Origin: a virus
Length of the DNA: 64,000 bases
Strand: one strand, 5' to 3'
UHGV virus genome: UHGV-0390448
Below, one piece after another: positions 1-64,000 of this stretch. A program made the translations under genes and the position numbers. Positions within the stretch are counted from its first letter, which is position 1. Each line of letters opens with the position of its first letter. The notes under the pieces are model-generated. The model did not search any database, was not told where the DNA came from, and saw nothing but the letters and a program-made list of their open reading frames with translations.

Positions 1-247
1 CTTGTCCGGAGGCTTCCGGAGGCACATTTGGTACGCCTCCTGGGGCATCCTGCGCCGCGCCAACGATTAAAGGTCGGCGCGTGTCTATCCTGCCTTTAGC
101 ATCCAGATAAGGAAATTCGACCCAGACTAAATCGCCGCTGACTGTAGGTGTAAAGGCGTTACCGATAGGCATTTGATACTCTGCCCATGGGAGGTCTTCA
201 TCCGGTACACCGTTCCAGTCAGGCAGTATGCGGACCTGCGCTCGCAT
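1..247 (-). CDS. Partial phage structural protein; ATG at 245-247, C-terminus beyond window start
   Basis: Minus-strand frame open from 247 to position 1 with no in-frame stop (checked by hand); same operon direction as downstream structural genes. Not in ORF track because truncated. Confidence 0.4.
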   Translation of the reverse strand, partial: MRAQVRILPDWNGVPDEDLPWAEYQMPIGNAFTPTVSGDLVWVEFPYLDAKGRIDTRRPLIVGAAQDAPGGVPNVPPEASGQ

Positions 248-291
248 AAGTCCGGCAGGGTGTTTGGTCCCTACGATTTGCGCTCTGCGTT

Positions 292-1272
292 TCACTGGTT
301 GGGTACTCCTAATATCATTCGTGTTGTATAGCCGATCCGGTCTTCAAAATGGGCTACGTTTTTCACCAGCAGCTTACGAGGCAACGATTCGTCCAGCTTA
401 TTTTCCTGGTCGTAACGATACACGAGGATCTCAATAACCATTCCCGGCGTGATGTCGGGATTACCCGCGACCTCAATATCCATTTTGGGTACGAGCGACA
501 ATTGCATATTGCGCAGAGTTTCCATATCCGGATCGGATATATAGCGTATTGGAAGTGAGCTATCGCCATATTCGACATAGCCTTCAGTCATTGAATAGCC
601 GGTAAATCGATACTGAGTATTTGCCGTAACGGCATACTCTTGCTGTATAAGCCTCATTTTTGAAATCGTGTATTCTGCCCTGGGGTTGTTCCCTTCATAG
701 GTGAATGATGATTTAGCTTTCATAAGGTCAGCTAATGTATAAAAGTTAAACTGACCACGGCAGGCCCAGCATAAAGCGCCTTTGTCGCGGGCCATTTCAG
801 ATAGCATTTTGGAGGGTTTTTCCCCGGCGGAAAGATGGTACGTACAGCTTCGTTTCAATGCGCTGGAGGAAACTTTCAGTGTACCGGTATACGTCTTGAA
901 AATGGTATCAGGCGTTTTGTTTGTATGCAGGTTAGCCCGTAGAGCGGGGATCTTAAATATCCGAACGTCTTCACTGACTGCAATGACCGTAATGACATCA
1001 CCAGCCAGCACCGCAGATGTTACGAAAAAAGTTGTTTTAAACGTGCCTGAATTGCCTTGTGGATCACCCATCTCTGCAACCAGTGCTGCGCCGTATTTTG
1101 TTTTCCAGTCATCAATTATGGTGCCGGTAATATCGTGAATTTCCAGTTTCAGCAATGGTGCACGCAGGTTTGCCTTTTCCACATATACGGCAGTGAATAT
1201 CCACTCCCTGGGCACTTTGTTTCCGTTGATGGTAACGGACTGTAGAAAGTATTGCTGTAGCTCCTGGGACAT
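292..1272 (-). CDS. Phage virion structural protein (tail or baseplate region), family not recognised
   Basis: 326-aa ORF, tightly packed with neighbours 1276-2043 and 2040-2912 on the same strand. Confidence 0.6.
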   Translation of the reverse strand: MSQELQQYFLQSVTINGNKVPREWIFTAVYVEKANLRAPLLKLEIHDITGTIIDDWKTKYGAALVAEMGDPQGNSGTFKTTFFVTSAVLAGDVITVIAVSEDVRIFKIPALRANLHTNKTPDTIFKTYTGTLKVSSSALKRSCTYHLSAGEKPSKMLSEMARDKGALCWACRGQFNFYTLADLMKAKSSFTYEGNNPRAEYTISKMRLIQQEYAVTANTQYRFTGYSMTEGYVEYGDSSLPIRYISDPDMETLRNMQLSLVPKMDIEVAGNPDITPGMVIEILVYRYDQENKLDESLPRKLLVKNVAHFEDRIGYTTRMILGVPNQ

Positions 1273-1275
1273 GGC

Positions 1276-2043
1276 TTACCCCATTCTCAGAGAGGTTTCA
1301 GTAATAATTCGTTTCGCGTCCAGCTCCCAGGCCGTGATCACGTCTGCTATAACACTAATTGCCGTTTGTGCAGCATAAATACGCTCTTCCCCAATTGGGG
1401 CTGAAACATCAGTAAAACTGATGTCTTTAGCATCCTGAATCGCGCAAATTAGCGGGACGGGTACTCGTACCAGCGGGGTTGTTGCTGCAAACTGCGTTCC
1501 TGCCATCAAGCGAAGACGTGCTCCTAGCGAATTACACATCAGACTCATGGTCGCCTTATCCGTCGCCATTAACGTAACGTCATACGTCAGATTTGCCTGG
1601 GTGTATTCCAGGGCTACTAAAGGCATACCGCTGCCAGGTTCGCAGAAGTGATCACAGCTTTTGCGGTCTATCTGCTGGTCATTGTTGATATAGCTGATAT
1701 CCATTGAGCGCGAGATATTAATCAGAGGGAGCGCATCGCGATTAATGTTCGGATTCTCTGGCTTTCTCCCTTGCCCGGCATTAGCACGGCGAACCGCTTT
1801 AAGGAACTCGACCGCGTTATCAAAACGGGCAACATAAACACGTTCTGCTGGTGGGCGACTCAGGAATGATGCAAAGCGCCTTTCTTCTTTTGCTGGTTCC
1901 ACCAGCGTTACGTCAGAAAAAATGTCGCTGATTAGCGTAGCAAAAGCGTTATCCACTCTTTCCAGACCAGTTGTCTGGAATTTTCCAGTACGCGTTGTCT
2001 GCCACTCGCCAATGCGGGACAGTAGAGTTTTGTTAGGTGTCAT
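1276..2043 (-). CDS. Phage structural/morphogenesis protein, unknown family
   Basis: 255-aa ORF; 4-nt gap to downstream gene and 4-nt overlap with upstream gene. Confidence 0.6.
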   Translation of the reverse strand: MTPNKTLLSRIGEWQTTRTGKFQTTGLERVDNAFATLISDIFSDVTLVEPAKEERRFASFLSRPPAERVYVARFDNAVEFLKAVRRANAGQGRKPENPNINRDALPLINISRSMDISYINNDQQIDRKSCDHFCEPGSGMPLVALEYTQANLTYDVTLMATDKATMSLMCNSLGARLRLMAGTQFAATTPLVRVPVPLICAIQDAKDISFTDVSAPIGEERIYAAQTAISVIADVITAWELDAKRIITETSLRMG

Positions 2044-2912
2044 TCGATCACTCCGTTTTGAGTGGTATCAAAGTTCCTGGCCGGGATGCAGTAATAAAGG
2101 GAACCAACGTGTTGTGTTCCGTAGCTGAAGATTCGATGCACGTACCACCAGCGGCGGGCGAGGCCATTCGCCATTTCTTCGTTCCATTCCAGGATTGAAC
2201 CAACAGGTACGTTGTTTGCAGCAATACGCAGGATTAGCACTTCATCAGCAAGACCATCCTGTTCTCCATCGGCATCAATGGCATGAAACGAATCCCTTCC
2301 GTCCGGGTTATCCAGGACGTATACGATTTCCGGTTCCAGATAGGTAAGCTCACGCTGGTTGTTGTCCAGTTGCGTGAAAGACTCTTCACCTGTTTCATCG
2401 TTTACGACGCCATAGGTGCCATCAGCCGGGCGATATAAAAGCGCCTCGAATGCGTCAGGGCTTGATTCAATAATGAGCATCCAATCGGCGCGGATCTGGT
2501 CGTTGAACGCTTTGTGTCCGTTATATCGGGTTTTAAGCTGCTGGTTTGGTTGTCTGTTAGCGAGCGATGCCGGTAGGGGGGCGATGTCAGGTTCAATCAC
2601 TTCCGTAACAGAGTCACCAGCATTATCAGGCCAATTATCATGGCGGCTATCTGCTTCGGTGGCAGCGTGTTCTTCCAGAATACTGAATGGCCCTGTACTG
2701 ACCTTCCCATTTTCCGTTGTGCTTCCTTCATTCGCTTCAACCGTCGTTGTCTCTTCTCTCTGCGTGCTGTCATGTTCTGTTCCCTTTCTCATCAGGCTTG
2801 CATCATCAGCAAACCATTCATCAAAACGGCCCATAAGCGTCCTCAAAGGTCGATTTATCAGGTATCGAGGGGCATTGTCAGGAGATTGTGATTTCAATTC
2901 ATATCCCAGCAT
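2040..2912 (-). CDS. Phage protein, acidic, unknown function
   Basis: 290-aa ORF, first gene of the minus-strand block ending at window start. Confidence 0.55.
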   Translation of the reverse strand: MLGYELKSQSPDNAPRYLINRPLRTLMGRFDEWFADDASLMRKGTEHDSTQREETTTVEANEGSTTENGKVSTGPFSILEEHAATEADSRHDNWPDNAGDSVTEVIEPDIAPLPASLANRQPNQQLKTRYNGHKAFNDQIRADWMLIIESSPDAFEALLYRPADGTYGVVNDETGEESFTQLDNNQRELTYLEPEIVYVLDNPDGRDSFHAIDADGEQDGLADEVLILRIAANNVPVGSILEWNEEMANGLARRWWYVHRIFSYGTQHVGSLYYCIPARNFDTTQNGVIE

Positions 2913-2950
2913 GGGACTAAAGTGCTTTACATTGTCCCATATTGGGACTA
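2904..2950. promoter_or_regulatory. TGGGAC-containing inverted and direct repeats upstream of higB; candidate operator
   Basis: atgggac (2911-2917) and gtcccat (2934-2940) form an inverted repeat; ttgggacta repeats at 2942-2950; 30-70 bp upstream of the higB start. Confidence 0.35.
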
Positions 2951-2978
2951 CTATACTTTCAGAGAGAAGGAATCTGTG

Positions 2979-3281
2979 ATGAAAATAATTTCGGTAAAAA
3001 CACTAAGGGATTTCTGGGCGAAGAATCCCGATGCAGAACAGCCATTAAAGGCATGGGTTGATGAAGCAACAAAGGCTGACTGGAAAAATCCGGCTGAGAT
3101 CAAAGAACAGTACCGGACAGCCAGCATCCTTAAAAACAGGCGCGTGGTGTTCAATATTAAGGGAAATGATTACAGGTTAATTGTCGCAATTGCTTATCAG
3201 CGAGGATGGATGTTCGTTAAGTTTATTGGAACACATAAGGAATACGATGCCATTGACGCGGATACAATAGAACTGGAGTAA
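2979..3281 (+). CDS. higB: Type II toxin HigB family (RelE-fold mRNA interferase)
   Basis: About 100-aa product from internal ATG (MKIISVKTLRDFW...), followed 4 nt later by an HTH antitoxin; sequence pattern matches HigB-family toxins from memory. Confidence 0.75.
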   Translation: MKIISVKTLRDFWAKNPDAEQPLKAWVDEATKADWKNPAEIKEQYRTASILKNRRVVFNIKGNDYRLIVAIAYQRGWMFVKFIGTHKEYDAIDADTIELE

Positions 3282-3284
3282 ATC

Positions 3285-3644
3285 ATGAACATTAAACCTA
3301 TCCGTACAGAACAAGATTATGAGGCCGCACTGCGTGCGGTCGAACCGATGTTCGATAACGAACCGGAAATGAACACCCCGGAAGGTGATTTCTTTGAGGT
3401 CATGTGTCTTCTCATTGAGGAGTACGAGAAAAAACATTACCCAATTGAGCCACCATCACCTATTGAAGCCATTAAATTCCGCATGGAACAGCAAGGGCTG
3501 ACCGTGAAGGATCTGGAACCGGCAATTGGTAAGTCAAACCGTGTTTACGAAGTGCTAAATGGAACACGAAATTTAACGTTACCTATGATTCGTCGTTTAC
3601 ATTCCCAGTTTGGCATTCCTCTTGAAAGTTTGGTTGGTGTATGA
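3285..3644 (+). CDS. higA: HigA-family antitoxin, XRE-type HTH in C-terminal half
   Basis: 119 aa; HTH-like segment LTVKDLEPAIGKSNRVYEVLNG; immediately downstream of higB. Confidence 0.75.
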   Translation: MNIKPIRTEQDYEAALRAVEPMFDNEPEMNTPEGDFFEVMCLLIEEYEKKHYPIEPPSPIEAIKFRMEQQGLTVKDLEPAIGKSNRVYEVLNGTRNLTLPMIRRLHSQFGIPLESLVGV

Positions 3645-3646
3645 GT

Positions 3647-3675
3647 TCGGCGGTCTGTATGACCGCCTTTGTTGT
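3647..3675 (+). terminator. Rho-independent terminator after higBA
   Basis: ggcggtc-tgtat-gaccgcc hairpin followed by tttgttgt. Confidence 0.55.
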
Positions 3676-3678
3676 CAA

Positions 3679-4875
3679 TCAAGAACCTTTCTTCACGTAC
3701 TCCATAAACATTTTTTCAGCTTGCTCAGGTGACGTTCCTGTCATGACCAGCGCATCAATGAACGCTTGCTTCTTCAGTGCGAATTGATCGGCAAGGCGTT
3801 GCTGAAGCTCCTTGTTTTTCTGTTTCTCACGTTGCAAGGCTGCTTCTTTTGCTGCTGCCCGTTTTTTTTGTGCATCGGACAACTTTCTGGCCCTGGTCAG
3901 CTGGTCACGTAGCTTGTCAATCTTGCCGTTGTCCTTTGCCAGTTTTGTGCTTAAAGCGGCCTGGCGTTTCTGATAGAGCTTCCATTCACGTTTAGCTGCC
4001 TCAACATTCGTTTTGCTGCTACGGTTTCGATTGAACGCCTTCTCGTCTTCTTTTGTGAAGTGTTTTGTCGTGCGGCGGCGATCGTCACCAAAGGCAACTT
4101 GCGTTGCAGCTTTTTGCAGGGCGCGAGCAATACTCATCTGCCAACTGGCAGACTGTAGTCGTGTCATTGAGTGGATCACATGTTTACAGGCGACGCCTTG
4201 CAGCTTAGGGTTGCGAACTTTTGGATAGGCGTATTCTTTTGGCGGGGCCAGGGCAAAGTTACCCGCAGTGGCGATGTAGCGATACCAGTATTGATGGCGA
4301 CCGCAGTCACAGTCGAAAGACACTCGCCCGGCACACAGTGATTTTGTGACTTTCAGGGCTGATTTATCATCTTCTGCGATGTCATCGACCATCTGATCCC
4401 ATTCTTCAAAACGTACCCGGACAATGTGGTGCTGGTGAACGGATATATCGGACGCTTCCACTCGGATATTAATCACATTGTGACGAAGAGATACGGGCGT
4501 AGCTCTTTTGATACCAGAACCGTCGTCTACGGCGTTATTTGCTCGCTTAATATCGATAGCCTGGCTGGACGCTACCAGTTGTGCGTATGTGATGCCAGCC
4601 GTCTTGCTGTCATATTTTTCGCGTGCTTTGCTTCGCAGCTTTTCGAAGCCTTTCAGATCGTCACGCGTAAAGAACGTGCCGCCTTTCTTTTTCCCCAGCT
4701 TAAGAATGTCTTCGGCTGATTTATTCCTAAGCCTGCCCGGCGTGAGTGTCCTGTGCGCCTGGCGGCGTTTGCGGTTTTGCTCTTTCCTGATGAGTTCAAA
4801 TACGCGTGTGAAATCCTTAGAGGACAGACCGTTAGTGATATATCGCCCGTCCTGATTTTTCAGGAAGTCAGGCAT
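3679..4875 (-). CDS. Hypothetical 398-aa protein with SWIM-like CxC...CxH zinc-finger motif and lysine-rich coiled-coil C-terminus
   Basis: Motif FDCDCGRH...GVACKHVIH; overlaps upstream gene 4868-5197 by 8 nt (operon). Confidence 0.6.
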   Translation of the reverse strand: MPDFLKNQDGRYITNGLSSKDFTRVFELIRKEQNRKRRQAHRTLTPGRLRNKSAEDILKLGKKKGGTFFTRDDLKGFEKLRSKAREKYDSKTAGITYAQLVASSQAIDIKRANNAVDDGSGIKRATPVSLRHNVINIRVEASDISVHQHHIVRVRFEEWDQMVDDIAEDDKSALKVTKSLCAGRVSFDCDCGRHQYWYRYIATAGNFALAPPKEYAYPKVRNPKLQGVACKHVIHSMTRLQSASWQMSIARALQKAATQVAFGDDRRRTTKHFTKEDEKAFNRNRSSKTNVEAAKREWKLYQKRQAALSTKLAKDNGKIDKLRDQLTRARKLSDAQKKRAAAKEAALQREKQKNKELQQRLADQFALKKQAFIDALVMTGTSPEQAEKMFMEYVKKGS

Positions 4876-5197
4876 TTTCTATCTCCGGTGCCGAGCCAGC
4901 GTAATCGCGAATCTTGTTTCTTAGCCATGCTGCGTCAGGAAGAGTTAACGTTGTCCCTACCGGCATTTCTTCCATTTCTGACTCATGGCCCACCAGCACG
5001 CGAAATACCCAGCGCAAATCAGCATTGCCATAGGCGCGATAGGCCGCCAGGTCTGAGCGATAAACCTCATCAATTTTTATCGTGTACTGGAAATTATCGG
5101 AGTGATACTCCGATACCCGCTTGATCATCTCCTGATGGAATAGTGCGCGCAGCACATCGTCTTCAATGCATCGATCGTCGAGCCTGCTGTAACTCAT
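4868..5197 (-). CDS. Small protein with tail-protein-X-like (LysM-like) C-terminal region
   Basis: 109 aa; C-terminal pattern RSDLAAYRAYG...VGTTLTLPD resembles P2 gpX-type LysM-like domain (recalled, not searched). Confidence 0.45.
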   Translation of the reverse strand: MSYSRLDDRCIEDDVLRALFHQEMIKRVSEYHSDNFQYTIKIDEVYRSDLAAYRAYGNADLRWVFRVLVGHESEMEEMPVGTTLTLPDAAWLRNKIRDYAGSAPEIENA

Positions 5198-5289
5198 AAC
5201 AGTTCCTCACAGTCATAACCTGTGGGGAACTGTATGCAGGGTGTGAAATGCGGGAAAGCAGCGTCACCTGGCCTGGTGACGCTGTAAAA

Positions 5290-5571
5290 TTATGCGTGGG
5301 AAAATAATGGACGGATGTTTGGGCGAGCGGTTTGCGAAGCAACCCAAAGCTCATACTGGGATTGCATACCGGTCCACATTTCGGCACTGGTTCCAAGAGC
5401 GGACTCCAGACGAAGTGCCATATCAGCAGAAATACCTGTTTTTTCGTTCAGAATTCGGGAAAGTGCCGTGCGAGTAATGCCTAATGCAGCAGCTGCGTCT
5501 GTGACTGACATGTCTCCCAAATATTCACGAAGAACCGCGCCTGGATGCGCGGGATTATGCATACGACTCAT
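5290..5571 (-). CDS. HigA-family HTH antitoxin-like protein
   Basis: 93 aa starting [18 protein letters not shown], the characteristic N-terminus of HigA-type antidote proteins; 4-nt overlap with upstream HTH gene. Confidence 0.65.
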
Positions 5572-5867
5572 ATGTGGAAAGCAACCCGTTTACCGGTTGG
5601 CAATTCAACGTCCAGACTCAACTTTCCACCCATAGCCTCAACGTAACGTTTAAGCGTTGCTACTTTCAAGTCATTGCCTCGTTGTTCAAGTTTTGTGATG
5701 GCTGGTTGACTAATTCCCATCGCATCGGCAACTGTTTTTTGTGATAACTGAAGCTCCTCTCTCAACATCTGCAATCCGACTTCCAGAATCATTTCATCAG
5801 CCTGCTCTTTGATACGAGCTTGGCTTTCAGGGGATTGCGCAGCAATAACTTCTCTTAGAGTTCTCAT
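5568..5867 (-). CDS. XRE-family HTH protein, probable antitoxin of adjacent RelE/ParE toxin
   Basis: 99 aa; HTH segment [22 protein letters not shown]; start overlaps toxin stop by 1 nt. Confidence 0.65.
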
Positions 5868-6214
5868 TATTTTTTCTCAAGTTCTGCAAGATGGTTGGAA
5901 AATTCGTCGTCTGCAATCCGTATCATTCTTTCGTAGAACTTTTTATCGTTACTCTTATCTCCGGCGCACAGGATTATGGCTTGCCTTACCGGATCAAATG
6001 CGAAGAATGCTCTGATAGGGCGACCAGCGTACTGAATCCGTAACTCCTTCATGTTTTTATGGCGTGAGCCTTTAACTGTGTCGGCATATGGCCTTGATAA
6101 TGAAGGGCCATATGTTTCCAGATTGATCAGGTCAACCAGGATTTTTTCTTTTAATGCAGGTTCCTGTTCCTGGAACCATTCATCAAAAATTTTTCCAAAA
6201 TAAATTTGCCACAT
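5867..6214 (-). CDS. RelE/ParE-superfamily toxin (Gp49-like addiction module killer)
   Basis: 115 aa; toxin-first arrangement followed by HTH partner; perfect palindrome upstream. Confidence 0.65.
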   Translation of the reverse strand: MWQIYFGKIFDEWFQEQEPALKEKILVDLINLETYGPSLSRPYADTVKGSRHKNMKELRIQYAGRPIRAFFAFDPVRQAIILCAGDKSNDKKFYERMIRIADDEFSNHLAELEKK

Positions 6215-6250
6215 AGTTATTCAAAATCCTTTTTAATAAACTACATGTTA

Positions 6251-6285
6251 TAAACTACAGGTTATATCATATAACCTGTAGTTTA
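6251..6285. promoter_or_regulatory. Perfect 17-1-17 palindrome, candidate autoregulatory operator of the RelE/ParE locus
   Basis: taaactacaggttatat-c-atataacctgtagttta; lies 37-70 bp upstream of the toxin start; adjacent direct repeat of aaactaca. Confidence 0.6.
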
Positions 6286-6319
6286 TATTTTCAAGGCCAT
6301 TTTTTATTCGATTTAGCAT

Positions 6320-6973
6320 TTAAAGTATCACGGTATCCTCATCAACTTCTTTCCCTGCCAGTGACTTTGGCTGGGAGGCTGCTGCTTTAACCTTCTCATG
6401 CCCAATAATGGACAGGAACGAGGCCATTATCCCTGCTTTGTTTTCTTTCTCTACCGCTCCTGTCATTTGTTTCAGGTAATCCGCGCTGGCAACATTGTGG
6501 TATACCGTTGCATAGCAGCACAGAATCATCAGGATGTGCTCTGGTCGGATATCTTGCCAGTTAACTCGATAAACCTCTTCACCGTTGCCGTTGTATTCGG
6601 TATCGACGATAGAGTCGGGGATCTCAAATGCCCCTTTGTTCTTGTCAGGCAGGGATAGCAGCCTTTGTAGTTTCAGCTCCCGGTATCTTTCCATGCCGAC
6701 AATGATCGCCGCTCTGCCGTCGGCGTGCCGTGTTTTTAATGTTACCTGACTGGCACCTGTACCGGCTGAAATGGTTGGCGTGATTTCGTCAACCAGCACC
6801 TTAAATTCACTTTTACGCAGCTCGGCAATTGCTGGTGGAATTTTTCGTTTTTGTTCAATAGCAGATGCAGGGAGCGGCTTTACTTTGTCAATTACAAGCG
6901 CGCCGTCTTTCAGGACTGCCGTAGCCATCAGCGGCTTGTTAGTCGAAAGGCTGAATATTGCGATCTTTTGCAT
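6320..6973 (-). CDS. Hypothetical protein, 217 aa
   Basis: ORF with strong hairpin-T7 element just upstream of its start; no family recognised. Confidence 0.5.
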   Translation of the reverse strand: MQKIAIFSLSTNKPLMATAVLKDGALVIDKVKPLPASAIEQKRKIPPAIAELRKSEFKVLVDEITPTISAGTGASQVTLKTRHADGRAAIIVGMERYRELKLQRLLSLPDKNKGAFEIPDSIVDTEYNGNGEEVYRVNWQDIRPEHILMILCCYATVYHNVASADYLKQMTGAVEKENKAGIMASFLSIIGHEKVKAAASQPKSLAGKEVDEDTVIL

Positions 6974-6998
6974 GGCTTTTACTCCACGATAGCAGGCA

Positions 6999-7031
6999 CA
7001 AAAAAAGGCCGCACATGGCGGCCTGCTTTGG
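6999..7031 (-). terminator. Rho-independent terminator, minus-strand orientation
   Basis: ggccgc-acatg-gcggcc stem with a 7-8 nt A-run on the plus strand, equivalent to a U-run on the minus strand. Confidence 0.5.
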
Positions 7032-7238
7032 CGTTATGACTCCCTACCGCGCATCGGCTGAAAGTTAGTCGTCAAAAGAACCTTCAACGGGAGCCGTTTG
7101 CGTAATGGATTTTGTCCAGATTGTGATTTCCAGAATAGTGTCAACAATTTTTTTGAATTTTTTATTCGCTCTGAATTTGGCCTAGGTCATTTTGGCGTAG
7201 ATGTTTGCTTTTGTAACATAAAGCTTCAGTTTGTTTAC

Positions 7239-7862
7239 ATGAAGGATGGTTTTGTGAAGTTAAGGGTTTTGGGAGCAGTGCTCGCGGTTATATTGGGGGG
7301 AGTTTCTCTTAATGCTGCCTATGCAGGCGCGTTACCTGCAAAGTATGAGGCTGGGCTGAAGGTGTTACGAAACGCCAAAACAAACTATACGCCTGATGAA
7401 GTTTCAAACTATTGCCAGAAAGAAAATATCCCACTGAAACCTGTAGAGCCATTCTTTAAAAGCAACATAGAGTTCTGTGTATTTGCGTATGCAGCAGATG
7501 AAACAGGAAAGGCCATACAAAAGACAGGGTATTCCACCAAAGACACAATGTCAGTGTTAAGTAACGGCGTGTTGCAGTTTGAGCTTTATCGTCAGCAAGG
7601 AATGGGAGATCTATTGCAGCCTTTGTATGGTCTAGCATTGGTGCCGGAAGGTCAGCAGTTTCTGATCAAAAAAGGCCTCATGAGGCAGGAAGATGTAGCT
7701 GGTTTCGATGCCATCGTTGCCTATGAAAAACAACTCAAGGAACAGCGCAATAAAAAACCATCTGCCTCATGCGTGCAAAGCAAAACAGCAGAATACAGCG
7801 CAGTGGCTGGGCCTTTAGCCCCACAAATGGCAGAGCAATGGTGTAAACAATACGGGCAATAA
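7239..7862 (+). CDS. Secreted protein with N-terminal signal peptide (moron)
   Basis: Start chosen at internal ATG (MKDGFVKLRVLGAVLAVILGGVSLNAAYA...); the track ORF begins earlier at 7098. Confidence 0.55.
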   Translation: MKDGFVKLRVLGAVLAVILGGVSLNAAYAGALPAKYEAGLKVLRNAKTNYTPDEVSNYCQKENIPLKPVEPFFKSNIEFCVFAYAADETGKAIQKTGYSTKDTMSVLSNGVLQFELYRQQGMGDLLQPLYGLALVPEGQQFLIKKGLMRQEDVAGFDAIVAYEKQLKEQRNKKPSASCVQSKTAEYSAVAGPLAPQMAEQWCKQYGQ

Positions 7863-7882
7863 GTTACGCAGCGGAGGCAGAA

Positions 7883-8275
7883 TTGAAAAGATTAGCTATT
7901 GCTTTATTGGCAGCTTTCCCTTTGATCGCTCACGCCGGGAATTTACAAGTGAAGTGCGGTAGGTTTGATATAAAAATCTATCCGAACGCCATATTTCTGA
8001 ATGGGAATAAGGTCGATAACGCGCACCGGAAAACTGAATCTGACGTAATGAGCTATGTGTTCCAGGAGTATGCCGAGATGGGGGGAACTTACACGTTGTA
8101 CTCGCTGGATGTTCCATCTCGCGGTGATATGACGTTATCTCATCAATGGCAGAACGCCGATGGCGAAGCTCTGCGCGAGGTTAAAACAGAAAAATGTGGC
8201 ACTTTCCATTCTTTTAAAGGGAAAGCGCCCAATGTTAAATCTACGCTTGAAAAACAGCGTGCTGGTGAGCTTTAA
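7883..8275 (+). CDS. Secreted protein with signal peptide, TTG start
   Basis: MKRLAIALLAAFPLIAHA signal-like N-terminus; ggagg RBS 6-10 nt upstream of the TTG. Confidence 0.55.
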   Translation: MKRLAIALLAAFPLIAHAGNLQVKCGRFDIKIYPNAIFLNGNKVDNAHRKTESDVMSYVFQEYAEMGGTYTLYSLDVPSRGDMTLSHQWQNADGEALREVKTEKCGTFHSFKGKAPNVKSTLEKQRAGEL

Positions 8276-8610
8276 ACCCCTTTAATCACGGAGATTTCGT
8301 TTCCCGCACGATAGCGGCGGGGAACGGAACTCTCCATCAGGTCACGAATTACTCCCGCTTCACGCAGTTCCTCTGTCTCCCAGTATCTGTTTGTCACCAG
8401 GTCAAGGCTGGCAATGACTTTATGCCGGTCATTCGGCATTGCTTCTTTTTCAGCCATTATCATCAGTGAGAACTCTTCATCCAGTAGAATTTGATACCAG
8501 ACTTTTGACAGTTCCAACTCTCTAATGAGGGTGAAGCGCCGCTCAATTGTGGCAGCAGAATAAGTGAAATCTATTTTTTTGGTGGCATACATTTTGCTGT
8601 GTCCGGTCAC
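8272..8610 (-). CDS. Hypothetical protein, 112 aa
   Basis: ORF only. Confidence 0.4.
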   Translation of the reverse strand: MTGHSKMYATKKIDFTYSAATIERRFTLIRELELSKVWYQILLDEEFSLMIMAEKEAMPNDRHKVIASLDLVTNRYWETEELREAGVIRDLMESSVPRRYRAGNEISVIKGV

Positions 8611-8649
8611 TTAGTAGTTAAAGCCCCGGCATGACCGGGGCAAAAGCTA

Positions 8650-9576
8650 TTAACTAATAATCCAGTCGGTTGCTGCTACATCTTCTGGCTGCAAATCAAT
8701 CGCACAGATCTTACCGTCGCGAATGGTGCGCCAGTTTTTCCGTGAGCCTCTTTCGGGCCATACCCAGACACTTTCAGGCCAGGATGCTCGACGGCATACG
8801 GTTGCATACCCTGTTTTAATCTTCTCTCTGGCGGTATGCAACGACAGGTTTGCCTTTGGACTTTCAGGCACAGGATGGTGAATGGCCTGAAATAGCCCCA
8901 TCCTGGGATGATACCAGCGTTTGTTACGTGGTTCTGCCTCCGACATAACCTGCTTAAAGGCTTTCCGGAAGGGGGCCAGGGCCACAATGGAACGTCGCGC
9001 AAGCAAACCGTCGGGAGTTAAAAACTCATGCGTATCAGTGGGTATCCGGTAAGCGTTGACCAGGTTACGGCATTTGGCTTCAGTCAGGCCACATTTCGCC
9101 GCCAACTGGCGGTAGCCAATGTAGCCTTCCGGAATATTGCCTTTCTTGATCTGCTCGACGGTTTCAGCGACTTTGGACACTTGTGCCGATACTTCGGCTA
9201 CCTGGGCATTAACAGCGTTGATCCGGCGTTCATGCTCAAGATGCATTTGCGCCATTTCAGCCAGGATTTCGGCTTTTGATTTTAACGGTCCCCTGGCATT
9301 CTCCAGTTCGCGCCAGCGGTCCACCAGCCGGGCGGTGAATTCCGGAGAGAGCTGTGCGACGACAATGATACTATCGCGCTTGCCTTGCTCGCCTTCGAAG
9401 ACGTAATAGCTCGCCGGGCGGCCTGCGGTGGGCTTTTCCTCAATTTGAGGAAAAGATATTACGCCCCGTTCCGCCAGGTGTTCAATGGTGCGTTTAACGT
9501 TATCAGGGCGCTTACCTACCAGTTCCGCGATCTCAATGCTGGTCATTGTCGCTTTTTGAGAGATGGACAGATTCAT
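8650..9576 (-). CDS. Phage regulatory protein, Rha family (antirepressor-like), copy 1, intact
   Basis: N-terminal MTSIEIAELVGKRPDNVKRTIE matches the Rha/Bro-N pattern; paralog of 50112-51016. Confidence 0.7.
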   Translation of the reverse strand: MNLSISQKATMTSIEIAELVGKRPDNVKRTIEHLAERGVISFPQIEEKPTAGRPASYYVFEGEQGKRDSIIVVAQLSPEFTARLVDRWRELENARGPLKSKAEILAEMAQMHLEHERRINAVNAQVAEVSAQVSKVAETVEQIKKGNIPEGYIGYRQLAAKCGLTEAKCRNLVNAYRIPTDTHEFLTPDGLLARRSIVALAPFRKAFKQVMSEAEPRNKRWYHPRMGLFQAIHHPVPESPKANLSLHTAREKIKTGYATVCRRASWPESVWVWPERGSRKNWRTIRDGKICAIDLQPEDVAATDWIIS

Positions 9577-9791
9577 CAGTGCACCTCCACGCAGTTCATC
9601 GGCAGATTCCAGTAATTGAGGATCTCCATCGCATCAAGAGTGAAGCGAGCAGCAAAAATGCAGGGTTCTTCGGGAAGGTATGAGCGCGCTTCTGCTTCGG
9701 TAGCTGCCATGACGCAGATGTAGAGGTGTTTTTGGCAGGAATAGAAACGCCAGATAAATTCAGAATGAGTTGGGGTAGGGATAGTAGCCAT
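9576..9791 (-). CDS. Ash-like small protein, paralog of 51016-51240
   Basis: 71 aa; shares EFIWRF and AATE-EAR motifs with the second copy; start-stop overlap with the Rha gene. Confidence 0.45.
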   Translation of the reverse strand: MATIPTPTHSEFIWRFYSCQKHLYICVMAATEAEARSYLPEEPCIFAARFTLDAMEILNYWNLPMNCVEVH

Positions 9792-10594
9792 ATTGGCAGC
9801 CTCCTTTGACTAAGTTAAGGAGCTACCGCGTGAGGTTCCAATCTCAATGGCGGTAGCACTGACTGGGTTGGAACTACCGGCGTCAAAGGGAACCGGCCTG
9901 CCTTTCGGCAGCCCAGCCAGCACTACCATTGATCTCTGAGCTAAACGCTAAGTATGGCTGTGCGATGGCATGACACAAAAAAAGACGCTTTCGGCGTCTG
10001 TGTCGCCTTTGACATTATCCGGGGTTCCAATCCCGGCACCCGTTTTTCTAAGGTGCCGTAGAAATATACCCCACGATAATGCCTGGGCGCAACAGTCTGT
10101 ATTTTTATGCTTTGGAGGATTTCTTCCGGGCTTGTTTGCAAGCGTAGGCCATTGCTTTAGCTTTCACTTCATCCAGCTTTCCGGTGATCACTTCTTTTCC
10201 GAGAGTGACAAACCAGTCATAGCAACCGCCAGTGATGTTCTGGATTTGAAAGTTGAGGTAGCGAACGGTCATTTTGACACCCCCAGCGCGAGTAAAGAAT
10301 GCAGATTATCGCGTGAGTGGCGGACAATGAGTGATGGGGAAAGACAGTAGTTGTTCATAGTGTAGTGACTCCTTGCTTTCGGAGCCGCCATCGACTGTTC
10401 CACGGTCTGGTGGCGGCGCAATAAAGGCTGGAACACCGTGAGTCAACGGGGGCTTTTCAGCCACCTATATTGCACCGCCATTGGTATGGCGGCGGCAATC
10501 ATACGAAAAACCAAACGGTTTGTCTCAAAAAGTTGACCGGTGTACCAATCGGTTGTGAATGTACAACGGTGAATTTCACAATTCAACTTAAAAT

Positions 10595-10601
10595 GTTAGA
10601 A
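10595..10601. promoter_or_regulatory. gttagaa half-site of the recurrent operator motif
   Basis: atgttagaaaactaattt; at the 3' end of the ref-like gene. Confidence 0.35.
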
Positions 10602-10603
10602 AA

Positions 10604-11221
10604 CTAATTTATTAATTCAGTCACCATCTGATACAACGTCATTTCATCAGCATTGTGCCGCCTGAAATCTGCTTTGCCGCCTATTTTTCCATCAGCATGA
10701 ACAGGGACCAACCAGGGGTATTGCTCGCGTATCTCTGCTGGCGCTGCGTGTTGATGGTGCCATTTACACAAAGGGAGAACGTATTTATGCGCGTTCTCTG
10801 CCGTTCTCCCGAAGATGTGGTGCAGGGATACCACAGGGCTATGCTGTCCGTGCATATGGCAGGCAATGCAGGGGAGGGCACCGATGGCAGTTTGTATCCG
10901 GCGCTCATCTGCTGTGAGTGTTCTGCCTTTCAGGCCGCGTGACGCGCGAGTTTTTTTGACAGGAGCAGAAGCGGCCTTCTCTTTTCTTCGCTGTTCATAT
11001 TGCTTCGCTTTTTCAATTTTCTTTTGCCGATATTCAGGCGATGCGGCTTTTTCTCGCGCACGCTGCTGCTGGCGTTGAGCTTGCTGAAGACGTTTTGCCC
11101 TTTGTTCCTCCCGCCATTTCGGATCAGCCAGTTTTTGCAGGGCTTTTTGTGTCTGTTTCTCCCAATAGCTTTGCTTCATAGAAATACCCGGTTTGTCTAC
11201 ATCGCCGCTATGGTTGATCAA
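10604..11221 (-). CDS. ref: Ref-like HNH endonuclease (recombination enhancement function)
   Basis: Highly basic, low-complexity N-terminal half plus C-terminal CIACHMHGQH...CKWHHQH HNH-like motif, as in P1 Ref. Start may be the internal ATG at 11179 rather than the TTG at 11221. Confidence 0.6.
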   Translation of the reverse strand: MINHSGDVDKPGISMKQSYWEKQTQKALQKLADPKWREEQRAKRLQQAQRQQQRAREKAASPEYRQKKIEKAKQYEQRRKEKAASAPVKKTRASRGLKGRTLTADERRIQTAIGALPCIACHMHGQHSPVVSLHHIFGRTAENAHKYVLPLCKWHHQHAAPAEIREQYPWLVPVHADGKIGGKADFRRHNADEMTLYQMVTELIN

Positions 11222-11222
11222 A

Positions 11223-11256
11223 TGTGTTAGAAAATCAAAATTGATTTTCTAACACA
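11223..11256. promoter_or_regulatory. 34-bp palindromic operator (gttagaa-N14-ttctaac) upstream of ref
   Basis: tgtgttagaaaatcaaaattgattttctaacaca, 16-bp perfect arms. Confidence 0.6.
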
Positions 11257-11296
11257 AAATGAAGATACTTTTTTTCATACGCTATATCAGGAGGTC

Positions 11297-11452
11297 ATGA
11301 TGCTTGTCGCAATAAGTGCAATCCACCAGCAATCCGGTACAGAAATTGGGTTGCTATATGCCCTGTTTTTCACTGTCCTGGCGTTGTTTGAGCTGGGCAT
11401 TGAACTCTTTGCTCTCATCAACTTTTGCGTAACGTTCCTGGGGAAACTTTGA
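11297..11452 (+). CDS. Small hydrophobic protein (51 aa), translationally coupled to the next gene
   Basis: caggagg RBS; predicted MMLVAISAIHQQSGTEIGLLYALFFTVLALFELGIELFALINFCVTFLGKL; stop overlaps next ATG (tgATGg). Below the ORF-track size cutoff. Confidence 0.35.
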   Translation: MMLVAISAIHQQSGTEIGLLYALFFTVLALFELGIELFALINFCVTFLGKL

Positions 11453-12063
11453 TGGCTATACGCATTATGAAAATTTACATCGCGGGTCCGATGACTGGTT
11501 ATCCCGACTACAACCGCACAGCGTTTTTTTCGAAAGCAAAAGAGCTGATGGAGGCAGGGCATATTGTTCTGAATCCGGCGCTGTTACCTGCTGGCCTCTG
11601 CCAGAGCGAATATATGGATATTTGCCTTGCTATGGTGCGTTCGGCTAATGCGGTCTATTTGCTCAAGGGGTGGGAGGAATCAGTTGGCGCTCGTGCAGAG
11701 CACGAGCTGGCTCAAAAGCTGGGGCTGAATGTAATTTATGAGTCACCAACCAACATTGAATGCCAGGTTGCTCCGCATATTTACCGGGAACTGGTCAATG
11801 CACTGCGTGATATCGCTGCTGTATATCACGGCACAGAACAGCTTCGTGAGCGTTTAGCCCATACCATTTCCTATTACCTGTCTGCATCTCATGAGCACAA
11901 GCTCCGTCAGAAGGTAATGATCAAATTTATCATGAGGTTATCGAAATCCCTGGCAAACGCCGATCCAAAGAATCCATTACCGAAAGAGGCAATGAATTAC
12001 CTGAAGTCCTGCAACATTGTTTCTGAAGATGGCGTTCTTTTGGTTAGAAGGAGTTCTGCGTGA
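11452..12063 (+). CDS. DUF4406-like (nucleoside 2-deoxyribosyltransferase-like) protein
   Basis: MKIYIAGPMTGYPDYNRTAF N-terminal pattern; start chosen at the ATG coupled to the upstream small ORF (track ORF begins at 11425). Confidence 0.5.
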   Translation: MAIRIMKIYIAGPMTGYPDYNRTAFFSKAKELMEAGHIVLNPALLPAGLCQSEYMDICLAMVRSANAVYLLKGWEESVGARAEHELAQKLGLNVIYESPTNIECQVAPHIYRELVNALRDIAAVYHGTEQLRERLAHTISYYLSASHEHKLRQKVMIKFIMRLSKSLANADPKNPLPKEAMNYLKSCNIVSEDGVLLVRRSSA

Positions 12064-12377
12064 GCTGGCGGGGATGGGGAAGGGCAGAAATCATGATACT
12101 CCGCCAGTGCGCCGGGACTATGACAGTCGAGGGTATTGGGAGACTGATCGGGCGTACCGGTGGTGCTGTCAGGACTAAAGCGCGGCAATTGCGGATCAGC
12201 ATGATTCTGAAAGGTGACTTTCACCAGTCAGCCAAATACCGGCAGAGCGATATAGAGCTGGCGCGGCAGCTTCATCAGTGTGGCGTTCCCCGCCGTGAGA
12301 TCGCAGAAAAACTCGAAATGCCCCTGGGCATGATTAATCAGTACGTTTATTTCGAAAGGAGAGTGCATGAAGTCTGA
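12060..12377 (+). CDS. Hypothetical protein
   Basis: ORF in a plus-strand array with overlapping stop-start junctions. Confidence 0.45.
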   Translation: MSWRGWGRAEIMILRQCAGTMTVEGIGRLIGRTGGAVRTKARQLRISMILKGDFHQSAKYRQSDIELARQLHQCGVPRREIAEKLEMPLGMINQYVYFERRVHEV

Positions 12378-12870
12378 AGGTTTAACGCCCGCACAACTGG
12401 CAGAGCGTAACGCTGAGTATGTAACGGAAATTTCCCGACTTGAGAAAGAGCGCGCGGCGCTGGCGGCGGAGAATGCACTTGCTCGTAAAGCTGTTCAGGC
12501 ATTCTGTGATGTTGTTGGCGACAACACTGAGATTATCTCCGAGTTGGTTGGGCGAGATGGCGTTCTGGTTATTTTGGAGGCCATGAAAGTAACAGGAAAT
12601 ATGCCAGCCACCGACGCTTTCCTGGCTGAAATACGTGCGGAGGCACGCAACGAGGGGATTAACTACACCGCAAGCCGCCTTGCTGCCGCTTTCAACCACG
12701 GATTTATCAATAAGTCTTTACGTGAAGTTTTCGACGTTACACGCATGATTCTGTCAGCGAAAGAAGAGTTGGCTAATGAACTGCACCCAATTGATGGCCT
12801 GTCCGGTGAATATGCGGAGAAATCCCTTGAAGAATGGGCGGAACAGATTCGCAAAGGAGTTCAGTCATGA
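12367..12870 (+). CDS. Hypothetical protein with ERAALAAENA coiled-coil motif (Ea22/Ead-like)
   Basis: 167 aa; motif recurs in 13841-14548 and 18117-19251. Confidence 0.5.
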   Translation: MKSEGLTPAQLAERNAEYVTEISRLEKERAALAAENALARKAVQAFCDVVGDNTEIISELVGRDGVLVILEAMKVTGNMPATDAFLAEIRAEARNEGINYTASRLAAAFNHGFINKSLREVFDVTRMILSAKEELANELHPIDGLSGEYAEKSLEEWAEQIRKGVQS

Positions 12871-13100
12871 GCATCCGAACTGAACATGGATTTGGTCCGT
12901 CAACGGTCGAAGTCGAATGGCTTGATGATTGCCCTAAGTGCCAGCACGGCAAAGCCAAGGTAACAGGATGGTCGGTAACCAAAGATTCTTTGTGGGCGGG
13001 TGATGAGGCCGTCTGTTCCAAATGCGGTCACAAAGGTGAAATCGATGCTGATGGAGAGAATGCCTGGGTGGAATGGGACGAAATCGAGGAGGCACAATGA
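12867..13100 (+). CDS. Small zinc-ribbon protein
   Basis: Two Cys pairs (CPKC...CSKCGH); internal start MSIRTEH. Confidence 0.45.
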   Translation: MSIRTEHGFGPSTVEVEWLDDCPKCQHGKAKVTGWSVTKDSLWAGDEAVCSKCGHKGEIDADGENAWVEWDEIEEAQ

Positions 13101-13519
13101 GCAACATCGACATCGATACACTGGCGCTGCGTGAGGCGGCAGAAGCAATAAAAATAGCAGCCACACCACAAAAATTGCTGGCATTTCGTATGAAAGTCAC
13201 ACCTCAGGTTGTGCTGGCACTGCTGGATGAACGGGAAAGAAACCAGCAATACATCAAACGCCGTGACCAGGAGAACGAGGATATTGCGCTAACGGTAGGG
13301 AAGCTGCGCGTTGAGCTTGAAGCAGAAAAACAGCGGGCAAAGGTTCTATTTATGGAAAATGCTCGGCTTAAGTCAGGCATAGCCGGTCTGATACACCTCG
13401 GTATTCGATATGCAGATGTTGAGGTCATGAAAATTGCTGGAGATGCCCAGCTTTCTACCCCATGCACTGACAGCATCATAAACAGCATTGCAACAGGCAT
13501 TCGCATCAAAGGAGAGTGA
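13097..13519 (+). CDS. Hypothetical protein
   Basis: ORF; internal start MSNIDIDT. Confidence 0.45.
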
Positions 13520-13520
13520 G

Positions 13521-13844
13521 ATGACCACATCGCATTCTGCAATCACCCAGGAAAAAGTATTTCGCTTGCTCGAACGTCTGGAGGCGCTCGCCACGGAGGA
13601 GGATATATCCCCGGAGATGCTGGTCGAGTGCAGCCGTGTGATATTGCGTCGCAAGAACGACATCGCGCGGCTGACATCTGGCGCACCATCCGTATCAGCC
13701 AGTCCAACGCTTTATTGCAGCTTCTGCAACAAATCCCAGCACACCGTTAAAAAGTTAATTGCCGGGGACAACGTTTTCATCTGCAACGAGTGCGTGAAAG
13801 ATTGCAACAACATTATCCAGGAAGAGCAAAGGGAATCAGCATGA
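13521..13844 (+). CDS. Small protein with ClpX-type C4 zinc-finger-like C-terminus
   Basis: C-terminal [39 protein letters not shown] closely resembles the ClpX N-terminal zinc-binding domain; aggagag RBS. Confidence 0.55.
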
Positions 13845-14548
13845 AATTTTCCAAATTTTCTGAGTTGGTGAATCGTATTTTGTCCAACAACCACAGCCAT
13901 CGTCGCGATATGGATGTAACGATCGTTGTTCATTCGCCTGGCAGCATTGGTTCAACACCTTCAGTTGAGGTTCAGTCAATTCACGCTGGTTTTGATTGGG
14001 ATTCCGGGAAAGTGCTGATTTTCCCAGCACAGCCACTGACCACGCTAACACCAGAACAGATTACTGATATCACGGATAGTGTGCGCAAAGGTCAGTCTTG
14101 GCACGCATACCAGGAATACAAGAAGCATAAAGAGCAGTTGGAAAAATTGTCGATTGAACTGGATGCTGCAAGACGGCGCATTACAGAACTGGAGAGCGAA
14201 CGCGCGGTGCTGGCGGCGGAGAATGCGGAGCTGAAGTCTGTGCACCCTCAACCATTCGGAGCTGAGATGATGAAGGCTCTTGATGCGTATGAGAAGCATC
14301 AGGATGAAGTGCCAGAGACTGGAATGCTCAATGCATTTTTCATCTTGCGCGACAGCATCCGTGTTGAAACCCCAGCCACCGACTCTTTCCTGTCTGAAGT
14401 GCGGGCGCAGGGGGTGGAAATGTTTGCACAGAAATGTAACTCAAAATCCGCACAGTCGCTTGCATCTGATATACGCGATAACTGGAAACTACTCGGTGAA
14501 CATGCAACTGACTTTGCCGATGAGCTTCGAAGAGGAAGCAGCAAGTGA
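13841..14548 (+). CDS. Hypothetical protein with Ea22-like coiled coil
   Basis: [16 protein letters not shown] motif. Confidence 0.5.
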
Positions 14549-14820
14549 ATATCGACACGACAATAACGATCGATACGCTCCTAAATTCCGGTCTGGCACT
14601 TCTCGGTTGGCTTTACATCATGTCCCGTACATGGCGATGGCTGGGTTCCATTTTCCTGAAACAGTGGAAAAAACGGCGCAAACAGGAACTACGCCAGAAG
14701 GCATTAGAAGCGTTCTATGACGCATTTGAACTTGGCAGCATTGAACCAGGCACAACAGCGAGGATAGCGACAAAAGGCGACCTGATGATAGTGATGTTCA
14801 GACAGGAGAAAACAAAATGA
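14545..14820 (+). CDS. Hypothetical small protein, one TM segment
   Basis: ORF; hydrophobic stretch LALLGWLYIM. Confidence 0.4.
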   Translation: MNIDTTITIDTLLNSGLALLGWLYIMSRTWRWLGSIFLKQWKKRRKQELRQKALEAFYDAFELGSIEPGTTARIATKGDLMIVMFRQEKTK

Positions 14821-15041
14821 CAGAACAGACGATGACAAATCGCGAACTTGTTGATGCCGCGATTGAACTTGCTGGCGATTTTTATTCCATGATGGGTTAC
14901 GAGCATCGACCTGGTTTTAAGTATTGGGAGTCACCGCATCCCCAAGAACAACAGGTGTTTGAAATGGCCTGCCGTGCTTTTGAGGTTATTCGCGGTTCTG
15001 ATGTGATGGACGCCGTTGCCGACTTGGAGGATGAAGAGTGA
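14817..15041 (+). CDS. Hypothetical small protein
   Basis: ORF only. Confidence 0.4.
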   Translation: MTEQTMTNRELVDAAIELAGDFYSMMGYEHRPGFKYWESPHPQEQQVFEMACRAFEVIRGSDVMDAVADLEDEE

Positions 15042-15349
15042 GCATCATTGTAGAAATGCCGGTAGAACGTGATGAATATGGCTGCTGGACACATCCGGAG
15101 TATGAAAAGTTTTGTGCAGGGCGTGAATATATTTCAACGGAAGAATTTGACGCATGGTTGAAGGCAAATAATCTTCAGTGGACCATCCAAACTATGGATG
15201 AAGATGATTTTAATCTGGACGCAGATGGTCCCGATATTGCCGCCTGGGAACCGGAGCGACCAGAGGGCGAAGGCTGGTTTGTTGGCTCTATTCATGACAC
15301 TGAAGATGGTCCGGTTTGTGTCTGGCTGCGGGAGAAGGTTGCCGCATGA
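15038..15349 (+). CDS. Hypothetical small protein
   Basis: ORF only. Confidence 0.4.
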
Positions 15350-16032
15350 CCCAGGTGCTGCATGAAGTGAATTTATATAGCCGTATTGATGGTTCAGGCT
15401 ACAGAAACATATGGGTTGTTGGTGATTTGCACGGTTGCTACACCCTACTTATGAATGAACTCCATCGTGTGGATTTTGACCCTACACAGGATTTACTGAT
15501 ATCGGTTGGCGACCTTATCGATCGCGGCACCGAAAATGTTGAATGCCTGGAGCTATTGCAGATGCCCTGGTTTCGGTCGGTTATGGGAAACCACGAGCGA
15601 TTAATGATCGATGCGTTAAGTCCCGCAGGCAACGTGAATAACTGGCTAATGAATGGTGGTCAATGGTTCTTCATGCTGGACGCTGATCGGGAAATATTAG
15701 CCAGGGCGCTGGTGGAGCTGGTAAGACGTTTGCCCTATATCATTGAGTTGAACACCGGGCATGAAACTATCGTTATAGCCCATGCCGACTATCCTGATAA
15801 CGAATACCAGTTTGGTAAACCTGTTAGCGATCTCAATGTTACCTGGCGGCGTGAGCGATTTTATGACGCGGTTGATGGTGTTGGTGGAATGATCACTGGC
15901 GCAGATAGCTTTATTTTCGGGCATACGCCAGTAAACAGCCCGAAATCTTTCTGGAACCAGCACTACATAGACACTGGCGCGGTTTTTTGCGGAAATCTGA
16001 CGCTAAAGCAGGTGAAGGGAGGGCAGTTGTAA
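15346..16032 (+). CDS. Serine/threonine protein phosphatase (lambda-phosphatase-like metallophosphoesterase)
   Basis: GDLHGC, GDLIDRG and GNHE motifs; internal ATG start with gagaagg RBS. Confidence 0.7.
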
Positions 16033-16064
16033 TCCTGAACACATCGTTTATGCACTCAAAATGA

Positions 16065-16094
16065 TGTTAGAATATTGATTTTAATTTTCTAACA
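16065..16094. promoter_or_regulatory. Operator site gttagaa-N14-ttctaac
   Basis: tgttagaatattgattttaattttctaaca; about 45 bp upstream of gene 16137-17132. Confidence 0.55.
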
Positions 16095-16136
16095 GATTAT
16101 TTTACCGCTCGGAACAAAACAGAGTCGGTATACATT

Positions 16137-17132
16137 ATGAGTGCAATAATCACACCTCATTTCGTAAACGGAGCTGGTGTGGCTGTCTTTCCGGTAGACA
16201 AGCCCACCAGTAACTACATTGGCGCAGGTCGCCGTTTCATTATCTCTCCACTTCCGCGTGAACAGGCTGAAAACACGCCAGATGGCGTAGTGGATCTGAA
16301 TTATTCGCTGGTTGCCAACCAGTCTCTGAAACCGTTTTTTCAAAGCGAGCGCGTATTTAACGCGTTGGGCGGTGAAGATTCGCTTGTTCATTGGGTAAGT
16401 TCCAATATCCACGATTGCCAGGCGCACGATAAGCGCGATTGCAGCCACCAGCTAACCACTCATTTCTATAACGGCTCTGCCGTTCGCCTGTGCTGGAAGC
16501 ATGATGCGGAATACATGATGAAGGGGTACGGCAAGCTGGACGACCAGTTATCCCTGAATCGTGCCAACTGGGTTATGAACTGGGCTGCGAGCGAGTTAAA
16601 ACTACCGCCAGAACGCGATCTGAGCATGGTTGAACTCACTTTTTGGGCCATTCGCCGGAATCTGAAAGACGAGCTGCCAGATGAAGCCGGTCGCATTGCA
16701 TTTTGTCAGCCAAAACAGGAAATCCCTACCGGCACACTGAAAGAATCGGATATCACCTGGGAGCACAGCACCCGTGAGCTGGTGGACATAACCGCAGAGC
16801 AGATCGTCAACCTGTCTGTAGATGAGGATTCCGGCCTGCTGTATATGCGCCGACCAAAAGCGGTTCTCGGTAAAAGCCCGGCTTATCTCCGGTTTGTGAT
16901 TTCTCGTCCGTGCATCGGATGCGGTGGCAAAGTTAATCACCCGTTCATGTACCGCGCCCGCTCGTTAAACGAACACGATCGCTGGGCCGTTCCTCTTTGC
17001 GATGAATGCGCCAGAAGCGCAGAAAACGATGTCCGGGCATGGGAAAAAACACATGGCATACGCCTTTACGTAGCCGCTAACCAGCTTTTCGACTTCGCCA
17101 TCGAGCGCGGAGTGATCACGTTCAATAACTGA
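16137..17132 (+). CDS. Hypothetical protein with C-terminal Cys cluster (CIGCGG...CDEC)
   Basis: 331 aa, preceded by an operator site. Confidence 0.5.
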   Translation: MSAIITPHFVNGAGVAVFPVDKPTSNYIGAGRRFIISPLPREQAENTPDGVVDLNYSLVANQSLKPFFQSERVFNALGGEDSLVHWVSSNIHDCQAHDKRDCSHQLTTHFYNGSAVRLCWKHDAEYMMKGYGKLDDQLSLNRANWVMNWAASELKLPPERDLSMVELTFWAIRRNLKDELPDEAGRIAFCQPKQEIPTGTLKESDITWEHSTRELVDITAEQIVNLSVDEDSGLLYMRRPKAVLGKSPAYLRFVISRPCIGCGGKVNHPFMYRARSLNEHDRWAVPLCDECARSAENDVRAWEKTHGIRLYVAANQLFDFAIERGVITFNN

Positions 17133-17136
17133 TGGA

Positions 17137-17871
17137 GTGGATCAAAAAATGAAAGAACGCGGGATGATTTTTAACGATGAAATGGTCCGGGCCATCCTCG
17201 AAGGAAGAAAAACGCAGACTCGCCGACCTGTAAAAAATGTCAGGGCCGATAACTGCCTAGTTATCCGTAAACCGACAAAGAAACGCAATGGTGTCTATAC
17301 CCACGTTATGGATGCACCTGAACATGGTTTATGCCCGTTCGGTAACGTTGGTGATCGCATATGGGTCCGTGAAGCGTGGGCGATATTAGGCAATGAGGAT
17401 GGTTGCAGTGTGGACTGGAACGACAACCTTTGTCGTGGCGATGAGAAGAACGCAGCAAGGATTTATCGGGCCAGTTGCGAGCAAAAGCCTGGTGATTACG
17501 GCTTATGGTCGATACCCGATGATGCCGACTGGAAACCTCACACTGTGAATGAAAAGTTTGATGGCGGGTGGTGTCCATCAATTCACATGCCGCGATGGGC
17601 ATCACGCATTCTGTTGGAGATTACCAACGTGCGCGTTGAGCGGTTGAACGATATCAGCGAATGCGATGCAGGGGCTGAGGGCGTTCCGCCTGCTGGAAGT
17701 TTGCTTCCTGATTACCCGGAAACATTCCTTACTCCCAAGGGGGATTTCGCAATGGCCAAGGTTGCGTTCCAGCGTCTGTGGGAATCCATCTATGGTGAAG
17801 AAAGCTGGAACACTAATCCCTGGGTATGGGTAATCGAGTTTAAGCGTATTCAGGGGGCAACCTGTGAGTGA
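17137..17871 (+). CDS. Hypothetical phage protein (possible ASCH/PUA-like fold; uncertain)
   Basis: N-terminal MVRAILEGRKTQTRR and GDRIWVREAW pattern. Confidence 0.45.
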   Translation: MDQKMKERGMIFNDEMVRAILEGRKTQTRRPVKNVRADNCLVIRKPTKKRNGVYTHVMDAPEHGLCPFGNVGDRIWVREAWAILGNEDGCSVDWNDNLCRGDEKNAARIYRASCEQKPGDYGLWSIPDDADWKPHTVNEKFDGGWCPSIHMPRWASRILLEITNVRVERLNDISECDAGAEGVPPAGSLLPDYPETFLTPKGDFAMAKVAFQRLWESIYGEESWNTNPWVWVIEFKRIQGATCE

Positions 17872-18130
17872 GTCAAAATGCCAAATTAATGGCAACAAGA
17901 TAGAACCGTGCGCGGCGTTGGCACAATCCCTGGAGCATGACGCTGAATACACGACGCGAAAAGGTCTGCTGAAATACAAAATCTATAACCATGCATTAAT
18001 TCATTCACAAGACCTGATCATGCTGCGGTCAGGCGAGTTTTCTAAATCGCCGATTCGAATTTCATTTTGCCCGTTCTGTGGTGAAAGTCTGAAAACGTGG
18101 GAAGCGGAGGCAACCAGTGAGCAAAATTAA
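17864..18130 (+). CDS. Hypothetical small protein
   Basis: ORF only. Confidence 0.4.
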   Translation: MSESKCQINGNKIEPCAALAQSLEHDAEYTTRKGLLKYKIYNHALIHSQDLIMLRSGEFSKSPIRISFCPFCGESLKTWEAEATSEQN

Positions 18131-18575
18131 CTATCAAGAACTGCGCGAGGCGGCGGAACAGGCAACGCAAGATGAATGGGTAGCATATATTTTGCCGGGT
18201 CATAACGGCATTTATCCTGCGCGCACGTCTGAGGGTAGGCATTGCGGATACTTTATTGACTGGCCTGGCATTGATGGACAAAGGAATGCTGGTGCTAATG
18301 CCCGTTATATCGCGGCTATCCCACCAAAAGTTGCGCTGGCACTCCTGGGCGAAATTAAGCGCCTGGAAGACACAAATATTGATGCCATGTGCCGAATTGC
18401 AGAACTGGAGAGCAATCGCGCGACGCTGGCGGCGGAGCAGCGTATTCAGATTGCAATAAATGAACTGGTTGCTCTGGCCCCGTGCCTGGATAAAAGAGCG
18501 ATGGATGCACTCTCTGTGACTGTGGTGCACCTGTATAAACTGATTAATAAGGAGGCAACCAGTGAGCGAAATTAA
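18117..18575 (+). CDS. Ead/Ea22-like protein, paralog A
   Basis: MSKINYQELREAAEQATQ N-terminus, paralogous to 18562-19251. Confidence 0.5.
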   Translation: MSKINYQELREAAEQATQDEWVAYILPGHNGIYPARTSEGRHCGYFIDWPGIDGQRNAGANARYIAAIPPKVALALLGEIKRLEDTNIDAMCRIAELESNRATLAAEQRIQIAINELVALAPCLDKRAMDALSVTVVHLYKLINKEATSERN

Positions 18576-19251
18576 TTACCAGGCACTGCGTGAGGCGGCA
18601 GTGAAAGCAACGTGGGGAGACTGGGACTCATATAAACCACACCGTGGCGCACGTGGTTATGAGGTCCGACTAAGTAGTCAGGCCATTGCGCAACACGTTC
18701 TGAAAAACAACGCTGAATTTATTGCTGCCTTTAATCCAAAGGTTGCTTTGGCACTACTGGATGAGATCAACGCATTAGAGGAAACGCGTATCAACGATGT
18801 TTGCCGTATTGCGGAACTAACAAAACAACTGGAGTCGGCAAAATCAAAACTCAACGAGCAGCGCGAGCTTTACGAGGGAGTAATCGCGGATGGAGGTAAG
18901 CGCATAGCAGAACTGGAAAAACAATGCGCTGAATCGGAGCGAAAAGCATTAAGCAACTTTGAAGAGTGTGCTGCGATGGCTGAACGTATCGAAGAGTTGG
19001 AGCAGGCCAACACAAGACAGGACGCCAATATAAACCACCAGCAGGAGGGCGTGACTCAATCAGTCACCCGATACATATATCACTACAACGCAGTGAATGG
19101 TTCTGACTCTATGTCTGGAATTGCGCGGTTAAGTTTCATGATCAAATCACAATCTGACCTTGAAGAACTTAAAAGCGCGCTTAGGAATATTGGTGGTTTC
19201 CGTGCGAAAGCAATTAACTCTCTTTCATATCTTGGATGTGAGGAAGAATAG
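18562..19251 (+). CDS. Ead/Ea22-like protein, paralog B
   Basis: MSEINYQALREAAVKATW N-terminus. Confidence 0.5.
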   Translation: MSEINYQALREAAVKATWGDWDSYKPHRGARGYEVRLSSQAIAQHVLKNNAEFIAAFNPKVALALLDEINALEETRINDVCRIAELTKQLESAKSKLNEQRELYEGVIADGGKRIAELEKQCAESERKALSNFEECAAMAERIEELEQANTRQDANINHQQEGVTQSVTRYIYHYNAVNGSDSMSGIARLSFMIKSQSDLEELKSALRNIGGFRAKAINSLSYLGCEEE

Positions 19252-19257
19252 CAAACG

Positions 19258-19791
19258 ATGAAAAAAGGATTTAAAGATAATTTCGGTGCAGCGCAAAACA
19301 CTGGAGAAATCATTGACGCATTTAATGGGGAGGAAATGCCCACTTTATTCAGAAAAGAATATCCGCGAAAGAGTAGAGCAATAGAATTGCTGTTTATCAT
19401 TCTGTTTTTCGTGTTGCTGATACCAATAGCCTCAATATTAGTGACTGTTCTAATGGGAAGAGTATTTGAACCGTTAGTTGAACTGTATATCGATATAGTG
19501 TGGACCCCATTCAGGAAGCTACACAATAAAATTAACCCACATAAGGAAACAGATATGGCAACTTTGACAAAAGAAGATCGTTTTACCAAAAAACAAATCG
19601 CCGAGGCAAAAATCCTCGATAACAACGGAACCTACTTCATCAACGGTTCTATTCTTCCTGTTTATATCAATGAGGATGGAGACACTTACCTTATTGAAGA
19701 GTACGAAAAAGGCGAGCCGAGCGAACACCTCATTAAAGATTTGTTCGCGGATGGCGTTATTGTTGCGGTTAATCCAATCGGATACAACTGA
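19258..19791 (+). CDS. Hypothetical membrane protein
   Basis: TM segment LLFIILFFVLLIPIASILVTVLMG. Confidence 0.45.
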   Translation: MKKGFKDNFGAAQNTGEIIDAFNGEEMPTLFRKEYPRKSRAIELLFIILFFVLLIPIASILVTVLMGRVFEPLVELYIDIVWTPFRKLHNKINPHKETDMATLTKEDRFTKKQIAEAKILDNNGTYFINGSILPVYINEDGDTYLIEEYEKGEPSEHLIKDLFADGVIVAVNPIGYN

Positions 19792-19801
19792 GGCATAATT
19801 T

Positions 19802-20182
19802 ATGACCACTTTAACCGACAAAGAACTGATTAAAGAAATCAAAGAGCGCATAGGCAGTCTGGACGTGCGAGACGATATTGAGCGCCGTGCTTATGAAATT
19901 GCTCTGGCATCACTGGAAGCAGAGCCGGTGGCGTGGCTTCATTCAGACAATGGCTTAGGTATTCCGGCAATAACGAGGAGTAAAAACATTGCTGACAGTT
20001 GGTTATCAAAGGGTTGGTATGTTCAGCCGCTATATATAGCCAAGCCAGTGCCAGTTGTACCGGAAGAAAAACCAATGCCTAACCCTCTTAGCAGGTACGC
20101 GGTTGATGCTGTTGCCGCTATTGCAGAGGTGAGAGGCTGGAACGCCTGTCGTGCCGCCATGCTTCATGGTAAAGGAGAGTGA
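19802..20182 (+). CDS. Hypothetical protein
   Basis: ORF only. Confidence 0.45.
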   Translation: MTTLTDKELIKEIKERIGSLDVRDDIERRAYEIALASLEAEPVAWLHSDNGLGIPAITRSKNIADSWLSKGWYVQPLYIAKPVPVVPEEKPMPNPLSRYAVDAVAAIAEVRGWNACRAAMLHGKGE

Positions 20183-20183
20183 T

Positions 20184-20393
20184 ATGGCTATTGCCGCAAG
20201 TTACACCATGCATCTCTATTGTGACTGCCGCCAGTGTACGGAAGGTGTATATCCAGTGCCAGACTTCGGTGAGTATATCGGTACGTCATGGTCTGGCTGT
20301 GCAAAAGAGGCACGTAAGGATGGCTGGCGAATAAGCAAAGACAAAACACGTGCTTTTGCGCCAGGGCATAAAGTTTTAAGGATTAACAAATGA
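20184..20393 (+). CDS. Hypothetical small Cys-rich protein
   Basis: Internal ATG with aaaggagag RBS; CDCRQC motif. Confidence 0.45.
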   Translation: MAIAASYTMHLYCDCRQCTEGVYPVPDFGEYIGTSWSGCAKEARKDGWRISKDKTRAFAPGHKVLRINK

Positions 20394-21328
20394 CCACTAT
20401 TACCAAAGAGTTCACCAAAGAGCAGTTGATTGAGCAGGCTAAGAAGAATATTGAGGTTCTTCGAGTTGCGGTGGAAAGAGTCCCAGGCGCTTATGATGCG
20501 GCGGTTATTCATCTCAAGCTGGCTGAAATTACGCTGGCATCGCTGGAAGCAGAGCCTGTTCTGTATCAGTCCTGCACACGCCCCACCTGGAATAGCGGAG
20601 TTCCGTGGACGGAATGGAAAGAACGTAGTCGTGAGGGCTACGAAGACGATTTGCGCTTTACAGACACGCCTGACCATGCCGGTTGGATAAACAAATGTCG
20701 AAAACTATATACCACTCCGCCAGCACCGATAGCGTTAGAGGCCATTGAAAACGCAATTGAATATATCCGCAGTATCGCTTTTCACATCGATGAAGACGAT
20801 TACCACGGCAAGCATATTGCGTATTTCATGCGACAAGCACTGGTCTGGCTGGAAGGGCATTCATGCAGCAACGACAGACAGGGTAAAGCCGAGAATCAAC
20901 CAGTACGCGGCAACCAGACTGCCGAATCCAATCGCGGTAATGAGTGGACCGGCAATCCTGATATTGATAACGCCATCATCATGCTCGATCGCATAGATAC
21001 GCTGGAAAGTTGCGATGATGACCGTATTGAGGCGGTTAAGGCTGTTTTGCGTAGACTGGCTGGCAACTATCCGGTAACTCCGGATGGTTGGATAAGCTGT
21101 AGTGAGCGAATGCCAGAAATGGGAGAGCGACAATGCTATGTGTTAGCAGCTGACTTTAAAAACAACTACCCACCAAACATCCCCAACACTCAGGTCGGCG
21201 TATATGGCGACTGGTTTAATGATGGCAATCCCACTTGGGATGACGGTGATGGCGAAGACCTGTATCTCAAAGAGGTAACCCACTGGATGCGGCTACCGGA
21301 ACCGCCGCAGGAGGTTAACCGTGGCTAA
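20390..21328 (+). CDS. Phage protein with C-terminal DUF551-like domain
   Basis: C-terminal VTHWMRLPEPP pattern. Confidence 0.5.
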   Translation: MTTITKEFTKEQLIEQAKKNIEVLRVAVERVPGAYDAAVIHLKLAEITLASLEAEPVLYQSCTRPTWNSGVPWTEWKERSREGYEDDLRFTDTPDHAGWINKCRKLYTTPPAPIALEAIENAIEYIRSIAFHIDEDDYHGKHIAYFMRQALVWLEGHSCSNDRQGKAENQPVRGNQTAESNRGNEWTGNPDIDNAIIMLDRIDTLESCDDDRIEAVKAVLRRLAGNYPVTPDGWISCSERMPEMGERQCYVLAADFKNNYPPNIPNTQVGVYGDWFNDGNPTWDDGDGEDLYLKEVTHWMRLPEPPQEVNRG

Positions 21329-21504
21329 CCTGCAACTTATCCTCAAAGGTGAAAAGATTTGAGGATTCGCATCATTAATAACACCGACAAGCATCCGGAA
21401 GATTATTTGGATTGCTCGTTAGCAGAGCGCGTGGAATTGATATAAGAAAATCTCCGCACATCGGCAACACACAGCTAAATATGTTCGCAATAAAGGGTAA
21501 ATCA

Positions 21505-21906
21505 ATGGCTAAATTTCGGAGAACTATTATTTTTCTGGCAATGTTATCTGCCTGCCATTTATCACATGCATCGGTTATTGTTGCAACCGCCGCAACAACG
21601 GCAGCAATTAGCGCCTCAGCCGCAAGCGAGCAGGAGCAACGCACTGCAATCAATGCATCCGCAAATACTACCACTGTAGCAGTCACGCAAGATAAGCCAA
21701 ATATAGGCTTTGTTACTTGCGGAAAACGGTATGGAGAGACGGTCGGTTCTCTTGGTTGCGCAGTGTGGCATGACGAACGAGCAGAAATTCCGTGGAAATC
21801 ATGGCCTGGTTACATTCTTGGCGAAAAGATACCCACCAGCTATGAAGTAAATGCTATTTCGTTCGATCAATATAACAGAGTCGCAACGGTCTACTTTTCT
21901 TATTAA
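21505..21906 (+). CDS. Secreted protein with signal peptide
   Basis: MAKFRRTIIFLAMLSACHLSHA; aaggg RBS; track ORF begins earlier at 21412. Confidence 0.5.
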   Translation: MAKFRRTIIFLAMLSACHLSHASVIVATAATTAAISASAASEQEQRTAINASANTTTVAVTQDKPNIGFVTCGKRYGETVGSLGCAVWHDERAEIPWKSWPGYILGEKIPTSYEVNAISFDQYNRVATVYFSY

Positions 21907-21912
21907 CACGGA

Positions 21913-22212
21913 GTGATTATGTGGCGCGGTAATAATCATGGCAGAAGCCATATGATACTTACCGAATATAAGCTAGACCACAAAACCAATAAATCACGCT
22001 CAGTATATTTGCTTCGGCACAATAGCCGCGTAAGGAATACCGTGCTGGAGCAAAATCTGACCGTTGAAATGGATAATTTCGGGAATTTCAGGCCAACAAT
22101 ATCGCTTGATGATTTCCCACGTGGTTTAAGCGAAAGAGAAGCAATGCTGAAATTAGCAGAATGGCTACAAAGATTGAGTATTGTTATTGAAGATAACTGG
22201 AGTCAACCATAA
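21913..22212 (+). CDS. Hypothetical protein
   Basis: ORF only. Confidence 0.4.
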   Translation: MIMWRGNNHGRSHMILTEYKLDHKTNKSRSVYLLRHNSRVRNTVLEQNLTVEMDNFGNFRPTISLDDFPRGLSEREAMLKLAEWLQRLSIVIEDNWSQP

Positions 22213-22388
22213 TGAAAAACAGAAAGAAATTTTGGATTACTTTTTTGTTTGTATGCCTTTGTGGTTTATTTATTTTATTAGCTGGTGGTGTTAAATGGGG
22301 TACGGTGGGGTGTGGTTTTTGGAGCGGGGTTACTCTTTTCGCAGCCTGGCTTATTGCCAACTTTGAGTCAGGCGGAGGGTATTGGTAA
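22212..22388 (+). CDS. Small membrane protein (58 aa), candidate
   Basis: ATG overlaps upstream stop (taATG); two hydrophobic segments. Below the ORF-track cutoff. Confidence 0.3.
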   Translation: MKNRKKFWITFLFVCLCGLFILLAGGVKWGTVGCGFWSGVTLFAAWLIANFESGGGYW

Positions 22389-22408
22389 GTGGTCTTATTC
22401 CCCACTTC

Positions 22409-22460
22409 ATAACGGATATCACTCTCGTGATAACGGATATTCCAATTTTGATAACGGATA
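22409..22460. repeat. Three direct repeats of ATAACGGATA at 21-bp phasing
   Basis: Copies at about 22409, 22430 and 22451, just upstream of the ATG at 22468. Confidence 0.55.
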
Positions 22461-22467
22461 AGGCCAA

Positions 22468-22677
22468 ATGAAGCATTTTTTAAGACTGGCATTTGTTCTG
22501 GCGCTATTTGCTCCTCCGGCTGCAATGGCTGGAGAACAGCAACATTGCACAAAAGAGAATGAACACCCTTTCATCGTTATTCAATGTGATGACGGAACGG
22601 TGACAGTAGTTAATGTAAGGGATAAACGTGCAGCCGTATGCCGTAAAGGCGAACCATGCAAGGAAATAAAACTATGA
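22468..22677 (+). CDS. Small secreted Cys-containing protein
   Basis: MKHFLRLAFVLALFAPPAAMA signal peptide; 69 aa. Confidence 0.5.
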   Translation: MKHFLRLAFVLALFAPPAAMAGEQQHCTKENEHPFIVIQCDDGTVTVVNVRDKRAAVCRKGEPCKEIKL

Positions 22678-23471
22678 CTAAAATCACTAAATTTCGCATA
22701 TCAGAGATTATTGCACGCATCGAAATGTATGGACACGGCGCTGGATACACGGCAGATGAGGTATTGGAGCTTGCCCAAATAGCGTTAGCAACCTGCAAAG
22801 ACGGTGAGAGTATAAAGCTGATTGACTTGTTGGTGCTGGAGCTGCCAAAGCGTGGAGGGTGGCCTGATGATGTGCTCGATTGTCGCATGGTTAGAGAGGA
22901 CTGCTGTGAACCATCATATGGTTTCTTTGCTTTTGGCTCTGATCCAGCGAAAAGCCCGCGTGGGCGCAATTTTTGCCTTGAGGTCAGGCTTCCGATAAGT
23001 AACCTTGATCGCGAGGAATACACGGAAATAATTTCGCGCAAACAATACGAAGAGGCTCTTGAAGCATCCAATAAGTTAAATTTTGAGCAATGGCTGGGGC
23101 AACAACGCGAAAAAATCGACCTGGACTGCGGTTGTGTGTCTACTGAAACATTCATGCACTGGCTGCGAGTAGCCTATGAATCTGGCAACCGTCTGGATAC
23201 TCATCCACAAGAGGTGCCGAAGCCAAGAGTAAGCACAACTCTGGAAAGGAGCTATCTTGAAACTGCATTAAAGATTAAGGCAGGCCATACGCTAGGCGTC
23301 ATTGATGCCATGTTGGTTCATGAAATGGCGAAGGCTTTACTACCAGAAATTCCCGCGAATACGCCTACGCAAGTTCTGGCGCTAATGAACCAACACAATC
23401 TGCCCAGGGAAGCATTCTGGTGCTTTGACCATGAACAGTGGAGATACTCATGCTATGAATGCCGGTATTAA
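22674..23471 (+). CDS. Hypothetical protein
   Basis: ORF; internal start MTKITKF with aggaaa RBS. Confidence 0.5.
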   Translation: MTKITKFRISEIIARIEMYGHGAGYTADEVLELAQIALATCKDGESIKLIDLLVLELPKRGGWPDDVLDCRMVREDCCEPSYGFFAFGSDPAKSPRGRNFCLEVRLPISNLDREEYTEIISRKQYEEALEASNKLNFEQWLGQQREKIDLDCGCVSTETFMHWLRVAYESGNRLDTHPQEVPKPRVSTTLERSYLETALKIKAGHTLGVIDAMLVHEMAKALLPEIPANTPTQVLALMNQHNLPREAFWCFDHEQWRYSCYECRY

Positions 23472-23527
23472 TGATGACTGGTGAGCTTGTAGTTCTGGCT
23501 ACCCGCAGTACCCCTGGTTACTACAAA

Positions 23528-23878
23528 TCATTGTAGTGGGTGGCATTTAACGAAATCGATCACCCTATCCTGAACTTCAGAAAGAAGGGCTTTTTCACGC
23601 GCCAGGACGTCAGGATATTGACGTTCTGGCCTTACCAGATGCCGGAGCTTCCCATTAAGCAGAATGGCCTCAGAAAACACTTTTACGCTGTGCTTTATCC
23701 CCTCTGTTTCACTTTTCAGCGTCAAAATAAAGCGCAATTGCTTATTAGCCTGATTCAGATTCAATACACGAATTTGCAGTTCGTCTATGCTGTTTCGCAA
23801 TGGGATTGATGCCACCACACTGGTGCAGTCTCTGATTGTCTGAATTGAACGGCTAACATTGAGAACGTTATTGTGCAT
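23528..23878 (-). CDS. Hypothetical protein
   Basis: ORF only; lone minus-strand gene in a plus-strand block. Confidence 0.35.
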   Translation of the reverse strand: MHNNVLNVSRSIQTIRDCTSVVASIPLRNSIDELQIRVLNLNQANKQLRFILTLKSETEGIKHSVKVFSEAILLNGKLRHLVRPERQYPDVLAREKALLSEVQDRVIDFVKCHPLQ

Positions 23879-23910
23879 GTGCCTGATCCACTAACTCCTG
23901 GAGGTTTCTT

Positions 23911-24162
23911 GTGTCAGATCGAAATATAGCAGCTAAAAGCCAGGAAGAGCGAGACAAGGTGAACGTAGACCTTGCCGCCAGCGGCGTTGCTTACAAAGAA
24001 CGGCTGAATATACCTGTGATTGCAGAGCAGGTGGCCCGTGAGCAACCGGAAAACCTGCGCGCATATTTCATGGAACGGCTACGGCACTACCGGCAGTTAA
24101 GCCTCCAGTTGCCAAAAGGGAGCGATCCGGTGTATCAGAACGAGGATGCACCAAAAAAATAA
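23911..24162 (+). CDS. Hypothetical protein, GTG start
   Basis: ggagg RBS before the GTG. Confidence 0.4.
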
Positions 24163-24187
24163 CGGCAAGATGGGGGAGACATTAAAC

Positions 24188-24538
24188 ATGCTTAACTATC
24201 ACGACAACACGCGTTCTATGCAGACAATCCGCACCAATACAGCGGTGGTTGATAGCTTTCCTGTACATACCCAAGGCCGTGAAGATACCGTGGAAGTGCG
24301 ACGCATGTTGTGTCGCCGGTCACCAGGCCACCAGCACTTCATCGTAACGTTTAAAAGCGATGTAGAGCGCGCCGAAAAAATCTCTAACTCCACATCTCTG
24401 GTTAAGCCGTTGGCGGAGGTTATTGTGCGCAACAATAAGGCGCGCTTTGTCCTTGAGGAGCATCATTCTGATTTTAATGAAAAAATCGAGTCAAGCATTT
24501 TGCAATATATGAATGGCACGTTCACGCCACCAATGTGA
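24188..24538 (+). CDS. Hypothetical protein
   Basis: Internal ATG with gggggaga RBS. Confidence 0.45.
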   Translation: MLNYHDNTRSMQTIRTNTAVVDSFPVHTQGREDTVEVRRMLCRRSPGHQHFIVTFKSDVERAEKISNSTSLVKPLAEVIVRNNKARFVLEEHHSDFNEKIESSILQYMNGTFTPPM

Positions 24539-24637
24539 TTAGCCCCCAGCGTGGCGCGCGTACAAACCCCGCTTTCACAAACTATGCCTTTTCAATGTAT
24601 ACTGTATGAATAAACAGTATTATTGAGGTAAAACGCT

Positions 24638-25027
24638 ATGGGCTTCCCTTCTCCTGCGGCGGATTATGCAGAGAGCCGTATTTCTCTTGATCAGCAACTA
24701 ATCAGACATCCTTCAGCAACCTACTTCATGCGGGCGGCAGACAGCCATCACCGTGAGGGAATATTGCAGGGTGCTTTGCTGGTGGTTGATTCCTCACTTA
24801 CTCCGGTTGATGGTTCACTGCTTATATGCGCTATGGAGGGGGAATATCGCGTAAAAAGATACCGGAAGTATCCGCGCCAGCACCTGGAGGATTTAAGAAC
24901 CGGGAAGAAAGAGGCGTTACCAGTAGATGACGATGGATACACGGGCAGTAATGCTGTTTTTGGTGTGATCACTCATGTCATCAATGATGCCCGAAGTGGG
25001 GAATTTGATGATTGTCCGGTGATTTAA
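24638..25027 (+). CDS. humD: HumD, UmuD-prime-like SOS mutagenesis protein
   Basis: GFPSPAADYAE...HPSATYF UmuD-family pattern; sits immediately before phd-doc as in P1. Confidence 0.7.
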   Translation: MGFPSPAADYAESRISLDQQLIRHPSATYFMRAADSHHREGILQGALLVVDSSLTPVDGSLLICAMEGEYRVKRYRKYPRQHLEDLRTGKKEALPVDDDGYTGSNAVFGVITHVINDARSGEFDDCPVI

Positions 25028-25099
25028 GCTGCAAAGTGCTGGTGCTTTATGCCTGTGAAGTTTATAGTTGTGTACACATAACGAGTACACGAGGTGTTT

Positions 25100-25321
25100 A
25101 TGCAATCCATTAACTTCCGTACCGCGCGCGGCAACCTTTCTGAAGTGCTCAACAATGTTGAAGCCGGGGAAGAGGTTGAAATCACCCGCAGAGGCCGTGA
25201 GCCAGCAGTAATTGTCAACAAGGCTACTTTTGAAGCCTACAAAAAAGCGGCGCTGGATGCCGAATTTGCATCCCTGTTTGACACTCTGGACTCCACCAAC
25301 AAGGAACTGGTTAACCGATAA
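25100..25321 (+). CDS. phd: Phd antitoxin (prevent-host-death)
   Basis: [39 protein letters not shown] is essentially the P1 Phd sequence as I recall it. Confidence 0.85.
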
Positions 25322-25701
25322 TGAGGCATATATCACCGGAAGAACTTATTGCGCTTCATGATGCGAATATAAACCGCTACGGCGGCCTGCCGGGAATGTC
25401 AGATCCGGGTAGGGCAGAGGCCATTATCGGGAGAGTTCAGGCCAGAGTTGCCTACGAAGAGATCACCGACCTTTTCGAAGTCTCCGCCACCTACCTGGTG
25501 GCTACTGCGAGAGGGCATATATTCAATGATGCCAATAAGCGTACCGCGCTAAACAGTGCGCTGCTATTTCTACGCCGTAACGGTATACAGGTATATGATT
25601 CTCCCGTGCTGGTGGAACTTGCGGTTGGGGCTGCAACTGGTGAAATCCCCGTATCTTCAGTAGCGGAGAAACTACGTGAACTATATGGTTCCAATATTTG
25701 A
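25321..25701 (+). CDS. doc: Doc toxin (death-on-curing, Fic-fold kinase)
   Basis: [48 protein letters not shown] matches P1 Doc. Confidence 0.85.
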
Positions 25702-25734
25702 AAAGAAGCCCGCTCAACCAGGCGGGCTTCCTAC
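25701..25734. terminator. Hairpin between convergent doc and 25737-26843
   Basis: gaagcccgc-tcaaccag-gcgggcttc; T-run on the minus-strand side. Confidence 0.5.
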
Positions 25735-25736
25735 TA

Positions 25737-26843
25737 TCACTCAATGATTTTTTCTGCTGTCAGCCAGCTAATTTCTTGCCTGTCTTTCGGCGGTTTTAGC
25801 ATGTGGGCGTATTCAGCGACATTCTCCCACGGAATTGTTTTTGCCCACTCAACGATAGCATTGTGATCTGCAGTGAAGAGTGGAATGGTGTGCGATTTCA
25901 ACCACTCTAATGTTGTAACGCCATGTTTTTTTGCGTGGTGCTGTGCATGATGCCGGGCTATCACTTGTAATGGCATTGTCCATTCACTACCATCAGGCAT
26001 CGAAAAGCGCATTGTTTTCGGCATATCTGATTCAAGAACAGCCTCCCGAATACCCGGGAACTCACCAAGAACCATGCGACGGTAATCATCGCCGATTTTA
26101 CCACCATACATTTCTGCAATCCCATCAAGATAATCTTGAGTAAGCAGAGGTGATTCTTCTGCGTTCAGCTTGATGGCTGTATAAATACCACATGGATTTT
26201 CTTCAGTTTTTGCACGACCATGATGGGAATCGTAAAAGTGTCCATGTTCCTCCTCTGGAGGAGCGGACATTAAAAGTATACGTGAATCGTCACTCACTAA
26301 AGATGCTCTTAACATCCCGAATAGCCGATAGCTTACAAGAGCCGCGTCCATAACAATGATCAAAAGATGTTCAGCATAATATCCGGCTACATCTTCCTCA
26401 TAATTTAGGCGATATGGTTTAATTTCGCAGCCCCAAGATTTTTGGTAACGATGATTGAGGCCATTTTGGTCGATTTGAAAATACTCTCCCAGTAATGGCG
26501 CTTTTGTATTAGCTTTCTCCCAATACATATTCATGAGTGAGAGAGTTACCATTCCATTACGCTCAAAGTCTGGAGCGACCATGACCGTTTTAGACTCAGG
26601 CATCAGGATCGTATAAAGGATACAAATGATAGCCAGAGCAGACTTATGTCCTATCCCAGTCGGTGTGGTAACGCTGACTGCTGAACCTTTTTGTTGAATC
26701 GCTTCAACAATTAATTTTTGCTGGTGGGTTAACTTAACCCCCATCAACTCTTCTGCTGCTAATGCCCAGTCATGGCTATATTTGCTTACCAGCTCTCTCC
26801 ACTCTGGTAATTCGGTGATGTTTTTAGGCGTCAGCATCAGCAT
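25737..26843 (-). CDS. Terminase-large-subunit-like ATPase paralog with degenerate Walker motifs
   Basis: Aligns by eye to PacB-like 32192-33700: TGIGHKSALAI vs SGHGTGKSSLTA; HLLIIVMDAA vs HLLLILDEAS; HFYDSHHGRAKTEENP vs YFYESHHSRAKAEGNP. Only 368 aa. Confidence 0.6.
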   Translation of the reverse strand: MLMLTPKNITELPEWRELVSKYSHDWALAAEELMGVKLTHQQKLIVEAIQQKGSAVSVTTPTGIGHKSALAIICILYTILMPESKTVMVAPDFERNGMVTLSLMNMYWEKANTKAPLLGEYFQIDQNGLNHRYQKSWGCEIKPYRLNYEEDVAGYYAEHLLIIVMDAALVSYRLFGMLRASLVSDDSRILLMSAPPEEEHGHFYDSHHGRAKTEENPCGIYTAIKLNAEESPLLTQDYLDGIAEMYGGKIGDDYRRMVLGEFPGIREAVLESDMPKTMRFSMPDGSEWTMPLQVIARHHAQHHAKKHGVTTLEWLKSHTIPLFTADHNAIVEWAKTIPWENVAEYAHMLKPPKDRQEISWLTAEKIIE

Positions 26844-27630
26844 CCTCCGCTACCTCTGCCTCCACATCTGCCGCGACTTCATCGGACTGTTCTTCTTTGG
26901 CCTGTTCTGCAATCGCCGCACGGCATTTCGCCCTGGCTGTAGCGATAGCCTCAACTTTCACGTCATTAGGAATACTTGAGGTGACATACATATCCAGTTC
27001 TTCAGCACGGAATACTGTTTTGCCCAGGAATTCATCAAGCATCCAGGTTAAGGAAAAGTCGCAGGAAATCAGGTCTACTTCGCCTTCCGCGCCGTTTGGG
27101 AAATGGATAAATATCTGTTTGCCCAGGCCAAGCACGCGACAAGCAGCCATCATTACTGCAAGTTCCAGGTCTTTGTTTTCACCTGCTACTGGTTGATCCA
27201 CACCAGTAATAGTGCCGTTCAAATGGATATTATATGGCTGATATTTAGAGATACGTTCTACACGCCATGTGCCGGTTAAGGTTCCCTGGCGGAAGATTAT
27301 CGGCGTGACCGAAAGCGACAGCTCTCGAATGAGTTGTTGCGCTATGGCTGGGTCATACAGGGGATCTAACGCGATGCATCCATAAGACTGCGCCAGTTCA
27401 AACAATTCTTCCTGTGTGCACTGAATGCCTCTTGCCGTAATAAAACGTCTGACTCCCGTTTTTCCGTCACGCCAGATAGCAATGCCATTCTCACTATCTA
27501 ACTCTTCGTCTAAGCCCAGGTATGTAAGGATGGTTCGCTCAATGGTGGCAAAGGGCAGGGACATATCATCGTTTACATCCACCAGCAGGCCGTTACGCAG
27601 GCGATATTGAATGTTTTTGGTATTTTCCAC
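26824..27630 (-). CDS. Hypothetical protein with acidic C-terminal tail
   Basis: 268 aa; overlaps the downstream gene start. Confidence 0.5.
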   Translation of the reverse strand: MENTKNIQYRLRNGLLVDVNDDMSLPFATIERTILTYLGLDEELDSENGIAIWRDGKTGVRRFITARGIQCTQEELFELAQSYGCIALDPLYDPAIAQQLIRELSLSVTPIIFRQGTLTGTWRVERISKYQPYNIHLNGTITGVDQPVAGENKDLELAVMMAACRVLGLGKQIFIHFPNGAEGEVDLISCDFSLTWMLDEFLGKTVFRAEELDMYVTSSIPNDVKVEAIATARAKCRAAIAEQAKEEQSDEVAADVEAEVAEDADADA

Positions 27631-27636
27631 GTTAAA

Positions 27637-28299
27637 TCACTCCACAACAAACCAGTCACAGGCCAGCAGGTCGCCAACTGAAGGCACCCACGGAACAACT
27701 ACACCTTGTGCATTTTTTAAGGCGAAATAAGCACCATACGGAACGAGGTCGCCGGGGAAATATCCCTTAATGGCTTCCATTCGTGCCGGGTACTGTCCTT
27801 CAGGAACCAGCCAGCAGAATTGGTTTTCGCCGTTCCACCCGCGTCGAGCAACTTTCTTGCCATCCTTCAGCCACATCAGCGCGTCAGAAAAGTCGGCTGC
27901 TTCAAGGTCGATTTCTTCTTGTAGAGTAGCGATACCGCCAGCAGAAATAGTTACGTCCCTGGCTGTAATGAATGTCACCCCATTGTGACCTTCAATGCTG
28001 AGCAATGTCCCATTTTCGAAGGCGTCGTTAACCCGGCTATAGCATTTTTCAAATGCTTTCTCTGGCACATAGACCAGATAGCCATTTTCAGCAGTGACGA
28101 GATATCCTCCTATTTGCGGGCGGAATTTTTCCAAGAACACACCATCAACACGAAGCGTCATTCCTTTTGGCTCAACGACTTCGATACTGCCAAAAATGGG
28201 CGCATAATCTTCGCCGACAATAACAATATCTTTGATTTTCGATGCCCGAATGATGCTGTGGCATTTGTATTTGGGGAACACCTGAAAAGTGCTGACCAT
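27637..28299 (-). CDS. Phage protein with DUF2829-like C-terminal domain
   Basis: C-terminal MWLKDGKKVARRGW...DLLACDWFVVE pattern. Confidence 0.45.
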   Translation of the reverse strand: MVSTFQVFPKYKCHSIIRASKIKDIVIVGEDYAPIFGSIEVVEPKGMTLRVDGVFLEKFRPQIGGYLVTAENGYLVYVPEKAFEKCYSRVNDAFENGTLLSIEGHNGVTFITARDVTISAGGIATLQEEIDLEAADFSDALMWLKDGKKVARRGWNGENQFCWLVPEGQYPARMEAIKGYFPGDLVPYGAYFALKNAQGVVVPWVPSVGDLLACDWFVVE

Positions 28300-28313
28300 A
28301 ATCCTTCCTCTAC

Positions 28314-28808
28314 TTAAAACTTTTCGTACTGAAGCGGTGTACGCTTGATTTCAACGCGGCCTTCCGATGTGCTACCAAAACCACCAGCACCTCGCTCTGT
28401 TTCATCGAGTTCATCAACTTCTACCAGCGATACCGGTTCAACACGCTCAAAAATGCCTTGCATGACCGCCATTCCAGGCTTGAGGCAAACACCTTCACCA
28501 CCGGGATCTGTAATCAGTTTTGCCATGATTTCACCGCGATAATCGGCGTCGATAATTCCTACGCAGTTAGCCAGGCGCGTATGCTTTTTGCAGCCCAATC
28601 CGGAACGAGGATAAAGTTTCAGACACCAACCAGGAGGGATCGCCATAGCGAGGCCGGTATGCACCCACCAGCTTGAGGAAATAGCGCCATTGCTATCGAT
28701 ACCAGGCGTTATTTCAACAGCAACAAAATCCATCGCCGCCGATCCGGCGGTGGCGTAAACGGGGAGTTTTGCCGCCGGATGAAGGCGTTTCACTTTCACG
28801 TTAATCAT
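28314..28808 (-). CDS. dut: dUTP diphosphatase (trimeric dUTPase)
   Basis: RSGLG, IIDADYRGE and GGFGSTS motifs. Confidence 0.7.
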   Translation of the reverse strand: MINVKVKRLHPAAKLPVYATAGSAAMDFVAVEITPGIDSNGAISSSWWVHTGLAMAIPPGWCLKLYPRSGLGCKKHTRLANCVGIIDADYRGEIMAKLITDPGGEGVCLKPGMAVMQGIFERVEPVSLVEVDELDETERGAGGFGSTSEGRVEIKRTPLQYEKF

Positions 28809-29293
28809 TGCTTTTTAGCTCTCCGGGTAAATGTATAAATCCGGCGTTTGATATGCGGAGCGGTCGGAACGGAGACGCAGGTATTCTCGATAACACCTTG
28901 CTCCTCCAGCGATCGCACAGCACGCAAGAACTGTGATGCATCGCCACCGCCAGATAGCCAGAATTTGCGGGCATAGACGCTGCCATTACGGATAATTTCT
29001 GCGATCACCCGCGCTTGCGTCTGGCTTTCTCGATAGCCAAAGAGTTCTCTTGCCTCTCCTTGTGGGATAGCCAACTGATAGCCTTTCCCGCTACGGTGAC
29101 GGACAAAACCGTGAGCAATGAGGTTCTTCAGCTCATTTCGGGTGCGGATACACCCGTACTCAGGGAACTGTGTGTTGATATCACCAGGCTTATGCCATTC
29201 ATCAGGGCTATCAGCCAGGAGGGACAGAAGTTTCCCTGACAGCTCAGGATTAGTGGTTGGATAGCAGTTCAGGGATGGGTAGTAAGTTTTCAT
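28805..29293 (-). CDS. Hypothetical protein
   Basis: ORF with overlapping junctions on both sides. Confidence 0.5.
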   Translation of the reverse strand: MKTYYPSLNCYPTTNPELSGKLLSLLADSPDEWHKPGDINTQFPEYGCIRTRNELKNLIAHGFVRHRSGKGYQLAIPQGEARELFGYRESQTQARVIAEIIRNGSVYARKFWLSGGGDASQFLRAVRSLEEQGVIENTCVSVPTAPHIKRRIYTFTRRAKKQ

Positions 29294-29634
29294 TTGCGCC
29301 CCCTTGCCGGATAGCGCCCGGCATTTGCATCAGGGGCAATGAAGCCGCTGGTGGGGCGAGTGAAAACATGGTTAATTTTCTCGGTCATAGCGCGATAATT
29401 TTCCTGATAGTGGGCCAGGAGTTTTTCAGCAGCAATGACGGTTACTTTCCGGACGTAGCGTTCAGCTTCCTCCAGATTTCGCCAGTTTTTTTCGAGGGTA
29501 AACACGGGAACGGCATCAAGTCCGGTCATAACACCGAACACCACGACCGCCTGGTCGCGCTTAACGCCCGCAGTGAAGGTTATGGTGTAACCGTCAACAG
29601 TGAAGCGTTTTGATTCCGTAATACGATTGTGCAA
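29290..29634 (-). CDS. Hypothetical protein, first gene downstream of cre
   Basis: 114 aa; occupies the position of P1 cra. Confidence 0.45.
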   Translation of the reverse strand: MHNRITESKRFTVDGYTITFTAGVKRDQAVVVFGVMTGLDAVPVFTLEKNWRNLEEAERYVRKVTVIAAEKLLAHYQENYRAMTEKINHVFTRPTSGFIAPDANAGRYPARGRK

Positions 29635-29692
29635 AGTACCCTCCGCAATAGGCGAGGGTACTTTACATTAAAATGCACTGTCTAAAAAGATT

Positions 29693-29699
29693 GTTAGAA
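29693..29699. promoter_or_regulatory. gttagaa half-site at the 3' end of cre
   Basis: ttgttagaaaattaattcagg. Confidence 0.3.
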
Positions 29700-29706
29700 A
29701 ATTAAT

Positions 29707-30735
29707 TCAGGAATCCATCAGGCGACTATTTGCACCAACGGATGCCCCGCTACGGCGCAAATATCGCATAAGTGTTTCGGGCTTTTTCCATGTGCCTTCC
29801 TGCATGATCTCGACCATTGACACCTGTTTCTCAGCCATATCAATTGCCGCACCAACACGCGCACTATGACCTGTCCACGTCCGGTATCTTCCTTTGTTCG
29901 GCGTGGCATCTCGCTTATTCAGCAATCCCCAGGCATCGCTGAATATTTTCTCCATCGCAGGAGCAGTAAGAGGCGTTGTCGTGATTCTGGCTTTATTACT
30001 GCGGTGTATTGGCGGGAATAGCACCGCGTCCGGATGTTCACGAAGTCCGGACACCTCCAGCCAGTCGTTTAGCACGGCGGTAGTGCAACGAGAAAGCACC
30101 TTATCAAGTCCGGCGGCGGTCGTGATGGTCTTCGTGTGTGAAATATGCAGCGTTACAGTGTCACCTGTTTGGTCCAGATCTCCGACACGGATGCGCGAGA
30201 TTTCTGACATACGCATCAGGGTATTGTATGCCACGAAGAGAAACGCCCGATTGCGCAGGTCCACCAGCCGCTCGGAACGGGACAGCAATACGTCGAGCAA
30301 TTTCAGATCATCCCACCGCAACGGTATAGCCTGGCCTGTACGCTCGCCTTTTTCCGTTGCCGCTTCGCGCCGGATGCGCCGCATGGCCAGAGATACACTT
30401 TTATCGTCTGACAGCGGCGGTAGGCCGCATTGCGAAAGCAGCATGTTAAGCATGGCATAGTGCTTATCAATGGTGGTCGAAGCCAGATCGGCTTCATGCA
30501 ACTGGAGAAGATACTCGCGGGCCATTTCCGGCGTAATCGGGAACCAGGGGCGCTGGCGCGAATTACACCACCGCGCCCAGGAATGAAAGACCAGACGGAG
30601 ATCACGAAGTGTATTTGGGGCATAAGCTCCCTGGTCGTTCATGAACTGCATAAAGTTTTTTGCAGCTTCCTGGTATTCGGTGCCAATATCGCGCAGAAAA
30701 CCGCCAGAACCGCCGGAGATAACTAGTTCACCCAT
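29707..30735 (-). CDS. cre: Cre-like tyrosine site-specific recombinase
   Basis: 342 aa; blocks WFPITPEMAREYLLQL, AYNTLMRMSEISRIRVGDL and WTGHSARVGAAIDMA align to P1 Cre (WFPAEPEDVRDYLLYL, AYNTLLRIAEIARIRVKDI, WSGHSARVGAARDMA). Confidence 0.85.
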   Translation of the reverse strand: MGELVISGGSGGFLRDIGTEYQEAAKNFMQFMNDQGAYAPNTLRDLRLVFHSWARWCNSRQRPWFPITPEMAREYLLQLHEADLASTTIDKHYAMLNMLLSQCGLPPLSDDKSVSLAMRRIRREAATEKGERTGQAIPLRWDDLKLLDVLLSRSERLVDLRNRAFLFVAYNTLMRMSEISRIRVGDLDQTGDTVTLHISHTKTITTAAGLDKVLSRCTTAVLNDWLEVSGLREHPDAVLFPPIHRSNKARITTTPLTAPAMEKIFSDAWGLLNKRDATPNKGRYRTWTGHSARVGAAIDMAEKQVSMVEIMQEGTWKKPETLMRYLRRSGASVGANSRLMDS

Positions 30736-30886
30736 GAAACTATTAAACCTCTATATACAGATGACGCTACGTGAAAAATAGAAAACTGACAGGGTAGTTA
30801 TAAGTTAATTTTCAAAATTCAAGCCTTTGATTCGAGGCATGATTTTTCATCCTTGTCAATACTACCTGTTTACTGGAGATTATAGC

Positions 30887-30920
30887 CTAACTTTAAATAA
30901 TGCCAATTATTTAAAGTTAG
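30887..30920. other. lox-like recombination site, 13-bp inverted arms with 8-bp asymmetric spacer
   Basis: ctaactttaaata-atgccaat-tatttaaagttag; arms 9/13 identical to loxP, spacer begins ATG like loxP; about 150 bp upstream of the cre-like start. Confidence 0.6.
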
Positions 30921-31089
30921 AAATCGGGACTTTTTTCCCAAAAAAACACCGGCAAGATCACTTCGCAAATCTGTCAGCCATGCGGTAGCCGTTTCCTGGT
31001 TACATTTTCTAATAGGAACAATCAAAAAAAAGCGGTTTTATCCTTTACTCACCTTGTTATTCAGCATAAATTTGTCACAGGACTTTTAT

Positions 31090-31096
31090 GTTAGAA
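31090..31096. promoter_or_regulatory. gttagaa half-site about 20 bp upstream of the candidate repressor gene
   Basis: atgttagaaaactaaat. Confidence 0.4.
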
Positions 31097-31116
31097 AACT
31101 AAATCGAGTAGGAATA

Positions 31117-32154
31117 ATGAGTAAGAAGTCGATCGAGAATGAGTACAAACGGTTCCTGCAAACCGCTGAACGGTGGAAAGAGCTGGTGGTCGCAAACTCT
31201 GTTTTCCATGATACCAGTTACGTTGGCGAGGAATTTCGCCATGTTGCATTAACACATGATCCGGCTGTATTAGAAGAAGCTGAAAAATGCATAGCCGAAT
31301 GGAAAGCCTTTGTTGATCTGTGTCGCAAGGATGATGACAAAGCCTCAAACATTGTTGAGTCGGTTTATTTACCGATCCCATTCATTGTTGAGGATACTAA
31401 TCAGAGTACGCATATCGTTATGCAAAGCGCAACCACAACGAGAACATTTACGCGCGAAGACCTGCTGAAAAAATACGATAAAACTATAAAGAAAAGCATG
31501 AAAAACAGGATCTTTTCACAGGTTGTCGGTGCGCTTGAAGAAGAACGCAGATTCTTCGCCGCAGAACGTGAGGGCGAGGTATACCGCGCAAGAAAAGAAG
31601 GTTATACCGATGTGGTGATTACCACCAATATCGAGGGCAACAATGGACTTTCACGCTTCAGAGTGGGTACGCACGGTGCGCTGATCTTTGCAAAAAAAGC
31701 AAACACAGAGATTCCCGTTGTTAACAACGTTGGTGAGCGCCGCACCCTTACCATTTACACTGGCATTAAACCGCTTCCGTGCGGACTTCTCGGCGAATTT
31801 GACCTTTATCGGGTTCGTGACCTGGAAAAGCAGCAGCCAAGCTATGTCGTGAAGTCATATATCCTGAGAAACATTGATATCCGCAATCAGAGTTTAAAAA
31901 ACAAATCAGAGAAAATGCTGTCCGAAGCCGATCCAGCCATACACCAGATCGTTAGCCGGAAAATTCAAGAAGCTAAAGATGCAATGGCAAGGCTGGATAA
32001 AATGGACCTGGAACTACTGGAAGTTATGATTGCCTCCGGCGATGACCTGACAGGCATCCGCCTTACTGAAGCCAGGAAAAAATACGGTAAAAGCGTTGAA
32101 GAACGCTATGGGTACACATTCACACAAACGATGTACGCGGCAAAACTCTGGTAA
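31117..32154 (+). CDS. Candidate immunity repressor, positional analogue of P1 c1; family not recognised
   Basis: 346 aa from MSKKSIENEY; convergent with pacB and between pacB and lox, where P1 has c1; own terminator. No similarity to P1 C1 recognised from memory. Confidence 0.5.
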   Translation: MSKKSIENEYKRFLQTAERWKELVVANSVFHDTSYVGEEFRHVALTHDPAVLEEAEKCIAEWKAFVDLCRKDDDKASNIVESVYLPIPFIVEDTNQSTHIVMQSATTTRTFTREDLLKKYDKTIKKSMKNRIFSQVVGALEEERRFFAAEREGEVYRARKEGYTDVVITTNIEGNNGLSRFRVGTHGALIFAKKANTEIPVVNNVGERRTLTIYTGIKPLPCGLLGEFDLYRVRDLEKQQPSYVVKSYILRNIDIRNQSLKNKSEKMLSEADPAIHQIVSRKIQEAKDAMARLDKMDLELLEVMIASGDDLTGIRLTEARKKYGKSVEERYGYTFTQTMYAAKLW

Positions 32155-32170
32155 TCGCAAGCCACCCACA

Positions 32171-32194
32171 AGCCCCGAATCGCCGGGGCTTTTA
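32171..32194 (+). terminator. Rho-independent terminator after the candidate repressor
   Basis: agccccg-aatcgc-cggggct followed by tttt. Confidence 0.55.
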
Positions 32195-33700
32195 AATGTC
32201 AATATCAGGAATATCCACTTCTGCCAACACCTGATCGCGGAATGTTGCTAGTTCTGCGCCAATGTCTTCATTAGCAGGCACGTAATCCACCAGCATAGTG
32301 AAGCAGTAGGTATCCCATCTGTCCGGCGACTTGATGTTTAACTTCTGCCGCATGTGCTCCTTGCGCATCATCGCCACCTTCCCTTCTTCGTTAAGCATAT
32401 ACGGGATTTTTGATGCCTGATCGGCAGTTTTGGGGTCACTATCGATACGCATACGCCCTGATTTAATGGCATCCCCTGCCATAATATTGGCGTAAGCACG
32501 CTGATTGACAAAGCGTTCTCTGTCTCTTAGCGCAAACATAGGTTTACCCCAACGGATGCGAACGGGATTAGCACCACGGCGGACAAGCTGCGCACACGTA
32601 TCTGAACCAAAGCCATCAGCATCCACAGCAATGGTGATGTTCGGGTATTTATCAGGAGTGCATTCGTTATAGATAAAGTCGGCAAAAGCCAACGGGTCCA
32701 TAGTGCCTGGCATCTCCAGTATCTTAAAGTTCACAACACGTCGTTTCTCACGATAACCGGATACTTTGCATATATTGAGCACCGATTTGTCGCGACCATT
32801 ACCGACGTCAGCGGTCGCTACCCAGCCCCAATCTTTCTCCAGCAACACTTTACGCCGTGCGGCGCGGTCGCACTCATCACGACCAAGCAAATACCCGTTA
32901 ATTGCACGCGGGAACTGGCCCAGCACCTTAACCATGTACTCCAGCGAATCCCTGCCGCCGTACTCCAGCAATTTCTCACGAATAAAGCTCGGTTCAACGA
33001 ATGGAGATTCTTCAGAGTTAAGGACTATTGCCGTCCAGACTCCTTCCGGATTGCCTTCTGCCTTTGCCCTTGAATGGTGGGATTCATAAAAGTAACCGCT
33101 TGGACGCGTAGGCTGGGAAAGCATGAGCATACGGTTATCTTTCTGCGTTAACGCCCCCGTCATGACGTTAATCGCCTTATCTGATATGCCCGATGCTTCA
33201 TCAAGGATTAGCAGTAAATGCTCCGCGTGCTCCCCCGCCAGTGCCTCTTCGTTACCGAGTCGATAACCTTTACAGAGCACTTCCCATATCCCTTTACGGG
33301 AACGCTCATAAAACATGGTGTCAGACAGGACAAAATAGGTCTGTAACCAGCCGTGGCGCTTAACAGCATTCGCCCAAAACTGTTTCACGTATTTGAATAC
33401 GCCTGTTTTTACCTGGCCTATTTTGTTCGCAACAATAATGACGCGGGCGTCGGGGAACAGGATCATAAAAATTAGTAGCAACATCGCGGTAAGGGACGAC
33501 TTACCCGTTCCGTGTCCGGACGTAACGGTCGTCCTGCTCCCCGTCTCCTGCACTGACTGAATGATCTGCTGCTGCTGGTGGGAGGGGAACATCCCAAAAA
33601 TATCGACAACCGCCTGGGTAAAGTTGTATCGATACCTGATAACCATATCGCGCCAACGTGGATCACTGGTGACGCACTTAATCTTACGACCACCAGCCAT
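32192..33700 (-). CDS. pacB: Terminase large subunit (PacB-like)
   Basis: Walker A-like TSGHGTGKSS, Walker B LLLILDEASGI; 502 aa; follows pacA. Confidence 0.8.
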   Translation of the reverse strand: MAGGRKIKCVTSDPRWRDMVIRYRYNFTQAVVDIFGMFPSHQQQQIIQSVQETGSRTTVTSGHGTGKSSLTAMLLLIFMILFPDARVIIVANKIGQVKTGVFKYVKQFWANAVKRHGWLQTYFVLSDTMFYERSRKGIWEVLCKGYRLGNEEALAGEHAEHLLLILDEASGISDKAINVMTGALTQKDNRMLMLSQPTRPSGYFYESHHSRAKAEGNPEGVWTAIVLNSEESPFVEPSFIREKLLEYGGRDSLEYMVKVLGQFPRAINGYLLGRDECDRAARRKVLLEKDWGWVATADVGNGRDKSVLNICKVSGYREKRRVVNFKILEMPGTMDPLAFADFIYNECTPDKYPNITIAVDADGFGSDTCAQLVRRGANPVRIRWGKPMFALRDRERFVNQRAYANIMAGDAIKSGRMRIDSDPKTADQASKIPYMLNEEGKVAMMRKEHMRQKLNIKSPDRWDTYCFTMLVDYVPANEDIGAELATFRDQVLAEVDIPDIDI

Positions 33701-35064
33701 TAGTCATCCTCCGGCTGGTCTATCGCAATCTCGTCATCTACAGCATCAAAACCGGTATCCCCCGCGTCATAATCACCGTAGATATCAGCCGTGGCGGAAG
33801 GGTCTATATTCAGGTCTTCATCATTGGCCTCAAATTCACCGGCTTTACGTTCTCCGTTCCGGTCGTAATCCCCCATCCCAAGCCTATCAACGATTTTCGC
33901 TACTTCAGCCCGGCGTTGTGCAAGCCATTGTGGGAGTCCAGCTTGTTGCTCGGCAAACTGCTTCGCCTCTTTATCCAGTTGCTCATCATCAACATCGTTA
34001 ACGTCAGAAACCGGAGGCTCCAGAAGTGAGATCGCTTTTGCCGCTCGTGCCGCCAGGATAGCCGGGACACTGACGCCCTGCCGCTCGATATATTCAGCAA
34101 CGCCTATATCGTCCAGCTCCTCGCGCTCACGCATACGTATAGCGGCGGCGATAACTCTGGCGGCGCGTGCGTCAGCGCCAATGCGATACTCAATCTCTTT
34201 GCCACGCTGCTCGGCTTGCAGGCGAGTAATCGCCAGTTTTTCTCTGGCCTCAGCCTCTCTGAATGCCTGCTGGCGCGCGCCCTGCGCAAGTTTTTCATCC
34301 CCCTGGCGTAGCTTCTGCTCGGTCTGGTAGATGGCAGCCAACCTACTGATAAAGTCATTCATGTAGTAGGCCGCATCGCTTATTAGGCCGAGAAGACGCT
34401 GCCCTGGGTGCATTCCCTCTGGCTGTGTATCGCCGAGGGCGTCAATCTCTTCCTGTAGTCGTTCCGCTTCCTGGTCAACGATGGCCTGATACTGAATTGC
34501 TCGTTCCTGCGCCATCTGTATCGCAAGTCGTAAATGTTCAGTCGCGCCGTTCTTCATCATCTCACGGGCGACGTTGGTGGCAGGCAAAGTGGCGCTTTGA
34601 GCTGATGAGTCAGGGATCATTTGCAATGATCCCTTGTTTCGTTGGGCTTTTTCGCTGCTTTTAGGGATCATTTCCCCCATTTCATCACAAAATGATCCCC
34701 TTACATCCTTGTGTATCTTATTGTTATTACTTGGCTTTTCTTTGTGATCCGCATTTTGTTTTTGCGGCATGGCGCGGAATCGTCCACCAGCTAACGATTT
34801 GTCAGTTTTTGTAAATTCTGTGCTTTTATCAGCCTTTTTTTGCTCTTTTTTTGGGCTTGTGGCGCTACTTTTTGCGCGCTGTTTTGTACTTTTCCCGGCA
34901 GCCTTAGCTTTCGCTTTAACCTCGTTTTTTTTCATATTGAGATGCTTTCTGGCGGTGTTAAAGCTGAGGTCATGCTGCTCGCAATATTCTTTTATGGTGA
35001 TCCCGGTTTCTTCTCTTAACTCCAGGAACTTAGCTCGATGCGCTTCCCAGTTAATTAACGTCAT
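33700..35064 (-). CDS. pacA: Terminase small subunit (PacA-like); contains pac-like repeats
   Basis: Position upstream of pacB with start-stop overlap; N-terminal HTH-like region; internal GATC repeat cluster. Confidence 0.6.
   Translation of the reverse strand: MTLINWEAHRAKFLELREETGITIKEYCEQHDLSFNTARKHLNMKKNEVKAKAKAAGKSTKQRAKSSATSPKKEQKKADKSTEFTKTDKSLAGGRFRAMPQKQNADHKEKPSNNNKIHKDVRGSFCDEMGEMIPKSSEKAQRNKGSLQMIPDSSAQSATLPATNVAREMMKNGATEHLRLAIQMAQERAIQYQAIVDQEAERLQEEIDALGDTQPEGMHPGQRLLGLISDAAYYMNDFISRLAAIYQTEQKLRQGDEKLAQGARQQAFREAEAREKLAITRLQAEQRGKEIEYRIGADARAARVIAAAIRMREREELDDIGVAEYIERQGVSVPAILAARAAKAISLLEPPVSDVNDVDDEQLDKEAKQFAEQQAGLPQWLAQRRAEVAKIVDRLGMGDYDRNGERKAGEFEANDEDLNIDPSATADIYGDYDAGDTGFDAVDDEIAIDQPEDD
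34612..34700. other. Candidate pac site: four GATC-centred heptamers as two inverted pairs
   Basis: agggatcatt/aatgatccc at about 34612-34633 and again at about 34664-34699, inside pacA; P1 pac is built from Dam-site hexamer repeats within pacA. Confidence 0.45.
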
Positions 35065-35453
35065 AGGGAAGCCTCACGTTTTTTCACAGCGGCGTTCCAT
35101 AGCTGGTTAGTCATCGCCACCAACTGACGCTGCTCCTTTCGTAATTGAGCTTCTATCTTTCGGTTGGTGTTTTTCACCAACAGCCGACCGAATTCAGGAG
35201 TGCGCCCGCGCACCTTGAACTGGTATCCATTCAGGCCATGTAGCCAATATTTCCGGGGGTATACGCGGTCGTCTATTTCGCAAATGGCACGACTGGAACG
35301 AACAAAAAAACGTATGATGTTATTTACGTTTACGCGCGACACATGAAGGTGAGGATATTGTGCTTTTGCACGGCTGGTGATTTCGGTGACCGTCAGATAG
35401 CAGTCAGCCCTGATCATGATATCCGCTATTTCGGCGCTACTGATTTGCTCCAT
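35061..35453 (-). CDS. Hypothetical protein at the position of P1 lpa (late promoter activator); unverified
   Basis: 130 aa immediately upstream of pacA; degenerate operator site upstream. Confidence 0.35.
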   Translation of the reverse strand: MEQISSAEIADIMIRADCYLTVTEITSRAKAQYPHLHVSRVNVNNIIRFFVRSSRAICEIDDRVYPRKYWLHGLNGYQFKVRGRTPEFGRLLVKNTNRKIEAQLRKEQRQLVAMTNQLWNAAVKKREASL

Positions 35454-35530
35454 TTATCCCCCGGATAGAAAAAGACCGAGGGGATGATAATCAGCTTGTT
35501 AATACTGAGAAGACTGTCAAAAACATGATG

Positions 35531-35558
35531 TATTAGAAAATTAATATTAACTTACTAA
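35531..35558. promoter_or_regulatory. Degenerate operator site attagaa-N14-tactaac
   Basis: Same 7-14-7 spacing; upstream of 35061-35453. Confidence 0.4.
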
Positions 35559-35560
35559 CA

Positions 35561-35944
35561 CTACCAGCGGGATAAACGAACAACATGCTTAACTTTTGCC
35601 TCCCACTTCCCTTTATGTTTGTTGATCACCGCCTGCGCCATCTTCAGACTGGCTTCAAAATCGGCTTTTCGACCACTATTGCCCACCAGCAACGCTCCGT
35701 CTATTTCGGGTAAGCATAAGTAATCCTGCTCGACGGTAAGCGGCATTGATGATGTAACCTGGCAGGCTTTCCATCTGAAGCGTATGCGCACACTCCTGAC
35801 TGACATCACGACATAACCTGATATTGTGCTCTTGTGTCCGGCGTCTGTGCGTGTAGCCTTGCATGATGTTATCTTGCAGGTGATGATGTCCCAACCAATG
35901 TGCATCGCATCCTCAATGCGTAATTTAGTAGCCTCGTACATCAA
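35561..35944 (-). CDS. Hypothetical protein
   Basis: ORF only. Confidence 0.45.
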   Translation of the reverse strand: MMYEATKLRIEDAMHIGWDIITCKITSCKATRTDAGHKSTISGYVVMSVRSVRIRFRWKACQVTSSMPLTVEQDYLCLPEIDGALLVGNSGRKADFEASLKMAQAVINKHKGKWEAKVKHVVRLSRW

Positions 35945-36516
35945 AAAACCTCCCAGTCAGTAGCGATAATATCGACACCAGTTGCAAACCAGTCTGTCTG
36001 CGCCTGTAAATCCCCATTCATCATTACCAGGCGAGGCATAACCATCACATCACAACCTTCAACAATATCGAATGCCTCTTCCGGCAGGAATTCGACGAGC
36101 TTTTCTTTGCTGCCAACACTGCCACGGAGCATCGATATATAGCTCCCTTTAGGCCATGATGTTCGCCGGGCATCAAGCCCCTTCATCATCCAGTAAAAGG
36201 CCGATGAGAACGGGATGTTCTTTTTGGCGATGAGCACGTTATTCGCTTCTGTGTACTTCAGGAACTTAACTAACCTTACCATCGACTCGGATAACGCAAT
36301 GTACGGCTCATGATTGATTGCTGACACGCTTACGCCGTGCAGTCCAACACTTACCACTGTCATATCACCGTTCTGTGCGGTTTCGATGTTGACGCCTTTA
36401 CGAACTAACGCTGCATAAAGCTCCTCGCGCTTTTGCGTCCAGCATTCTCGTCGCCCTATAAAGTCACTCAAAACGAGATCATCTTCTGAATACGCGTTAT
36501 CGTTCGCCGTTAACAT
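35941..36516 (-). CDS. Hypothetical protein, possible DUF2829-like C-terminus
   Basis: C-terminal DWFATGVDIIATDWEVF. Confidence 0.45.
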   Translation of the reverse strand: MLTANDNAYSEDDLVLSDFIGRRECWTQKREELYAALVRKGVNIETAQNGDMTVVSVGLHGVSVSAINHEPYIALSESMVRLVKFLKYTEANNVLIAKKNIPFSSAFYWMMKGLDARRTSWPKGSYISMLRGSVGSKEKLVEFLPEEAFDIVEGCDVMVMPRLVMMNGDLQAQTDWFATGVDIIATDWEVF

Positions 36517-36970
36517 AACGTCTCCTTTTTTACACGCGCGACTATCCCCCGGCTGAACCGGTAGTGACGTCGTAAATTCGTATTAATTAAGGGTTACAGC
36601 CTGAGCGGCTATATGATGAATTGAAAGGAGTTGTGGCGGTGGTGCCTCCACCTGCCAGGTTAGCCACGCCCGGCGACGACACTTATCAGAACGTAGTGAA
36701 TGAAAATGGCTTCGTCACGAGCGCATAGCCGCAATTACCACAACGGAGAAGGCGCTCGTATTAATTAAACACCTTTTCCTGTTGTACGCCGTGCTATTCC
36801 GGCTGTCACACCGAATCGCCAGGATGGTGAGTCCCTGAGTCCGCTACCCTACCAACGGTGACTTGCACATTCCGGCTACCTGATGTGCCCATGCAGTGTT
36901 AGTAAGGCACCTAACAGCTACACCAGACCGCTAACGACGCATGTGCCATACGCCGTGTTACAACCAAATG

Positions 36971-37046
36971 TGGTGGCCCCTACCGGACTTGAACCGGTGA
37001 CCGTGCGATTATGAGTCGCCCGCTCTAACCACTGAGCTAAAGGGCC
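36971..37046 (-). tRNA. tRNA with CAU anticodon, most similar to tRNA-Ile2 (lysidine type); Met not excluded
   Basis: Reverse complement GGCCCTTTAGCTCAGTGGTTAGAGCGGGCGACTCATAATCGC...GGTTCAAGTCCGGTAGGGGCCACCA resembles E. coli ileX; CCA encoded. Confidence 0.8.
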
Positions 37047-37063
37047 AGATTACTGTTAATTAC

Positions 37064-37192
37064 GCTTACGCTTTTTGCCAGAACCGCGTAAGGCTTTTGC
37101 CGCTTGCTCTACCCCGTATGCAACCACCAGCAGAAACAATAATGTCCACTCCGGGTTTTTATCGGCAAACGCCCAAAAATCCATCACTTGCA
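37064..37192 (-). CDS. Small membrane peptide (about 42 aa) inside the tRNA operon, candidate
   Basis: aaggtgg RBS 7 nt before ATG; predicted MDFWAFADKNPEWTLLFLLVVAYGVEQAAKALRGSGKKRKRN. Below the ORF-track cutoff. Confidence 0.4.
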
Positions 37193-37474
37193 GCCACCTT
37201 TTAAGACAAACGCCATTGCTGTTAGGTTGCGGTGCCGGGTGCCTCCCGGTGACGTTAACCAGTTAACAATTAACGCCGGATCACTTATGGATTCTCGTTA
37301 CGCCAGTAAAAAGACCACCTTTACTGTTTTAACTGTTCCGCGTGCGCTTAGCCGCATTCACCGCAATGGTAAGAGCATTTGGCTGACTGGGCGGCGATGA
37401 CGCCTGTACGCATTTGGTGATCCGGTTCTGCTTCCGGCATTCGCTTAATTAGCCAAATACTCTTAACGTTGCGA

Positions 37475-37561
37475 TGGCGGAGAGTAATGGAATCGAACCA
37501 TCATCGCTTGGGCGACGGGACGGTTTTCAAGACCGCTTGAGCACCATGCTCCCTACTCTCC
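37475..37561 (-). tRNA. Atypical type-II tRNA, Ser-like (UGA anticodon)
   Basis: Anticodon arm GCGGT-CTTGAAA-ACCGT as in E. coli serT, long variable arm, T-loop TTCGATT, CCA encoded; D-arm non-canonical. Confidence 0.5.
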
Positions 37562-37719
37562 AGTGATTGTGGTGGTCGGTGCTGATCTCCGACTGCGCCT
37601 CTTTTTTTCATAGCCCATAAGGCCGGTCAGTGCGCTTGATGACTGAGGCATCGATATTTACTACGCCGCCTCGTTGCCATAGGGCGGACTTGCGCGCCAG
37701 CAACGCGCATTCACCACAA

Positions 37720-37793
37720 CGGTAAGGGTACTTCGTAGGGATTCGAACCCTCTGCCAAGCACGGCGATCTCCGACGTCGCAAAATACCCTTAC
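37720..37793 (-). other. tRNA-like fragment: perfect T-arm inside a 10-bp inverted repeat, no acceptor pairing or CCA
   Basis: GGTAAGGGTA...AGGG-TTCGAAT-CCCT...TACCCTTACC on the minus strand; cannot be folded into a canonical cloverleaf. Confidence 0.3.
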
Positions 37794-37802
37794 CTGTTGT
37801 GT

Positions 37803-37878
37803 TGGTGCCGGTTAACGGACTCGAACCGCTGACATCCTGCTTACAAGGCAGGCGCTCTACCAACTGAGCTAAACCGGC
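37803..37878 (-). tRNA. tRNA-Thr (UGU)
   Basis: GCCGGTTTAGCTCAGTTGGTAGAGCGCCTGCCTTGTAAGCAGG...GGTTCGAGTCCGTTAACCGGCACCA; canonical cloverleaf. Confidence 0.85.
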
Positions 37879-37882
37879 AATT

Positions 37883-37969
37883 TGGTGGGGAGTGATGGAG
37901 TCGAACCATCCGAGTCGCAATGACAGTAGATTTACAGTCTACCCCGCTACCCCTACGGACTAACTCCCC
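37883..37969 (-). tRNA. Type-II tRNA, Tyr-like (GUA anticodon), atypical D-arm
   Basis: Anticodon arm GTAGA-CTGTAAA-TCTAC, long variable arm, T-arm GATGG-TTCGACT-CCATC, CCA encoded. Confidence 0.55.
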
Positions 37970-37974
37970 TAAAT

Positions 37975-38051
37975 TGGCGATGGTGGGTGGATTCGAACCA
38001 CCGACCGACAGCTTAGAAGGCTGCTGCTCTATCCTACTGAGCTACACCATC
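37975..38051 (-). tRNA. tRNA-Arg (UCU)
   Basis: GATGGTGTAGCTCAGTAGGATAGAGCAGCAGCCTTCTAAGCTG...GGTTCGAATCCACCCACCATCGCCA; resembles E. coli argU. Confidence 0.8.
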
Positions 38052-39366
38052 ACTTGCCGGGTACGTCTCCGGCGAGGGCTTCCACCTCCGTATGCTTTTC
38101 GGCGCACCGCGCCCTGGCTGCAATTCGGTAACAGGGGATACACAACCCTGGCTTCCAGCGTGATTAGCGCCTTCAGCATGACGGGATATACCCGTTACAA
38201 GACATTATTCCAGAAAGCCATTAACCAATGGCTGTTACGCGGGAAGGACGTAACAGGTAAGGGCGCTGACCAGAAAGACCTGACCCTTCTCATTCATCTG
38301 GTTAATCACACCGGCGCCCTTGCCTGTTATGCCTCCCCGTTCCCTAATACACAGACGGGGACACTCTGCGGTCGATTTTTTGACGGGGGACGACTCATAC
38401 CCCGTGGCGTCAGGCTTCTTAGGCCGCTACCATCATCAGATCATCGTTTGCATTTACTTTAATGGTCGGGTTCTAAACCGCCGCAAAGTCGCTAACCATG
38501 ACGAAAACACTGAAAAAACACCCACCCGAAGGTGGGCAAATATCCCACTCGCGGTATTGCCACTTAGGCGTATGGTCAACCTGGCAACTCGGTGTCCTCA
38601 ACGGGGAAGGAATAACCCCGCCATACTTACCGCCGCGCCTGTCGCGGTTATCGCTACGTATCAACATAAAAGCCGACTGCCTGAGCAAGATTCACTTTCA
38701 AAGGCCCGCAGAAAGGAATCCATAGTCGGCTTTTATCTTGAAGCGGCTCTCTCTCCGCCCGTCACCGTCCTATCCCGGTTGTCGCGTTTGCCACGCCAGC
38801 CGTAACGAGGTTTAAAGTCTTTTCACGTTTTCATCACTCGACTGCCGTCTATGGCTGTTCGTTGCAGCGGGGGTGCCTCCCCCTGGGGATATCCCCGGCC
38901 TTACCCCCATTCTTTCAAAACACAATGCAAGGCCACATCCGCATAGGTGCATTACCGCAACGTTAAGGAGACTCAGAGTCAGCAAAATAAGAGGAAAACC
39001 CAACTCTGCGCCTCCTTAACGTTGAGGATGTGCACTGATGATGACCCGATGCAGCCTGGCCCACTTAACATACTCACTGCCAGATCATCATCAATGAACA
39101 CCTTAAAAAGACCTTCCGTGGCTCAAGTCACTGTCGTTTACTCCGTAAAATGCTCTCGCTGAAACCACTTTACGCACTAAACCTGCCGGGCATGTATTTG
39201 CACGGTGCCGGAGCTTTCCCTTACCTTAAAATTTACTTTCTAACACTTAAGTTTGTTTGATGCTGGTGGGGGAAGACAATGAAGTGACTATCAAACCCGC
39301 AAGCGACATGGGAAGCTCCCCACCAGCACGAAAAATTCTATGTTAAGTTAATTCCATAATCAACAT
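38052..39366 (-). other. About 1.3-kb ORF-free, inverted-repeat-rich region between the tRNA cluster and an operator site; candidate transcribed leader or structured ncRNA
   Basis: Only short, overlapping, low-complexity ORFs in all frames; long-range inverted repeats, e.g. acgttaaggag/ctccttaacgt (about 38959-39022), tgatgatga/tcatcatca (about 39036-39095), aaaagccgact/agtcggctttt (about 38670-38733). Confidence 0.25.
39238..39244. promoter_or_regulatory. ttctaac half-site
   Basis: tttactttctaacacttaag. Confidence 0.3.
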
Positions 39367-39394
39367 GTTAGAAAGATAATTTTAGTTTTCTAAC
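39367..39394. promoter_or_regulatory. Operator site gttagaa-N14-ttctaac
   Basis: atgttagaaagataattttagttttctaacac; between the 3' end of 39398-40606 and the ORF-free region; positioned to control minus-strand transcription into the tRNA cluster. Confidence 0.55.
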
Positions 39395-39397
39395 ACA

Positions 39398-40606
39398 TTA
39401 TTTCCCGTAAAGATTTTCAACTCCACCGTTCTTCTTATCCCACTCGTTCGCCCATACCCGGCAAGCATCAATTATTTCCTGACGTCGATCGCCCTGCATG
39501 AACGGAATGCTTTCATGAAAGCTGCTTGGAATGCAGGCCACACTGAACACTGTATCAAACTCAGTCTGCTTGATTGCCTCCAACGTCTCTGGACGCATTT
39601 TCAATTCGTCGATCGGTGCATCCTTAGAGTCCATAATCCGGCGATGTAAGCGTGGAAAATCCGTTTCAAGGTACGCCATAATTTTATCTGCCAGACATTC
39701 GTCTATGTCGGTATTCCAGTCAGTTTCGAAGCCAGGAATTCGGTAGTAAAGCGGCGCTCCCCATACTGACGGGATCACATCCATCGTCAGCAGGCGGCTG
39801 GTTCTGATTTGCTGATGGTAATTTGCCGTCAGCAACGCTTCGCCACGTTGCCCAGTCTCCGCGACCAGACCATGCGGAAACTCATGGATATAGGCAATAG
39901 CTTCTCTTCCGTCATACATTAGCGGGAATGTCTCTGGCCTTTGCCCCATGCCACAGGCGCGATTCAGATCATGACCAAGCTCTGAGCACTCTCGTTTCAA
40001 TGTTTCAATAATGCTCTGCGCCGCTGCTAACTTTTTACGCAGTGTGACGAGTTCGCCTTGATACTCAACGCATTGCTGATTTAGCTTGGTTAAACGCTCT
40101 TTTAGTTCCCGACGCTCTCTTTTCAGCGTGCGGTTATCTTTCTCCGCAACATCCAGTCGTTTTGTCAGGCTTGGCGGATAGTCTTTTTTGTAACGACTCA
40201 AATCGACTTCAGCAGATTTGCGCAGTGTATTTGCCTGCTCAAGACGCGCCTCCAGATTGCCGATCTCATTACGCATATTCGCGGCAAATTGATTAACAGC
40301 ATCCCCCAGGCTTTCAACTGTCGCTGATACACCAGTGACTTGAGAAAAACGGATCAAGCCATCATTAACGGCTTGCTGATATTCCTCAAACTGATCCACC
40401 AGCTTATTGTAATCAACTGCCCCATCATCAAGGAGCTGGTTGATTTCCGCCACCAGGTTATCTGTAGTGGCAATGACGCTCTCATGCAGTCGCTTTGACA
40501 GGTCATCGCCCGGATTTCGTTTCTGTATAAGCGCGATTTGTGTCCGCAGCGTTTCAATTGCGGTTGAGATGATCTCCAGGCTTGATGATTCTACTTGCTG
40601 ACTCAT
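39398..40606 (-). CDS. Hypothetical 402-aa protein, N-terminal coiled coil plus C-terminal globular domain
   Basis: Single-gene unit: half-site upstream, terminator further upstream, full operator site downstream. Confidence 0.55.
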   Translation of the reverse strand: MSQQVESSSLEIISTAIETLRTQIALIQKRNPGDDLSKRLHESVIATTDNLVAEINQLLDDGAVDYNKLVDQFEEYQQAVNDGLIRFSQVTGVSATVESLGDAVNQFAANMRNEIGNLEARLEQANTLRKSAEVDLSRYKKDYPPSLTKRLDVAEKDNRTLKRERRELKERLTKLNQQCVEYQGELVTLRKKLAAAQSIIETLKRECSELGHDLNRACGMGQRPETFPLMYDGREAIAYIHEFPHGLVAETGQRGEALLTANYHQQIRTSRLLTMDVIPSVWGAPLYYRIPGFETDWNTDIDECLADKIMAYLETDFPRLHRRIMDSKDAPIDELKMRPETLEAIKQTEFDTVFSVACIPSSFHESIPFMQGDRRQEIIDACRVWANEWDKKNGGVENLYGK

Positions 40607-40632
40607 GTTTGTTCCCTTTCTTGAAATTAGTT

Positions 40633-40639
40633 TTCTAAC
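40633..40639. promoter_or_regulatory. ttctaac half-site in the promoter region of 39398-40606
   Basis: Minus-strand reading atgttagaaaactaattt, same as the sites at 10595 and 31090. Confidence 0.4.
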
Positions 40640-40682
40640 ATATTTTATTAGTATGCAATTTCAATAAAAAGACTCAGGCAAC

Positions 40683-40709
40683 AAAAAACCCGCCAACTGG
40701 CGGGTTTAT
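40683..40709. terminator. Bidirectional rho-independent terminator
   Basis: aaaaaa-cccgcc-aact-ggcggg-ttt. Confidence 0.6.
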
Positions 40710-40715
40710 GACCGT

Positions 40716-41042
40716 TTAGACGTGTTGGAGTAGCATGTATGCCATATAAATCAAAGCTATCAGTACGACAACTACCTCTGAAATTCTAAGCGCGCGCTTT
40801 ACTATCTGCCGCTCACCGTGGGGTATACCATCCGAGTATTCCTGATCCGTCATTTTCCCCAGCCAGCTTACCGATAACAGAGCTGCATTCTCACTCATCT
40901 CAAGTTCACTTACGGCCTCTCGTATAAGTGGAGCGGTTACTTTCCTGGAAGCAACTTTCATAGTTATGCTTCTGGTTCTTCCGGCGTCATCAGCAAACGT
41001 CAGATTTACGTGGTGTTTTCTGCTCAATGAACAAACTCCCAA
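40716..41042 (-). CDS. Small tail-anchored membrane protein
   Basis: C-terminal TM VVVVLIALIYMAYMLL; real start may be the internal Met (MKVASRK). Confidence 0.4.
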   Translation of the reverse strand: MGVCSLSRKHHVNLTFADDAGRTRSITMKVASRKVTAPLIREAVSELEMSENAALLSVSWLGKMTDQEYSDGIPHGERQIVKRALRISEVVVVLIALIYMAYMLLQHV

Positions 41043-41224
41043 TCATTGGCTTTCGCGCTTTCCGGGGTAATGCATACCTTGTCGCCGGTAACTATGTTTC
41101 GAGCCTCTAATGCCCCATCATCCATCTTTTTAAGCTCTATACAGAAAGAATGAGGCCATGAGCAGCGACGAGCAACAACGTTAGCACCGGCAGGGATAAG
41201 TTCAGCCACGTTAAGTAAACGCAA
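41024..41224 (-). CDS. Hypothetical small protein
   Basis: 66-aa ORF overlapping the downstream gene start. Confidence 0.35.
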   Translation of the reverse strand: MRLLNVAELIPAGANVVARRCSWPHSFCIELKKMDDGALEARNIVTGDKVCITPESAKANDWEFVH

Positions 41225-41238
41225 AACGATTTCTCCGT

Positions 41239-41685
41239 TTAATCAAGATTTACATATTCCGTGATAGCTTTTATGGCTTCATCGGCACTGCGCGCCTCAA
41301 AGCAGTAATAGCCTGCTTCCGTGAGGCGGGTCATCCAGACGAGCTGTTCGGGAGTCAGACGGTTTCTCCCGTGCTTCATCTCAATGCGCATTCCGTGATA
41401 CCCACCACGAGCAAGGTCAATAGAAAGGTCCGGATAGCCCTTCTTCTGACCTTCTGCCACCATCTTAATGGCTGTCCTTTTGCCTCTCAGGCCGCCGTTC
41501 GGTGTTGAGTGTGTGTGTTCATACACGTATCGCATGTTGCGATACAGCCAATCCAGAACGCGAACCTGTTCGTAATGTTCGTAATTCCTTTTTAGTAAGT
41601 CAGGATTTCTTTCTAACTCTCTTAGTGCAGCAGCGTGCGGGGATATTTCAGAATACGCACTATGATGCCTGCGTCTTCGCATCAA
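41239..41685 (-). CDS. VRR-NUC domain nuclease
   Basis: KGYPDLSI...RIEMKHGRNRLTPEQ pattern of PD-(D/E)xK VRR-NUC proteins; operator half-site at its start. Confidence 0.6.
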   Translation of the reverse strand: MMRRRRHHSAYSEISPHAAALRELERNPDLLKRNYEHYEQVRVLDWLYRNMRYVYEHTHSTPNGGLRGKRTAIKMVAEGQKKGYPDLSIDLARGGYHGMRIEMKHGRNRLTPEQLVWMTRLTEAGYYCFEARSADEAIKAITEYVNLD

Positions 41686-41687
41686 AT

Positions 41688-41694
41688 TTCTAAC
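41688..41694. promoter_or_regulatory. ttctaac half-site immediately upstream of the VRR-NUC gene
   Basis: atcaaatttctaacacaaac. Confidence 0.35.
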
Positions 41695-41871
41695 ACAAAC
41701 TTCCTGAAATCATGATCACGATAATAACAAGAGCGTTAGTTTTATCAAAACCGGGTGAAATACTACTAAAGAGATAGGCGGATGCAACAGGTCGGACTTG
41801 TTTTTAGAGTAAATGGTGATGCGGGTCAACAAGCCGGGTAAATTGTATGTCATTTACCCAACTTGTTATTT

Positions 41872-42132
41872 TTAATGGTTTATTTTATCCGGTTCGTTAA
41901 TTTCTGTAACCGCCTTGTCGATAGCGATCATCCATCCTTCATAGGATAAATCATCAACAAGGCCCACCAGCTTATCGTCAGTGTGCGGAAAATAAATCCA
42001 TCCCCATTTCGAAGGGTTTTCTATATGCCGCAGGGTAAATACCCGCTTATAACGGTGGTATTCAAGGGCGTATCCCTTCCCTTGTGAGTACGCTTTTAAG
42101 TCGTCGATCGTAAACCTACGATTCTTTCGCAT
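41872..42132 (-). CDS. Hypothetical small protein
   Basis: 86 aa; 3-nt gap to upstream gene. Confidence 0.45.
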   Translation of the reverse strand: MRKNRRFTIDDLKAYSQGKGYALEYHRYKRVFTLRHIENPSKWGWIYFPHTDDKLVGLVDDLSYEGWMIAIDKAVTEINEPDKINH

Positions 42133-42134
42133 AG

Positions 42135-42569
42135 CTACCCCATGATTCGATATTTCTCTATCGACTCGTCGTAACTTGTGTACACGTATGGCTCTGTATC
42201 ATCAGCATAAGGCGCGACTTCCAGAGCATGAACGGGATTGTATACCGCGTCATTTTCCAGGCGATCGCTCGAATACAGATGCCCGGCTAAAACCGTAAGC
42301 GCCGGGCGACTCATTTTGTAGATCTCTGCCACATCACTATCTACAACTTGTCCAAATGATATGTCGCCGCGCTCCAGCAATAACGTTTTAAGCGCAGGCC
42401 ACCACGGGCCATAAAGGTGATAAAGCTGTGGATCTCGTTTCAGCCTTTCCACCATACCATCCAGATATGCATCCAGAAACGCCTCTTCACTCCTGCCATT
42501 GAGCGCCTGCGGCAAAATATCCTCAAGGTAGGATTCCGTCGGTTTTACAGTGTCAATTAATGTCGTCAT
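42135..42569 (-). CDS. Hypothetical protein, first gene downstream of the DarB-like gene
   Basis: 144 aa. Confidence 0.5.
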   Translation of the reverse strand: MTTLIDTVKPTESYLEDILPQALNGRSEEAFLDAYLDGMVERLKRDPQLYHLYGPWWPALKTLLLERGDISFGQVVDSDVAEIYKMSRPALTVLAGHLYSSDRLENDAVYNPVHALEVAPYADDTEPYVYTSYDESIEKYRIMG

Positions 42570-42605
42570 TCAAATCCGGCCCCGGCTGGGGCCGCTCCTT
42601 ATCTG

Positions 42606-45600
42606 TTAAGCCGCATCGGCGATTATTTTACGCAATTCATCTACCGAGTAACGCGTAGATACCATCCACGCCGGACGGTCAAAGTCCACATCCGCGACCG
42701 GATTCACTTCAAAATTCCAGAAACGCCCGCCAATCTTCTTAATCGCGTCTTTGGCGTTCCGTATTGTCGAGGAACCTGGTTGGTCGGCAATGAGATAAAC
42801 CGCGCCAACGTCCTCGCTGACGCTCCACCAGCGCCCGCGAACACGCGCCTTAGCGCGAATAGGCTTATCATTAACCACAATGATATAGTCATCATTCGCC
42901 GCTTCATCAGCTCTGGCTTCAGCCTCTGCCGCCTGCTCTTCTCTTTTGCTTTCAGCCTGTTCAAGCCTTTCCGCGATCTCTGATTCGGTGGCCCCGCCGT
43001 TTTTCAGCGATACAAAGTCTTGCCACGTTGCTGATTTGAGCGCATCCGGCAACTCATTCACATAGTCACCGTCTTTCAACTCACGGGCGCGGCGGGTAGC
43101 CATTTCTACCAGGCGATTAACAGAAACAGCATCAGCAAAATCGTCCTTACTAATGTGTTTTTCATCAAATGCATTGATGACAGCCCCCACCTTAATCCAC
43201 TGTGCTGCCGGTGATTCCAGGGGGTTATCAGCCTGGACAATGGCGAGTTTCGCTCCATCTACCCCATTATTCGCCAACTGTTCCAGTGCCGCCCATCCAT
43301 CTGCATCACTGAGTGATTTATATTGCTCAAACAATGCATCGCGCCAGGCCACCAGCGCAGAACGTGTTTTTTCGATCTTCGTCTTAATTTTCGCGATCTT
43401 GACCTGATTAAACATCCGTTCAATATCATCGATATTGCTAAAGGCTTTCATCCTGCCCTTGAATAAACGGTATGCCAGCACGGTCCTCCAGAATGATTCC
43501 AGACCTTCTCCGGACGGTTTGCGGAACAAGCTAAGAATATCTTCAGAAGTGACTTTATTAAGCGAACGACCTGACAGACCACGCCCAGCCATCCAGTTTT
43601 CGAACTCCTGGGCAACATCATCCATCGTTGCCTGTGCGCCCCATGCCTGCATTCCCTGGATGTAATCATACCCATACAATGCCTGGAGGAATCCCTCACC
43701 GTCCACGATATTCAGCGGGTTATCACTGGCTTGTATTTTTGCCACTTCACGCTTCAGCGCCTCATCGTTGCCATCTGGATATATCCATCGTTCAGGTGCT
43801 ATATCCGATGCTCGCCCGATTTTTTGGCCTATCACGCCATCATAGGCCGATGACAGCGCGATCTGACCATCATCTGTGCGATATGCCCAGTATTTAATAG
43901 CTGACCCACCGCCCCATGCATTACCAGGTTTACCAGCAATAACATTCATTACCCCATTGCGAATAGCATCATAGAACTGATCGCGAGTAAGTATTGTTGA
44001 TAGCTGGTGGCACTGAACACCACGCGCAGCCGTTGCGCGCGATTCAGCTACCCCCTCTTCAAAAGTTACCGCTTCAATCACAGAGTCAAACGGCAATGTA
44101 ACGATTGACCCTGGTGATCGAGCGTAACGACTTGCTCTATCCAGCCAGGCGATACGGCAGATGTACTGTGCTTTTTCACCGTCAATTTTTTCCACCCGGA
44201 CAATCGCTGTTGTTTCGCGATCATCAATGACTGCACGGTAATAACTACCTTTATGCAACAGGATATTCTTGTCAGTGCGCATATATTCCTGTGGGTTCTG
44301 AATAACATCGATACTGATATCCAGCACACCAGACTTAATAGCGCGCTCCACATCACCACGAGAGCGTTTCATTATGGTATCCGCGTCTTTTGCCCTGGTG
44401 ATCGCAAACCGCAGCACCCGCGCACGTTTTCTGTAGCTACTCAACTGCTCAAGCGCGTATTTTTGCCCATTCCTGTTCGTGCCCGCTTTTATCAGGTCGT
44501 CAAGATTGCGCTGGTAATACTCTATCTGTTCCATCGCGCTTTTCAGTTCTGTCTCCATCATGCCGATATCTTTTCCAGCGGCGTTTGCCGCTTTCAGGTA
44601 GATATCGAGAGCATTGTTGGCCTCGCGCTGTGCTTTCAGTTTCAGACGTTCTTCACGCTCTTGCGCCTGGCGAGCCATGATTGCGCGGCGTTCTTCCGGG
44701 TTTGCCGCCAGCATAATGGCGCGTTCATCAGCATCATCCGCATCACCATTGGCGATCTCTGACATGTCGGAGGTCATCACCATCTTGATCCAGTCTTTCT
44801 TACGTTTCAGCGTATCCAGACGGAAGTCGTCGAATGTGCCTTTGCCACAATAGTAGTGAACATTGACCTTCTCTTGCGGTGAACCTACGCGCGCACCGCG
44901 CCCATTTCGTTGGTCGATACTGGCTGGTGTCCAGGGTAGTGTCAGGTGGTGGATATCGGTTGTCCCGATATGCAGGTTAATACCTACTTCAGCCTTCTTG
45001 TTACAGATAATGATGCGCGTGCGCCCTTCGTTATAGTCGGCGGCAATGCCTTCCATACCCTCAAGGCCAGCATCATTTTTAGCTGAGAGATAATCCTCAT
45101 ATTGGGCAAGTTTGCTGTAGTAGGTTTCCCATGCCCCTTCTTTGTATTCACCGTTTTTATTCGGAGTAGGTTCAGTCGGCTTATTCACCTTCTTCAGCTT
45201 GATGCCGCCAGCCTGGCTAACGGTCGTCGCATTGATAATGCCTATCTCCTGCTCCGGCATTTGCAGTGCACTGGCGATAATACGGCGCAGCTTCTGGTGC
45301 TGGGCTTTTTCATCAATGAAGACAATTTGTTTACCGTTCTTCAGACCTTCACGAAGGTTTTCGATCAGCGCGGCATACTTCGGCGGGATGGGGTGTGATA
45401 CCTGCTGCAGATCAATCCCGGCGGCAGCAATGGCCTTCAGTATTTCAGCTTCCAGTTCAATGCTGGCACGTATTTCAACATGCGCCGGATGTTCACTAAA
45501 GGTGGTCTTCACTACCTTACTGGTGCGCGTACTAACCAGCCCACCAGCGCCGTCTTCTTCGGCCTCGTCTGCATCATCTGCCACTTTACCGCCAGCTACT

Positions 45601-48600
45601 TTTGGCAGGGCATCAGCAATAGCTTTTACCTTGTCTGCAAGCTCAACGGGGAACTGGAATGTAATCGCACTGGCATACAGATCCGGATCTATAGCAACCT
45701 TATCCATGTCGCGGATGATGGAGAAGATGAAATCATCCGGTTTTTCGTTTGTGATATGCCCGTTTTCATCAACCGTCAGCGCATCTTTACTACTTAACTC
45801 CTGTGCACGCTTACGAAGCTCTTCATAAGCAGCCTCCTGCTCCCCTGTCATCGGGATCTGCAAGGTATTCTCGACAATATCAGGGATTTTAACCGTCGCC
45901 CCGACGTCCGCAGCAGTCTTCAGAGTAGTCCAGCGATGGAAAATACCACGCAGGCCATCAAGGTTCTGGAAGCCAACCAGCCCCTGCTTCTCTTCCACTT
46001 CCCCGGAAATTTTCTGGACCTGAACTGTGGCTGTTTTGCCAAACACACGAACGAAATCATCAGGCGTAATGATGCCCATGCGCATCCACTCTTCCTGCGG
46101 AATGACAGTAGACAGCATGTTGAAGGCATCAATCGGACTGTTCACCAGCGGAGTTGCCGTCAGCATGACTACACCACGCCCGTTGTTGCGTTTCATCATG
46201 TACGCAGCTTTTACAGCCATGTCGCGGGCCATCTTGGATACTGCCGGGTTAGGCAAATATGCCAGTTGTCCCGCTTCACGCCCGGCATTAAAGGAGTTGC
46301 GGTAGTTATGCCCCTCGTCGGCAATCACGCTATCGAAGTTCATATCCTCAAAGTACGGGATATTCTGCTTCTTCGTTGTACCGGTATTCGCGGCCTGATC
46401 CTTAATCTTGTTCTTCTTCTGCGCATCACGGTGTTTACCAGACGCCAGGTCAAGACGCCCCATTTCCACAGCATTAAAGACAGCTTGCTGTGAGTTCTCC
46501 TCGATGGTTTTTTCTCGTAGCGGGATAGACGCGAATTGTTCTTTTGTCATGATGACCGTTCGCCAATTTGACGACGGGATCATGTTCATGCGCTGAACGA
46601 TAACGGCGCTGGCGGACTCTTTCACAACATTTCTGGTAAGAGGCTGCCCGTTACTGTCGAGGCGGGGTTCGCCATTTTCATCAAGCACCGGCGCGGTCAG
46701 AATATTGCCGTCTTCATCACGAACTTCATCCAGACCGATAAACATCATATTGGCGAAGGCATCAGCACTGTAGAAGCTCTGTGCCTCGTGATACCAGTTC
46801 TGATAAACCGCCTTCGGAACAACAATACACGTGCGTTTAGTGCGGCCTGTTTCGAAGTTATACGCCTCAAGCGCAAGCGCGGTCGTGGTTTTACCCAGCC
46901 CGGTACCAAATCCCATGATGCCGCGCCCATCTTCTGACAAGCGCCGAACTTCTTCATTCTGATAAGTCAGAGGAATGCGCTTTCCACTAATCCCTTCCAG
47001 GCCAAGCGGTGCGTTAGAGTGCGTGAACGGAATGAAGCCATTGAATGCGTCGTTATACTCGCGGGCTATCTGATCCGCCTGCGGGTGGGTGCGTAACCAG
47101 TCGTTAAAACTAACTTCCAGTTGAGCAATTTTATCCAGGTACTCGTTAGCGTTCTGCCCACGCGGTTTAACACCGTTCAGGTAGTTTTCTAACTGGTTCA
47201 GGAAGCCGTCTTTATTGTTGGCCTTCTTGAACTCATTCCCGTTTTTGCCGTTTACGGTTCGTAGCTGATAGCCGGTAAATACCCCGTCCTTACCTTCGTA
47301 ATCGTCCGGAGATACCAGAATGCCATCGACGACCTTCAGATCAGGTTCAGTGTACTTAAACTCGTCATAGCCCTGCTCTGCCAGGAACTCTTTTATCAAG
47401 CGGCGATCCAGCCAGCGGGCGTTCAGATTAACGGTGACTTTATTTAGTGGCGTGAAAATGCGTTTCTCTTCGATTTTCGCCAACTGACGCTCAAAGTTCG
47501 ATTTCTGCTCACCTGTTGACGCATCACGCCAGCCCATCAGCAATGCTGTTTTGGTTGCAATATCGCCGCTGGTGGCGCGGTCCATCGGCAGCAGGCAGCC
47601 ATACCCATCAATAGCGATATCATCAAATTTCGCCAGGTATTCAAGGGCCGCGTCGTCGTCCTCTGGCAGTTCACCAGCAAACGCCTCACGAAAGTCGCCC
47701 AGCGTTATAGGATTAAGGGCTACATCACTGAAAAGATGTGCTATCACTTGTTCCGGACGTGTAAAGTCAATACCGGCAGCACCATCCGTTACATCAAGTC
47801 GCCCTGCCAGAAGGTCAGAAGTGGAACCATCCTGTTTCACGTTGCCAGTGAACGTCATCCAGTTTTTAGCTCCAGCTTCTGCAAGCCCATTCAGCTTAAT
47901 CGCGTGCGGTGGTCCATACTTCGCAACTTCTGCTGCCGCCAGGCGGGATGCATCTGCCAGTTTGTCATCAACGTTCACCCCCAGGTTACGCAAATCAAGT
48001 GCCTTGTTGATCAACTGCCCTATCAACGCACCGCGCATAACGCGCTCCCTATCTTTTTCTCGCTGTTTGCCAGCAAAGCGAATCATTGCTGCCACTTCAT
48101 CACTGACAACCGATGGATAGTCGGACGCGATCGCCGATATCTGGTCCCATGACAAAGCCAGAATCCCGTTTGTTGACTGGAACGCGATCTGCAGATCGCC
48201 AAACGTCGAAACACCATATCGACTTACATCAAGCGCGGAGGATTTGGTTGTCGTGTCCTTAACCCATTTCAGGCCATCAAACTCATGCCAGATACCGCCT
48301 ACAAGGCGCTTATCCCCTACTTTTGCGCCCTGCCATGCCTGGGTAGTTACTCCGAGCAAATCCCAATTAATACGGCTTTCAAAGCGGCGTGATAGAGCGG
48401 TTTTCATCGACTCATTGGATACACGGCCATCCTTTTTCACCACCAGGGTATTGCGGAAGCTGGTGCGTTCCATGTCGCCATAAACAAATCGCTTCCCTTC
48501 GGTTGTAAACCATTTCCCTTTGAGGAAGGAATCCCAAAGGACGTTTGCCGATTTGAGCGTTGCATCATCCGTGTCGGGGATCATCTCCAGGAAGGTTTCC

Positions 48601-49457
48601 GGGTGTTTACGCAATACCCATACGTCCACCACGGTATCTGTACCGGATTCGCTGAACGTACCAGAAGGCATACGATGCGCGCCCAAAAATTCCGCCTTAC
48701 GGCTGACTTTATCGCGCAATTTTTTGTATTTCGTACCATCGGTCATGCCATTCGGCACCACCAATACAATTAGTCCACCAGGCTTAACCTTGTCGATCGT
48801 GCGCAGCACAAAGTAATTGCCAACGTTCTTCTCGTTTGCATATGCCGGATCAAGCCCGGCGACACCGGAACGCCCTTCACCAAACGGTACGTTACCAACA
48901 GCGTGATCATACATTGCGTCTTTCGCCGCCAGCGCCTCAAACGCCCCGATATTCACATCGTCTTCCGGGTGCAAAAGCTGGTTTATTCGACCGGAAATCG
49001 GAGACAGTTCGGCGCTGGTCATTATCATGCCCTGCCGTTTTGTCTCCTGGAAAATACCTGTGCCTGCTGACGGTTCCAGTACGTGACCGCTATCAATACC
49101 GTAGTCGCCGAAGAGATCCCATATACCTTCTGCCATAAACTGTGGCGTATAGTATTCGTATTGGCTGCCCTCACCATCTGTCAGGCCGCCTTCACCGGTA
49201 TACCCGGCAAGAATCTGGCGCTGTTCGTCAGTTAATTTCGCCCCATCGAAGCCGGGCGGAAGGGAATTAAGAAGATCTACTGCGGCGTTGTTTGCTGCCC
49301 GGCGTGTTTTCTGAATACTGACGCCATCGACTTTCTTAACGCCAAAGGTCACTACAGCTCGCGGTTTATGCAACCGACTAACAATTTCAATCAGCGCCCC
49401 AATGCTGGTGGCCTGGCTAATTGAATCAATTATTTTGTCCAAAGGAAGCCCCCTCAA
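42606..49457 (-). CDS. darB: DarB-like giant virion antirestriction protein (N6-adenine methyltransferase plus SF2 helicase)
   Basis: 2283 aa; MTase motifs VLEPSAGTGIF and GNVPFG; helicase motifs GFGTGLGKTTTA, ADEGHNYRNS, MLTATPLVNS; size and domain order match P1 DarB (about 2255 aa). Confidence 0.75.
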   Translation of the reverse strand: MRGLPLDKIIDSISQATSIGALIEIVSRLHKPRAVVTFGVKKVDGVSIQKTRRAANNAAVDLLNSLPPGFDGAKLTDEQRQILAGYTGEGGLTDGEGSQYEYYTPQFMAEGIWDLFGDYGIDSGHVLEPSAGTGIFQETKRQGMIMTSAELSPISGRINQLLHPEDDVNIGAFEALAAKDAMYDHAVGNVPFGEGRSGVAGLDPAYANEKNVGNYFVLRTIDKVKPGGLIVLVVPNGMTDGTKYKKLRDKVSRKAEFLGAHRMPSGTFSESGTDTVVDVWVLRKHPETFLEMIPDTDDATLKSANVLWDSFLKGKWFTTEGKRFVYGDMERTSFRNTLVVKKDGRVSNESMKTALSRRFESRINWDLLGVTTQAWQGAKVGDKRLVGGIWHEFDGLKWVKDTTTKSSALDVSRYGVSTFGDLQIAFQSTNGILALSWDQISAIASDYPSVVSDEVAAMIRFAGKQREKDRERVMRGALIGQLINKALDLRNLGVNVDDKLADASRLAAAEVAKYGPPHAIKLNGLAEAGAKNWMTFTGNVKQDGSTSDLLAGRLDVTDGAAGIDFTRPEQVIAHLFSDVALNPITLGDFREAFAGELPEDDDAALEYLAKFDDIAIDGYGCLLPMDRATSGDIATKTALLMGWRDASTGEQKSNFERQLAKIEEKRIFTPLNKVTVNLNARWLDRRLIKEFLAEQGYDEFKYTEPDLKVVDGILVSPDDYEGKDGVFTGYQLRTVNGKNGNEFKKANNKDGFLNQLENYLNGVKPRGQNANEYLDKIAQLEVSFNDWLRTHPQADQIAREYNDAFNGFIPFTHSNAPLGLEGISGKRIPLTYQNEEVRRLSEDGRGIMGFGTGLGKTTTALALEAYNFETGRTKRTCIVVPKAVYQNWYHEAQSFYSADAFANMMFIGLDEVRDEDGNILTAPVLDENGEPRLDSNGQPLTRNVVKESASAVIVQRMNMIPSSNWRTVIMTKEQFASIPLREKTIEENSQQAVFNAVEMGRLDLASGKHRDAQKKNKIKDQAANTGTTKKQNIPYFEDMNFDSVIADEGHNYRNSFNAGREAGQLAYLPNPAVSKMARDMAVKAAYMMKRNNGRGVVMLTATPLVNSPIDAFNMLSTVIPQEEWMRMGIITPDDFVRVFGKTATVQVQKISGEVEEKQGLVGFQNLDGLRGIFHRWTTLKTAADVGATVKIPDIVENTLQIPMTGEQEAAYEELRKRAQELSSKDALTVDENGHITNEKPDDFIFSIIRDMDKVAIDPDLYASAITFQFPVELADKVKAIADALPKVAGGKVADDADEAEEDGAGGLVSTRTSKVVKTTFSEHPAHVEIRASIELEAEILKAIAAAGIDLQQVSHPIPPKYAALIENLREGLKNGKQIVFIDEKAQHQKLRRIIASALQMPEQEIGIINATTVSQAGGIKLKKVNKPTEPTPNKNGEYKEGAWETYYSKLAQYEDYLSAKNDAGLEGMEGIAADYNEGRTRIIICNKKAEVGINLHIGTTDIHHLTLPWTPASIDQRNGRGARVGSPQEKVNVHYYCGKGTFDDFRLDTLKRKKDWIKMVMTSDMSEIANGDADDADERAIMLAANPEERRAIMARQAQEREERLKLKAQREANNALDIYLKAANAAGKDIGMMETELKSAMEQIEYYQRNLDDLIKAGTNRNGQKYALEQLSSYRKRARVLRFAITRAKDADTIMKRSRGDVERAIKSGVLDISIDVIQNPQEYMRTDKNILLHKGSYYRAVIDDRETTAIVRVEKIDGEKAQYICRIAWLDRASRYARSPGSIVTLPFDSVIEAVTFEEGVAESRATAARGVQCHQLSTILTRDQFYDAIRNGVMNVIAGKPGNAWGGGSAIKYWAYRTDDGQIALSSAYDGVIGQKIGRASDIAPERWIYPDGNDEALKREVAKIQASDNPLNIVDGEGFLQALYGYDYIQGMQAWGAQATMDDVAQEFENWMAGRGLSGRSLNKVTSEDILSLFRKPSGEGLESFWRTVLAYRLFKGRMKAFSNIDDIERMFNQVKIAKIKTKIEKTRSALVAWRDALFEQYKSLSDADGWAALEQLANNGVDGAKLAIVQADNPLESPAAQWIKVGAVINAFDEKHISKDDFADAVSVNRLVEMATRRARELKDGDYVNELPDALKSATWQDFVSLKNGGATESEIAERLEQAESKREEQAAEAEARADEAANDDYIIVVNDKPIRAKARVRGRWWSVSEDVGAVYLIADQPGSSTIRNAKDAIKKIGGRFWNFEVNPVADVDFDRPAWMVSTRYSVDELRKIIADAA

Positions 49458-49594
49458 AACCGTTAAATCCGCCTTAAGCGGTTCGGTTTGAGAGGGTATG
49501 GAGAATGTTATTTTCAGGGATGAACGACACTACCGTCAAAATCACATACTCACCATAGTTTGCCTACTTATTAACCCATGAGCGGGAGAAATAT

Positions 49595-50080
49595 ATGGCA
49601 AACATTGAACCTCGCTGGCTTATTGAGGCCCGTAAAAATATTGGAGTCACCGAAATAAAAGGAGCGAAACACAATCCTGAGATCGTTCAGTTCTGGCGGG
49701 ATATTAAGCGCAGCGGAATTAAAGACGACGAAACGCCGTGGTGCGCTGCATTTGTTGGTGCAATGCTGGAACGTGTAGGTATCCGCTCAACAAGATTTGA
49801 GTCGGCAAAATCCTATCTGGATTGGGGCGAGAAATTAGATACACCGGCATACGGATGTATCGTTGTATTTACTCGCGCAGGCGGTGGGCATGTAGGCTTT
49901 GTTGTCGGACGCCGCGCCAATGGCGATCTGCTTGTCTTGGGTGGGAACCAGGGGGATGCTGTTAATATTCGCGCATTCCCAACATCAAGAGTGTCTGGCT
50001 ATCGCTGGCCTGCTGGCGAACCACGCAATACAGCTCTGTTACCAGTCGGAGACGCAGCAACCTCAACTAATGAGGCATAA
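49595..50080 (+). CDS. CHAP/NlpC-P60-like cysteine peptidase (TIGR02594-like), putative cell-wall hydrolase
   Basis: Conserved Cys (PWCAAFV) and His (GGGHVGFVVG) spacing; lone plus-strand gene. Confidence 0.5.
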   Translation: MANIEPRWLIEARKNIGVTEIKGAKHNPEIVQFWRDIKRSGIKDDETPWCAAFVGAMLERVGIRSTRFESAKSYLDWGEKLDTPAYGCIVVFTRAGGGHVGFVVGRRANGDLLVLGGNQGDAVNIRAFPTSRVSGYRWPAGEPRNTALLPVGDAATSTNEA

Positions 50081-50103
50081 AAAAGCCCCGGCCTGGCCGG
50101 GGC
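50081..50103 (-). terminator. GC-rich hairpin with U-run on the minus strand
   Basis: gccccggcc-t-ggccggggc preceded by aaaa on the plus strand. Confidence 0.45.
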
Positions 50104-50111
50104 ATCACACT

Positions 50112-51016
50112 TCAAGTTACGATCCAATCATTACCGACTGCATCCGCCGTCGATAAATCGACTTCCCGGATCTGGTATCCATTAACACAAAACCATCCAG
50201 TAGTAGAGCTATTATCAGGCCAGACCCATACACCAACACTCCATGCTTTACGGCGGCACACTTCAGCCTGTCCTTCCCTGATTTTTTTTACCGCCTGCAT
50301 GATGTCCATCACTCGCCTCCCCAACCGATCACCTGGAATTGTCCCATCCTTGGGTGATACCAGCGTTTTCCTCGGTGTTCAGCCTCCGACATCATCAGGT
50401 TAAAGGCATTCATGAAGGGAGATAAGGCCACAATAGTACGACGCGACAATACCCCCTCTGGCGTCAAAAACTCATGCGTATCAGTGGGTATCCGGTAAGC
50501 GTTGACCAGGTTGCGGCATTTGGCTTCAGTCAGGCCGCATTTTGCCGCCAACTGGCGGTAGCCAATGTAGCCTTCCGGAATATTGCCTTTCTTGATCTGC
50601 TCGACGGTTTCAGCAACCTGGCTAACCTTTGACTCAACAACATGAAGCCGCTTTTGCTGCTGAACTGCATTTGCAGCCATTGCAGCGATCATCTCTATTT
50701 CGGTCAACGGCTGGCGTACTTGTTCTTCCAGTTCGCGCCAGCGGTCCACCAGCCGGGCGGTGAATTCGGGAGAGAGCTGCGCGACGACGATAATGCTATC
50801 GCGCTTGCCTTGCTCGCCTTCGAAGACGTAAGCCTCAACACTACGTCGTAGTCCTAAGTTATTGATTTTTTCGAAAACCTCAATTTGAGGACGAACAATA
50901 ACGCCACCTTTGGCTAATGTCTCAATAGTGCGTTTCACATTGTCATGACGTTTTCCCACCAGCTCCGCAATCTCAATGCTGGTCATTGATGGTTTTTCGA
51001 GAATGCAGATATCCAT
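50112..51016 (-). pseudogene. Rha-family regulatory gene, copy 2, split into two overlapping ORFs by a frameshift
   Basis: ORFs 50309-51016 (235 aa) and 50112-50324 (70 aa) together align to the intact 308-aa copy at 8650-9576; frame switch falls just after the shared WYHPRMG-FQ motif, near 50325-50345. Confidence 0.5.
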
Positions 51017-51240
51017 CAGTGAGCCTCCGCAATGCAGGGATTAGTAATATTGCGATACCAGGGGTTAGTGTTTGGTTGTGGGGAAGTAGAGAAACGACCA
51101 GTGAGCACGCCATACTGATCAGGGATCAGAGAACGGGCTTCTTTTTCAGTTGCGGCAATTGCGAAGTGATCGCAGTGTTTTTGCAGGGAGTGAAAACGCC
51201 AGATGAATTCTGGACGTGAGCAAGGATTGGCATTAACCAT
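51016..51240 (-). CDS. Ash-like small protein, copy 2
   Basis: 74 aa; paralog of 9576-9791. Confidence 0.45.
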   Translation of the reverse strand: MVNANPCSRPEFIWRFHSLQKHCDHFAIAATEKEARSLIPDQYGVLTGRFSTSPQPNTNPWYRNITNPCIAEAH

Positions 51241-51570
51241 AGTTACGGCCTCACTAACAGGTTTAACAACCTGCTACCCGCTGCTAAACAGGTGGCAGGA
51301 CGTGACGGGGTTAGCAGACTGGCGTTAGTGAAACCAGCAGGCCGAAGCCTCCCCATCACGCCCCACCATAATTTGGGCGTAACGCGGTTTTACGGACACA
51401 AAAATACCGCAATATCGGATATCTGCGGTTGTCCGCACTAACATTCAGGCTGCTAAACCCGGTCGCAGAATTTGCTACGACGGCATGAATATAAGCCTGA
51501 ACATTAGAAAGATCAACAGAATTTTTATCAGATGCTGTTTTTTAGTGACGATATAAATCATACATTCTTG

Positions 51571-51598
51571 ATTAGAAACATCAATTTAATTTTCTAAC
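51571..51598. promoter_or_regulatory. Operator site attagaa-N14-ttctaac upstream of the Ash-Rha module
   Basis: gattagaaacatcaatttaattttctaacat; about 330 bp upstream of the Ash start. Confidence 0.5.
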
Positions 51599-51656
51599 AT
51601 ACATTTTCGAGCGATGAAATTCCCGCCGCACGGTTATTGTACAGTCAATCGCAACA

Positions 51657-52616
51657 TCATCCCCGAAAGCCCTCCGGAATTGACCAGTCTTCCCGGTCAA
51701 ATTCAGACCGATAGCCACGCTGTTTCATCAGGTCAAATGCTTCATTGATGGTTGCACATCCCTGGGAAGCAGAATAATCCATAGAGAAATCCAGGGCGCT
51801 GGATCGTTTGGGCTTATTCACTGTGGTAGCACTACGTAACCATGCAAATTTTTTTGCCAGTTTTTCAGCGGTACGATACAGAGCCTGCCGTTTTGCGAAC
51901 CCCTCGTCTGAACGACGCTTTGCAGCTCTCGCTTTTGCCGCCGCCAAACAGTGGTTGGTATGTTCTTCCCTGATTACTGTTTTTTTATCCAGCAAGCCAT
52001 TATCCGCTTGAGAACTATCTGCTGGTGAAGCCTTTGGCTGAACCGCGCATGATCTTTCTCTTCTTTTGGCTATAGAGTGACTCTTATTTTCTATTGGCTG
52101 TTCATTTTGAACATGGGGGGACTTGTTCAATTTGAACAGGGGGTGCCCAGTTTCAAAAAAATAACGAACCTTTGAAATCAACTGCTTAACCAGTTTTGTG
52201 GCGTTGGCAAATTTGATGCCCTGCTTACTCCCTATCTCCATTGCTACATGAATGAAGTGGAGAAATTGTGTTGTAAACCGGTACACGTTACACACCTGAG
52301 CATTGTTATTCGCTACCTGATGCTGCTTAACAAGCATTCCGCACTTCGTCGCTTCAGTAAATGCCCGGCGCACAGTAGAAATACTGCGTCCTGTAATCTC
52401 GGACATATCAGCATATGAGCGACGGATCATGTATTCATCGGTAGCTCCTGCCAGGTTGGCGAACTCGGCAATAATGGCGCTATGTGAAGGGGAAAGAAAA
52501 CCGCTATGACGAGCAAAAAAACTCAACTGATGACCTTTGATTTTTTTGTGGTATTCAGTGTTGTTTTTATACTCAGAAGTGTTGAAAGTAACTGAAACTG
52601 AATTTAAAATACTCAC
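51657..52616 (-). CDS. Putative replication initiator (RepL-like, winged-helix); tentative
   Basis: 319 aa; HTH-like segment EITGRSISTVRRAFTEATKCGMLVK; operator half-site in its leader, as for the C1-controlled kilA-repL replicon of P1. Confidence 0.35.
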   Translation of the reverse strand: MSILNSVSVTFNTSEYKNNTEYHKKIKGHQLSFFARHSGFLSPSHSAIIAEFANLAGATDEYMIRRSYADMSEITGRSISTVRRAFTEATKCGMLVKQHQVANNNAQVCNVYRFTTQFLHFIHVAMEIGSKQGIKFANATKLVKQLISKVRYFFETGHPLFKLNKSPHVQNEQPIENKSHSIAKRRERSCAVQPKASPADSSQADNGLLDKKTVIREEHTNHCLAAAKARAAKRRSDEGFAKRQALYRTAEKLAKKFAWLRSATTVNKPKRSSALDFSMDYSASQGCATINEAFDLMKQRGYRSEFDREDWSIPEGFRG

Positions 52617-52677
52617 CAGATAGTTCCGTGAAAAATCTATCTACCGTATAAATCTATGCCAGTGGATTTATACACCC

Positions 52678-52710
52678 AAAAGCCGCTACTCAGCGGCTTT
52701 TGCTTTTTTT
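52678..52710 (+). terminator. Plus-strand rho-independent terminator inside the Rep-like leader
   Basis: agccgct-actc-agcggct followed by tttgcttttttt; no plus-strand CDS upstream. Confidence 0.45.
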
Positions 52711-52789
52711 GGCAGTCGCTACCGGAGCAGTGACCGCGATCCTACTCGATCACGTGCCGTCGGATCAACAGTGTATAAAAACACACTGT

Positions 52790-52796
52790 GTTAGAA
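52790..52796. promoter_or_regulatory. gttagaa half-site upstream of the Rep-like gene
   Basis: ctgtgttagaaaattaagc. Confidence 0.4.
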
Positions 52797-52815
52797 AATT
52801 AAGCTAGCTTTTAGC

Positions 52816-53814
52816 TCACATCCTCTTAGACACAAAGATCAGCGGAGTCACCGTCTTGTTCTCTTTCACCGGTATTTCTTGTTGTTTATTGGCTGATATT
52901 GGCAGACCATAAGTGGCATTAGCCCCCAGGGATTCAAGCATCGCTGCGACAATGCGTGCATCATCCTCTGACTGCATACGGCAGAGCGCCCGGCGCTGTT
53001 CTGCGCTGATAAAAACAGGCATTTCCTGGATAGCATCACGCAAAATACGGCGGCATTTCTTCGCGTTCTCCCCCTGGCTTTCCATCATCGCGGCCTGGTC
53101 GCGTAGTTTGTCGCGAAGCTGCATATTTTCCACTTCAAGATGTATCAGTTCCGACTCCAGAACTTCACGTTGTGCTGATTCGAGTATGGCTTGCTGACTC
53201 TTCATTGCTGAAAAGTGGTGAACCAGATCCGTAGCAGCATTATCGGTAAAACCTTGTTCGATAAGTGCCGCATGAATCGCCGCGTCGCGTTCTTCTGCTG
53301 ATTCAAGCATCAGGCTTTTCTTGTCGAGGCTGATATAGTTAGGCACAGTTACGTAATCAAAACCGTGAAAAGACTTTACCAGGGATACAGAGTAATCTGG
53401 ACCAGATGTAGCCCATGACCAACCACCTGCGCCAGAATTAATCATACCCTGAACAATACGTCCGGTGTCCGTATCCAGTATTTCCTGTGTATGGGTAACA
53501 ATGCCGTTGTCGTCAATTGAAATATCGATAGTCCTGTTTGACGGCACGTTCTCCAATACAACAGGCTTCCCATCTACCATCACAACAGAGACTTCCGGCA
53601 AGTCCAGGCTTTTCGTTTTGTTATAGTGCATCGCCCGGCGACCATGACCGTAATAACCATACATCTCACCCAGTGCGATACGCTCTTTTGTTTCTGGCGA
53701 GTTGAATGTGTCTCGTACCGACTGGATAACGTAATTGCGATTGTTCTGAGGTGTGTGTTTGCGGATTTTCTCTACCAGGGAGAAGCGATCCGTAACGGTA
53801 TTCAGTGATTGCAT
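52816..53814 (-). CDS. Putative head maturation protease or scaffold (Pro-like); tentative
   Basis: 332 aa, directly downstream of the portal-like gene; coiled-coil C-terminal half. Confidence 0.35.
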   Translation of the reverse strand: MQSLNTVTDRFSLVEKIRKHTPQNNRNYVIQSVRDTFNSPETKERIALGEMYGYYGHGRRAMHYNKTKSLDLPEVSVVMVDGKPVVLENVPSNRTIDISIDDNGIVTHTQEILDTDTGRIVQGMINSGAGGWSWATSGPDYSVSLVKSFHGFDYVTVPNYISLDKKSLMLESAEERDAAIHAALIEQGFTDNAATDLVHHFSAMKSQQAILESAQREVLESELIHLEVENMQLRDKLRDQAAMMESQGENAKKCRRILRDAIQEMPVFISAEQRRALCRMQSEDDARIVAAMLESLGANATYGLPISANKQQEIPVKENKTVTPLIFVSKRM

Positions 53815-53827
53815 TATTTCCCTCCGG

Positions 53828-55513
53828 TTAATTATTGCTCATCACAAATTTTGCAAAGTTGATTAATTGTTCTTGCGTCCAGTTTTCCGGATCGTCACCG
53901 GACGACAACGGCGCGGATTCGTACATACCATGCTCGTTGTTTTGCTCTGATTCATTCGCCTTAAACTCTTTGATCATTACGTTGAGAGTGTCATCGTCGA
54001 TACGAAGCTGTTCGGTGAACAGATAACGCATAAACGCGTCGCTACCCGCCAGTTTCGGGTTGTTCTGGATCTGGTCCATTATTTGCGAGATGACAGCTAC
54101 GAAGTTGGCGCGCGCATCCAGCTCTCGGTTTTCCTCTTCCTGGATAGCTGTGTTCATTGAGTTGAATTGCACGTCATAAGGACGGTTTTTTTCGGTGTAA
54201 ACCTTCCCGTATTTATAAGCGAGGTGAATGTCATGAAGCCGATAAATAGTCCGCTGGGCGGCCTGTCTGATCCAGTTCGCGCGTAATGCGGCCTGGATAG
54301 CTGTTTGCTGCCAACCGCCTTCTCCAAGTCCACCACTCATCTGATCAGCCCAGCCAAGCATTGTTGCGTCAATACCGAGGCTTGCCGCGAGCTGTCGGAG
54401 ATGAAACATAACGTCTTCGATACCACTGATATCTGCGGGTATAGATTGCGTATCAATGGTGATCCCGTTCTTCCCATCCCCCATGACAGGTATCAGATGG
54501 TTAAGTACAGATGGGAGAGCATTAGAATTAATCGACCGTTGCGCTACGAGGTCGCTATGACGCTTCAGTGCCTGGCTGACCCCGCGCGTATAATTCGCCG
54601 CGTTTACCGGATCTATCGTGTTCGTTGTGAGTGCAATCAGGCGATCAATTTTTGCAGCGTTGTTTCGCGTTGCTTTCAGCGCAGCAAGCGCGGCACATAA
54701 ATTCAGGTAGGGTTCATAACTGTATTCAAGAAACGACGTACCGTAGTTCTGCGTCTCCATTAACGGCTTGTCCTGCTGTTCACTAAGCAAGGAATAGCCG
54801 TTAGTGCCGTAAGTTACTGGCATTACTTTATGCTGAGGCGTCCAGTACGGGTTTTTCATGGAAACCAGATTCCACGGTTCGGTTATAACTCTGCGCAAAG
54901 TATGCGTATCCAGAATGTAATCGCCGCTGAATCCGACAAGTTGGCTACCGCGATAAAACTCCTGAACGAAATGAGGGAGCGTGTAATAGCTCGACTCAAT
55001 TCCAGTTATCCCCTTCCCTTGCTCTGCATATGGACGGATATACGACACACCGAAAATAGCCATGATCATGGCCCACGATGGAAGGCCATCATTAATCATT
55101 GAGCTTAAATCAGCGGTCAATTCCTCACATCGACTTACAGCCTCCTTATCCGCCCCATTTTTCGGAGCGAGAATAAATGCGAGGCCTGTTTTTTTTGATG
55201 GAGCCAGAGAATGCGCAATGTGAATGTTTAATGCTGTGGAGATAGTCGGACTTTTCGCCATCGTCTCCAGTATGTTGTATTTTTGCAGGCGGTCACTCGG
55301 TAATTCTGCCGATATAGATACTGTATCCGCCGCGCTTGTCATGCCATCGCTATTGCTCCCCAGGATGCCAGGACGCAAGGCGGACAGGCCAGAACGAGCA
55401 ACGACGCTATGCCCGCTCGCAAATACGACCGGATCGGCAGGCGTAACATCACCACCGCTGAAGGCTTTCTTCAATGCCGACAGAAAGCCCTTGTTTTTGT
55501 CTTTCGTTGCCAT
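53828..55513 (-). CDS. Putative portal protein (Prt-like); tentative
   Basis: 561 aa, acidic C-terminus, followed by a protease/scaffold-like gene. Confidence 0.4.
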   Translation of the reverse strand: MATKDKNKGFLSALKKAFSGGDVTPADPVVFASGHSVVARSGLSALRPGILGSNSDGMTSAADTVSISAELPSDRLQKYNILETMAKSPTISTALNIHIAHSLAPSKKTGLAFILAPKNGADKEAVSRCEELTADLSSMINDGLPSWAMIMAIFGVSYIRPYAEQGKGITGIESSYYTLPHFVQEFYRGSQLVGFSGDYILDTHTLRRVITEPWNLVSMKNPYWTPQHKVMPVTYGTNGYSLLSEQQDKPLMETQNYGTSFLEYSYEPYLNLCAALAALKATRNNAAKIDRLIALTTNTIDPVNAANYTRGVSQALKRHSDLVAQRSINSNALPSVLNHLIPVMGDGKNGITIDTQSIPADISGIEDVMFHLRQLAASLGIDATMLGWADQMSGGLGEGGWQQTAIQAALRANWIRQAAQRTIYRLHDIHLAYKYGKVYTEKNRPYDVQFNSMNTAIQEEENRELDARANFVAVISQIMDQIQNNPKLAGSDAFMRYLFTEQLRIDDDTLNVMIKEFKANESEQNNEHGMYESAPLSSGDDPENWTQEQLINFAKFVMSNN

Positions 55514-55745
55514 GATTCACCGCAAAAGGTTTCCGATTTCGTGGCAGCTTATCCAGTGTGTGATTTCATCAGTAATTTTTCGTTGTTTTCACCATATGCT
55601 GATGTTTTTTCATATGCGGAAATGCTTTTCCAAAAACGCAACAACCAAACAAAGAAGTCATGTTTATAAACATTTTTGTTGTGTTTTATATCTTTCGTGT
55701 TACTATTCTTGCCGCCCATGATGGATAAATTGCATAAGGAAACTT

Positions 55746-55928
55746 GTGAAGTATTCAGAGTTCAAACGCTGGTTAATCCAGCAAGGGGCAGAGTTCAGGA
55801 AAGCGCCTGGTGGCGGCAGTCATCAGAAAGTGAACCTGAACGGAAAGCGGTCGGTTTTCCCGGACCACGGTTCAAAGGAAATGCCTGAACCGCTACGCAA
55901 GAAAATAATGAAGGACCTGGGGCTTTAA
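55746..55928 (+). CDS. hicA: HicA toxin
   Basis: MKYSEFKRWLIQQGAEF...GGGSHQKV...FPDHGSKEMPEPLRKKIMKDLGL; close to E. coli HicA. Confidence 0.8.
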   Translation: MKYSEFKRWLIQQGAEFRKAPGGGSHQKVNLNGKRSVFPDHGSKEMPEPLRKKIMKDLGL

Positions 55929-55958
55929 GCCCCAGCCTTTTTCACTAGGAGCTTCTCT

Positions 55959-56390
55959 ATGTTTAACTATCCGGTAAAACTGGAGCGCGACGACAAAACC
56001 GGCGCGTATGTCGTATCATGCCGCGACCTACCATTGTTTAATTCCGTGGGTGACTCAGTTGAAGAAGCGTTGCTTGAGGCTGGTTATGGATTGGTCGCAG
56101 CGGTTGCGATTGAGATTGAAGAACGCCGACCTGTTCCCACTGGTAGCGAGCCAAAAGAAGGTGAGTACGTTGTCTCTTTGCCAGTGCTACCAGCAATGAA
56201 GGCTGCACTCCACAACGCGATGATAGAAACCGGCACACGCAAAGCAGAGTTGGCGCGCAAACTCGGCAAAAATGGAACACAGATTGATCGGCTTCTCGAC
56301 GTCGAACATTCATCGAAAGTTGAAACTGTCGAGCTGGCACTGCATCAACTGAATAAAAATATCGCCGTATCTGTCACACCAATGCGGTGA
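55959..56390 (+). CDS. hicB: HicB antitoxin with C-terminal HTH
   Basis: 143 aa; RNase-H-like N-terminal part and C-terminal TRKAELARKLGKNGTQIDRL HTH. Confidence 0.8.
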   Translation: MFNYPVKLERDDKTGAYVVSCRDLPLFNSVGDSVEEALLEAGYGLVAAVAIEIEERRPVPTGSEPKEGEYVVSLPVLPAMKAALHNAMIETGTRKAELARKLGKNGTQIDRLLDVEHSSKVETVELALHQLNKNIAVSVTPMR

Positions 56391-56502
56391 CTGCTCCCCG
56401 CCCTGGCTGGGCGAGGATTTACGGGGTATTTGTTAAAAACGCTCTATTCAAAGAAGAAATACCGAATCCCCCGGAGGTTATCCGGGGTGTCCGGTCGCCA
56501 GG

Positions 56503-57888
56503 TCAGGTTTCCAGCCCAAAATCGCTTTGTTCTGTTTTGGCTTCGAACATCGTGAAGTTAAGCCCTTTCCCCTCTCCATGTTCCAGTTCAATCTCATTAG
56601 AAACAGCGGTCAAAATACTACGTAGATCGACATCTCCACCGCCGAACATATCGCCCAACGCCTGCTGTTTATGAATCAGTTCGTCGTTGATTTTTTGTGC
56701 CATTTTTTTGAATGCAGCCCCCATGCGCTTCGCGCTTCGATTATTTGCCACGATGAATAGCGCCAACGCCTCAGCTTCCGGCGTGCTATCACCGAAGAGT
56801 CCGCGCTGGGCTATCACCTCTTCCACCGCCTGACCGTTATCTTTGGCTTCACGAACAAGGTTAATCGCATCCTGGAGTGCTGCTATAGCCTGTTTATCCA
56901 GGCCGTTCACCTGCTCTATACCATCAACCAGACCAGTTACAGCATCATGATGTGCATCGCCAGAAATCGACTGCATTTGCGCAAAGTCACTGGCTGCTGT
57001 ATTAAGCGCGGTCAGGATATTGCGCATTTCCGGATCCGGTTCTTCCGCCACAAGCCGAACAAGTCGCTCATCCTTATAGGCTTTGGCAAAAATCGCATTC
57101 TGAATGCGATCGATAAGCTGTTTCGTTGGACGTCCATCGGCTGTAAGCAAACCTGCCGTCGCGGTATCGCCTATTTCGTGCAAAAACGCACGAATAAACG
57201 CATCATTGGACCGCGCCAGTAGATTGCCATCATCTGAAGGATTAAATAGCGCCATGACGCTCTCAGTGAGAAATTGCGCATCCGCATACGCTTTCTCACT
57301 TGCAGCCATCTCTTGCAGATCGCTGATGTTTGAGTCGCGTGCAAATTGAGCACGATCAACGTCAGTGAGGCGCTCGCGAACCAGTACAGGCATCACCATT
57401 GCCCTGACGTCTTCGGGATTAAGGCCAAACTCTTTAGCGTGATCGATAAGATATTGTCGGTAATCTTCAGCCTGCCCTTGTTCATAAGCACGCCAGATTC
57501 CCATGCTTCGACCATTACCAGACTCAACGACATTATCCGGACCAACAATCGGGGAACCATGACTACTCATACCCGAATCAGTGAGTTGTGCCGGGCGTAA
57601 ATTGGCGGCGATACGGTTAACCTGGAGCTTACTTGACAGTCGGGTGCGATCGCGAGGCTGGAGTTCCTCCGGAAATGACGGATTTATACTTCCGTCCAGG
57701 TTGTTAGAAATGATGAGCTTTTTGGCATCAATAACCTTGAACGCTGTTTTAACTTCGTCGCCTTTGCTGGTGACGACATAGCTGCTACGCCCCAACTTCG
57801 TCTCTTGCTTTTCAAGAGATGACACCACAGCGATAACCCCCTCAATGTTCGCTGCGGCTAGAAGTGCTGATGTTACGTTTTGAGTCAC
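56503..57888 (-). CDS. Hypothetical virion-associated protein (possibly Dar/Ddr-like by context)
   Basis: 461 aa; last gene of the minus-strand block that starts at the tail fibre. Confidence 0.5.
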   Translation of the reverse strand: MTQNVTSALLAAANIEGVIAVVSSLEKQETKLGRSSYVVTSKGDEVKTAFKVIDAKKLIISNNLDGSINPSFPEELQPRDRTRLSSKLQVNRIAANLRPAQLTDSGMSSHGSPIVGPDNVVESGNGRSMGIWRAYEQGQAEDYRQYLIDHAKEFGLNPEDVRAMVMPVLVRERLTDVDRAQFARDSNISDLQEMAASEKAYADAQFLTESVMALFNPSDDGNLLARSNDAFIRAFLHEIGDTATAGLLTADGRPTKQLIDRIQNAIFAKAYKDERLVRLVAEEPDPEMRNILTALNTAASDFAQMQSISGDAHHDAVTGLVDGIEQVNGLDKQAIAALQDAINLVREAKDNGQAVEEVIAQRGLFGDSTPEAEALALFIVANNRSAKRMGAAFKKMAQKINDELIHKQQALGDMFGGGDVDLRSILTAVSNEIELEHGEGKGLNFTMFEAKTEQSDFGLET

Positions 57889-57979
57889 AATTAACCACCT
57901 TTCTGTAAAAAAGGCAGTGTAAAAAGTGTGTTATTTCGCTGACTATTTTAAGAAGAAAGGGGCATTCTGCCCCTCTCTT

Positions 57980-58351
57980 TTACGCTGCATACCCGTTAGC
58001 TGAAACCCAGTTTACGGTCTGTTCTTTGGCCTGGTCGAGTGTCAAAAATTCACCAATATATTGAGATATGCCTCTCAAAGCATCGATGAACTCCATTTGT
58101 GATGATTTAGTAAATGCACCACTAAGGAAGTCAACAACAATTTTAGGCGTTTCTTGTGCCGCCGGTTGCACTTCCTCTTCTTGCTGTTGCGCTGGATTAT
58201 TCGATGAACCAAGCCCCAGCTTCATCATCACTTCAACTATCCGCACGCCAATAGTGACACGTTGTACCGCAGTCGCGCTTTTTTGCGCTGACATCAGCTC
58301 AGACAGTTCTTTGCCTAAGCTAAGGCGCTCCGTTACTGATATTTTCACCAC
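57980..58351 (-). CDS. Hypothetical protein
   Basis: 123 aa; overlaps upstream gene by 7 nt. Confidence 0.45.
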   Translation of the reverse strand: MVKISVTERLSLGKELSELMSAQKSATAVQRVTIGVRIVEVMMKLGLGSSNNPAQQQEEEVQPAAQETPKIVVDFLSGAFTKSSQMEFIDALRGISQYIGEFLTLDQAKEQTVNWVSANGYAA

Positions 58352-60303
58352 ACGCCCCCTTGTTGTATCTCTGCCAAAATGTTGATCAGGTGATCGGCTG
58401 CCGCACCAACAAGTGACTCGTTCTCATCATATCGACCTGCGTTGATAAGAACATTAGCTGCCTCCTGAATGCGATCAAACTCCGCTCTAATCACCGTCAA
58501 ATCACGGGACGTAAACTGCAACGGCACGGATTTCAGATATTCCAGCGCACTGTCCGCCTCCTGATCAGCCTCACTAACGACTGGCCCATCTGAACCTGTA
58601 TCAGATTCTTGGGGGGATTCAGGTTCAGACTCAGGTACTGGTACTGGTTCTGGTACTGCTTCCGGTGCCTGATCTAATGTCTGTTCAGCTTCGACTACTT
58701 CTGATTGATTCTGAAGCGCGTCATAGATATCCATTATAAAAAGGTTCTCCCCATCTCCAAGTGGATAAGCGACGTTAGGAAATGCTTTGCGGAAGAGGAT
58801 TTTTATCTGCGCCTTAAAGGTTTTCAAGTCGCTTCCAAACAGATCAACATAGCCATCAATATGGTTCGACATACTGGACGCAACCAATTCGCCTGCAATC
58901 TCTTTCAATTCATCGTCACCAGGGAGATATAGCAACTCGTACTGACTGACTTCTTCGTCTGTCAGTTTGCGGTCATACGTAATGATTCCGTGACGAGCAT
59001 ATTCGTAATACGGATCAGCCTGATCAGGACGGTCAAGTACAGCTTTATTTCCTTCAGGAACCGCACCAACACCCGCCGGGCGAGATTGGAGCGCATAGCG
59101 ATATTTACCAACCTCCAGGGGATCAGGATGTGATTCTGGTTGTGGCTCCTGTTCAGGCTGCGGCTGATCAGTTGGCTCAGGCTGGCCCGGCAACACATCC
59201 ACTTTGTATTGATCAGCATTATGTTCACGATAGGCTTTAAGTAATTTGGTTGCAGCGTCCGCTGAACTCCCACCTTTAACAGCACTGACATCAATACTGA
59301 AATTGCCTTCTGGTGCCTCAATCGTGACAAAGCTATCACTGCCTGACGTGACATACTTAACTACAGCACCATTATCCAGCGTTGTTTGGCCTTCTGTAGC
59401 AAGATTATGTTTTATGTGTCGCAGTTGATCATTGAAGGCACGCTCTTTAGTTCCTTGGCTCTTAGCTGACAATAAATTATCGCGTTTAGCCTGCAATTCC
59501 GCGTTAAGGGCTTTTTGTGCGTCTAATTTATTCTGCATATCATTGAGTGTTGAGCGTTTCTCTGCCAGCCTCCGCTGTGCGTCTTCAACCTGCTCAATCA
59601 GCACAGAACGTTCTTCTGCCAGCTTGTCGGCTTCATTGAGATACCCCTCAATATCAGCCTTCATTTTGTCCTGGCGCTCCTTTGCTTTTTTGAATTTTGC
59701 ACTATTACGCTCAATGAGGTTAGAAAGCGCCTGGCATACCTGGCTCAGAGATACATCACGCCCACCGATTGGCGCAACAACATGCGTAACGTTTCTTTTG
59801 TTAAGAAGAAACTGAAACGCAACCAGCTCGTCATCCCCTTTAATTCTTGTGCCGTCTGCGGTTGGAGAATGGAAAATTATGCTTGTCGTTTGCCCATCGG
59901 TTAGAGGTATTTGTGCTGTTACAACAGGGATATTTGCAACCCGGCGCACGCGCCCAATGATTGCCCCACCGATACTATTACGTCCGTCTTCATATTCACC
60001 TGCCTCATCCGTACCCGCAGCAATGTCAGTGCCATTCAGGCCGCGATTAAGCGCCCGGACGAATGCTCGCATTGTTTGCGCTAACCGCAATTTTGTTGTG
60101 GTTATAGCTTCGAACATTGCCTCATTGGTAGTTACCAAAATTTCGTTGCCCATATAGGCCAGCTCGATATCCTCCAGAGTCGCAGGCTCGATAAGTAAAT
60201 CATCCTCGGTGATATCTTCCGCCACCCAACGATTAGGCGTATATCCAGTGAGCGTATCTGCAAAAGTGGACTGGATATTTATTCGAATAGGTTTCTTTAT
60301 CAT
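58345..60303 (-). CDS. Large hypothetical virion protein, DarA-like by size and context; unverified
   Basis: 652 aa (P1 DarA is about 640 aa); lies downstream of the holin-like pair; coiled-coil and Pro/Glu-rich linkers. Confidence 0.5.
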   Translation of the reverse strand: MIKKPIRINIQSTFADTLTGYTPNRWVAEDITEDDLLIEPATLEDIELAYMGNEILVTTNEAMFEAITTTKLRLAQTMRAFVRALNRGLNGTDIAAGTDEAGEYEDGRNSIGGAIIGRVRRVANIPVVTAQIPLTDGQTTSIIFHSPTADGTRIKGDDELVAFQFLLNKRNVTHVVAPIGGRDVSLSQVCQALSNLIERNSAKFKKAKERQDKMKADIEGYLNEADKLAEERSVLIEQVEDAQRRLAEKRSTLNDMQNKLDAQKALNAELQAKRDNLLSAKSQGTKERAFNDQLRHIKHNLATEGQTTLDNGAVVKYVTSGSDSFVTIEAPEGNFSIDVSAVKGGSSADAATKLLKAYREHNADQYKVDVLPGQPEPTDQPQPEQEPQPESHPDPLEVGKYRYALQSRPAGVGAVPEGNKAVLDRPDQADPYYEYARHGIITYDRKLTDEEVSQYELLYLPGDDELKEIAGELVASSMSNHIDGYVDLFGSDLKTFKAQIKILFRKAFPNVAYPLGDGENLFIMDIYDALQNQSEVVEAEQTLDQAPEAVPEPVPVPESEPESPQESDTGSDGPVVSEADQEADSALEYLKSVPLQFTSRDLTVIRAEFDRIQEAANVLINAGRYDENESLVGAAADHLINILAEIQQGGVW

Positions 60304-60941
60304 GCATCTTCCTCCAGGCGCGCTATTTCTTCTTTCAATACGCGAGTTTTCGCCAGTTCCTGCGCCATCTCGGTTCTAATGATTTCAGTTTCTCTTGTTG
60401 CGCGGTCTGAATTACCTTGCACCTGATTTAATTTTTCTTTGGCCCTTTCAATATCCTCGCGGATCGCATCGCGAGATTCCTTTGCCTCTGCTAGTTTCTG
60501 CGCATTGGACTTAACGCCTTTTATTTTCTTATTCCCATCATCAATATCTTTCGCCGCACGAGCTAACTTACGCGCCAATGATTTCTGAAATGATGATGCG
60601 CCTTTATTAAATAAAGCAGCCAGTGATTGCCCTAAAGCCGTCAGCGTTTTAACAGGCTTGAAAGGAACAATTTTTCCGTTCAGTTTTACACCAGAAATAT
60701 CACCAGTATCATTAACCTGAACGTCCATCGTCTGCTCATCGATTCCGATAAGGGTAAACGTGCGCGTCATGATCCCGTCTTTCTTCCTGCCATTACTGGC
60801 GGGGATCACCCTCGCTATCTTGTAGCCTCCTTTACCGATTTCTTTGACGAGTTTTGCCAGCCCCTTTTCGTTTAACTCATCATAATTAAGAAGAACATAA
60901 TTAGACTTATTTGACATTCCAGTCTCCTTCACACTTTTCAA
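60300..60941 (-). CDS. Hypothetical protein with coiled-coil C-terminus
   Basis: 213 aa. Confidence 0.5.
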   Translation of the reverse strand: MKSVKETGMSNKSNYVLLNYDELNEKGLAKLVKEIGKGGYKIARVIPASNGRKKDGIMTRTFTLIGIDEQTMDVQVNDTGDISGVKLNGKIVPFKPVKTLTALGQSLAALFNKGASSFQKSLARKLARAAKDIDDGNKKIKGVKSNAQKLAEAKESRDAIREDIERAKEKLNQVQGNSDRATRETEIIRTEMAQELAKTRVLKEEIARLEEDA

Positions 60942-61353
60942 TCATAAACTGGCGTTCTATGCAGTCATTGATAGGGAAAATGCGATAAAGCGGATTCAGG
61001 CGGCAATTACCGTTAGTCAATGTGACCTTAAGATCCCACTTCGCTGGCTCAAGATATTTCGTGTCGATGAGCAAATATTCTTCTCTCTCACCACGTTTTG
61101 ATGCGTCAACTGGTCTTGTTTTCCCCGAAATAACCACAGATGGATTTTTCAAGTCCTGCAACCAATATTCGATTTGTGCATTGCTTACCCAGCTTCGCTT
61201 AACGCGAAGCGACACAGGAAACGCTATAGCAGACTCTTTCACTACAGCTTCGCCAATGCTCAAAATATCAACACTTTTGCGACGAAATAAGAAACGGTCA
61301 ATAACGGCAACAAATGCCATGATAAAAATGAAATAATTTCCAAAGTCACCCAT
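60907..61353 (-). CDS. Membrane-anchored protein, LydB-like antiholin candidate
   Basis: N-terminal TM YFIFIMAFVAVI; 148 aa, immediately after the holin-like gene. Confidence 0.35.
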   Translation of the reverse strand: MGDFGNYFIFIMAFVAVIDRFLFRRKSVDILSIGEAVVKESAIAFPVSLRVKRSWVSNAQIEYWLQDLKNPSVVISGKTRPVDASKRGEREEYLLIDTKYLEPAKWDLKVTLTNGNCRLNPLYRIFPINDCIERQFMIEKCEGDWNVK

Positions 61354-61679
61354 TACTTCTCTCCACCTTTTCCCCCACTCGCTATTACGCTCAAGAGATT
61401 CAAGACGTTACTAGCTCTGGACTTCAAGCCCTGTAAAATTTCACTTCCGTTGTTACTGGCAATCAGAACAACGCAGTAAATGATGCCTTCCGGCCATTCA
61501 TAGCTATCAGCCACCCAAAACCCCGCAAGCCCGGCAGTTACCGCAGTAAACAATTCACTCGCGAGGTTGAGCAGTGACGCAGAAATGCGCCCGTCTCTAA
61601 CTCCGAGAAGGAATACGCCGGTTCCACTCAGCAGGGATGTTATGACTGCTACAGCCAGATTTTCATAATCTGCAAACAT
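61353..61679 (-). CDS. Putative holin (LydA-like)
   Basis: 108 aa with three hydrophobic segments and a charged C-terminus. Confidence 0.45.
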   Translation of the reverse strand: MFADYENLAVAVITSLLSGTGVFLLGVRDGRISASLLNLASELFTAVTAGLAGFWVADSYEWPEGIIYCVVLIASNNGSEILQGLKSRASNVLNLLSVIASGGKGGEK

Positions 61680-61761
61680 ACCCCTCCAGAAATGACGTTT
61701 AACGCGGCTTCAACTTATCCAGTTTGTTATTTCCCGACTAAATGCCATTCACACAAAATGG

Positions 61762-62010
61762 ATGCATATGATGGCCCGGTGGTCCGTAAACCTCGTCACT
61801 CAGAGCGTGGAGGATGCCAAACTCGCGTATCAACAAAATGGTCCAAACACGGCTTTAAAGAGAAATACGCTTGAATGCGCAAGATGTGAGCTGATTCTTG
61901 AGGACAAAATGATGACATGTGAGTCTTCACAAGCGTCATTCAGTGAATATAATGCCCCCCTCTCAGATACTACTAACTGGGTGTTCATTATGCCCGCCGT
62001 CATTGACTAG
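61762..62010 (+). CDS. Hypothetical small protein
   Basis: ORF whose stop lies in the loop of a strong plus-strand terminator; start uncertain. Confidence 0.35.
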   Translation: MHMMARWSVNLVTQSVEDAKLAYQQNGPNTALKRNTLECARCELILEDKMMTCESSQASFSEYNAPLSDTTNWVFIMPAVID

Positions 62011-62026
62011 ACGGCGGGCTTTTTTT
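61992..62026 (+). terminator. Rho-independent terminator
   Basis: gcccgccgt-(10-nt loop)-acggcgggc followed by ttttttt. Confidence 0.55.
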
Positions 62027-62141
62027 GTGTCGAAGGACAGCATTGCTCAAAAAAATCACAAAACTGCACGCTAATGAAGCCCTCAACAAAAGAGGGCTTG
62101 AAATATCAAAAAAACAGTGCTGATTGGATTGTTATGATTGT

Positions 62142-62564
62142 TTATGCAGGCATCTCAGGCCATGAGATATCTGCATCAACAGAAGTGTCAACTCTATTAA
62201 GAAGAACTCTATACCTCTTTAACTTTGTCAACATTTCTATTTCCTCATCAGTGGCAATATCCATATCAACAGCATCCTGAAGCGTTGATATTTTTATGCT
62301 CACATCATTAATAAGACTACTTTTGGTGTTTTCAGCAATGCTGACTCTATCCTCTAAGCTCATAGGTTGTGGGTCAGATAACATTGGATAACCATCGCCA
62401 TTTGCAATTATTATTTTCCCATTGCCATACCCTGATAACAATTCATCATATAAGTCATCAGGTATATGTACAGCATCGGACGGCCATGAACCGTTTTTAT
62501 CGTAATCTTCTTTTAGTCTATCGTCGTAGAAACCACCAGTATCTTTGCTGTAATACTTTGCCAT
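62142..62564 (-). CDS. Tail fibre assembly chaperone (Tfa)
   Basis: C-terminal LKRYRVLLNRVDTSVDADISWPEMP matches the conserved Tfa C-terminus; directly downstream of the tail fibre gene. Confidence 0.7.
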   Translation of the reverse strand: MAKYYSKDTGGFYDDRLKEDYDKNGSWPSDAVHIPDDLYDELLSGYGNGKIIIANGDGYPMLSDPQPMSLEDRVSIAENTKSSLINDVSIKISTLQDAVDMDIATDEEIEMLTKLKRYRVLLNRVDTSVDADISWPEMPA

Positions 62565-62595
62565 TTAAAAACCTTCATTCTAATTAACTATATTT

Positions 62596-64000
62596 TTAAT
62601 ACCCATAAGCAACATACTGTGCATATACTTTATCAGTGGAGCTACTTTTTACTGTAAAACCAGTGGCTGAGTTGTTGTATGTATAAAGAATTGCATTAAC
62701 AGCATTCCCGCTATTAGGTGAAATCACAACTACCGCACACGCCTCAGGAAAAGCAGTCGGAAATTTAACTACGCTTCCTGGAGTAACAGCCGCTATAATC
62801 CCCCACTGCATCATCACCTTAGTTGATGTATCCTTATGCCATCCATGAATGTTAGCATATGCAGTGTTTTTAGCCTGATATTTTGTGTTGAAATTACTAT
62901 AGTTACCAGGGGTAATCTGACCAACGGCAGATAAATTCCCCATAACCCTTACATGACCATCAGCACGTCCTAATTCTACGCGACCATCACCGCCATCTAT
63001 CTTTAATGGAGTGTAAACGACATCACCATTAACATTTTGCCCAGTGGTTGATATCTGGAAACTATATCCAGTATTAGTTATTAGGAATCCATAGTTATTA
63101 TTATAAGTTAGGCGTATAGCATTTTGGCTGCTGGATATAATTTCACCGGTAACAGTACCACCTGTTGTTGGTAACGCACCAACATGACTTGCCGTTAATG
63201 TGATATCTGCAGAACCATCAAAAGCCACGCCACTTATTTTTCTGGCAGTTTTTAACTTTGTAGCTGTAGCTGCATTGCCACTTGTATTTTGATTCCCGGC
63301 AATATTAACGCCCGGAAGATTGATGTTTGCTGAACCATCAAACGAAACCCCGCCTATTGTGCGTGCTGTTTGCAGTTTTGTGGCAGTTGCAGCATTACCG
63401 GTAGTGCTCTGATTGCCTGTTTTATTCACGCCCGGCAGGTCGATGTTTGCGGTGCCATTAAATGAAACACCACCAATAGTTCTTGCCGTTTGTAATTTCG
63501 TTGCAGACGCCGCGTTTCCGGTTGTGTTCTGGTTGCCCGTGGTATTTACACCAGGGATGGAATCTTTCGATGTGTAGACCTGCGCCCACTCAGACCAACT
63601 AGCTGTATCAGTATCTCGTCGCGAACGTACATGTACAGGCGCATGAGCACCACTTGTACCGCTCCAACCTATGAACAACTCGCCTTCACCAGCGGCTGTT
63701 GCGCCCTTAAGATGAAGCACATTCCCGTAAGCAGAAGGATAGCCGTTGTTGTACGCCTCATACATCTGCAATCCAGTGGTAGCACCTTGCGTTGTACTGG
63801 TGAGCGCAGTAACACGCCCTCTGGACGTAATTGTTGGTATCGAAATGTTCGCAGAACCATCAAAGTTAACACCGTTGATTGTGCGGGCTGTTTGCAGTTT
63901 TGTAGCGGTTGCAGCATTACCTGTTGTGTTCTGGTTACCAGCAATGTTCACACCCGGCAGGTTGATATTGGCGCTGCCATCAAATGCCACCCCGCCGATT
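62596..64000 (-). CDS. Tail fibre protein, 5'-truncated at window end, with tandem peptide repeats
   Basis: At least six copies of a roughly 29-aa unit (PGVNxxGNQxTTGNAATATKLQTARTIxGVSFDGSANI); reading frame is still open at position 64000. Confidence 0.75.
   Translation of the reverse strand, partial: IGGVAFDGSANINLPGVNIAGNQNTTGNAATATKLQTARTINGVNFDGSANISIPTITSRGRVTALTSTTQGATTGLQMYEAYNNGYPSAYGNVLHLKGATAAGEGELFIGWSGTSGAHAPVHVRSRRDTDTASWSEWAQVYTSKDSIPGVNTTGNQNTTGNAASATKLQTARTIGGVSFNGTANIDLPGVNKTGNQSTTGNAATATKLQTARTIGGVSFDGSANINLPGVNIAGNQNTSGNAATATKLKTARKISGVAFDGSADITLTASHVGALPTTGGTVTGEIISSSQNAIRLTYNNNYGFLITNTGYSFQISTTGQNVNGDVVYTPLKIDGGDGRVELGRADGHVRVMGNLSAVGQITPGNYSNFNTKYQAKNTAYANIHGWHKDTSTKVMMQWGIIAAVTPGSVVKFPTAFPEACAVVVISPNSGNAVNAILYTYNNSATGFTVKSSSTDKVYAQYVAYGY

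Follow-up and report, generated by a model that had tools for sequence, protein, structure and literature searches.

The DNA analyzed here is a stretch of 64 kb (the window). Its sequence marks it as a plasmid prophage of Escherichia that is related to P1 and of the D6 type. Its DNA is 83–88% identical to that of Escherichia phage D6, and the gene order dre/rox-c1-pacB-pacA-lpa is kept; about 26 kb of the element fall beyond the window. Unlike in P1, no ban, kilA or ssb is found here. D6-like plasmid prophages are common among Escherichia and Salmonella plasmid collections, and in PLSDB a 12-kb probe is covered to at least 80% by 98 plasmids. The window holds 17 strong 17-bp elements and one weak element, which together make up 12 loci and are used as eight single (monovalent) and five inverted-pair (bivalent) sites. 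These putative operators are listed below together with the candidate repressor gene and the two immI modules; scores are those of the 17-bp matrix.

8650..10056, minus strand: immI module 1, with an isrK/a1b1-like leader, C4 antisense RNA (9846–9933), icd (9576–9791) and a Rha-type antirepressor gene (8650–9576)
10594..10610, plus strand: monovalent putative operator across the ref stop codon, ahead of orf86-orf85 and immI module 1; score 27.1; 17/17 identical in D6; position as P1 Omat, likewise over the ref stop
11225..11254, no strand: bivalent putative operator between ref (minus) and the orf88 early operon (plus); perfect 7-14-7; scores 24.2 and 25.9; P1 counterpart Oref
16065..16094, no strand: bivalent putative operator upstream of the pdcB-pmgT-pmgU operon (plus); 27/30 identical in D6
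29692..29708, plus strand: monovalent putative operator between the dre stop and the orf117-dut-isaA operon (minus); score 26.4
30998..31014, minus strand: weak second putative operator upstream of the c1 promoter; score 8.3
31089..31105, plus strand: monovalent putative operator 12 nt upstream of the c1 ATG; score 24.4
31117..32154, plus strand: c1, candidate prophage repressor, 345 aa, D6-type C1
35531..35560, no strand: bivalent (degenerate) putative operator upstream of lpa, late-gene activator (minus); P1 counterpart Olpa
39229..39245, minus strand: monovalent putative operator, the second one in the tRNA-cluster leader; score 23.1
39366..39395, no strand: bivalent putative operator just past pmgS, upstream of the tRNA-cluster leader (minus)
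40624..40640, minus strand: monovalent putative operator over the −10 of the pmgS promoter; score 27.1
41679..41695, minus strand: monovalent putative operator over the pmgM start; score 17.6
50309..51494, minus strand: immI module 2, with c4-a1b1 (51442–51494), C4 RNA (51288–51373), icd (51016–51240) and a Rha-type antirepressor gene (50309–51016)
51570..51599, no strand: bivalent putative operator between the repL stop and immI module 2; P1 counterparts Oc4 and Orlf
52789..52805, plus strand: monovalent putative operator upstream of repL, lytic replication initiator (minus); score 22.6; P1 counterpart OrepL

The first-pass annotation of this DNA had described the motif as a palindrome, GTTAGAA-N14-TTCTAAC, present as five full sites of identical 7-14-7 spacing and as at least seven half-sites (10595, 29693, 31090, 39238, 40633, 41688 and 52790). 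Allowing up to two mismatches, we found the palindrome five times in the window, at 11226–11253, 16066–16093, 35532–35559 (two mismatches), 39367–39394 and 51571–51598 (one mismatch), compared with 0.17 expected occurrences; no shuffle reached five. These are the full sites first described, except that the third had been placed one position off, and the seven half-sites are all present as well. A 13-mer version of the motif matched 19 times (3.2 expected). GTTAGAA alone occurs 20 times (6.8 expected), with 14 copies within operator sites; the remaining six (12043, 30916, 41611, 47187, 57703 and 59719) are about the number given by chance. The copy at 30916 lies within the rox recombination site.

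Each recognition unit spans 17 bp and is asymmetric (TGTTAGAAAAYTAAWWT): in the 17 aligned sites, information extends over positions 0–16 without self-complementarity. As the information covers 17 bp, what had been taken for a half-site is a complete asymmetric site, and a full site consists of two TGTTAGAAAAYTAAWWT elements, inverted and overlapping at their AT-rich ends, 28–30 bp in total. The corresponding matrix gave 17 matches of at least 12 bits in the window, with 1.65 under the Markov null. Fourteen matches are intergenic, three reach 2–7 nt into a gene end (the stops of ref and dre and the start of pmgM), and none of these strong elements lies within a gene in a window that is 87% coding. 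Because the matrix was trained on the same 17 sites, the independent figure is an 8-mer count: TGTTAGAA is the top-enriched intergenic 8-mer, with 14 intergenic copies versus one coding copy, non-coding DNA making up 12.7% of the window. Scanning intergenic against coding DNA, as had been suggested with the motif, hence bore out its intergenic placement, save for the three contacts with gene ends. The earlier site list was otherwise sound but had overlooked the weak element upstream of c1.

The gene at 31117–32154, proposed at the outset as the candidate repressor gene, does encode a c1 homologue. Its product shares 80.3% identity with D6 gene 1, which carries the annotation ‘prophage repressor’, and is 21% identical to P1 C1 over 241 aa (BLASTP, E=1e-7). 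PF27008 (Phage_P7_repressor_C1) is recorded on all C1 homologues and relatives, and the score of 24.5 bits with NF041318 is far under the 500-bit equivalog cutoff. From these comparisons the protein is a homologue of P1/P7 C1, a distant one only. No Pfam HTH match was obtained on it, i.e., it belongs to no recognizable HTH family.

All 12 loci have a positional counterpart among the annotated P1 operators, so that the proposed parallel with the P1 C1 regulon holds. GenBank operators of P1 at matching positions are Oref, Omat, Oc1, Olpa, OrepL, Oc4, OpmgR, OpmgT and Obanab. PmgT of the window is 81% identical to P1 PmgT, which in P1 sits behind OpmgT. In P1, bivalent Obanab controls the ban operon, which contains tRNAs, and the leader of this operon behind Obanab shares 86% identity with the leader downstream of 39366..39395. 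The element over the pmgS −10 corresponds to OpmgRa/b, and for 41679..41695, O26 and Oppp flank pmgL-pmgM in P1. Moreover, the bivalent operators Oc1ab and Obanab in the P1 record are likewise two inverted 17-mers in 28 bp. The sequences differ, as had also been claimed: the window contains no P1 consensus ATTGCTCTAATAAATTT, and P1 lacks the new motif. With the D6-type matrix and a threshold of 12 bits, the window gave 17 sites, D6 gave 15 and P1 none; with a P1 matrix, P1 gave 26 sites and the window none that bears the core. Similarity between the two operator matrices had no statistical support (p ~0.12).

In D6 each of the 12 loci has kept its position, and identity is 85.6% within operators versus 76.7% in flanks. 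The elements at 31089..31105 and 40624..40640 are 17/17 identical there, the latter with flanks of only 70%; the lpa site is identical at 25/30 positions, and at 39229..39245 the TTTCTAACAC core is kept. The motif is further found in D6 at 54201 and, as a bivalent pair, at 64116/64129. In several bivalent sites the second half is degenerate in D6, so bivalency may not be essential. The site at the dre 3′ end (29692..29708) is kept in D6 and in the related lineages L010–L013, and in L010–L013 the position aligned with the weak element at 30998–31014 holds a strong TTTTCTAAC block. Upstream of c1, 31089..31105 is a conserved block in six lineages. The TGTTAGAAA core occurs at the same places in four lineages with C1 43–49% identical, and the motif accompanies a D6-type c1 in every lineage examined, the promoter of c1 itself included. 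Within the D6 group, immunity types could be set by the combination of the invariant TGTTAGAAA core and a 3′ arm that differs by lineage.

Both immI modules combine C4 RNA, icd and an antirepressor gene, each downstream of an operator. Module 1 matches Rfam families RF01695 (77 bits) and RF01394, and its Icd is 63% identical to P1 Icd; module 2 matches RF01695 (70 bits) and RF03163. Module 2 is 89% identical to P1 through the constitutive promoter, and P1 homology stops at 51516, short of the operator. Both antirepressors have matches to PF09669 (Phage_pRha) and to a winged HTH and are thus of the Rha type, not P1 Ant. No homologue of P1-type Ant was found in the window, and P1 Lxc, Coi and ImcA/B gave no tblastn match in it, nor does the D6 annotation list them; the accessory circuitry is therefore different or unrecognizable. 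The lxc position is occupied by orf13, which is unrelated to Lxc.

The c1 promoter, TTTACT-17-TAAATT at 31044–31072, is conserved in six lineages and flanked by the two elements at 30998–31014 (upstream) and 31089–31105 (downstream). Promoter-like hexamers lie at several other sites. Upstream of pmgS, the −10 of TTGAAA-16-TATGTT (40664–40637) is overlapped by 40624..40640. At immI module 2, the −35 of TTGATG-16-TATGAT (51584–51557) is contained in 51570..51599, and at the tRNA leader that of TTGATT-17-TAGAAT (39363–39335) is abutted by 39366..39395. The strong promoter-like TTGATA-16-TATTAT (41748–41721, 10/12 matches) has the pmgM element about 26 nt downstream. As such hexamers are no commoner in the window than in shuffled sequence, the overlaps are suggestive only. 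The box shared by the late operons differs from the motif described here.

Taken together, the 17-bp elements are very probably the operators of the D6-type C1 repressor encoded at 31117–32154. We infer that C1 binds TGTTAGAAAACTAATTT and the 28-bp pairs, presumably with one monomer per 17-mer as reported for P1 C1, and that its binding would repress transcription. In the lysogen, C1 at or beside sigma-70 promoters would keep lpa, repL and ref off. It would also silence the orf88-ppp and pdcB-pmgT-pmgU early operons, the dut-isaA operon, pmgS, pmgM, the tRNA/leader operon and both c4-icd-antirepressor modules, and it would throttle its own promoter via the two flanking sites. Induction, or the response to superinfection by a phage of the same immunity, would act via the Rha-type antirepressors, which the C4 antisense RNAs are predicted to restrain.

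Were the motif bound by another phage regulator, i.e., a Rha-family winged-helix protein encoded at the ant positions or an unrecognized Cro-like protein, nothing more than shared promoter positions would underlie the parallel with P1 operators. The PF09669 and winged-HTH matches make both antirepressors potential DNA binders, and a dimeric HTH protein would fit inverted pairs of 28 bp. However, eight single asymmetric sites are unsuited to a symmetric dimer, the motif goes with a D6-type c1 in each lineage examined, and each site stands in for a P1 C1 operator. The Rha-type genes moreover lie behind operators as targets, like ant in P1, and we consider such a regulator improbable. We give slightly less credence still to a promoter or host-factor element (UP-like, −10-like, IHF, Fis or H-NS) working with no dedicated phage repressor, although the motif is AT-rich, contains a −10-like TAAWWT and lies at or near promoter-like hexamers. 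Against it, the element is found in both orientations relative to the gene and at variable places (upstream of −35, over −10, at +20), and its invariant GTTAGAAA core does not resemble the consensus of IHF or Fis. P1, which shares the hosts, has no motif at 12 bits or more, and the box shared by the late operons is a different one. A compositional artefact of AT-rich intergenic DNA would account for the six GTTAGAA copies outside sites, but it is effectively refuted by the excess of identically spaced sites, by the 17-bp information profile and by sites kept in place in relatives with C1 only 43–80% identical.

How C1, as the probable operator-binding protein, might read an asymmetric site is suggested by a structure model, for which Tus–Ter complexes were the only significant structural match, with a TM-score of only 0.34–0.39. 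Tus, the E. coli replication terminator, is a monomeric Ter-binding protein. Sites of both proteins are asymmetric and of about 17–23 bp, and in both cases one lies just upstream of the protein's own start codon, i.e., TerB TATGTTGTAACTAAAG before tus and TATGTTAGAAAACTAAAT before c1. By sequence, hhalign gave a probability of 0.2 for C1 and Tus, a profile search of PDB sequences found nothing, and the resemblance between Ter and operator was not significant (p ~0.1). Tentatively, and with less than even confidence, we propose from the model that PF27008 C1 repressors of P1/D6-type prophages may be Tus-fold monomeric asymmetric clamps sharing ancestry with Tus. It has been proposed that Tus–Ter was domesticated from plasmids, an idea that such shared ancestry would fit. 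The Tus-like model, if confirmed, would account for the reading of an asymmetric site by a monomer, with implications for where Tus came from.

Public records of D6-like plasmid prophages annotate no operators; this includes D6 itself (MF356679 and the immC fragment AY753669), for which the motif may already be described in papers. The operator TGTTAGAAAAYTAAWWT and the map of 12 loci provide a testable model of lysogeny maintenance in D6-like elements. They predict immunity groups, i.e., P1 and D6 types should not cross-repress, and C1/TGTTAGAAAAYTAAWWT would be an orthogonal repressor/operator pair beside the already exploited Dre/rox. The whole dispersed regulon appears to keep its wiring while repressor and operator co-diverge, and at one junction, immI module 2, only the operator differs from P1.

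As is proposed for the window, a prophage repressor in lambda (CI, with Cro) controls lytic promoters and its own gene. There, dimeric HTH proteins act on symmetric operators that lie in one or two clusters, whereas here the sites are single, asymmetric and spread over the whole genome, and C1 is of no recognizable HTH family. A lambda CI-type dimeric HTH repressor with symmetric operators was rejected in view of the eight asymmetric single sites and the lack of a Pfam HTH match on C1.

The P1/P7 ImmC regulon has a homologous repressor gene in a lox/rox-recombinase-c1-pac-lpa setting and asymmetric 17-bp operators, single or as 28-bp inverted overlapping pairs, at about a dozen dispersed loci. 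Common targets are ref, the ref 3′ end, c1, lpa, repL, c4-icd-ant, pmgR/S, pmgT and the tRNA/ban leader, in D6 also hrdC-dmt. The differences lie in the operator sequence (TGTTAGAAAAYTAAWWT here, ATTGCTCTAATAAATTT in P1), in an extra C-terminal helical region of the 345-aa C1 compared with P1 C1, and in bivalency, which is found at five of the 12 loci here and in two annotated operators in P1. The window also has two immI modules with antirepressors of the Rha type instead of the P1 type, and Lxc and Coi are without match. That the wiring of P1 is kept while the recognition sequence differs is what one would expect of a relative whose immunity is distinct, and we therefore see no new kind of system. 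The initial suggestion of a P1-type network rewired to a different repressor specificity is supported as far as sequence goes; the rewiring is co-divergence of repressor and operator within a known phage group, D6, and not a novel network.

The window is 83–88% identical to Escherichia phage D6, a P1-related plasmid prophage and the source of the Dre/rox system, and 97–99% identical to several ~90-kb plasmids of E. coli and E. marmotae. When D6 proteins were mapped, the genes of the window proved collinear, in the order tail genes, mat, immI-1, ref, an early operon, pdcB-pmgT-pmgU, humD-phd-doc, isaA-dut, dre, rox, c1, pacB-pacA-lpa, tRNAs, pmgS, pmgR, pmgM, ulx, darB, immI-2, repL, pro-prt and the dar operon. 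The c1 homologue, encoding the candidate immunity repressor C1, is the ORF at 31117–32154 with 80.3% identity to D6 gene 1. A canonical LexA box (CTGTATGAATAAACAG) is located at 24602–24617, 20 nt upstream of humD and within a humD-phd-doc block that is 93.5% identical to P1. At the start of gene 26 (5187–5202) there is another LexA-like sequence, CTGT-N8-ACAG.

The first-pass annotation had described five full sites (GTTAGAA-N14-TTCTAAC) and at least seven half-sites (GTTAGAA), all of them intergenic. Every one of these sites, including the seven listed half-sites, was found in the window, with the coordinates of the degenerate full site corrected to 35532–35559. Allowing up to two mismatches, the full site occurs 5 times against 0.17 expected. 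GTTAGAA itself is present in 20 copies (6.8 expected); 14 lie within sites and the other six are about the chance expectation. One of these six, at 30916, is part of rox (30888–30919): rox (TAACTTTAAATAATGCCAATTATTTAAAGTTA) terminates in GTTA and is followed by GAA, which gives GTTAGAA but not an operator. Non-coding DNA makes up 12.7% of the window, and the most enriched intergenic 8-mer was TGTTAGAA, with 14 intergenic copies versus one coding copy, i.e., the density in coding DNA is clearly not equal. A 17-bp position matrix built from the sites had 17 matches of at least 12 bits, compared with 1.65 in Markov shuffles. Of these, 14 fall in intergenic DNA, three reach the end of a gene and no match is gene-internal, so that the strictly intergenic placement holds for most sites, not all. 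The matrix was trained on the same sites that it then scored, and the independent statistics are hence the 8-mer, spaced full-site and 13-mer counts. The sequence GTTAGAAAACTAC inside darB (47181–47193), also present in D6, was rejected as an operator; neither the flanking T nor the 3' arm is there. With a score below 8 bits and a location in a gene that is 98% conserved, it is probably a chance occurrence.

In 17 aligned half-sites, information extended across 17 consecutive positions, T-G-T-T-A-G-A-A-A-A-Y-T-A-A-W-W-T. What had been called a half-site is thus an asymmetric element complete in itself. The full site with its 7-14-7 spacing consists of two inverted 17-mers that overlap at their AT-rich ends, with 28 bp between the outer G's. 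The P1 GenBank record shows the same organization, with 17-bp monovalent C1 operators and two annotated bivalent operators, Oc1ab and Obanab, each comprising two inverted 17-mers within 28 bp. The P1 operator consensus ATTGCTCTAATAAATTT is likewise asymmetric (PMC8546580). The motif nevertheless differs from the P1 C1 operator, as had been proposed: at 12 bits or more, the D6-type matrix had no match in P1, against 17 in the window and 15 in D6, whereas the P1 matrix found 26 sites in P1 and, in the window, no site bearing the P1 core. The best alignment of the two matrices was no better than column shuffles (p = 0.12).

We assigned counterparts from the operators annotated across the whole P1 record.

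Predicted D6-type operators in the window and their P1 counterparts
10594: overlaps the ref stop codon; P1 Omat, overlapping the P1 ref stop
11225–54: bivalent, upstream of ref; P1 Oref
16065–94: bivalent, before pdcB-pmgT (PmgT 81% identical); P1 OpmgT
29692: between dre and the dut-isaA operon; no exact P1 counterpart
31089 and weak 30998: around the c1 promoter; P1 Oc1 cluster
35531–60: bivalent, upstream of lpa; P1 Olpa
39366–95, bivalent, and 39229: before the tRNA cluster; P1 bivalent Obanab
40624: before pmgS; P1 OpmgRa/b
41679: at pmgM; P1 O26/Oppp
51570–99: bivalent, after the repL stop and before c4-icd-ant; P1 Orlf by position, Oc4 by function
52789: upstream of repL; P1 OrepL

The placement thus parallels the P1 C1 regulon as suggested earlier, with counterparts at ref, c1, lpa, repL, c4-icd-ant and the tRNAs. 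As for site 29692, next to the isaA operon, P1 has isaA behind Ossb. The P1 tRNAs belong to the ban operon, and the leader downstream of the tRNA-cluster site is 86% identical to that of P1. Beyond the window, D6 carries a bivalent pair (64116/64129) upstream of hrdC-dcm-dmt that matches P1 Odmt. The tRNA leader (38052–39365, minus strand) is a GC-rich, non-coding stretch of about 1.3 kb between the operators and five tRNA genes (Arg, Tyr, Thr, Ser and Met); its identity to the P1 ban-operon leader covers a part that includes the dicF-like region. It contains a terminator-like hairpin (38538–38519) and a weak, sub-threshold Rfam match to permuted tmRNA, and a strong hairpin, GCTGGTGGGG...CCCCACCAGC (39327–39260), lies between the two operators.

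Judged by sequence comparison, the motif is linked to C1 and not to the genes under control, and three observations bear on this. In immI module 2, identity to P1 is 89% over the segment that spans icd, C4 and the constitutive promoter; homology stops at 51516. In place of P1 Oc4 and the promoter under C1 control, the window carries a bivalent operator of its own that includes the -35 element. In D6, all 12 loci occur at the corresponding positions; operators there are 85.6% and flanks 76.7% identical to the window, and several operators within poorly conserved spacers are 17/17 identical. Moreover, tGTTAGAAA is retained in four D6-like contigs (L010–L013) whose C1 proteins are just 43–49% identical: two copies surround the c1 promoter, and others sit at the 3' end of dre and close to lpa and pmgS. 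This 5' core is invariant across lineages and the 3' arm varies, i.e., AYTAAWWT in the window and D6, an extra A in L010, AATAGATTTATT in L011 and GT-rich arms (e.g., AGTGTATTTG) in L013. The 3' arm may set immunity subtypes. A six-way alignment upstream of c1 contained four conserved blocks: an upstream operator in minus orientation, -35 TTTACT, -10 TAAATT and a downstream operator. This operator-promoter-operator arrangement points to autoregulation of c1.

Several operators overlap or adjoin putative promoters. The pmgS -10 element (TATGTT) overlaps an operator, the immI-2 -35 element lies within one, and the tRNA leader -35 element is abutted by one; at pmgM, the operator is about 26 nt downstream of a promoter-like site with 10/12 matches, and the conserved c1 promoter is flanked on both sides. 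Promoter-like hexamers were no commoner in the window than in shuffles, and these overlaps are therefore suggestive only. Operators occur in both orientations relative to transcription, in the window as in P1.

By analogy, the regulatory logic is likely that of P1. C1 would repress the late activator, lytic replication, the early operons and both antirepressor operons, with C4 antisense RNAs (Rfam matches at 77 and 70 bits) as a presumed second lock on icd-ant. The window also departs from P1. Two complete immI-like modules are present (8650–10056 and 50309–51494), each with C4 RNA, icd and an antirepressor, which belongs to the Rha family and is not P1 Ant. No homologues of Lxc, Coi, ImcA/B, KilA, Ssb or Ban were found in the window. 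An 86-residue ORF named orf13 in D6 (41872–42132, minus strand), directly after darB-ulx, occupies the position of P1 lxc (82 residues); its sequence is not similar to that of Lxc, and it may act as an analogous co-repressor.

The motif was rejected as an Lpa-dependent late-promoter element: no late operon carries it, the P1 late box AAGTGACTT is absent from the window, and the late operons have a box of their own in common. Those of lydA, prt, ddrB, darB and gene 7 share GAAAT[AC]ACA followed by a -10-like ATAAG/ATAC (minus strand, approximately 61700–61725, 55540–55565, 57925–57950, 49490–49515 and 2870–2895, respectively). This box, a candidate D6-type Lpa-dependent late promoter, differs from both the P1 box and the operator.

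Chance as the origin of the motif is excluded. A promoter or host-factor element is unlikely, given that site position and orientation vary, that the motif is absent from P1 and that the late operons share a different box. Binding of the motif by a phage regulator other than C1, for instance one of the Rha proteins, appears improbable; it fits poorly with single asymmetric sites and with the one-for-one replacement of P1 operators. Sequence analysis supports the proposed P1-type immunity network with a different operator specificity, with C1 as the predicted binder.

C1 is distantly related to P1 C1 (21% identity over 241 residues, E = 1e-7). It had no match in a local Pfam copy; its relatives carry PF27008, and NF041318 matches weakly. 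The family is small, with 92 clusters at 50% identity among 1.84 billion representatives in an exhaustive search (13 clusters only by indexed protein search), and falls into length classes of 250–290 and 345–380 residues, the longer with a C-terminal extension. PDB sequence searches yielded no structure of the family, and a BFVD fold search no match. Tus acts as a monomer on an asymmetric site, and its own gene is repressed by way of TerB (PMC10331603); this mode would fit one C1 monomer per 17-mer. The end of the c1 operator TATGTTAGAAAACTAAAT is 12 nt upstream of the c1 ATG (31084–31119) and that of TerB TATGTTGTAACTAAAG about 10 nt upstream of the tus ATG (1727–1762 of the E. coli tus promoter sequence), an eye-catching parallel that was not significant in the matrix test (p ~0.1). 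The C1 model reached TM-scores of 0.34–0.39 against Tus, and hhalign and a profile search of PDB sequences were both negative for a C1-Tus link. In view of these scores, the missing sequence signal and the non-significant TerB likeness, a Tus-like fold of C1 is a tentative lead.

Neither D6 record carries operator annotation, and the searchable literature contained nothing relevant on the motif or on a C1 repressor of phage D6; coverage of D6 papers was incomplete and a prior description is possible. The D6-type operator sequence and its map may therefore be new. Dispersed regulons of C1 operators are textbook knowledge from P1, and the element described here is a member of the known D6 group.

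Follow-up and report, generated by a model that had tools for sequence, protein, structure and literature searches.

A gene of a D6-like phage-plasmid of Escherichia coli encodes a small protein that carries a true homologue of ClpX's N-terminal C4-type zinc-binding domain (ZBD), with a likeness far beyond chance, and that has no AAA+ motor. Most plausibly, the protein would interfere with ClpX-dependent protein degradation, and the best-supported reading, tentative at a probability of about 40%, is that it would mimic the ClpX N-domain competitively; we infer both the effect on proteolysis and each of the binding partners. Throughout the text, the window means the whole stretch of DNA that was analysed (64,000 nucleotides).

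The protein has the docking domain of ClpX and lacks the AAA+ module

The earlier note on this DNA had described a small phage protein whose C-terminal part resembles the N-terminal C4 zinc finger of ClpX. The small open reading frame lies precisely at 13521-13844 on the plus strand, the peptide quoted in the note is found verbatim as residues 64-102, and the phage provenance was likewise confirmed, the sequence being that of a D6-like E. coli phage-plasmid. The likeness to ClpX was also borne out, with Pfam, alignment and predicted structure all in agreement: when the alignment to the ClpX N-domain that had been proposed as a check was run, 28 of 39 residues (72%) were identical to E. coli ClpX. 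The Pfam family PF06689 (zf-C4_ClpX) matched residues 65-101 with an E value of 9.8e-18 and 64.2 bits, against a cut-off of 27, over positions 2-39 of the 39 in the profile. Among solved structures, the best matches by sequence were the ZBD entries of E. coli ClpX (1ovx and 2ds5, E ~1e-15), followed by Pseudomonas-type ClpX, with Listeria and Neisseria ClpX at far lower scores. The four Cys ligands (C66, C69, C88 and C91) show the ClpX spacing CxxC-(18)-CxxC, are invariant in 23 of 23 aligned sequences and are equivalent to C15, C18, C37 and C40 of ClpX in the numbering of PMC8808172.

AlphaFold2 modelled the 107-residue protein with a mean pLDDT of 82. In this model, the β-hairpin and helix of the ZBD span residues 64-106, with strands at 79-81 and 86-88 and a helix at 89-106, so that the predicted fold is a treble clef made of a β-hairpin and a C-terminal helix. 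The modelled ZBD superimposed on 2ds8, 2ds5 and 2ds6 at 0.6 Å over 38 columns, with TM scores of 0.83-0.91 when normalised to the target. Similarly, the best Foldseek matches were 2ds8, 2ds5, 2ds6, 2ds7 and 1ovx, with rmsd values of 0.5-1.6 Å (0.5-0.6 Å for the four 2ds entries). The phage ZBD would presumably bind zinc and dimerise. For the NCBIfam ClpX equivalogs, the scores were 47.5 bits (TIGR00382, cut-off 359) and 43.6 bits (NF003745, cut-off 371), with an alignment over profile positions 5-50 only, and the AAA+ module (Walker A/B, pore loops and IGF loop) is absent from the 107 residues. The protein has the docking domain yet is not a ClpX, and without the AAA+ module it is itself unable to unfold or degrade.

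The domain assignment is already public and is not new at the annotation level. RefSeq holds a 100% identical protein (WP_021551796.1) under the name 'ClpX C4-type zinc finger protein', and the full length matched PHROG 6797 (E 1e-56), whose label is "function unknown". In GenBank, phage D6 orf93, P88 gp19 and other copies go by the wrong name of "carboxylate--amine ligase", a label that many E. coli and Salmonella homologues carry and that received no support in any of the domain searches run. A literature search returned no characterised stand-alone phage ZBD protein and no protein inhibitor of ClpX.

An orphan helical hairpin precedes the zinc-binding domain

According to the AlphaFold2 model, the protein is built of two parts, a helical hairpin and, after a linker, the ZBD. 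The coordinates of these and of the other features are listed in Table 1.

Table 1. Position, strand and source of the features described in the text (window coordinates)
Feature	Position	Strand	Source
Two-domain protein CDS, 107 codons, stop included	13521..13844	+	ORF list and sequence
Shine-Dalgarno-like AGGAG, 6 nt 5' of the ATG	13510..13514	+	Read from the sequence
Orphan N-terminal helical hairpin, residues 8-53	13542..13679	+	AlphaFold2 block with pLDDT 79-91; conservation with P88
Flexible linker (predicted), residues 54-63	13680..13709	+	Low pLDDT (59 for residues 51-60)
ClpX-type C4 zinc-binding domain (ZBD), residues 64-102	13710..13826	+	Pfam, NCBIfam, structure matches, alignment
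Cys ligand codons of the ZBD	13716-18, 13725-27, 13782-84, 13791-93	+	Sequence
Accessory operon holding the ZBD gene, co-directional and tightly packed	11297..16032	+	ORFs, Pfam, RefSeq and D6 annotation
Perfect inverted pair of TGTTAGAAAATCAA with a 2-bp spacer, ref/operon intergenic region	11225..11254	.	Sequence

The hairpin is a conserved domain that makes up half of the 107-residue protein and was not covered in the earlier note. Its helices are predicted at residues 10-26 and 31-52, and the pattern ERLEALAxEE ... LRR(K/E)xD is common to the D6-type and P88-type subfamilies. A search of 1.84 billion representative proteins with a hairpin profile retrieved only its own family with its truncated copies and, besides these, P0041 and P0047, two proteins that are repetitive and look unrelated; we suspect that the repeated FSILKRIEASAT unit of P0047 is a translated CRISPR array. 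Foldseek searches against the PDB and BFVD gave no match to the hairpin. The hairpin is an orphan domain, and no function could be borrowed for it from other proteins, since neither the profile search nor Foldseek gave an outside relative. In helix 2, the invariant LRR(K/E)xD (residues 42-47, window 13644-13661) is loosely like ClpX-binding peptides such as LRVVK, the XB motif of SspB, and RRKKAI, the tail of MuA; this likeness may be coincidence, since the stretch is predicted to be helical and internal.

The N-terminal part of the gene varies among copies. In rare variants (P0022 and P0024), Ea22-like coiled-coil N-termini stand in place of the hairpin and are joined in the linker before LYCSFC; in these variants with a different N-terminus, the linker doubles as the recombination junction. 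In addition, many copies of the gene (clusters of 98 and 57 member sequences) begin with MKSEGLTPAQLAERNAEL, which is the N-terminus (window 12367-12420) of the Ea22-like gene found at 12367 and is fused in frame to the hairpin at ...RITQEKA, as in proteins P0001, P0008 and P0017 and loci L020, L021 and L023. The 5' end of the ZBD gene is reshuffled by recombination among Ea22-region genes, in a mosaicism that is typical of the region.

The gene belongs to a tightly packed operon behind a putative operator

The stop of the upstream Ea22-like gene ends at 13519, which leaves 1 nt before the ATG, and the next gene starts at 13841, within a 4-bp ATGA overlap with the stop of the ZBD gene. This spacing is that of a translationally coupled operon and indicates that the gene is probably coupled to its neighbours. 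The operon begins with a small ORF, a DUF4406 gene, an HTH-like gene, an Ea22-like gene, a zinc-ribbon ORF and a second Ea22-like gene, and continues after the ZBD gene with a 235-aa ORF, a DUF4752 gene, two small ORFs and a metallophosphoesterase gene (P1 ppp-like). The zinc-ribbon ORF between the two Ea22-like genes (12867-13100, plus strand, 77 aa) has two CxxC pairs (CPKC...CSKC) and a rubredoxin-like match that stays below threshold; it encodes a second small zinc-ribbon protein of the operon. PADLOC, run with PADLOC-DB, assigned no family to the ZBD protein or to seven operon neighbours, and a role as a component of a defence system was discarded on this result.

The inverted pair of TGTTAGAAAATCAA upstream of the operon is a putative repressor operator that would overlap a weak promoter-like TTGATT-17-GATACT. 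In the window, the TGTTAGAAAATCAA motif occurs at 18 sites with up to 3 mismatches, against 8.25 expected, and 6 sites have at most 1 mismatch. Copies of the 14-bp motif TGTTAGAAAATYAA are scattered over the element. They are often paired in inverted orientation before operons, with 2 bp between the two halves (11225-11254, 16065-16094, 35531-35560 and 39366-39395), and others stand singly (10594, 29692, 31089, 40627, 51586 and 52789). Phage D6 has the motif conserved at the equivalent sites, including the one between ref and the operon. Identity with the C1 operator of P1 was ruled out, as its consensus ATTGCTCTAATAAATTT is absent from the window and a different scattered motif is present; the 14-bp motif looks like the equivalent, in the D6 type, of the C1 operators that are dispersed in P1. 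If it is the element's own repressor operator, the operon would be silent in the plasmid prophage and switched on at infection or induction. Expression of the ZBD gene is probably early or lytic, with the motif suggesting repressor control.

Other parts of the window were also annotated. A Peptidase_S24 (UmuD/HumD-like) gene at 24638-25027 is followed by a Phd/YefM antitoxin gene (25094-25321) and a Doc (Fic/DOC) toxin gene (25321-25701). The closest complete plasmid, NZ_CP085065.1, is near-identical to the window; it carries a type I HsdRMS system at 20007-26278, whereas the corresponding segment of the window (18893-25024) holds ~6 kb of Ea22-like, DUF4014, DUF551 and other ORFs. By this comparison, the segment appears to be a swappable accessory or defence slot. 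A link to type I restriction was dropped, because HsdRMS lies on NZ_CP085065.1 yet is absent from the window. Five tRNA genes (Met-CAT, Ser-TGA, Thr-TGT, Tyr-GTA and Arg-TCT) are located on the minus strand at 36971-38051, and a related plasmid has a different set (Ile/Ser/Thr/Asn); the Met-CAT tRNA is possibly a lysidine-modified tRNA-Ile2, since it is labelled Ile in the related plasmid.

The family is restricted to temperate phages of Escherichia, Salmonella and Shigella and is old

The gene was 100% identical in a dozen complete E. coli plasmids of 90-95 kb and was carried by 109 of 5426 complete E. coli genomes, in 104 of which it was plasmid-borne. Homologues of 105-121 aa came only from Escherichia and Salmonella and, in addition, from Shigella plasmids, and formed two subfamilies, D6-type and P88-type, that are 50% identical overall. 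A scan of species-representative genomes gave just two ZBD matches, both alphaproteobacterial. Three unrelated temperate-phage backbones carry the family, namely D6-like phage-plasmids, ~108-kb phage-plasmids such as PhiR41_1, in which the gene sits among Ea22/EaA genes with a UmuD-like gene nearby, and P2-like prophages (P88 and relatives), in which the order is gpA-ParM-StbB, ZBD gene, Ea22-like gene and portal gene. No conserved partner gene was found in these contexts, as the downstream gene differs among the D6-like, P88 and P2-like ones. The presence on three unrelated backbones with no constant neighbour suggests that the protein acts on something common to the hosts. As a separate observation, the genes directly upstream of the P88-type ZBD gene encode a ParM/StbA actin-like segregation ATPase and an StbB-like partner (L003 3593-4868; L007 6439-7714), and such genes between gpA and portal are unusual for an integrating P2-like phage.

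When aligned by codons, the ZBD was 63% identical to E. coli clpX and the same codon was used in 13 of the 28 identical residues. These values rule out a recent capture from the host clpX, and the low nucleotide identity points to an old capture and an independent lineage. We propose an ancient capture from a proteobacterial clpX that was fused behind the orphan hairpin. The amino-acid identity of 72-79% in spite of scrambled codons suggests that the likeness has been kept by selection and does not reflect recency. With a single exception, the pairwise dN/dS values of both domains were below 1, and most lay in the range 0.1-0.6; by this measure, the gene appears to be under purifying selection. 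The constraint has its limits: within the family, the ZBD is 79% identical to that of ClpX in P88, where AGPSVYIC and CVDLCN are retained, and as little as 49% in P0021. The divergent members P0019, P0021 and P0039 are 49-59% identical to the ClpX ZBD, one of them with Gly at the I47 position, and three copies (P0042, P0043 and P0045) are truncated or frameshifted.

The docking surface is partly kept and partly remodelled

For the comparison of the docking surface, the number of a phage residue equals that of the full-length ClpX residue plus 51. F17 and I47 of full-length ClpX (F16 and I46 in the older numbering) form a hydrophobic pocket for lambda O and trigger factor, in a region that also binds SspB and RssB (PMC7804408). 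The ClpX substitutions L12S, L13A, L13D and H23A impair binding of the MqsA degron and A30S is neutral; H23 is important for the SspB tail as well (PMC8808172). In the phage protein, L13 and F17 are present as L64 and F68, both invariant in all aligned ZBDs, and I47 as I98, a position that is I, V or L in most of the family and Gly in one member. H23 is present as H74 (His, Tyr or Thr in the family). Among the altered positions, L12 is replaced by T63 and is variable in the family, and L43, which is retained in the E. coli and Pseudomonas-type ClpX sequences compared, is replaced by D94, at a site where family members have D, A, V or L. P32 is replaced by D83, with Asp or Glu in the D6 type, which turns the AGP motif of ClpX into AGD or AGE. 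Overall, the phage ZBD shares with the E. coli N-domain the fold, the zinc site, 28 of 39 residues and L13, F17, H23 and I47, and differs from it in substitutions that include L12 to Thr, G19 to Asn, P32 to Asp, Y35 to Phe and L43 to Asp, in its C-terminal location behind an orphan hairpin and in having no AAA+ motor. A docking surface that seems part kept and part remodelled is compatible with a decoy of altered specificity, and is no proof of one.

Discussion

As a competitive mimic of the ClpX N-domain, the protein would be produced when the repressor of the phage-plasmid is lifted, at infection or induction, and would form a zinc-bound dimer, as the ClpX N-domain does. The dimer would bind the peptides that tether those adaptors and substrates which depend on the N-domain (SspB, RssB, UmuD and lambda-O-like, MqsA-like or Phd-like proteins) and would compete with the three N-domain dimers of each ClpX hexamer, so that N-domain-dependent degradation by ClpXP would be selectively slowed. 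Direct pore recognition of ssrA and LAA tags would be unaffected. The benefit would lie in sparing labile phage or plasmid proteins, or antitoxins whose decay would trigger growth arrest, and the hairpin might add a second oligomerisation or specificity surface. ClpXP clients that are key to temperate phages and plasmids include lambda O, MuA, the Mu repressor, P1 Phd, UmuD' (a known ClpXP client), sigma-S and FtsZ; further clients are HsdR of type I restriction enzymes and the antitoxins of toxin-antitoxin and toxin-antitoxin-chaperone (TAC) defences. SspB, RssB, lambda O, UmuD', MuA, FtsZ and MqsA all dock on the ClpX ZBD, and the N-domain is dispensable for ssrA-tagged substrates and needed for lambda O, MuA, UmuD', FtsZ, MqsA and the adaptors SspB and RssB (PMC7226468; PMC7804408; PMC8808172), from which it follows that a free copy should spare N-domain-dependent clients selectively. 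Indeed, the isolated ClpX ZBD supplied in trans inhibits the RssB-mediated breakdown of sigma-S by ClpXP in vitro (PMC7226468, Fig. 1d). The titration of ClpX adaptors or substrates that the earlier note had suggested accords with this published biochemistry. This inhibition took a ~10- to 30-fold excess of ZBD over ClpXP (PMC7226468), which implies that a decoy must be abundant or bind more tightly than ClpX does.

The competitive mimic is favoured by true ZBD homology and fold in a protein with no AAA+ module, by the retention of the binding residues L13, F17, I47 and H23, by an amino-acid likeness that selection seems to have held (dN/dS below 1 in nearly all comparisons) and by the maintenance of the family in three unrelated temperate-phage backbones without a constant neighbour. 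It is also favoured by the likely ClpXP clients in the same window, Phd/Doc and the S24 UmuD/HumD-like protein, and by the precedent of the phage inhibitors of host AAA+ proteases PinA, gp4.5 and RexB. P1 Phd is given as a ClpXP substrate in a reference cited in PMC10286901, and the Phd and S24 proteins of the window might profit from a protein that mimics the ClpX N-domain. Against this reading stand the changes of L12 to Thr (ClpX L12S impairs binding of the MqsA degron), L43 to Asp and P32 to Asp or Glu, the low identity of the divergent members P0019, P0021 and P0039, the large excess of ZBD that competition took in vitro and the conserved N-terminal hairpin, which a pure decoy model leaves unexplained. 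The ZBD also occurs in unrelated architectures, for example cyanobacterial sigma factors, which indicates that the domain can serve roles independent of ClpX. Such a role here, with the zinc module reused as a small dimerisation, protein-binding or nucleic-acid-binding unit of an early accessory protein (a regulator or an Ea22-type interactor, for example) and the ClpX likeness reflecting ancestry only, appears somewhat doubtful. It would fit with the presence of PF06689 in proteins of different build, sigma factors for example, and in four or more further families of small phage proteins (phrog_12435, 5259, 20296 and 4681; BFVD matches), with the drift of family ZBDs to 49% identity with ClpX and with the constant location of the gene among Ea22/Ead-like mosaic genes. 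However, the ZBD is 72-79% identical to that of E. coli ClpX despite saturated synonymous sites, a closeness that we estimate to be about that of the ClpX orthologues of distant bacteria; moreover, the partner-binding residues L13, F17 and I47 are retained and the Pfam search detected no DNA-binding family.

The phage ZBD might alternatively pair with a ClpX N-domain, and not with itself, and place the hairpin on the ClpX ring, either as a phage adaptor for the degradation or remodelling of a chosen target or as a poison subunit that disturbs the trimer of dimers. The ZBD is a constitutive dimerisation domain (PMC7226468) whose core hydrophobic positions are conserved in the phage protein, its C-terminal location leaves the hairpin free, and a conserved second domain is what an adaptor would need. 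Such heterodimers are nevertheless unlikely, given that neither a cargo candidate nor a conserved neighbour was found and that a hairpin which binds a specific cargo is hard to square with the rare variants, where an Ea22-like coiled coil has taken its place. It is very improbable that the protein and the product of the overlapping downstream gene (13841-14548) form a two-gene toxin-antitoxin pair in which the ZBD protein would be the antitoxin, even though the two genes overlap by 4 bp and the PHROG 'antitoxin' family phrog_4681 has a similar layout. In the test for a type II antitoxin, that family matched at a non-significant E of 0.1 with no stretch above threshold and no conserved adjacent toxin gene was found, and PADLOC gave no match for either protein of the pair. 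A conserved partner or toxin gene downstream was ruled out by neighbours that vary between the D6-like, P88 and P2-like contexts, and this lack of a conserved partner speaks against such a pair. Finally, a functionless remnant of the 5' end of a captured clpX is already disfavoured and hardly credible: the surrounding region is highly mosaic, with many pseudogenes and recombinant Ea22 genes, and the truncated or frameshifted copies P0042, P0043 and P0045 exist, but the frame is intact, with a ribosome-binding site and apparent coupling to its neighbours, none of the four Cys varies, nearly every comparison gives a dN/dS below 1 in both domains, the non-ClpX N-terminal domain is conserved and the gene persists on three phage backbones and in 109 of the 5426 complete E. 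coli genomes.

Small phage proteins that act on host proteases have been described. T4 PinA and T7 gp4.5 inhibit Lon, and lambda RexB inhibits the ClpP-dependent degradation of lambda O, Phd and MazE (PMC10286901). No sequence relationship to the ZBD protein was detected for any of them, and the analogy that we propose is functional, in that a small protein of a phage would keep a host protease from labile proteins or antitoxins. PinA and gp4.5 act on Lon and RexB acts by a membrane-linked route, whereas the phage ZBD would act by mimicry of a docking domain. The E. coli anti-adaptors IraD, IraM and IraP block delivery of sigma-S by RssB to ClpXP without inhibiting the enzyme, and IraD and the ZBD share the docking site on RssB (PMC7226468). 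The Ira proteins have folds unrelated to the ZBD and bind only the adaptor RssB; in contrast, a copy of the ZBD could in principle bind every ligand of the N-domain. Other phage proteins also carry a stand-alone ZBD with no motor, including phrog_12435 ('protease'), phrog_5259, phrog_20296, a 65-aa 'Clp protease' of Pseudomonas phage PP9W2 and an ORF of Caulobacter phage Cr30; these are separate families and do not have the hairpin of the Escherichia/Salmonella family. To our knowledge, phage inhibitors are known for Lon, and no phage-encoded inhibitor has been defined for ClpX. Inhibitors of the ClpP pathway borne by phages are a subject of explicit speculation in the CmdTAC study.

New in this analysis are the build of the protein from two domains, one of them an orphan hairpin, its narrow distribution among phages and the lack of a partner gene, together with how old the capture is and how selection acts on it, the comparison with the mapped ClpX binding sites residue by residue and the likely repressor-controlled early expression. 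If it works independently of ClpX, the protein would merely be another small accessory protein of the Ea22 mosaic region. A bolder proposal, which we regard as distinctly doubtful, is that it would be the first virus-encoded inhibitor that copies the substrate-docking domain of a host protease: made early, a free N-domain mimic would soak up adaptors and degrons, stabilise antitoxins (Phd, MqsA-like) and phage proteins and thereby disarm toxin-antitoxin or abortive-infection defences that are triggered by proteases. As a competitive mimic of the ClpX N-domain, the phage ZBD would offer a selective block of N-domain-dependent degradation only, and this natural, motor-less copy of a docking domain, apparently maintained by selection, could be used as a reagent to ask which ClpXP clients the phage wants spared.

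What the first reader, a model, noticed from the sequence alone, without database searches (positions are those of the whole stretch)
24638..35453. P1 hallmark modules present but in a different order and orientation from P1
humD-phd-doc is on the plus strand, while the pacA-pacB block and the cre gene with its lox site are on the minus strand, and ref lies about 19 kb away from cre. In P1 as I recall it, doc, lpa-pacA-pacB, c1, lox, cre and ref follow one another in that order. This window therefore appears to come from a P1 relative with an inverted block, or a mosaic, rather than P1 or P7 itself.
Basis: partly seen in the sequence, partly recalled or inferred. Interest (0 to 1): 0.45.

Follow-up and report, generated by a model that had tools for sequence, protein, structure and literature searches.

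The report
D6-type P1 relative, known gene order
This stretch belongs to a phage D6-like plasmid prophage, a described cousin of phage P1, whose packaging-repressor-recombinase block runs opposite to its humD-phd-doc genes, so the odd order is real but ordinary.

Summary
humD-phd-doc are on the + strand. lpa-pacA-pacB and a Cre homologue with its target site are on the - strand. ref lies 18.5 kb from the recombinase.

The element is not P1 or P7. The whole 64-kb window is collinear, same strand, with phage D6 across the D6 record origin. Only 8.3 kb aligns to P1. The "cre/lox" pair is Dre (94% aa identity to D6 Dre, 42% to Cre) with an exact 32-bp rox site; there is no loxP.

The same arrangement occurs in D6 and, collinear over at least 80% of the region, in 97 plasmid records and 91 of 5,426 complete E. 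coli genomes. It is therefore already known.

Three refinements:
- The inverted block is part of a much larger inverted interval, from gene 26 to ulx (window about 5.2-42.1 kb). The P1-like Cronobacter phage JK004 shares this inversion, so P1's order may be the derived one.
- The ppp-pmgT-hot-humD-phd-doc island is a mosaic patch, 80-97% aa identical to P1. The backbone is 21-56% identical.
- There is one rox site and no flanking inverted repeats, so this is not an active switch.

Side leads: a candidate D6-type C1 operator, a candidate late-promoter motif, and a degenerate PacB paralogue.

The parts
24638..25027 (+). humD (UmuD'-like, S24 peptidase)
   Evidence: 96% aa identical to P1 HumD, 95% to the D6 homologue. 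PF00717.
25094..25321 (+). phd antitoxin
   Evidence: 97% aa identical to P1 Phd. PF02604. Directly follows humD as in P1; D6 has an extra orf109 here.
25321..25701 (+). doc toxin. Its 3' end is the junction where similarity to P1 and D6 stops.
   Evidence: 91% aa identical to P1 Doc. PF02661. blastn similarity to both P1 and D6 ends at 25691.
25708..25723 (-). Hairpin, terminator-like, between the convergent doc and orf368 units
   Evidence: GCCTGGTTGAGCGGGC followed by a T-rich tail on the - strand. A consensus match only.
25737..26843 (-). orf368: paralogue of the PacB N-terminal ATPase domain with degenerate Walker motifs. A variable cargo gene at the junction.
   Evidence: 34% identical to the window's own PacB over aa 7-263. 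phrog_5902. Absent from D6, which has pdcA here. Full-length in about 10 plasmid records, partial or absent in the other records that match. 48% identical homologue follows the isaA-like gene in P1 variant MH422554.
26824..27630 (-). isaA-like gene
   Evidence: 47% aa identical to P1 IsaA, 71% to D6 orf113. phrog_2326.
27637..28299 (-). Tad2-like / DUF2829 domain protein
   Evidence: PF11195, E=1.6e-22, aa 136-219. D6 orf114 homologue.
28314..28808 (-). dut (dUTPase)
   Evidence: PF00692. 89% aa identical to D6 Dut.
28805..29634 (-). Two small genes of unknown function: orf162 (28805-29293) and orf114 (29290-29634)
   Evidence: 71% and 82% aa identical to D6 orf116 and orf117. phrog_6669 and phrog_1968.
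29707..30735 (-). dre: Cre-family tyrosine recombinase
   Evidence: 322/342 (94%) identical to D6 Dre. 42% identical to P1 Cre; the residues I recall as Cre's catalytic R173/E176/K201/H289/R292/W315/Y324 are conserved in the alignment. PF00589 and PF02899.
30888..30919 (.). rox site: 14-bp inverted arms with a 4-bp GCCA spacer. It is the only copy in the window.
   Evidence: 32/32 identical to the D6 record junction and to the published roxP sequence. No loxP.
30879..30906 (-). Sigma-70-like promoter overlapping rox and pointing into dre
   Evidence: TTGGCA-16-TATAAT, 11 of 12 matches, the best in the region. A consensus match only.
31117..32154 (+). c1 prophage repressor, D6 type. The ORF as listed starts at a TTG at 31054; the likely start is the ATG at 31117, as in D6.
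   Evidence: 80% aa identical to D6 C1. Only 21% identical to P1 C1 over 241 aa. phrog_1678. Transcribed opposite to pacB, as in P1 and D6.
32192..33700 (-). pacB, pacase large subunit
   Evidence: 92% aa identical to D6 PacB, 56% to P1 PacB. phrog_2, terminase large subunit.
33700..35064 (-). pacA, pacase small subunit
   Evidence: 74% aa identical to D6 PacA, 22% to P1 PacA. phrog_1711, terminase.
34618..34752 (.). Cluster of five GATC sites inside pacA; candidate pac site
   Evidence: Highest GATC density in the window. The five sites lie 315-446 nt into pacA, at identical offsets in D6 despite divergent flanking sequence. It lies 3.8 kb from rox; P1 pac to lox is 4.0 kb.
35061..35453 (-). 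lpa, late promoter activator
   Evidence: PF25716, E=3.7e-50. 82% aa identical to D6 Lpa, 34% to P1 Lpa.
35531..35560 (.). Candidate bivalent D6-type C1 operator upstream of lpa
   Evidence: Two overlapping inverted copies of TGTTAGAAAAYTAAWTT. One half (D6 4632) recurs at the orthologous D6 position at <=3 mismatches. Parallels P1 Olpa.
31089..31105 (+). Candidate C1 operator ending 12 nt before the c1 ATG (its start is 28 nt upstream)
   Evidence: 1 mismatch to the motif. The same site lies at D6 199-215, ending 12 nt before the D6 c1 start at 227.
29692..29708 (+). Candidate C1 operator at the dre stop codon, upstream of orf114
   Evidence: 1 mismatch. Orthologous site at D6 89948.
10604..11221 (-). 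ref (RecA-dependent nuclease), co-oriented with dre as in P1 but 18.5 kb away
   Evidence: PF16786, E=6e-36. 54% aa identical to P1 Ref. A candidate bivalent operator lies just upstream at 11225-11254.
6320..6973 (-). mat, the last gene of the large interval that is inverted relative to P1
   Evidence: 34% aa identical to P1 Mat, 88% to the D6 homologue.
4868..5197 (-). Gene 26 homologue. It marks the left flank of the inverted interval and is in P1 orientation.
   Evidence: 43% aa identical to P1 gp26. The 26-mat neighbourhood (26 next to mat, with at most one small gene between) is shared with D6 and JK004, not P1.
41239..42569 (-). pmgM (41239-41685, inverted relative to P1), a small ORF (41872-42132), and ulx (42135-42569, P1 orientation). 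This is the right boundary of the inverted interval.

Best explanation
The window is a segment of a D6-type plasmid prophage (phage-plasmid). D6 is a described sister lineage of the P1/P7 group.

What the region encodes:
- The plasmid-addiction and SOS module humD-phd-doc, read rightward.
- Converging on it, a leftward unit: lpa, then pacA (carrying the likely pac site), pacB, c1 on the opposite strand, rox, dre, two small ORFs, dut, a Tad2-like gene, an isaA-like gene and orf368.

How it works (inferred by homology with P1):
- Lpa turns on late genes.
- PacA and PacB cut at pac and start headful packaging.
- Dre acts on the single rox site to cyclise incoming terminally redundant DNA and to resolve plasmid dimers.
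- C1 represses lytic functions.
- Phd-Doc kills cells that lose the plasmid.

The lpa-pac-c1-site-recombinase cassette keeps its internal order, its strand pattern and its roughly 3.8-kb pac-to-site distance. It therefore moves through evolution as one functional unit.

Why it differs from P1. The order is a fixed, inherited feature of the D6 lineage, not a switch or an artefact. Relative to P1, the whole interval between tail gene 26 and ulx is inverted; it contains pmgM, pmgS, lpa, pacAB, c1, the site, the recombinase, ref and mat. Inside that interval an island of rightward accessory genes (ppp, pdcB, pmgT, hot, humD, phd, doc) sits between the recombinase and ref instead of between pmgS and lpa.

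Most of the island is nearly identical to P1 while the backbone is very divergent. Most of it was therefore probably exchanged laterally with a P1-type phage fairly recently.
For: Identity of the element:
- The window is collinear with D6 64526->91159/1->36307, on the same strand apart from one 338-bp minus-strand repeat hit in the tail-fibre region. 49.5 of 64 kb align at 74-98% identity. Only 8.3 kb aligns to P1.
- The D6 annotation shows the same order and strands.
- Dre is 94% identical to D6 Dre, with an exact rox site and no loxP.

Fixity:
- 97 plasmid records and 91 of 5,426 complete E. coli genomes hold at least 80% of the region in one collinear place.
- There is one rox site.
- No inverted repeats flank the block.

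Cassette integrity:
- Five GATC sites lie at identical offsets in pacA of the window and D6.
- pac to rox is 3.8 kb here; pac to lox is 4.0 kb in P1.
- Candidate C1 operators lie upstream of c1 and lpa at positions orthologous to D6.

Large inversion and island:
- The signed gene table against P1.
- P1 proteins mapped on whole D6 and on JK004. JK004 inverts the 26-to-lxc/ulx interval en bloc and is otherwise collinear with P1, apart from cin.

Mosaicism:
- Island proteins are 80-97% identical to P1 (pdcB is an exception at 38%). Backbone proteins are 21-56% identical.
- humD-doc is 93.5% nt identical to P1.

Literature:
- D6 is the closest relative outside the monophyletic P1-like clade (PMC11165635).
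- D6-like plasmid prophages are described, with a detailed P1-D6 comparison attributed to Gilcrease and Casjens 2018 (PMC6799933).
Against: - The window lacks the D6 replicon, partition and glnS region (D6 36-64 kb), so those lineage markers cannot be checked.
- About 23% of the window does not align to D6 by blastn. Modules differ: pmgT and orf368 are present here but not in D6; D6 orf109 and pdcA are absent here; the tail-fibre genes are replaced; cin is a remnant.
- No database record is identical. The best are 97-99% identical in parts.
- All functions of the cassette are inferred from P1 homology. pac is only a GATC cluster, and PacA is only 22% identical to P1 PacA.
- The direction of evolutionary change rests on only two non-P1 lineages.
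- The packaging-direction argument rests on my recollection of P1 biology, not on a source I could read here.
Confidence: 0.9

Rival explanations
1. The element is P1 or P7 itself, or a very close variant, that has suffered a recent simple inversion of the lpa-to-cre block.
For: humD-phd-doc is 93-95% nt identical to P1 and P7. The block is internally P1-like in order.
Against: Only 13% of the window aligns to P1. Backbone proteins are 21-56% identical to P1. The recombinase is 42% identical to Cre and the site is rox. P1-type C1 operators and late promoters are absent. The arrangement matches D6 base-for-base in order.
Confidence: 0.01
2. The block is an actively invertible segment, flipped by Dre/rox, by Cin, or by homologous recombination, and this window happens to show one of two states.
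For: The region encodes a site-specific recombinase and its site. P1-like phages carry a Cin-invertible tail-fibre segment.
Against: There is a single rox site in 64 kb. No inverted repeat of 18 nt or more brackets the block. The only inverted repeat of 30 nt or more in the window is a pair of 34-nt operator-like palindromes at 11.2 and 39.4 kb. cin is a 24-aa remnant here. All 97 well-covered plasmid records and 91 E. coli genomes show one collinear place.
Confidence: 0.02
3. The arrangement is an assembly artefact: a misjoined or chimeric contig.
For: None specific. Mosaic identity patterns can arise from chimeric assemblies.
Against: The same junctions are present in two D6 records (AY753669, the immC region, and MF356679, the complete genome) and in dozens of complete circular plasmids. 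The junction at the doc 3' end is a clean convergent-gene boundary with a hairpin.
Confidence: 0.01
4. The defining event is not inversion of the pac-cre block. Instead the humD-phd-doc-bearing accessory island moved and flipped within a conserved backbone pmgM-pmgS-lpa-pacAB-c1-site-recombinase-ref-mat. This is a re-description of the same data in another reference frame, and it partly overlaps the best explanation.
For: Read on the - strand, the window runs pmgM> pmgS> lpa> pacA> pacB> c1< rox dre> ... ref> mat>. That is the P1 order and relative orientation. Only ppp-pdcB-pmgT-hot-humD-phd-doc is reversed and displaced. JK004 keeps the same backbone without the island between cre and ref. 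The island has far higher identity to P1 than the backbone.
Against: Relative to the flanks on both sides (genes 6-26 and ulx-darB), it is the backbone interval that is inverted compared with P1, and the island that keeps P1 orientation. Neither description alone is complete.
Confidence: 0.45

Closest known systems
Escherichia phage D6 (MF356679 / NC_050154; immC region AY753669) and D6-like plasmid prophages such as pYU39_89
   Same: - Whole-window collinearity on the same strand.
- Same order and strands: humD> phd> doc> | isaA< DUF2829< dut< orf< orf< dre< rox c1> pacB< pacA< lpa<.
- Dre is 94% identical, with an exact rox site.
- C1 is 80% identical, PacB 92%.
- Same GATC offsets in pacA.
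- Same candidate operator positions.
- Two C4 antisense RNA loci, as reported for pYU39_89.
   Different: - About 74-98% nt identity in aligned parts; 23% is unaligned.
- orf368 replaces pdcA.
- No orf109 between humD and phd.
- pmgT is present here but not in D6.
- The Tad2-like protein is longer (220 aa against about 146).
- The ref-to-dre distance is 18.5 kb against 13.4 kb.
- tRNA set is Met, Ser, Thr, Tyr, Arg against Met, Ser, Thr, Asn.
- cin is reduced to a remnant and the tail-fibre genes are replaced.
Phage P1 / P7 (Punavirus)
   Same: - Shares the gene repertoire.
- Same internal layout of the lpa-pacA-pacB-c1-site-recombinase cassette, with pac about 4 kb from the site.
- Recombinase, ref and mat are co-oriented.
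- Near-identical humD-phd-doc.
   Different: - The interval between gene 26 and ulx is inverted.
- humD-phd-doc lies between the recombinase and ref, not upstream of lpa.
- No res-mod, lxc, coi/imc, cra or c8.
- Dre/rox instead of Cre/loxP.
- C1 is only 21% identical.
- P1-type C1 operators and late-promoter boxes are absent.
Cronobacter phage JK004 (MZ188976), a P1-like phage
   Same: - The interval between gene 26 and ulx has the same orientation as in the window and D6.
- The 26-mat neighbourhood (one small gene between) and the pmg-block boundary beside ulx are shared (pmgL, then lxc, in JK004; pmgM, then one small ORF, in the window).
   Different: - JK004 proteins are P1-type: Cre 79%, C1 76%, PacB 85% identical to P1.
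- It keeps pdcB next to lpa.
- It has no accessory island between cre and ref; they are 3 kb apart.
- It lacks the D6-type operator motif: 1 hit against 15.

Membership tests
D6-like plasmid prophages (phage-plasmids) | Genome collinear with phage D6 | tested here: met
   26 blastn segments, all but one (a 338-bp tail-fibre repeat hit) on the same strand and in order, run through the D6 record origin and cover 49.5 of 64 kb.
D6-like plasmid prophages (phage-plasmids) | Dre recombinase with a rox site instead of Cre/loxP | tested here: met
   94% aa identity to Dre. rox is 32/32 identical. No loxP within 3 mismatches.
D6-like plasmid prophages (phage-plasmids) | D6-type immC: C1 divergent from P1 C1, divergently placed next to rox, followed by pacB on the other strand | tested here: met
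   C1 is 80% identical to D6 C1 and 21% to P1 C1. Layout as in AY753669.
D6-like plasmid prophages (phage-plasmids) | D6-type plasmid replicon, partition genes and glnS | not testable with these tools
   The corresponding D6 region (about 36-64 kb) lies outside the window. The closest full plasmids are about 90-kb non-mobilizable replicons.
Punavirus P1/P7 sensu stricto | Nucleotide-level collinearity with P1 | tested here: not met
   8.3 of 64 kb aligns, in scattered patches of both orientations.
Punavirus P1/P7 sensu stricto | Cre with loxP | tested here: not met
   42% identity to Cre. No loxP.
Punavirus P1/P7 sensu stricto | P1 C1 operators (ATTGCTCTAATAAATTT) and Lpa-dependent late promoters (AAGTKACTW-N4-TANNNT) | tested here: not met
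   0 operator matches at 3 or fewer mismatches. 1 late-promoter match against 0.84 expected by chance.
Cre/Dre-type tyrosine recombinases | Catalytic residues (R, E, K, H, R, W, Y of Cre) and a two-domain fold | tested here: met
   The positions I recall as Cre R173, E176, K201, H289, R292, W315 and Y324 are conserved in the alignment. PF02899 and PF00589.
Cre/Dre-type tyrosine recombinases | Recombination activity on the adjacent site | not testable with these tools
   Needs an in vivo or in vitro assay. 20 substitutions separate this protein from the tested Dre.
Site-specific invertible DNA segment (phase-variation switch) | Two recombination sites or inverted repeats bracketing the segment, and both orientations present in populations | tested here: not met
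   One rox site. No bracketing inverted repeats. One collinear place, hence one orientation, in the 97 plasmid records and 91 E. coli genomes that hold at least 80% of the region.

The most novel reading that the evidence does not exclude
Three linked readings are not excluded by the evidence.

1. The interval between tail gene 26 and ulx carries pac, c1, the lox/rox site, the recombinase, ref and mat. It is 20-37 kb long. It exists in two orientations among P1-like phage-plasmids: P1/P7 in one, JK004 and D6-type in the other. The textbook P1 order would then be the derived state, perhaps linked to acquisition of res-mod at one junction.

2. The D6 lineage has rewired the same circuit. It would use its own 17-bp C1 operator, TGTTAGAAAAYTAAWTT, in monovalent and bivalent forms, and its own late-promoter box, GAAATMACA-N2-CTGGATAAG.

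3. The D6 lineage recently acquired the P1-type humD-phd-doc addiction island by lateral exchange.

Some or all of this may already be in Gilcrease and Casjens 2018, which I could not read.
Probability: 0.3. Interest if true: 0.3.

Novelty: already known. Interest (0 to 1): 0.12.

Why it matters
It matters little for discovery. The arrangement is the described gene order of phage D6 and of a common family of roughly 90-kb E. coli, Shigella and Salmonella phage-plasmids. About 1.7% of complete E. coli genomes carry it.

Its practical value is in annotation:
- A "cre/lox" call here would be wrong. It is Dre/rox, a pair described in the genome-engineering literature as orthogonal to Cre/lox.
- P1-based expectations for gene order, C1 operators and late promoters do not transfer to this lineage.

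The side observations could help anyone who studies immunity and late-gene control in D6-type phage-plasmids, if they are not already published. These are the candidate D6-type operator and late-promoter motifs, the orientation polymorphism of the 26-to-ulx interval, and the P1-derived addiction island.

Tried and rejected
- loxP search at 3 or fewer mismatches: none found.
- P1 C1 operator consensus: 0 hits.
- P1 late-promoter pattern, derived from 11 annotated P1 late promoters: 1 hit against 0.84 expected. P1 regulatory motifs therefore cannot be used here.
- Inverted repeats that could drive inversion of the block: none bracket it. The only long pair in the window is a pair of operator-like palindromes at 11.2 and 39.4 kb, not the block ends.
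- orf368 as the intact form of P1 isaB, which IS1 separates from isaA in P1: rejected, no similarity (E=0.35).
- The primary papers could not be read. The library does not hold Sauer and McDermott 2004 (PMC534624), Gilcrease and Casjens 2018 (PMC5800970) or Lobocka 2004 (PMC523184). The statement that the D6 order is published therefore rests on the GenBank annotations and on secondary papers.
- A literature search for the operator 10-mer returned nothing relevant.
- A search for an open source on P1 packaging direction was not decisive. That step stays marked as recalled knowledge.
- The P1 GATC-offset line printed was buggy and is not used. The P1 pac coordinates come from the annotation.

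Full report
**Observation.** The ORF map and homology searches confirm every positional statement.
- humD (24638-25027), phd (25094-25321) and doc (25321-25701) are on the + strand. They are 96%, 97% and 91% aa identical to the P1 proteins.
- On the - strand lie lpa (35061-35453), pacA (33700-35064), pacB (32192-33700) and a Cre-family recombinase (29707-30735).
- c1 (31117-32154) is on the + strand between pacB and the recombination site.
- ref (10604-11221, - strand; PF16786; 54% identical to P1 Ref) is 18.5 kb from the recombinase.

**What the element is.** A megablast of the region finds phage D6 as the only phage record covering more than the humD-phd-doc kilobase. P1, P7, SJ46, RCS47 and others match only query positions 1-1055.

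I assembled D6 (91,159 bp) and P1 (94,800 bp) from the annotated records and ran blastn against the whole window.
- 26 segments totalling 49.5 kb align to D6 in strictly increasing order, from D6 64,526 through the record origin to 36,307. All but one 338-bp tail-fibre repeat hit are on the same strand.
- Only 8.3 kb aligns to P1, in patches of both orientations.
- The D6 annotation gives the same order and strands as the window: humD> (orf109>) phd> doc> pdcA> isaA-like< DUF2829< dut< orf116< orf117< dre< rox c1> pacB< pacA< lpa<.

This is because D6 itself has this order, not because the recalled P1 order was wrong.

**Cre/lox is Dre/rox.**
- The recombinase is 322/342 identical to D6 Dre and 42% identical to P1 Cre. 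The residues I recall as Cre's catalytic R173, E176, K201, H289, R292, W315 and Y324 are conserved in the alignment.
- The site at 30888-30919 is a perfect 15-nt inverted repeat with a 4-nt spacer. It is identical over 32/32 nt to the D6 record junction and to the published roxP sequence.
- No loxP exists within three mismatches.
- C1 is 80% identical to D6 C1 but only 21% identical to P1 C1. The P1 operator consensus is absent.

**How common it is.**
- 97 PLSDB plasmids hold at least 80% of the 10.8-kb region in one collinear place. The best are pEC361_3 at 96.8% and an E. marmotae plasmid at 98.3%.
- 91 of 5,426 complete E. coli genomes do the same; the best-matching records listed are 89-96-kb replicons.
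- The rest of the window matches the same plasmids at 96-99%.
- No record is identical. The window is a further member of a well-populated lineage.
- D6-like plasmid prophages are described in Salmonella and E. coli. The detailed P1-D6 comparison is attributed to Gilcrease and Casjens 2018 (PMC6799933). D6 is the closest relative outside the monophyletic P1-like clade (PMC11165635).

**Not a switch, not an artefact.**
- There is one rox site in 64 kb.
- No inverted repeat brackets the block. The only inverted repeat of 30 nt or more in the window joins 11.2 and 39.4 kb.
- cin is reduced to a 24-residue remnant.
- All well-covered database copies show one collinear place, hence the same orientation.
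- The D6 immC-region record (AY753669) and the complete D6 genome record (MF356679) carry the same junctions.

**Anatomy and likely function.** The lpa-pacA-pacB-c1-site-recombinase cassette keeps the internal order and strand pattern it has in P1.
- The densest GATC cluster of the window lies inside pacA: five sites at 34618-34752.
- The five sites sit 315, 367, 395, 433 and 446 nt from the pacA start. The offsets are identical in D6, although the flanking sequence differs.
- In P1 the pac site is a GATC-rich cluster about 200-350 nt into pacA.
- The distance from this cluster to rox is 3.8 kb. P1 pac to lox is 4.0 kb.

From my knowledge of P1, which I could not verify in a held paper, packaging runs from pac toward lox. 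The site then falls in the terminal redundancy and lets the recombinase cyclise incoming DNA. Conservation of spacing and polarity fits selection on the cassette as a unit, whichever way it faces in the genome.

Two further features:
- A strong sigma-70-like promoter (11 of 12 matches) overlaps rox and points into dre.
- doc and orf368 converge on a 35-bp spacer that contains a hairpin.

**A wider frame for the "inverted block".** A signed table of window genes against P1 shows three zones.
- The flanks are in P1 orientation: genes 6, 24, 7, 25, 26 on the left and ulx, darB on the right.
- Everything between is inverted and in descending P1 order: mat, ref, the recombinase, c1, pacB, pacA, lpa, pmgS, pmgM (window about 5.2-42.1 kb).
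- The exceptions are an island, ppp, pdcB, pmgT, hot, humD, phd, doc (15.3-25.7 kb), plus a few singletons: pmgF keeps P1 orientation, and a second icd and isaA lie out of P1 order.

The island keeps P1 orientation. It lies between ref and the recombinase instead of between pmgS and lpa.

Mapping P1 proteins on whole genomes gives the same result for D6. It also shows that the P1-like Cronobacter phage JK004 (proteins 45-89% identical to P1) is collinear with P1 everywhere, cin aside, except that the whole 26-to-lxc/ulx interval is inverted en bloc.

The pac-recombinase block is therefore one part of a large interval that has opposite orientation in P1/P7 compared with JK004 and D6-type genomes. 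D6 is the outgroup of the P1-like clade and agrees with JK004. Parsimony therefore mildly favours P1's orientation as the derived one. This is an inference from three lineages only. P1 carries res-mod at the mat-side junction.

The 19-kb separation of ref from the recombinase is partly the same fact seen from another side. The accessory island, inserted between them, fills most of the gap. The leftward genes that follow dre (orf114 to orf368) fill the other roughly 4 kb.

**Mosaicism.**
- Island proteins are 80-97% identical to P1; pdcB is an exception at 38%. humD-doc is 93.5% nt identical to P1.
- Backbone proteins are 21-56% identical and show almost no nucleotide similarity to P1.
- Similarity to both P1 and D6 stops at 25691, ten bases before the doc stop codon.
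- What follows is variable among D6-like plasmids. orf368 is full-length in about 10 records and partial or absent in the other records that match.
- The window also differs from D6 by carrying P1-like pmgT and by lacking D6 orf109 and pdcA.

**Side observations.**

1. Candidate D6-type C1 operator.
   - The 34-nt palindromes found led to a 17-bp motif, TGTTAGAAAAYTAAWTT. It has 15 matches at three or fewer mismatches, against 0.88 expected by chance.
   - All matches lie in or at the edges of intergenic regions. They include single or overlapping inverted pairs upstream of c1, lpa, ref, pdcB, pmgS and repL.
   - D6 also has 15 sites, nine at positions orthologous to window sites. P1 and JK004 have one each.
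   - The placement parallels the P1 operators Oc1, Olpa, Oref, OpmgR and OrepL.

2. Candidate D6-type late-promoter box.
   - GAAATMACA-N2-CTGGATAAG occurs three times against 0.05 expected by chance.
   - The sites lie upstream of lydA, prt and mat. P1 has LPdar, LPpro and LPmat at the corresponding places.

3. orf368.
   - It is a paralogue of the PacB ATPase domain with degenerate Walker A and B motifs.
   - It is paired with the isaA-like gene, as in a P1 variant.

4. Two Tad2-like (PF11195) proteins bracket the dut-to-lpa stretch.

**Verdict.** Interest is low. The residual value lies in correct annotation (Dre/rox and D6-type regulation) and in the small evolutionary and regulatory leads above.

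Noticed in passing
window 10594-10610, 11225-11254, 16065-16094, 29692-29708, 31089-31105, 35531-35560, 39229-39245, 39366-39395, 40624-40640, 51583-51599, 52789-52805: A 17-bp motif, TGTTAGAAAAYTAAWTT, has 15 sites at 3 or fewer mismatches against 0.88 expected by chance. Some form overlapping inverted pairs. All lie in or at the edges of intergenic regions, upstream of c1, lpa, ref, pdcB, pmgS and repL. Nine of the window sites recur at orthologous D6 positions. P1 and JK004 have 1 hit each. It is a candidate D6-type C1 operator.
   Followed up: partly
window 61714-61733(-), 55548-55567(-), 7111-7130(-): The motif GAAATMACA-N2-CTGGATAAG lies upstream of lydA, prt and mat: 3 sites against 0.05 expected by chance. 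These are the places where P1 has late promoters LPdar, LPpro and LPmat. The P1 late-promoter box itself is absent. It is a candidate D6-type Lpa-dependent late promoter.
   Followed up: partly
window 25737-26843(-): orf368 is a paralogue of the PacB N-terminal ATPase domain, 34% identical to the window's own PacB. Walker A (TPTGIGHKS against SGHGTGKS) and Walker B (VMDAA against LDEAS) look degenerate. It is variably present among D6-like plasmids. A 48% identical homologue follows the isaA-like gene in P1 variant MH422554. It is not related to P1 isaB.
   Followed up: partly
window 27637-28299(-) and 35941-36516(-): Two proteins with a C-terminal Tad2-like (Thoeris anti-defence 2, PF11195/DUF2829) domain. 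They have the same orientation and bracket the dut-dre-rox-c1-pacBA-lpa stretch.
   Followed up: no
L012/L013 (Cronobacter phage JK004, MZ188976) against P1: JK004 is collinear with P1 (cin aside) except that the entire interval between gene 26 and lxc/ulx is inverted en bloc. That interval runs pmgL...pdcB-lpa-pacAB-c1-cre-ref-mat. D6 and the window share this orientation, so P1's order may be the derived one.
   Followed up: partly
window 9846-9933(-), 51288-51373(-), 51442-51494(-), 9978-10056(-): There are two C4 antisense RNA loci, each next to an icd homologue and an antirepressor-like gene, giving duplicate immI-like regions. There is also a c4-a1b1 target element and an isrK-like sRNA hit. 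Two such regions were reported for the D6-like plasmid pYU39_89.
   Followed up: no
window 36971-38051(-); L003 6084-7850: The window has five tRNA genes on the - strand: Met(cat), Ser(tga), Thr(tgt), Tyr(gta) and Arg(tct). ARAGORN places the D6 tRNAs on the - strand and finds a fourth, tRNA-Met at 6084-6159. The D6 RefSeq record lists three tRNAs on the + strand. D6 has Asn where the window has Tyr and Arg.
   Followed up: partly
window 61762-64000: The Cin invertase gene is reduced to a remnant: only 24 aa align to D6 Cin residues 11-34. The tail-fibre genes (U-like at 62142-62564, S-like at 62596-63990) are only 31-51% identical to those of D6 and P1. The invertible C segment appears to be replaced. 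The window ends inside this region.
   Followed up: partly
window 30879-30906(-): The best sigma-70-like promoter match of the region is TTGGCA-16-TATAAT. It overlaps the rox spacer and left arm and points into dre. Recombinase binding could therefore autoregulate dre.
   Followed up: no
window 17137-17871(+): A pmgT homologue is 80% aa and 85.5% nt identical to P1 pmgT but has no counterpart in D6. This is a second P1-derived patch, and it distinguishes this sublineage from D6.
   Followed up: no
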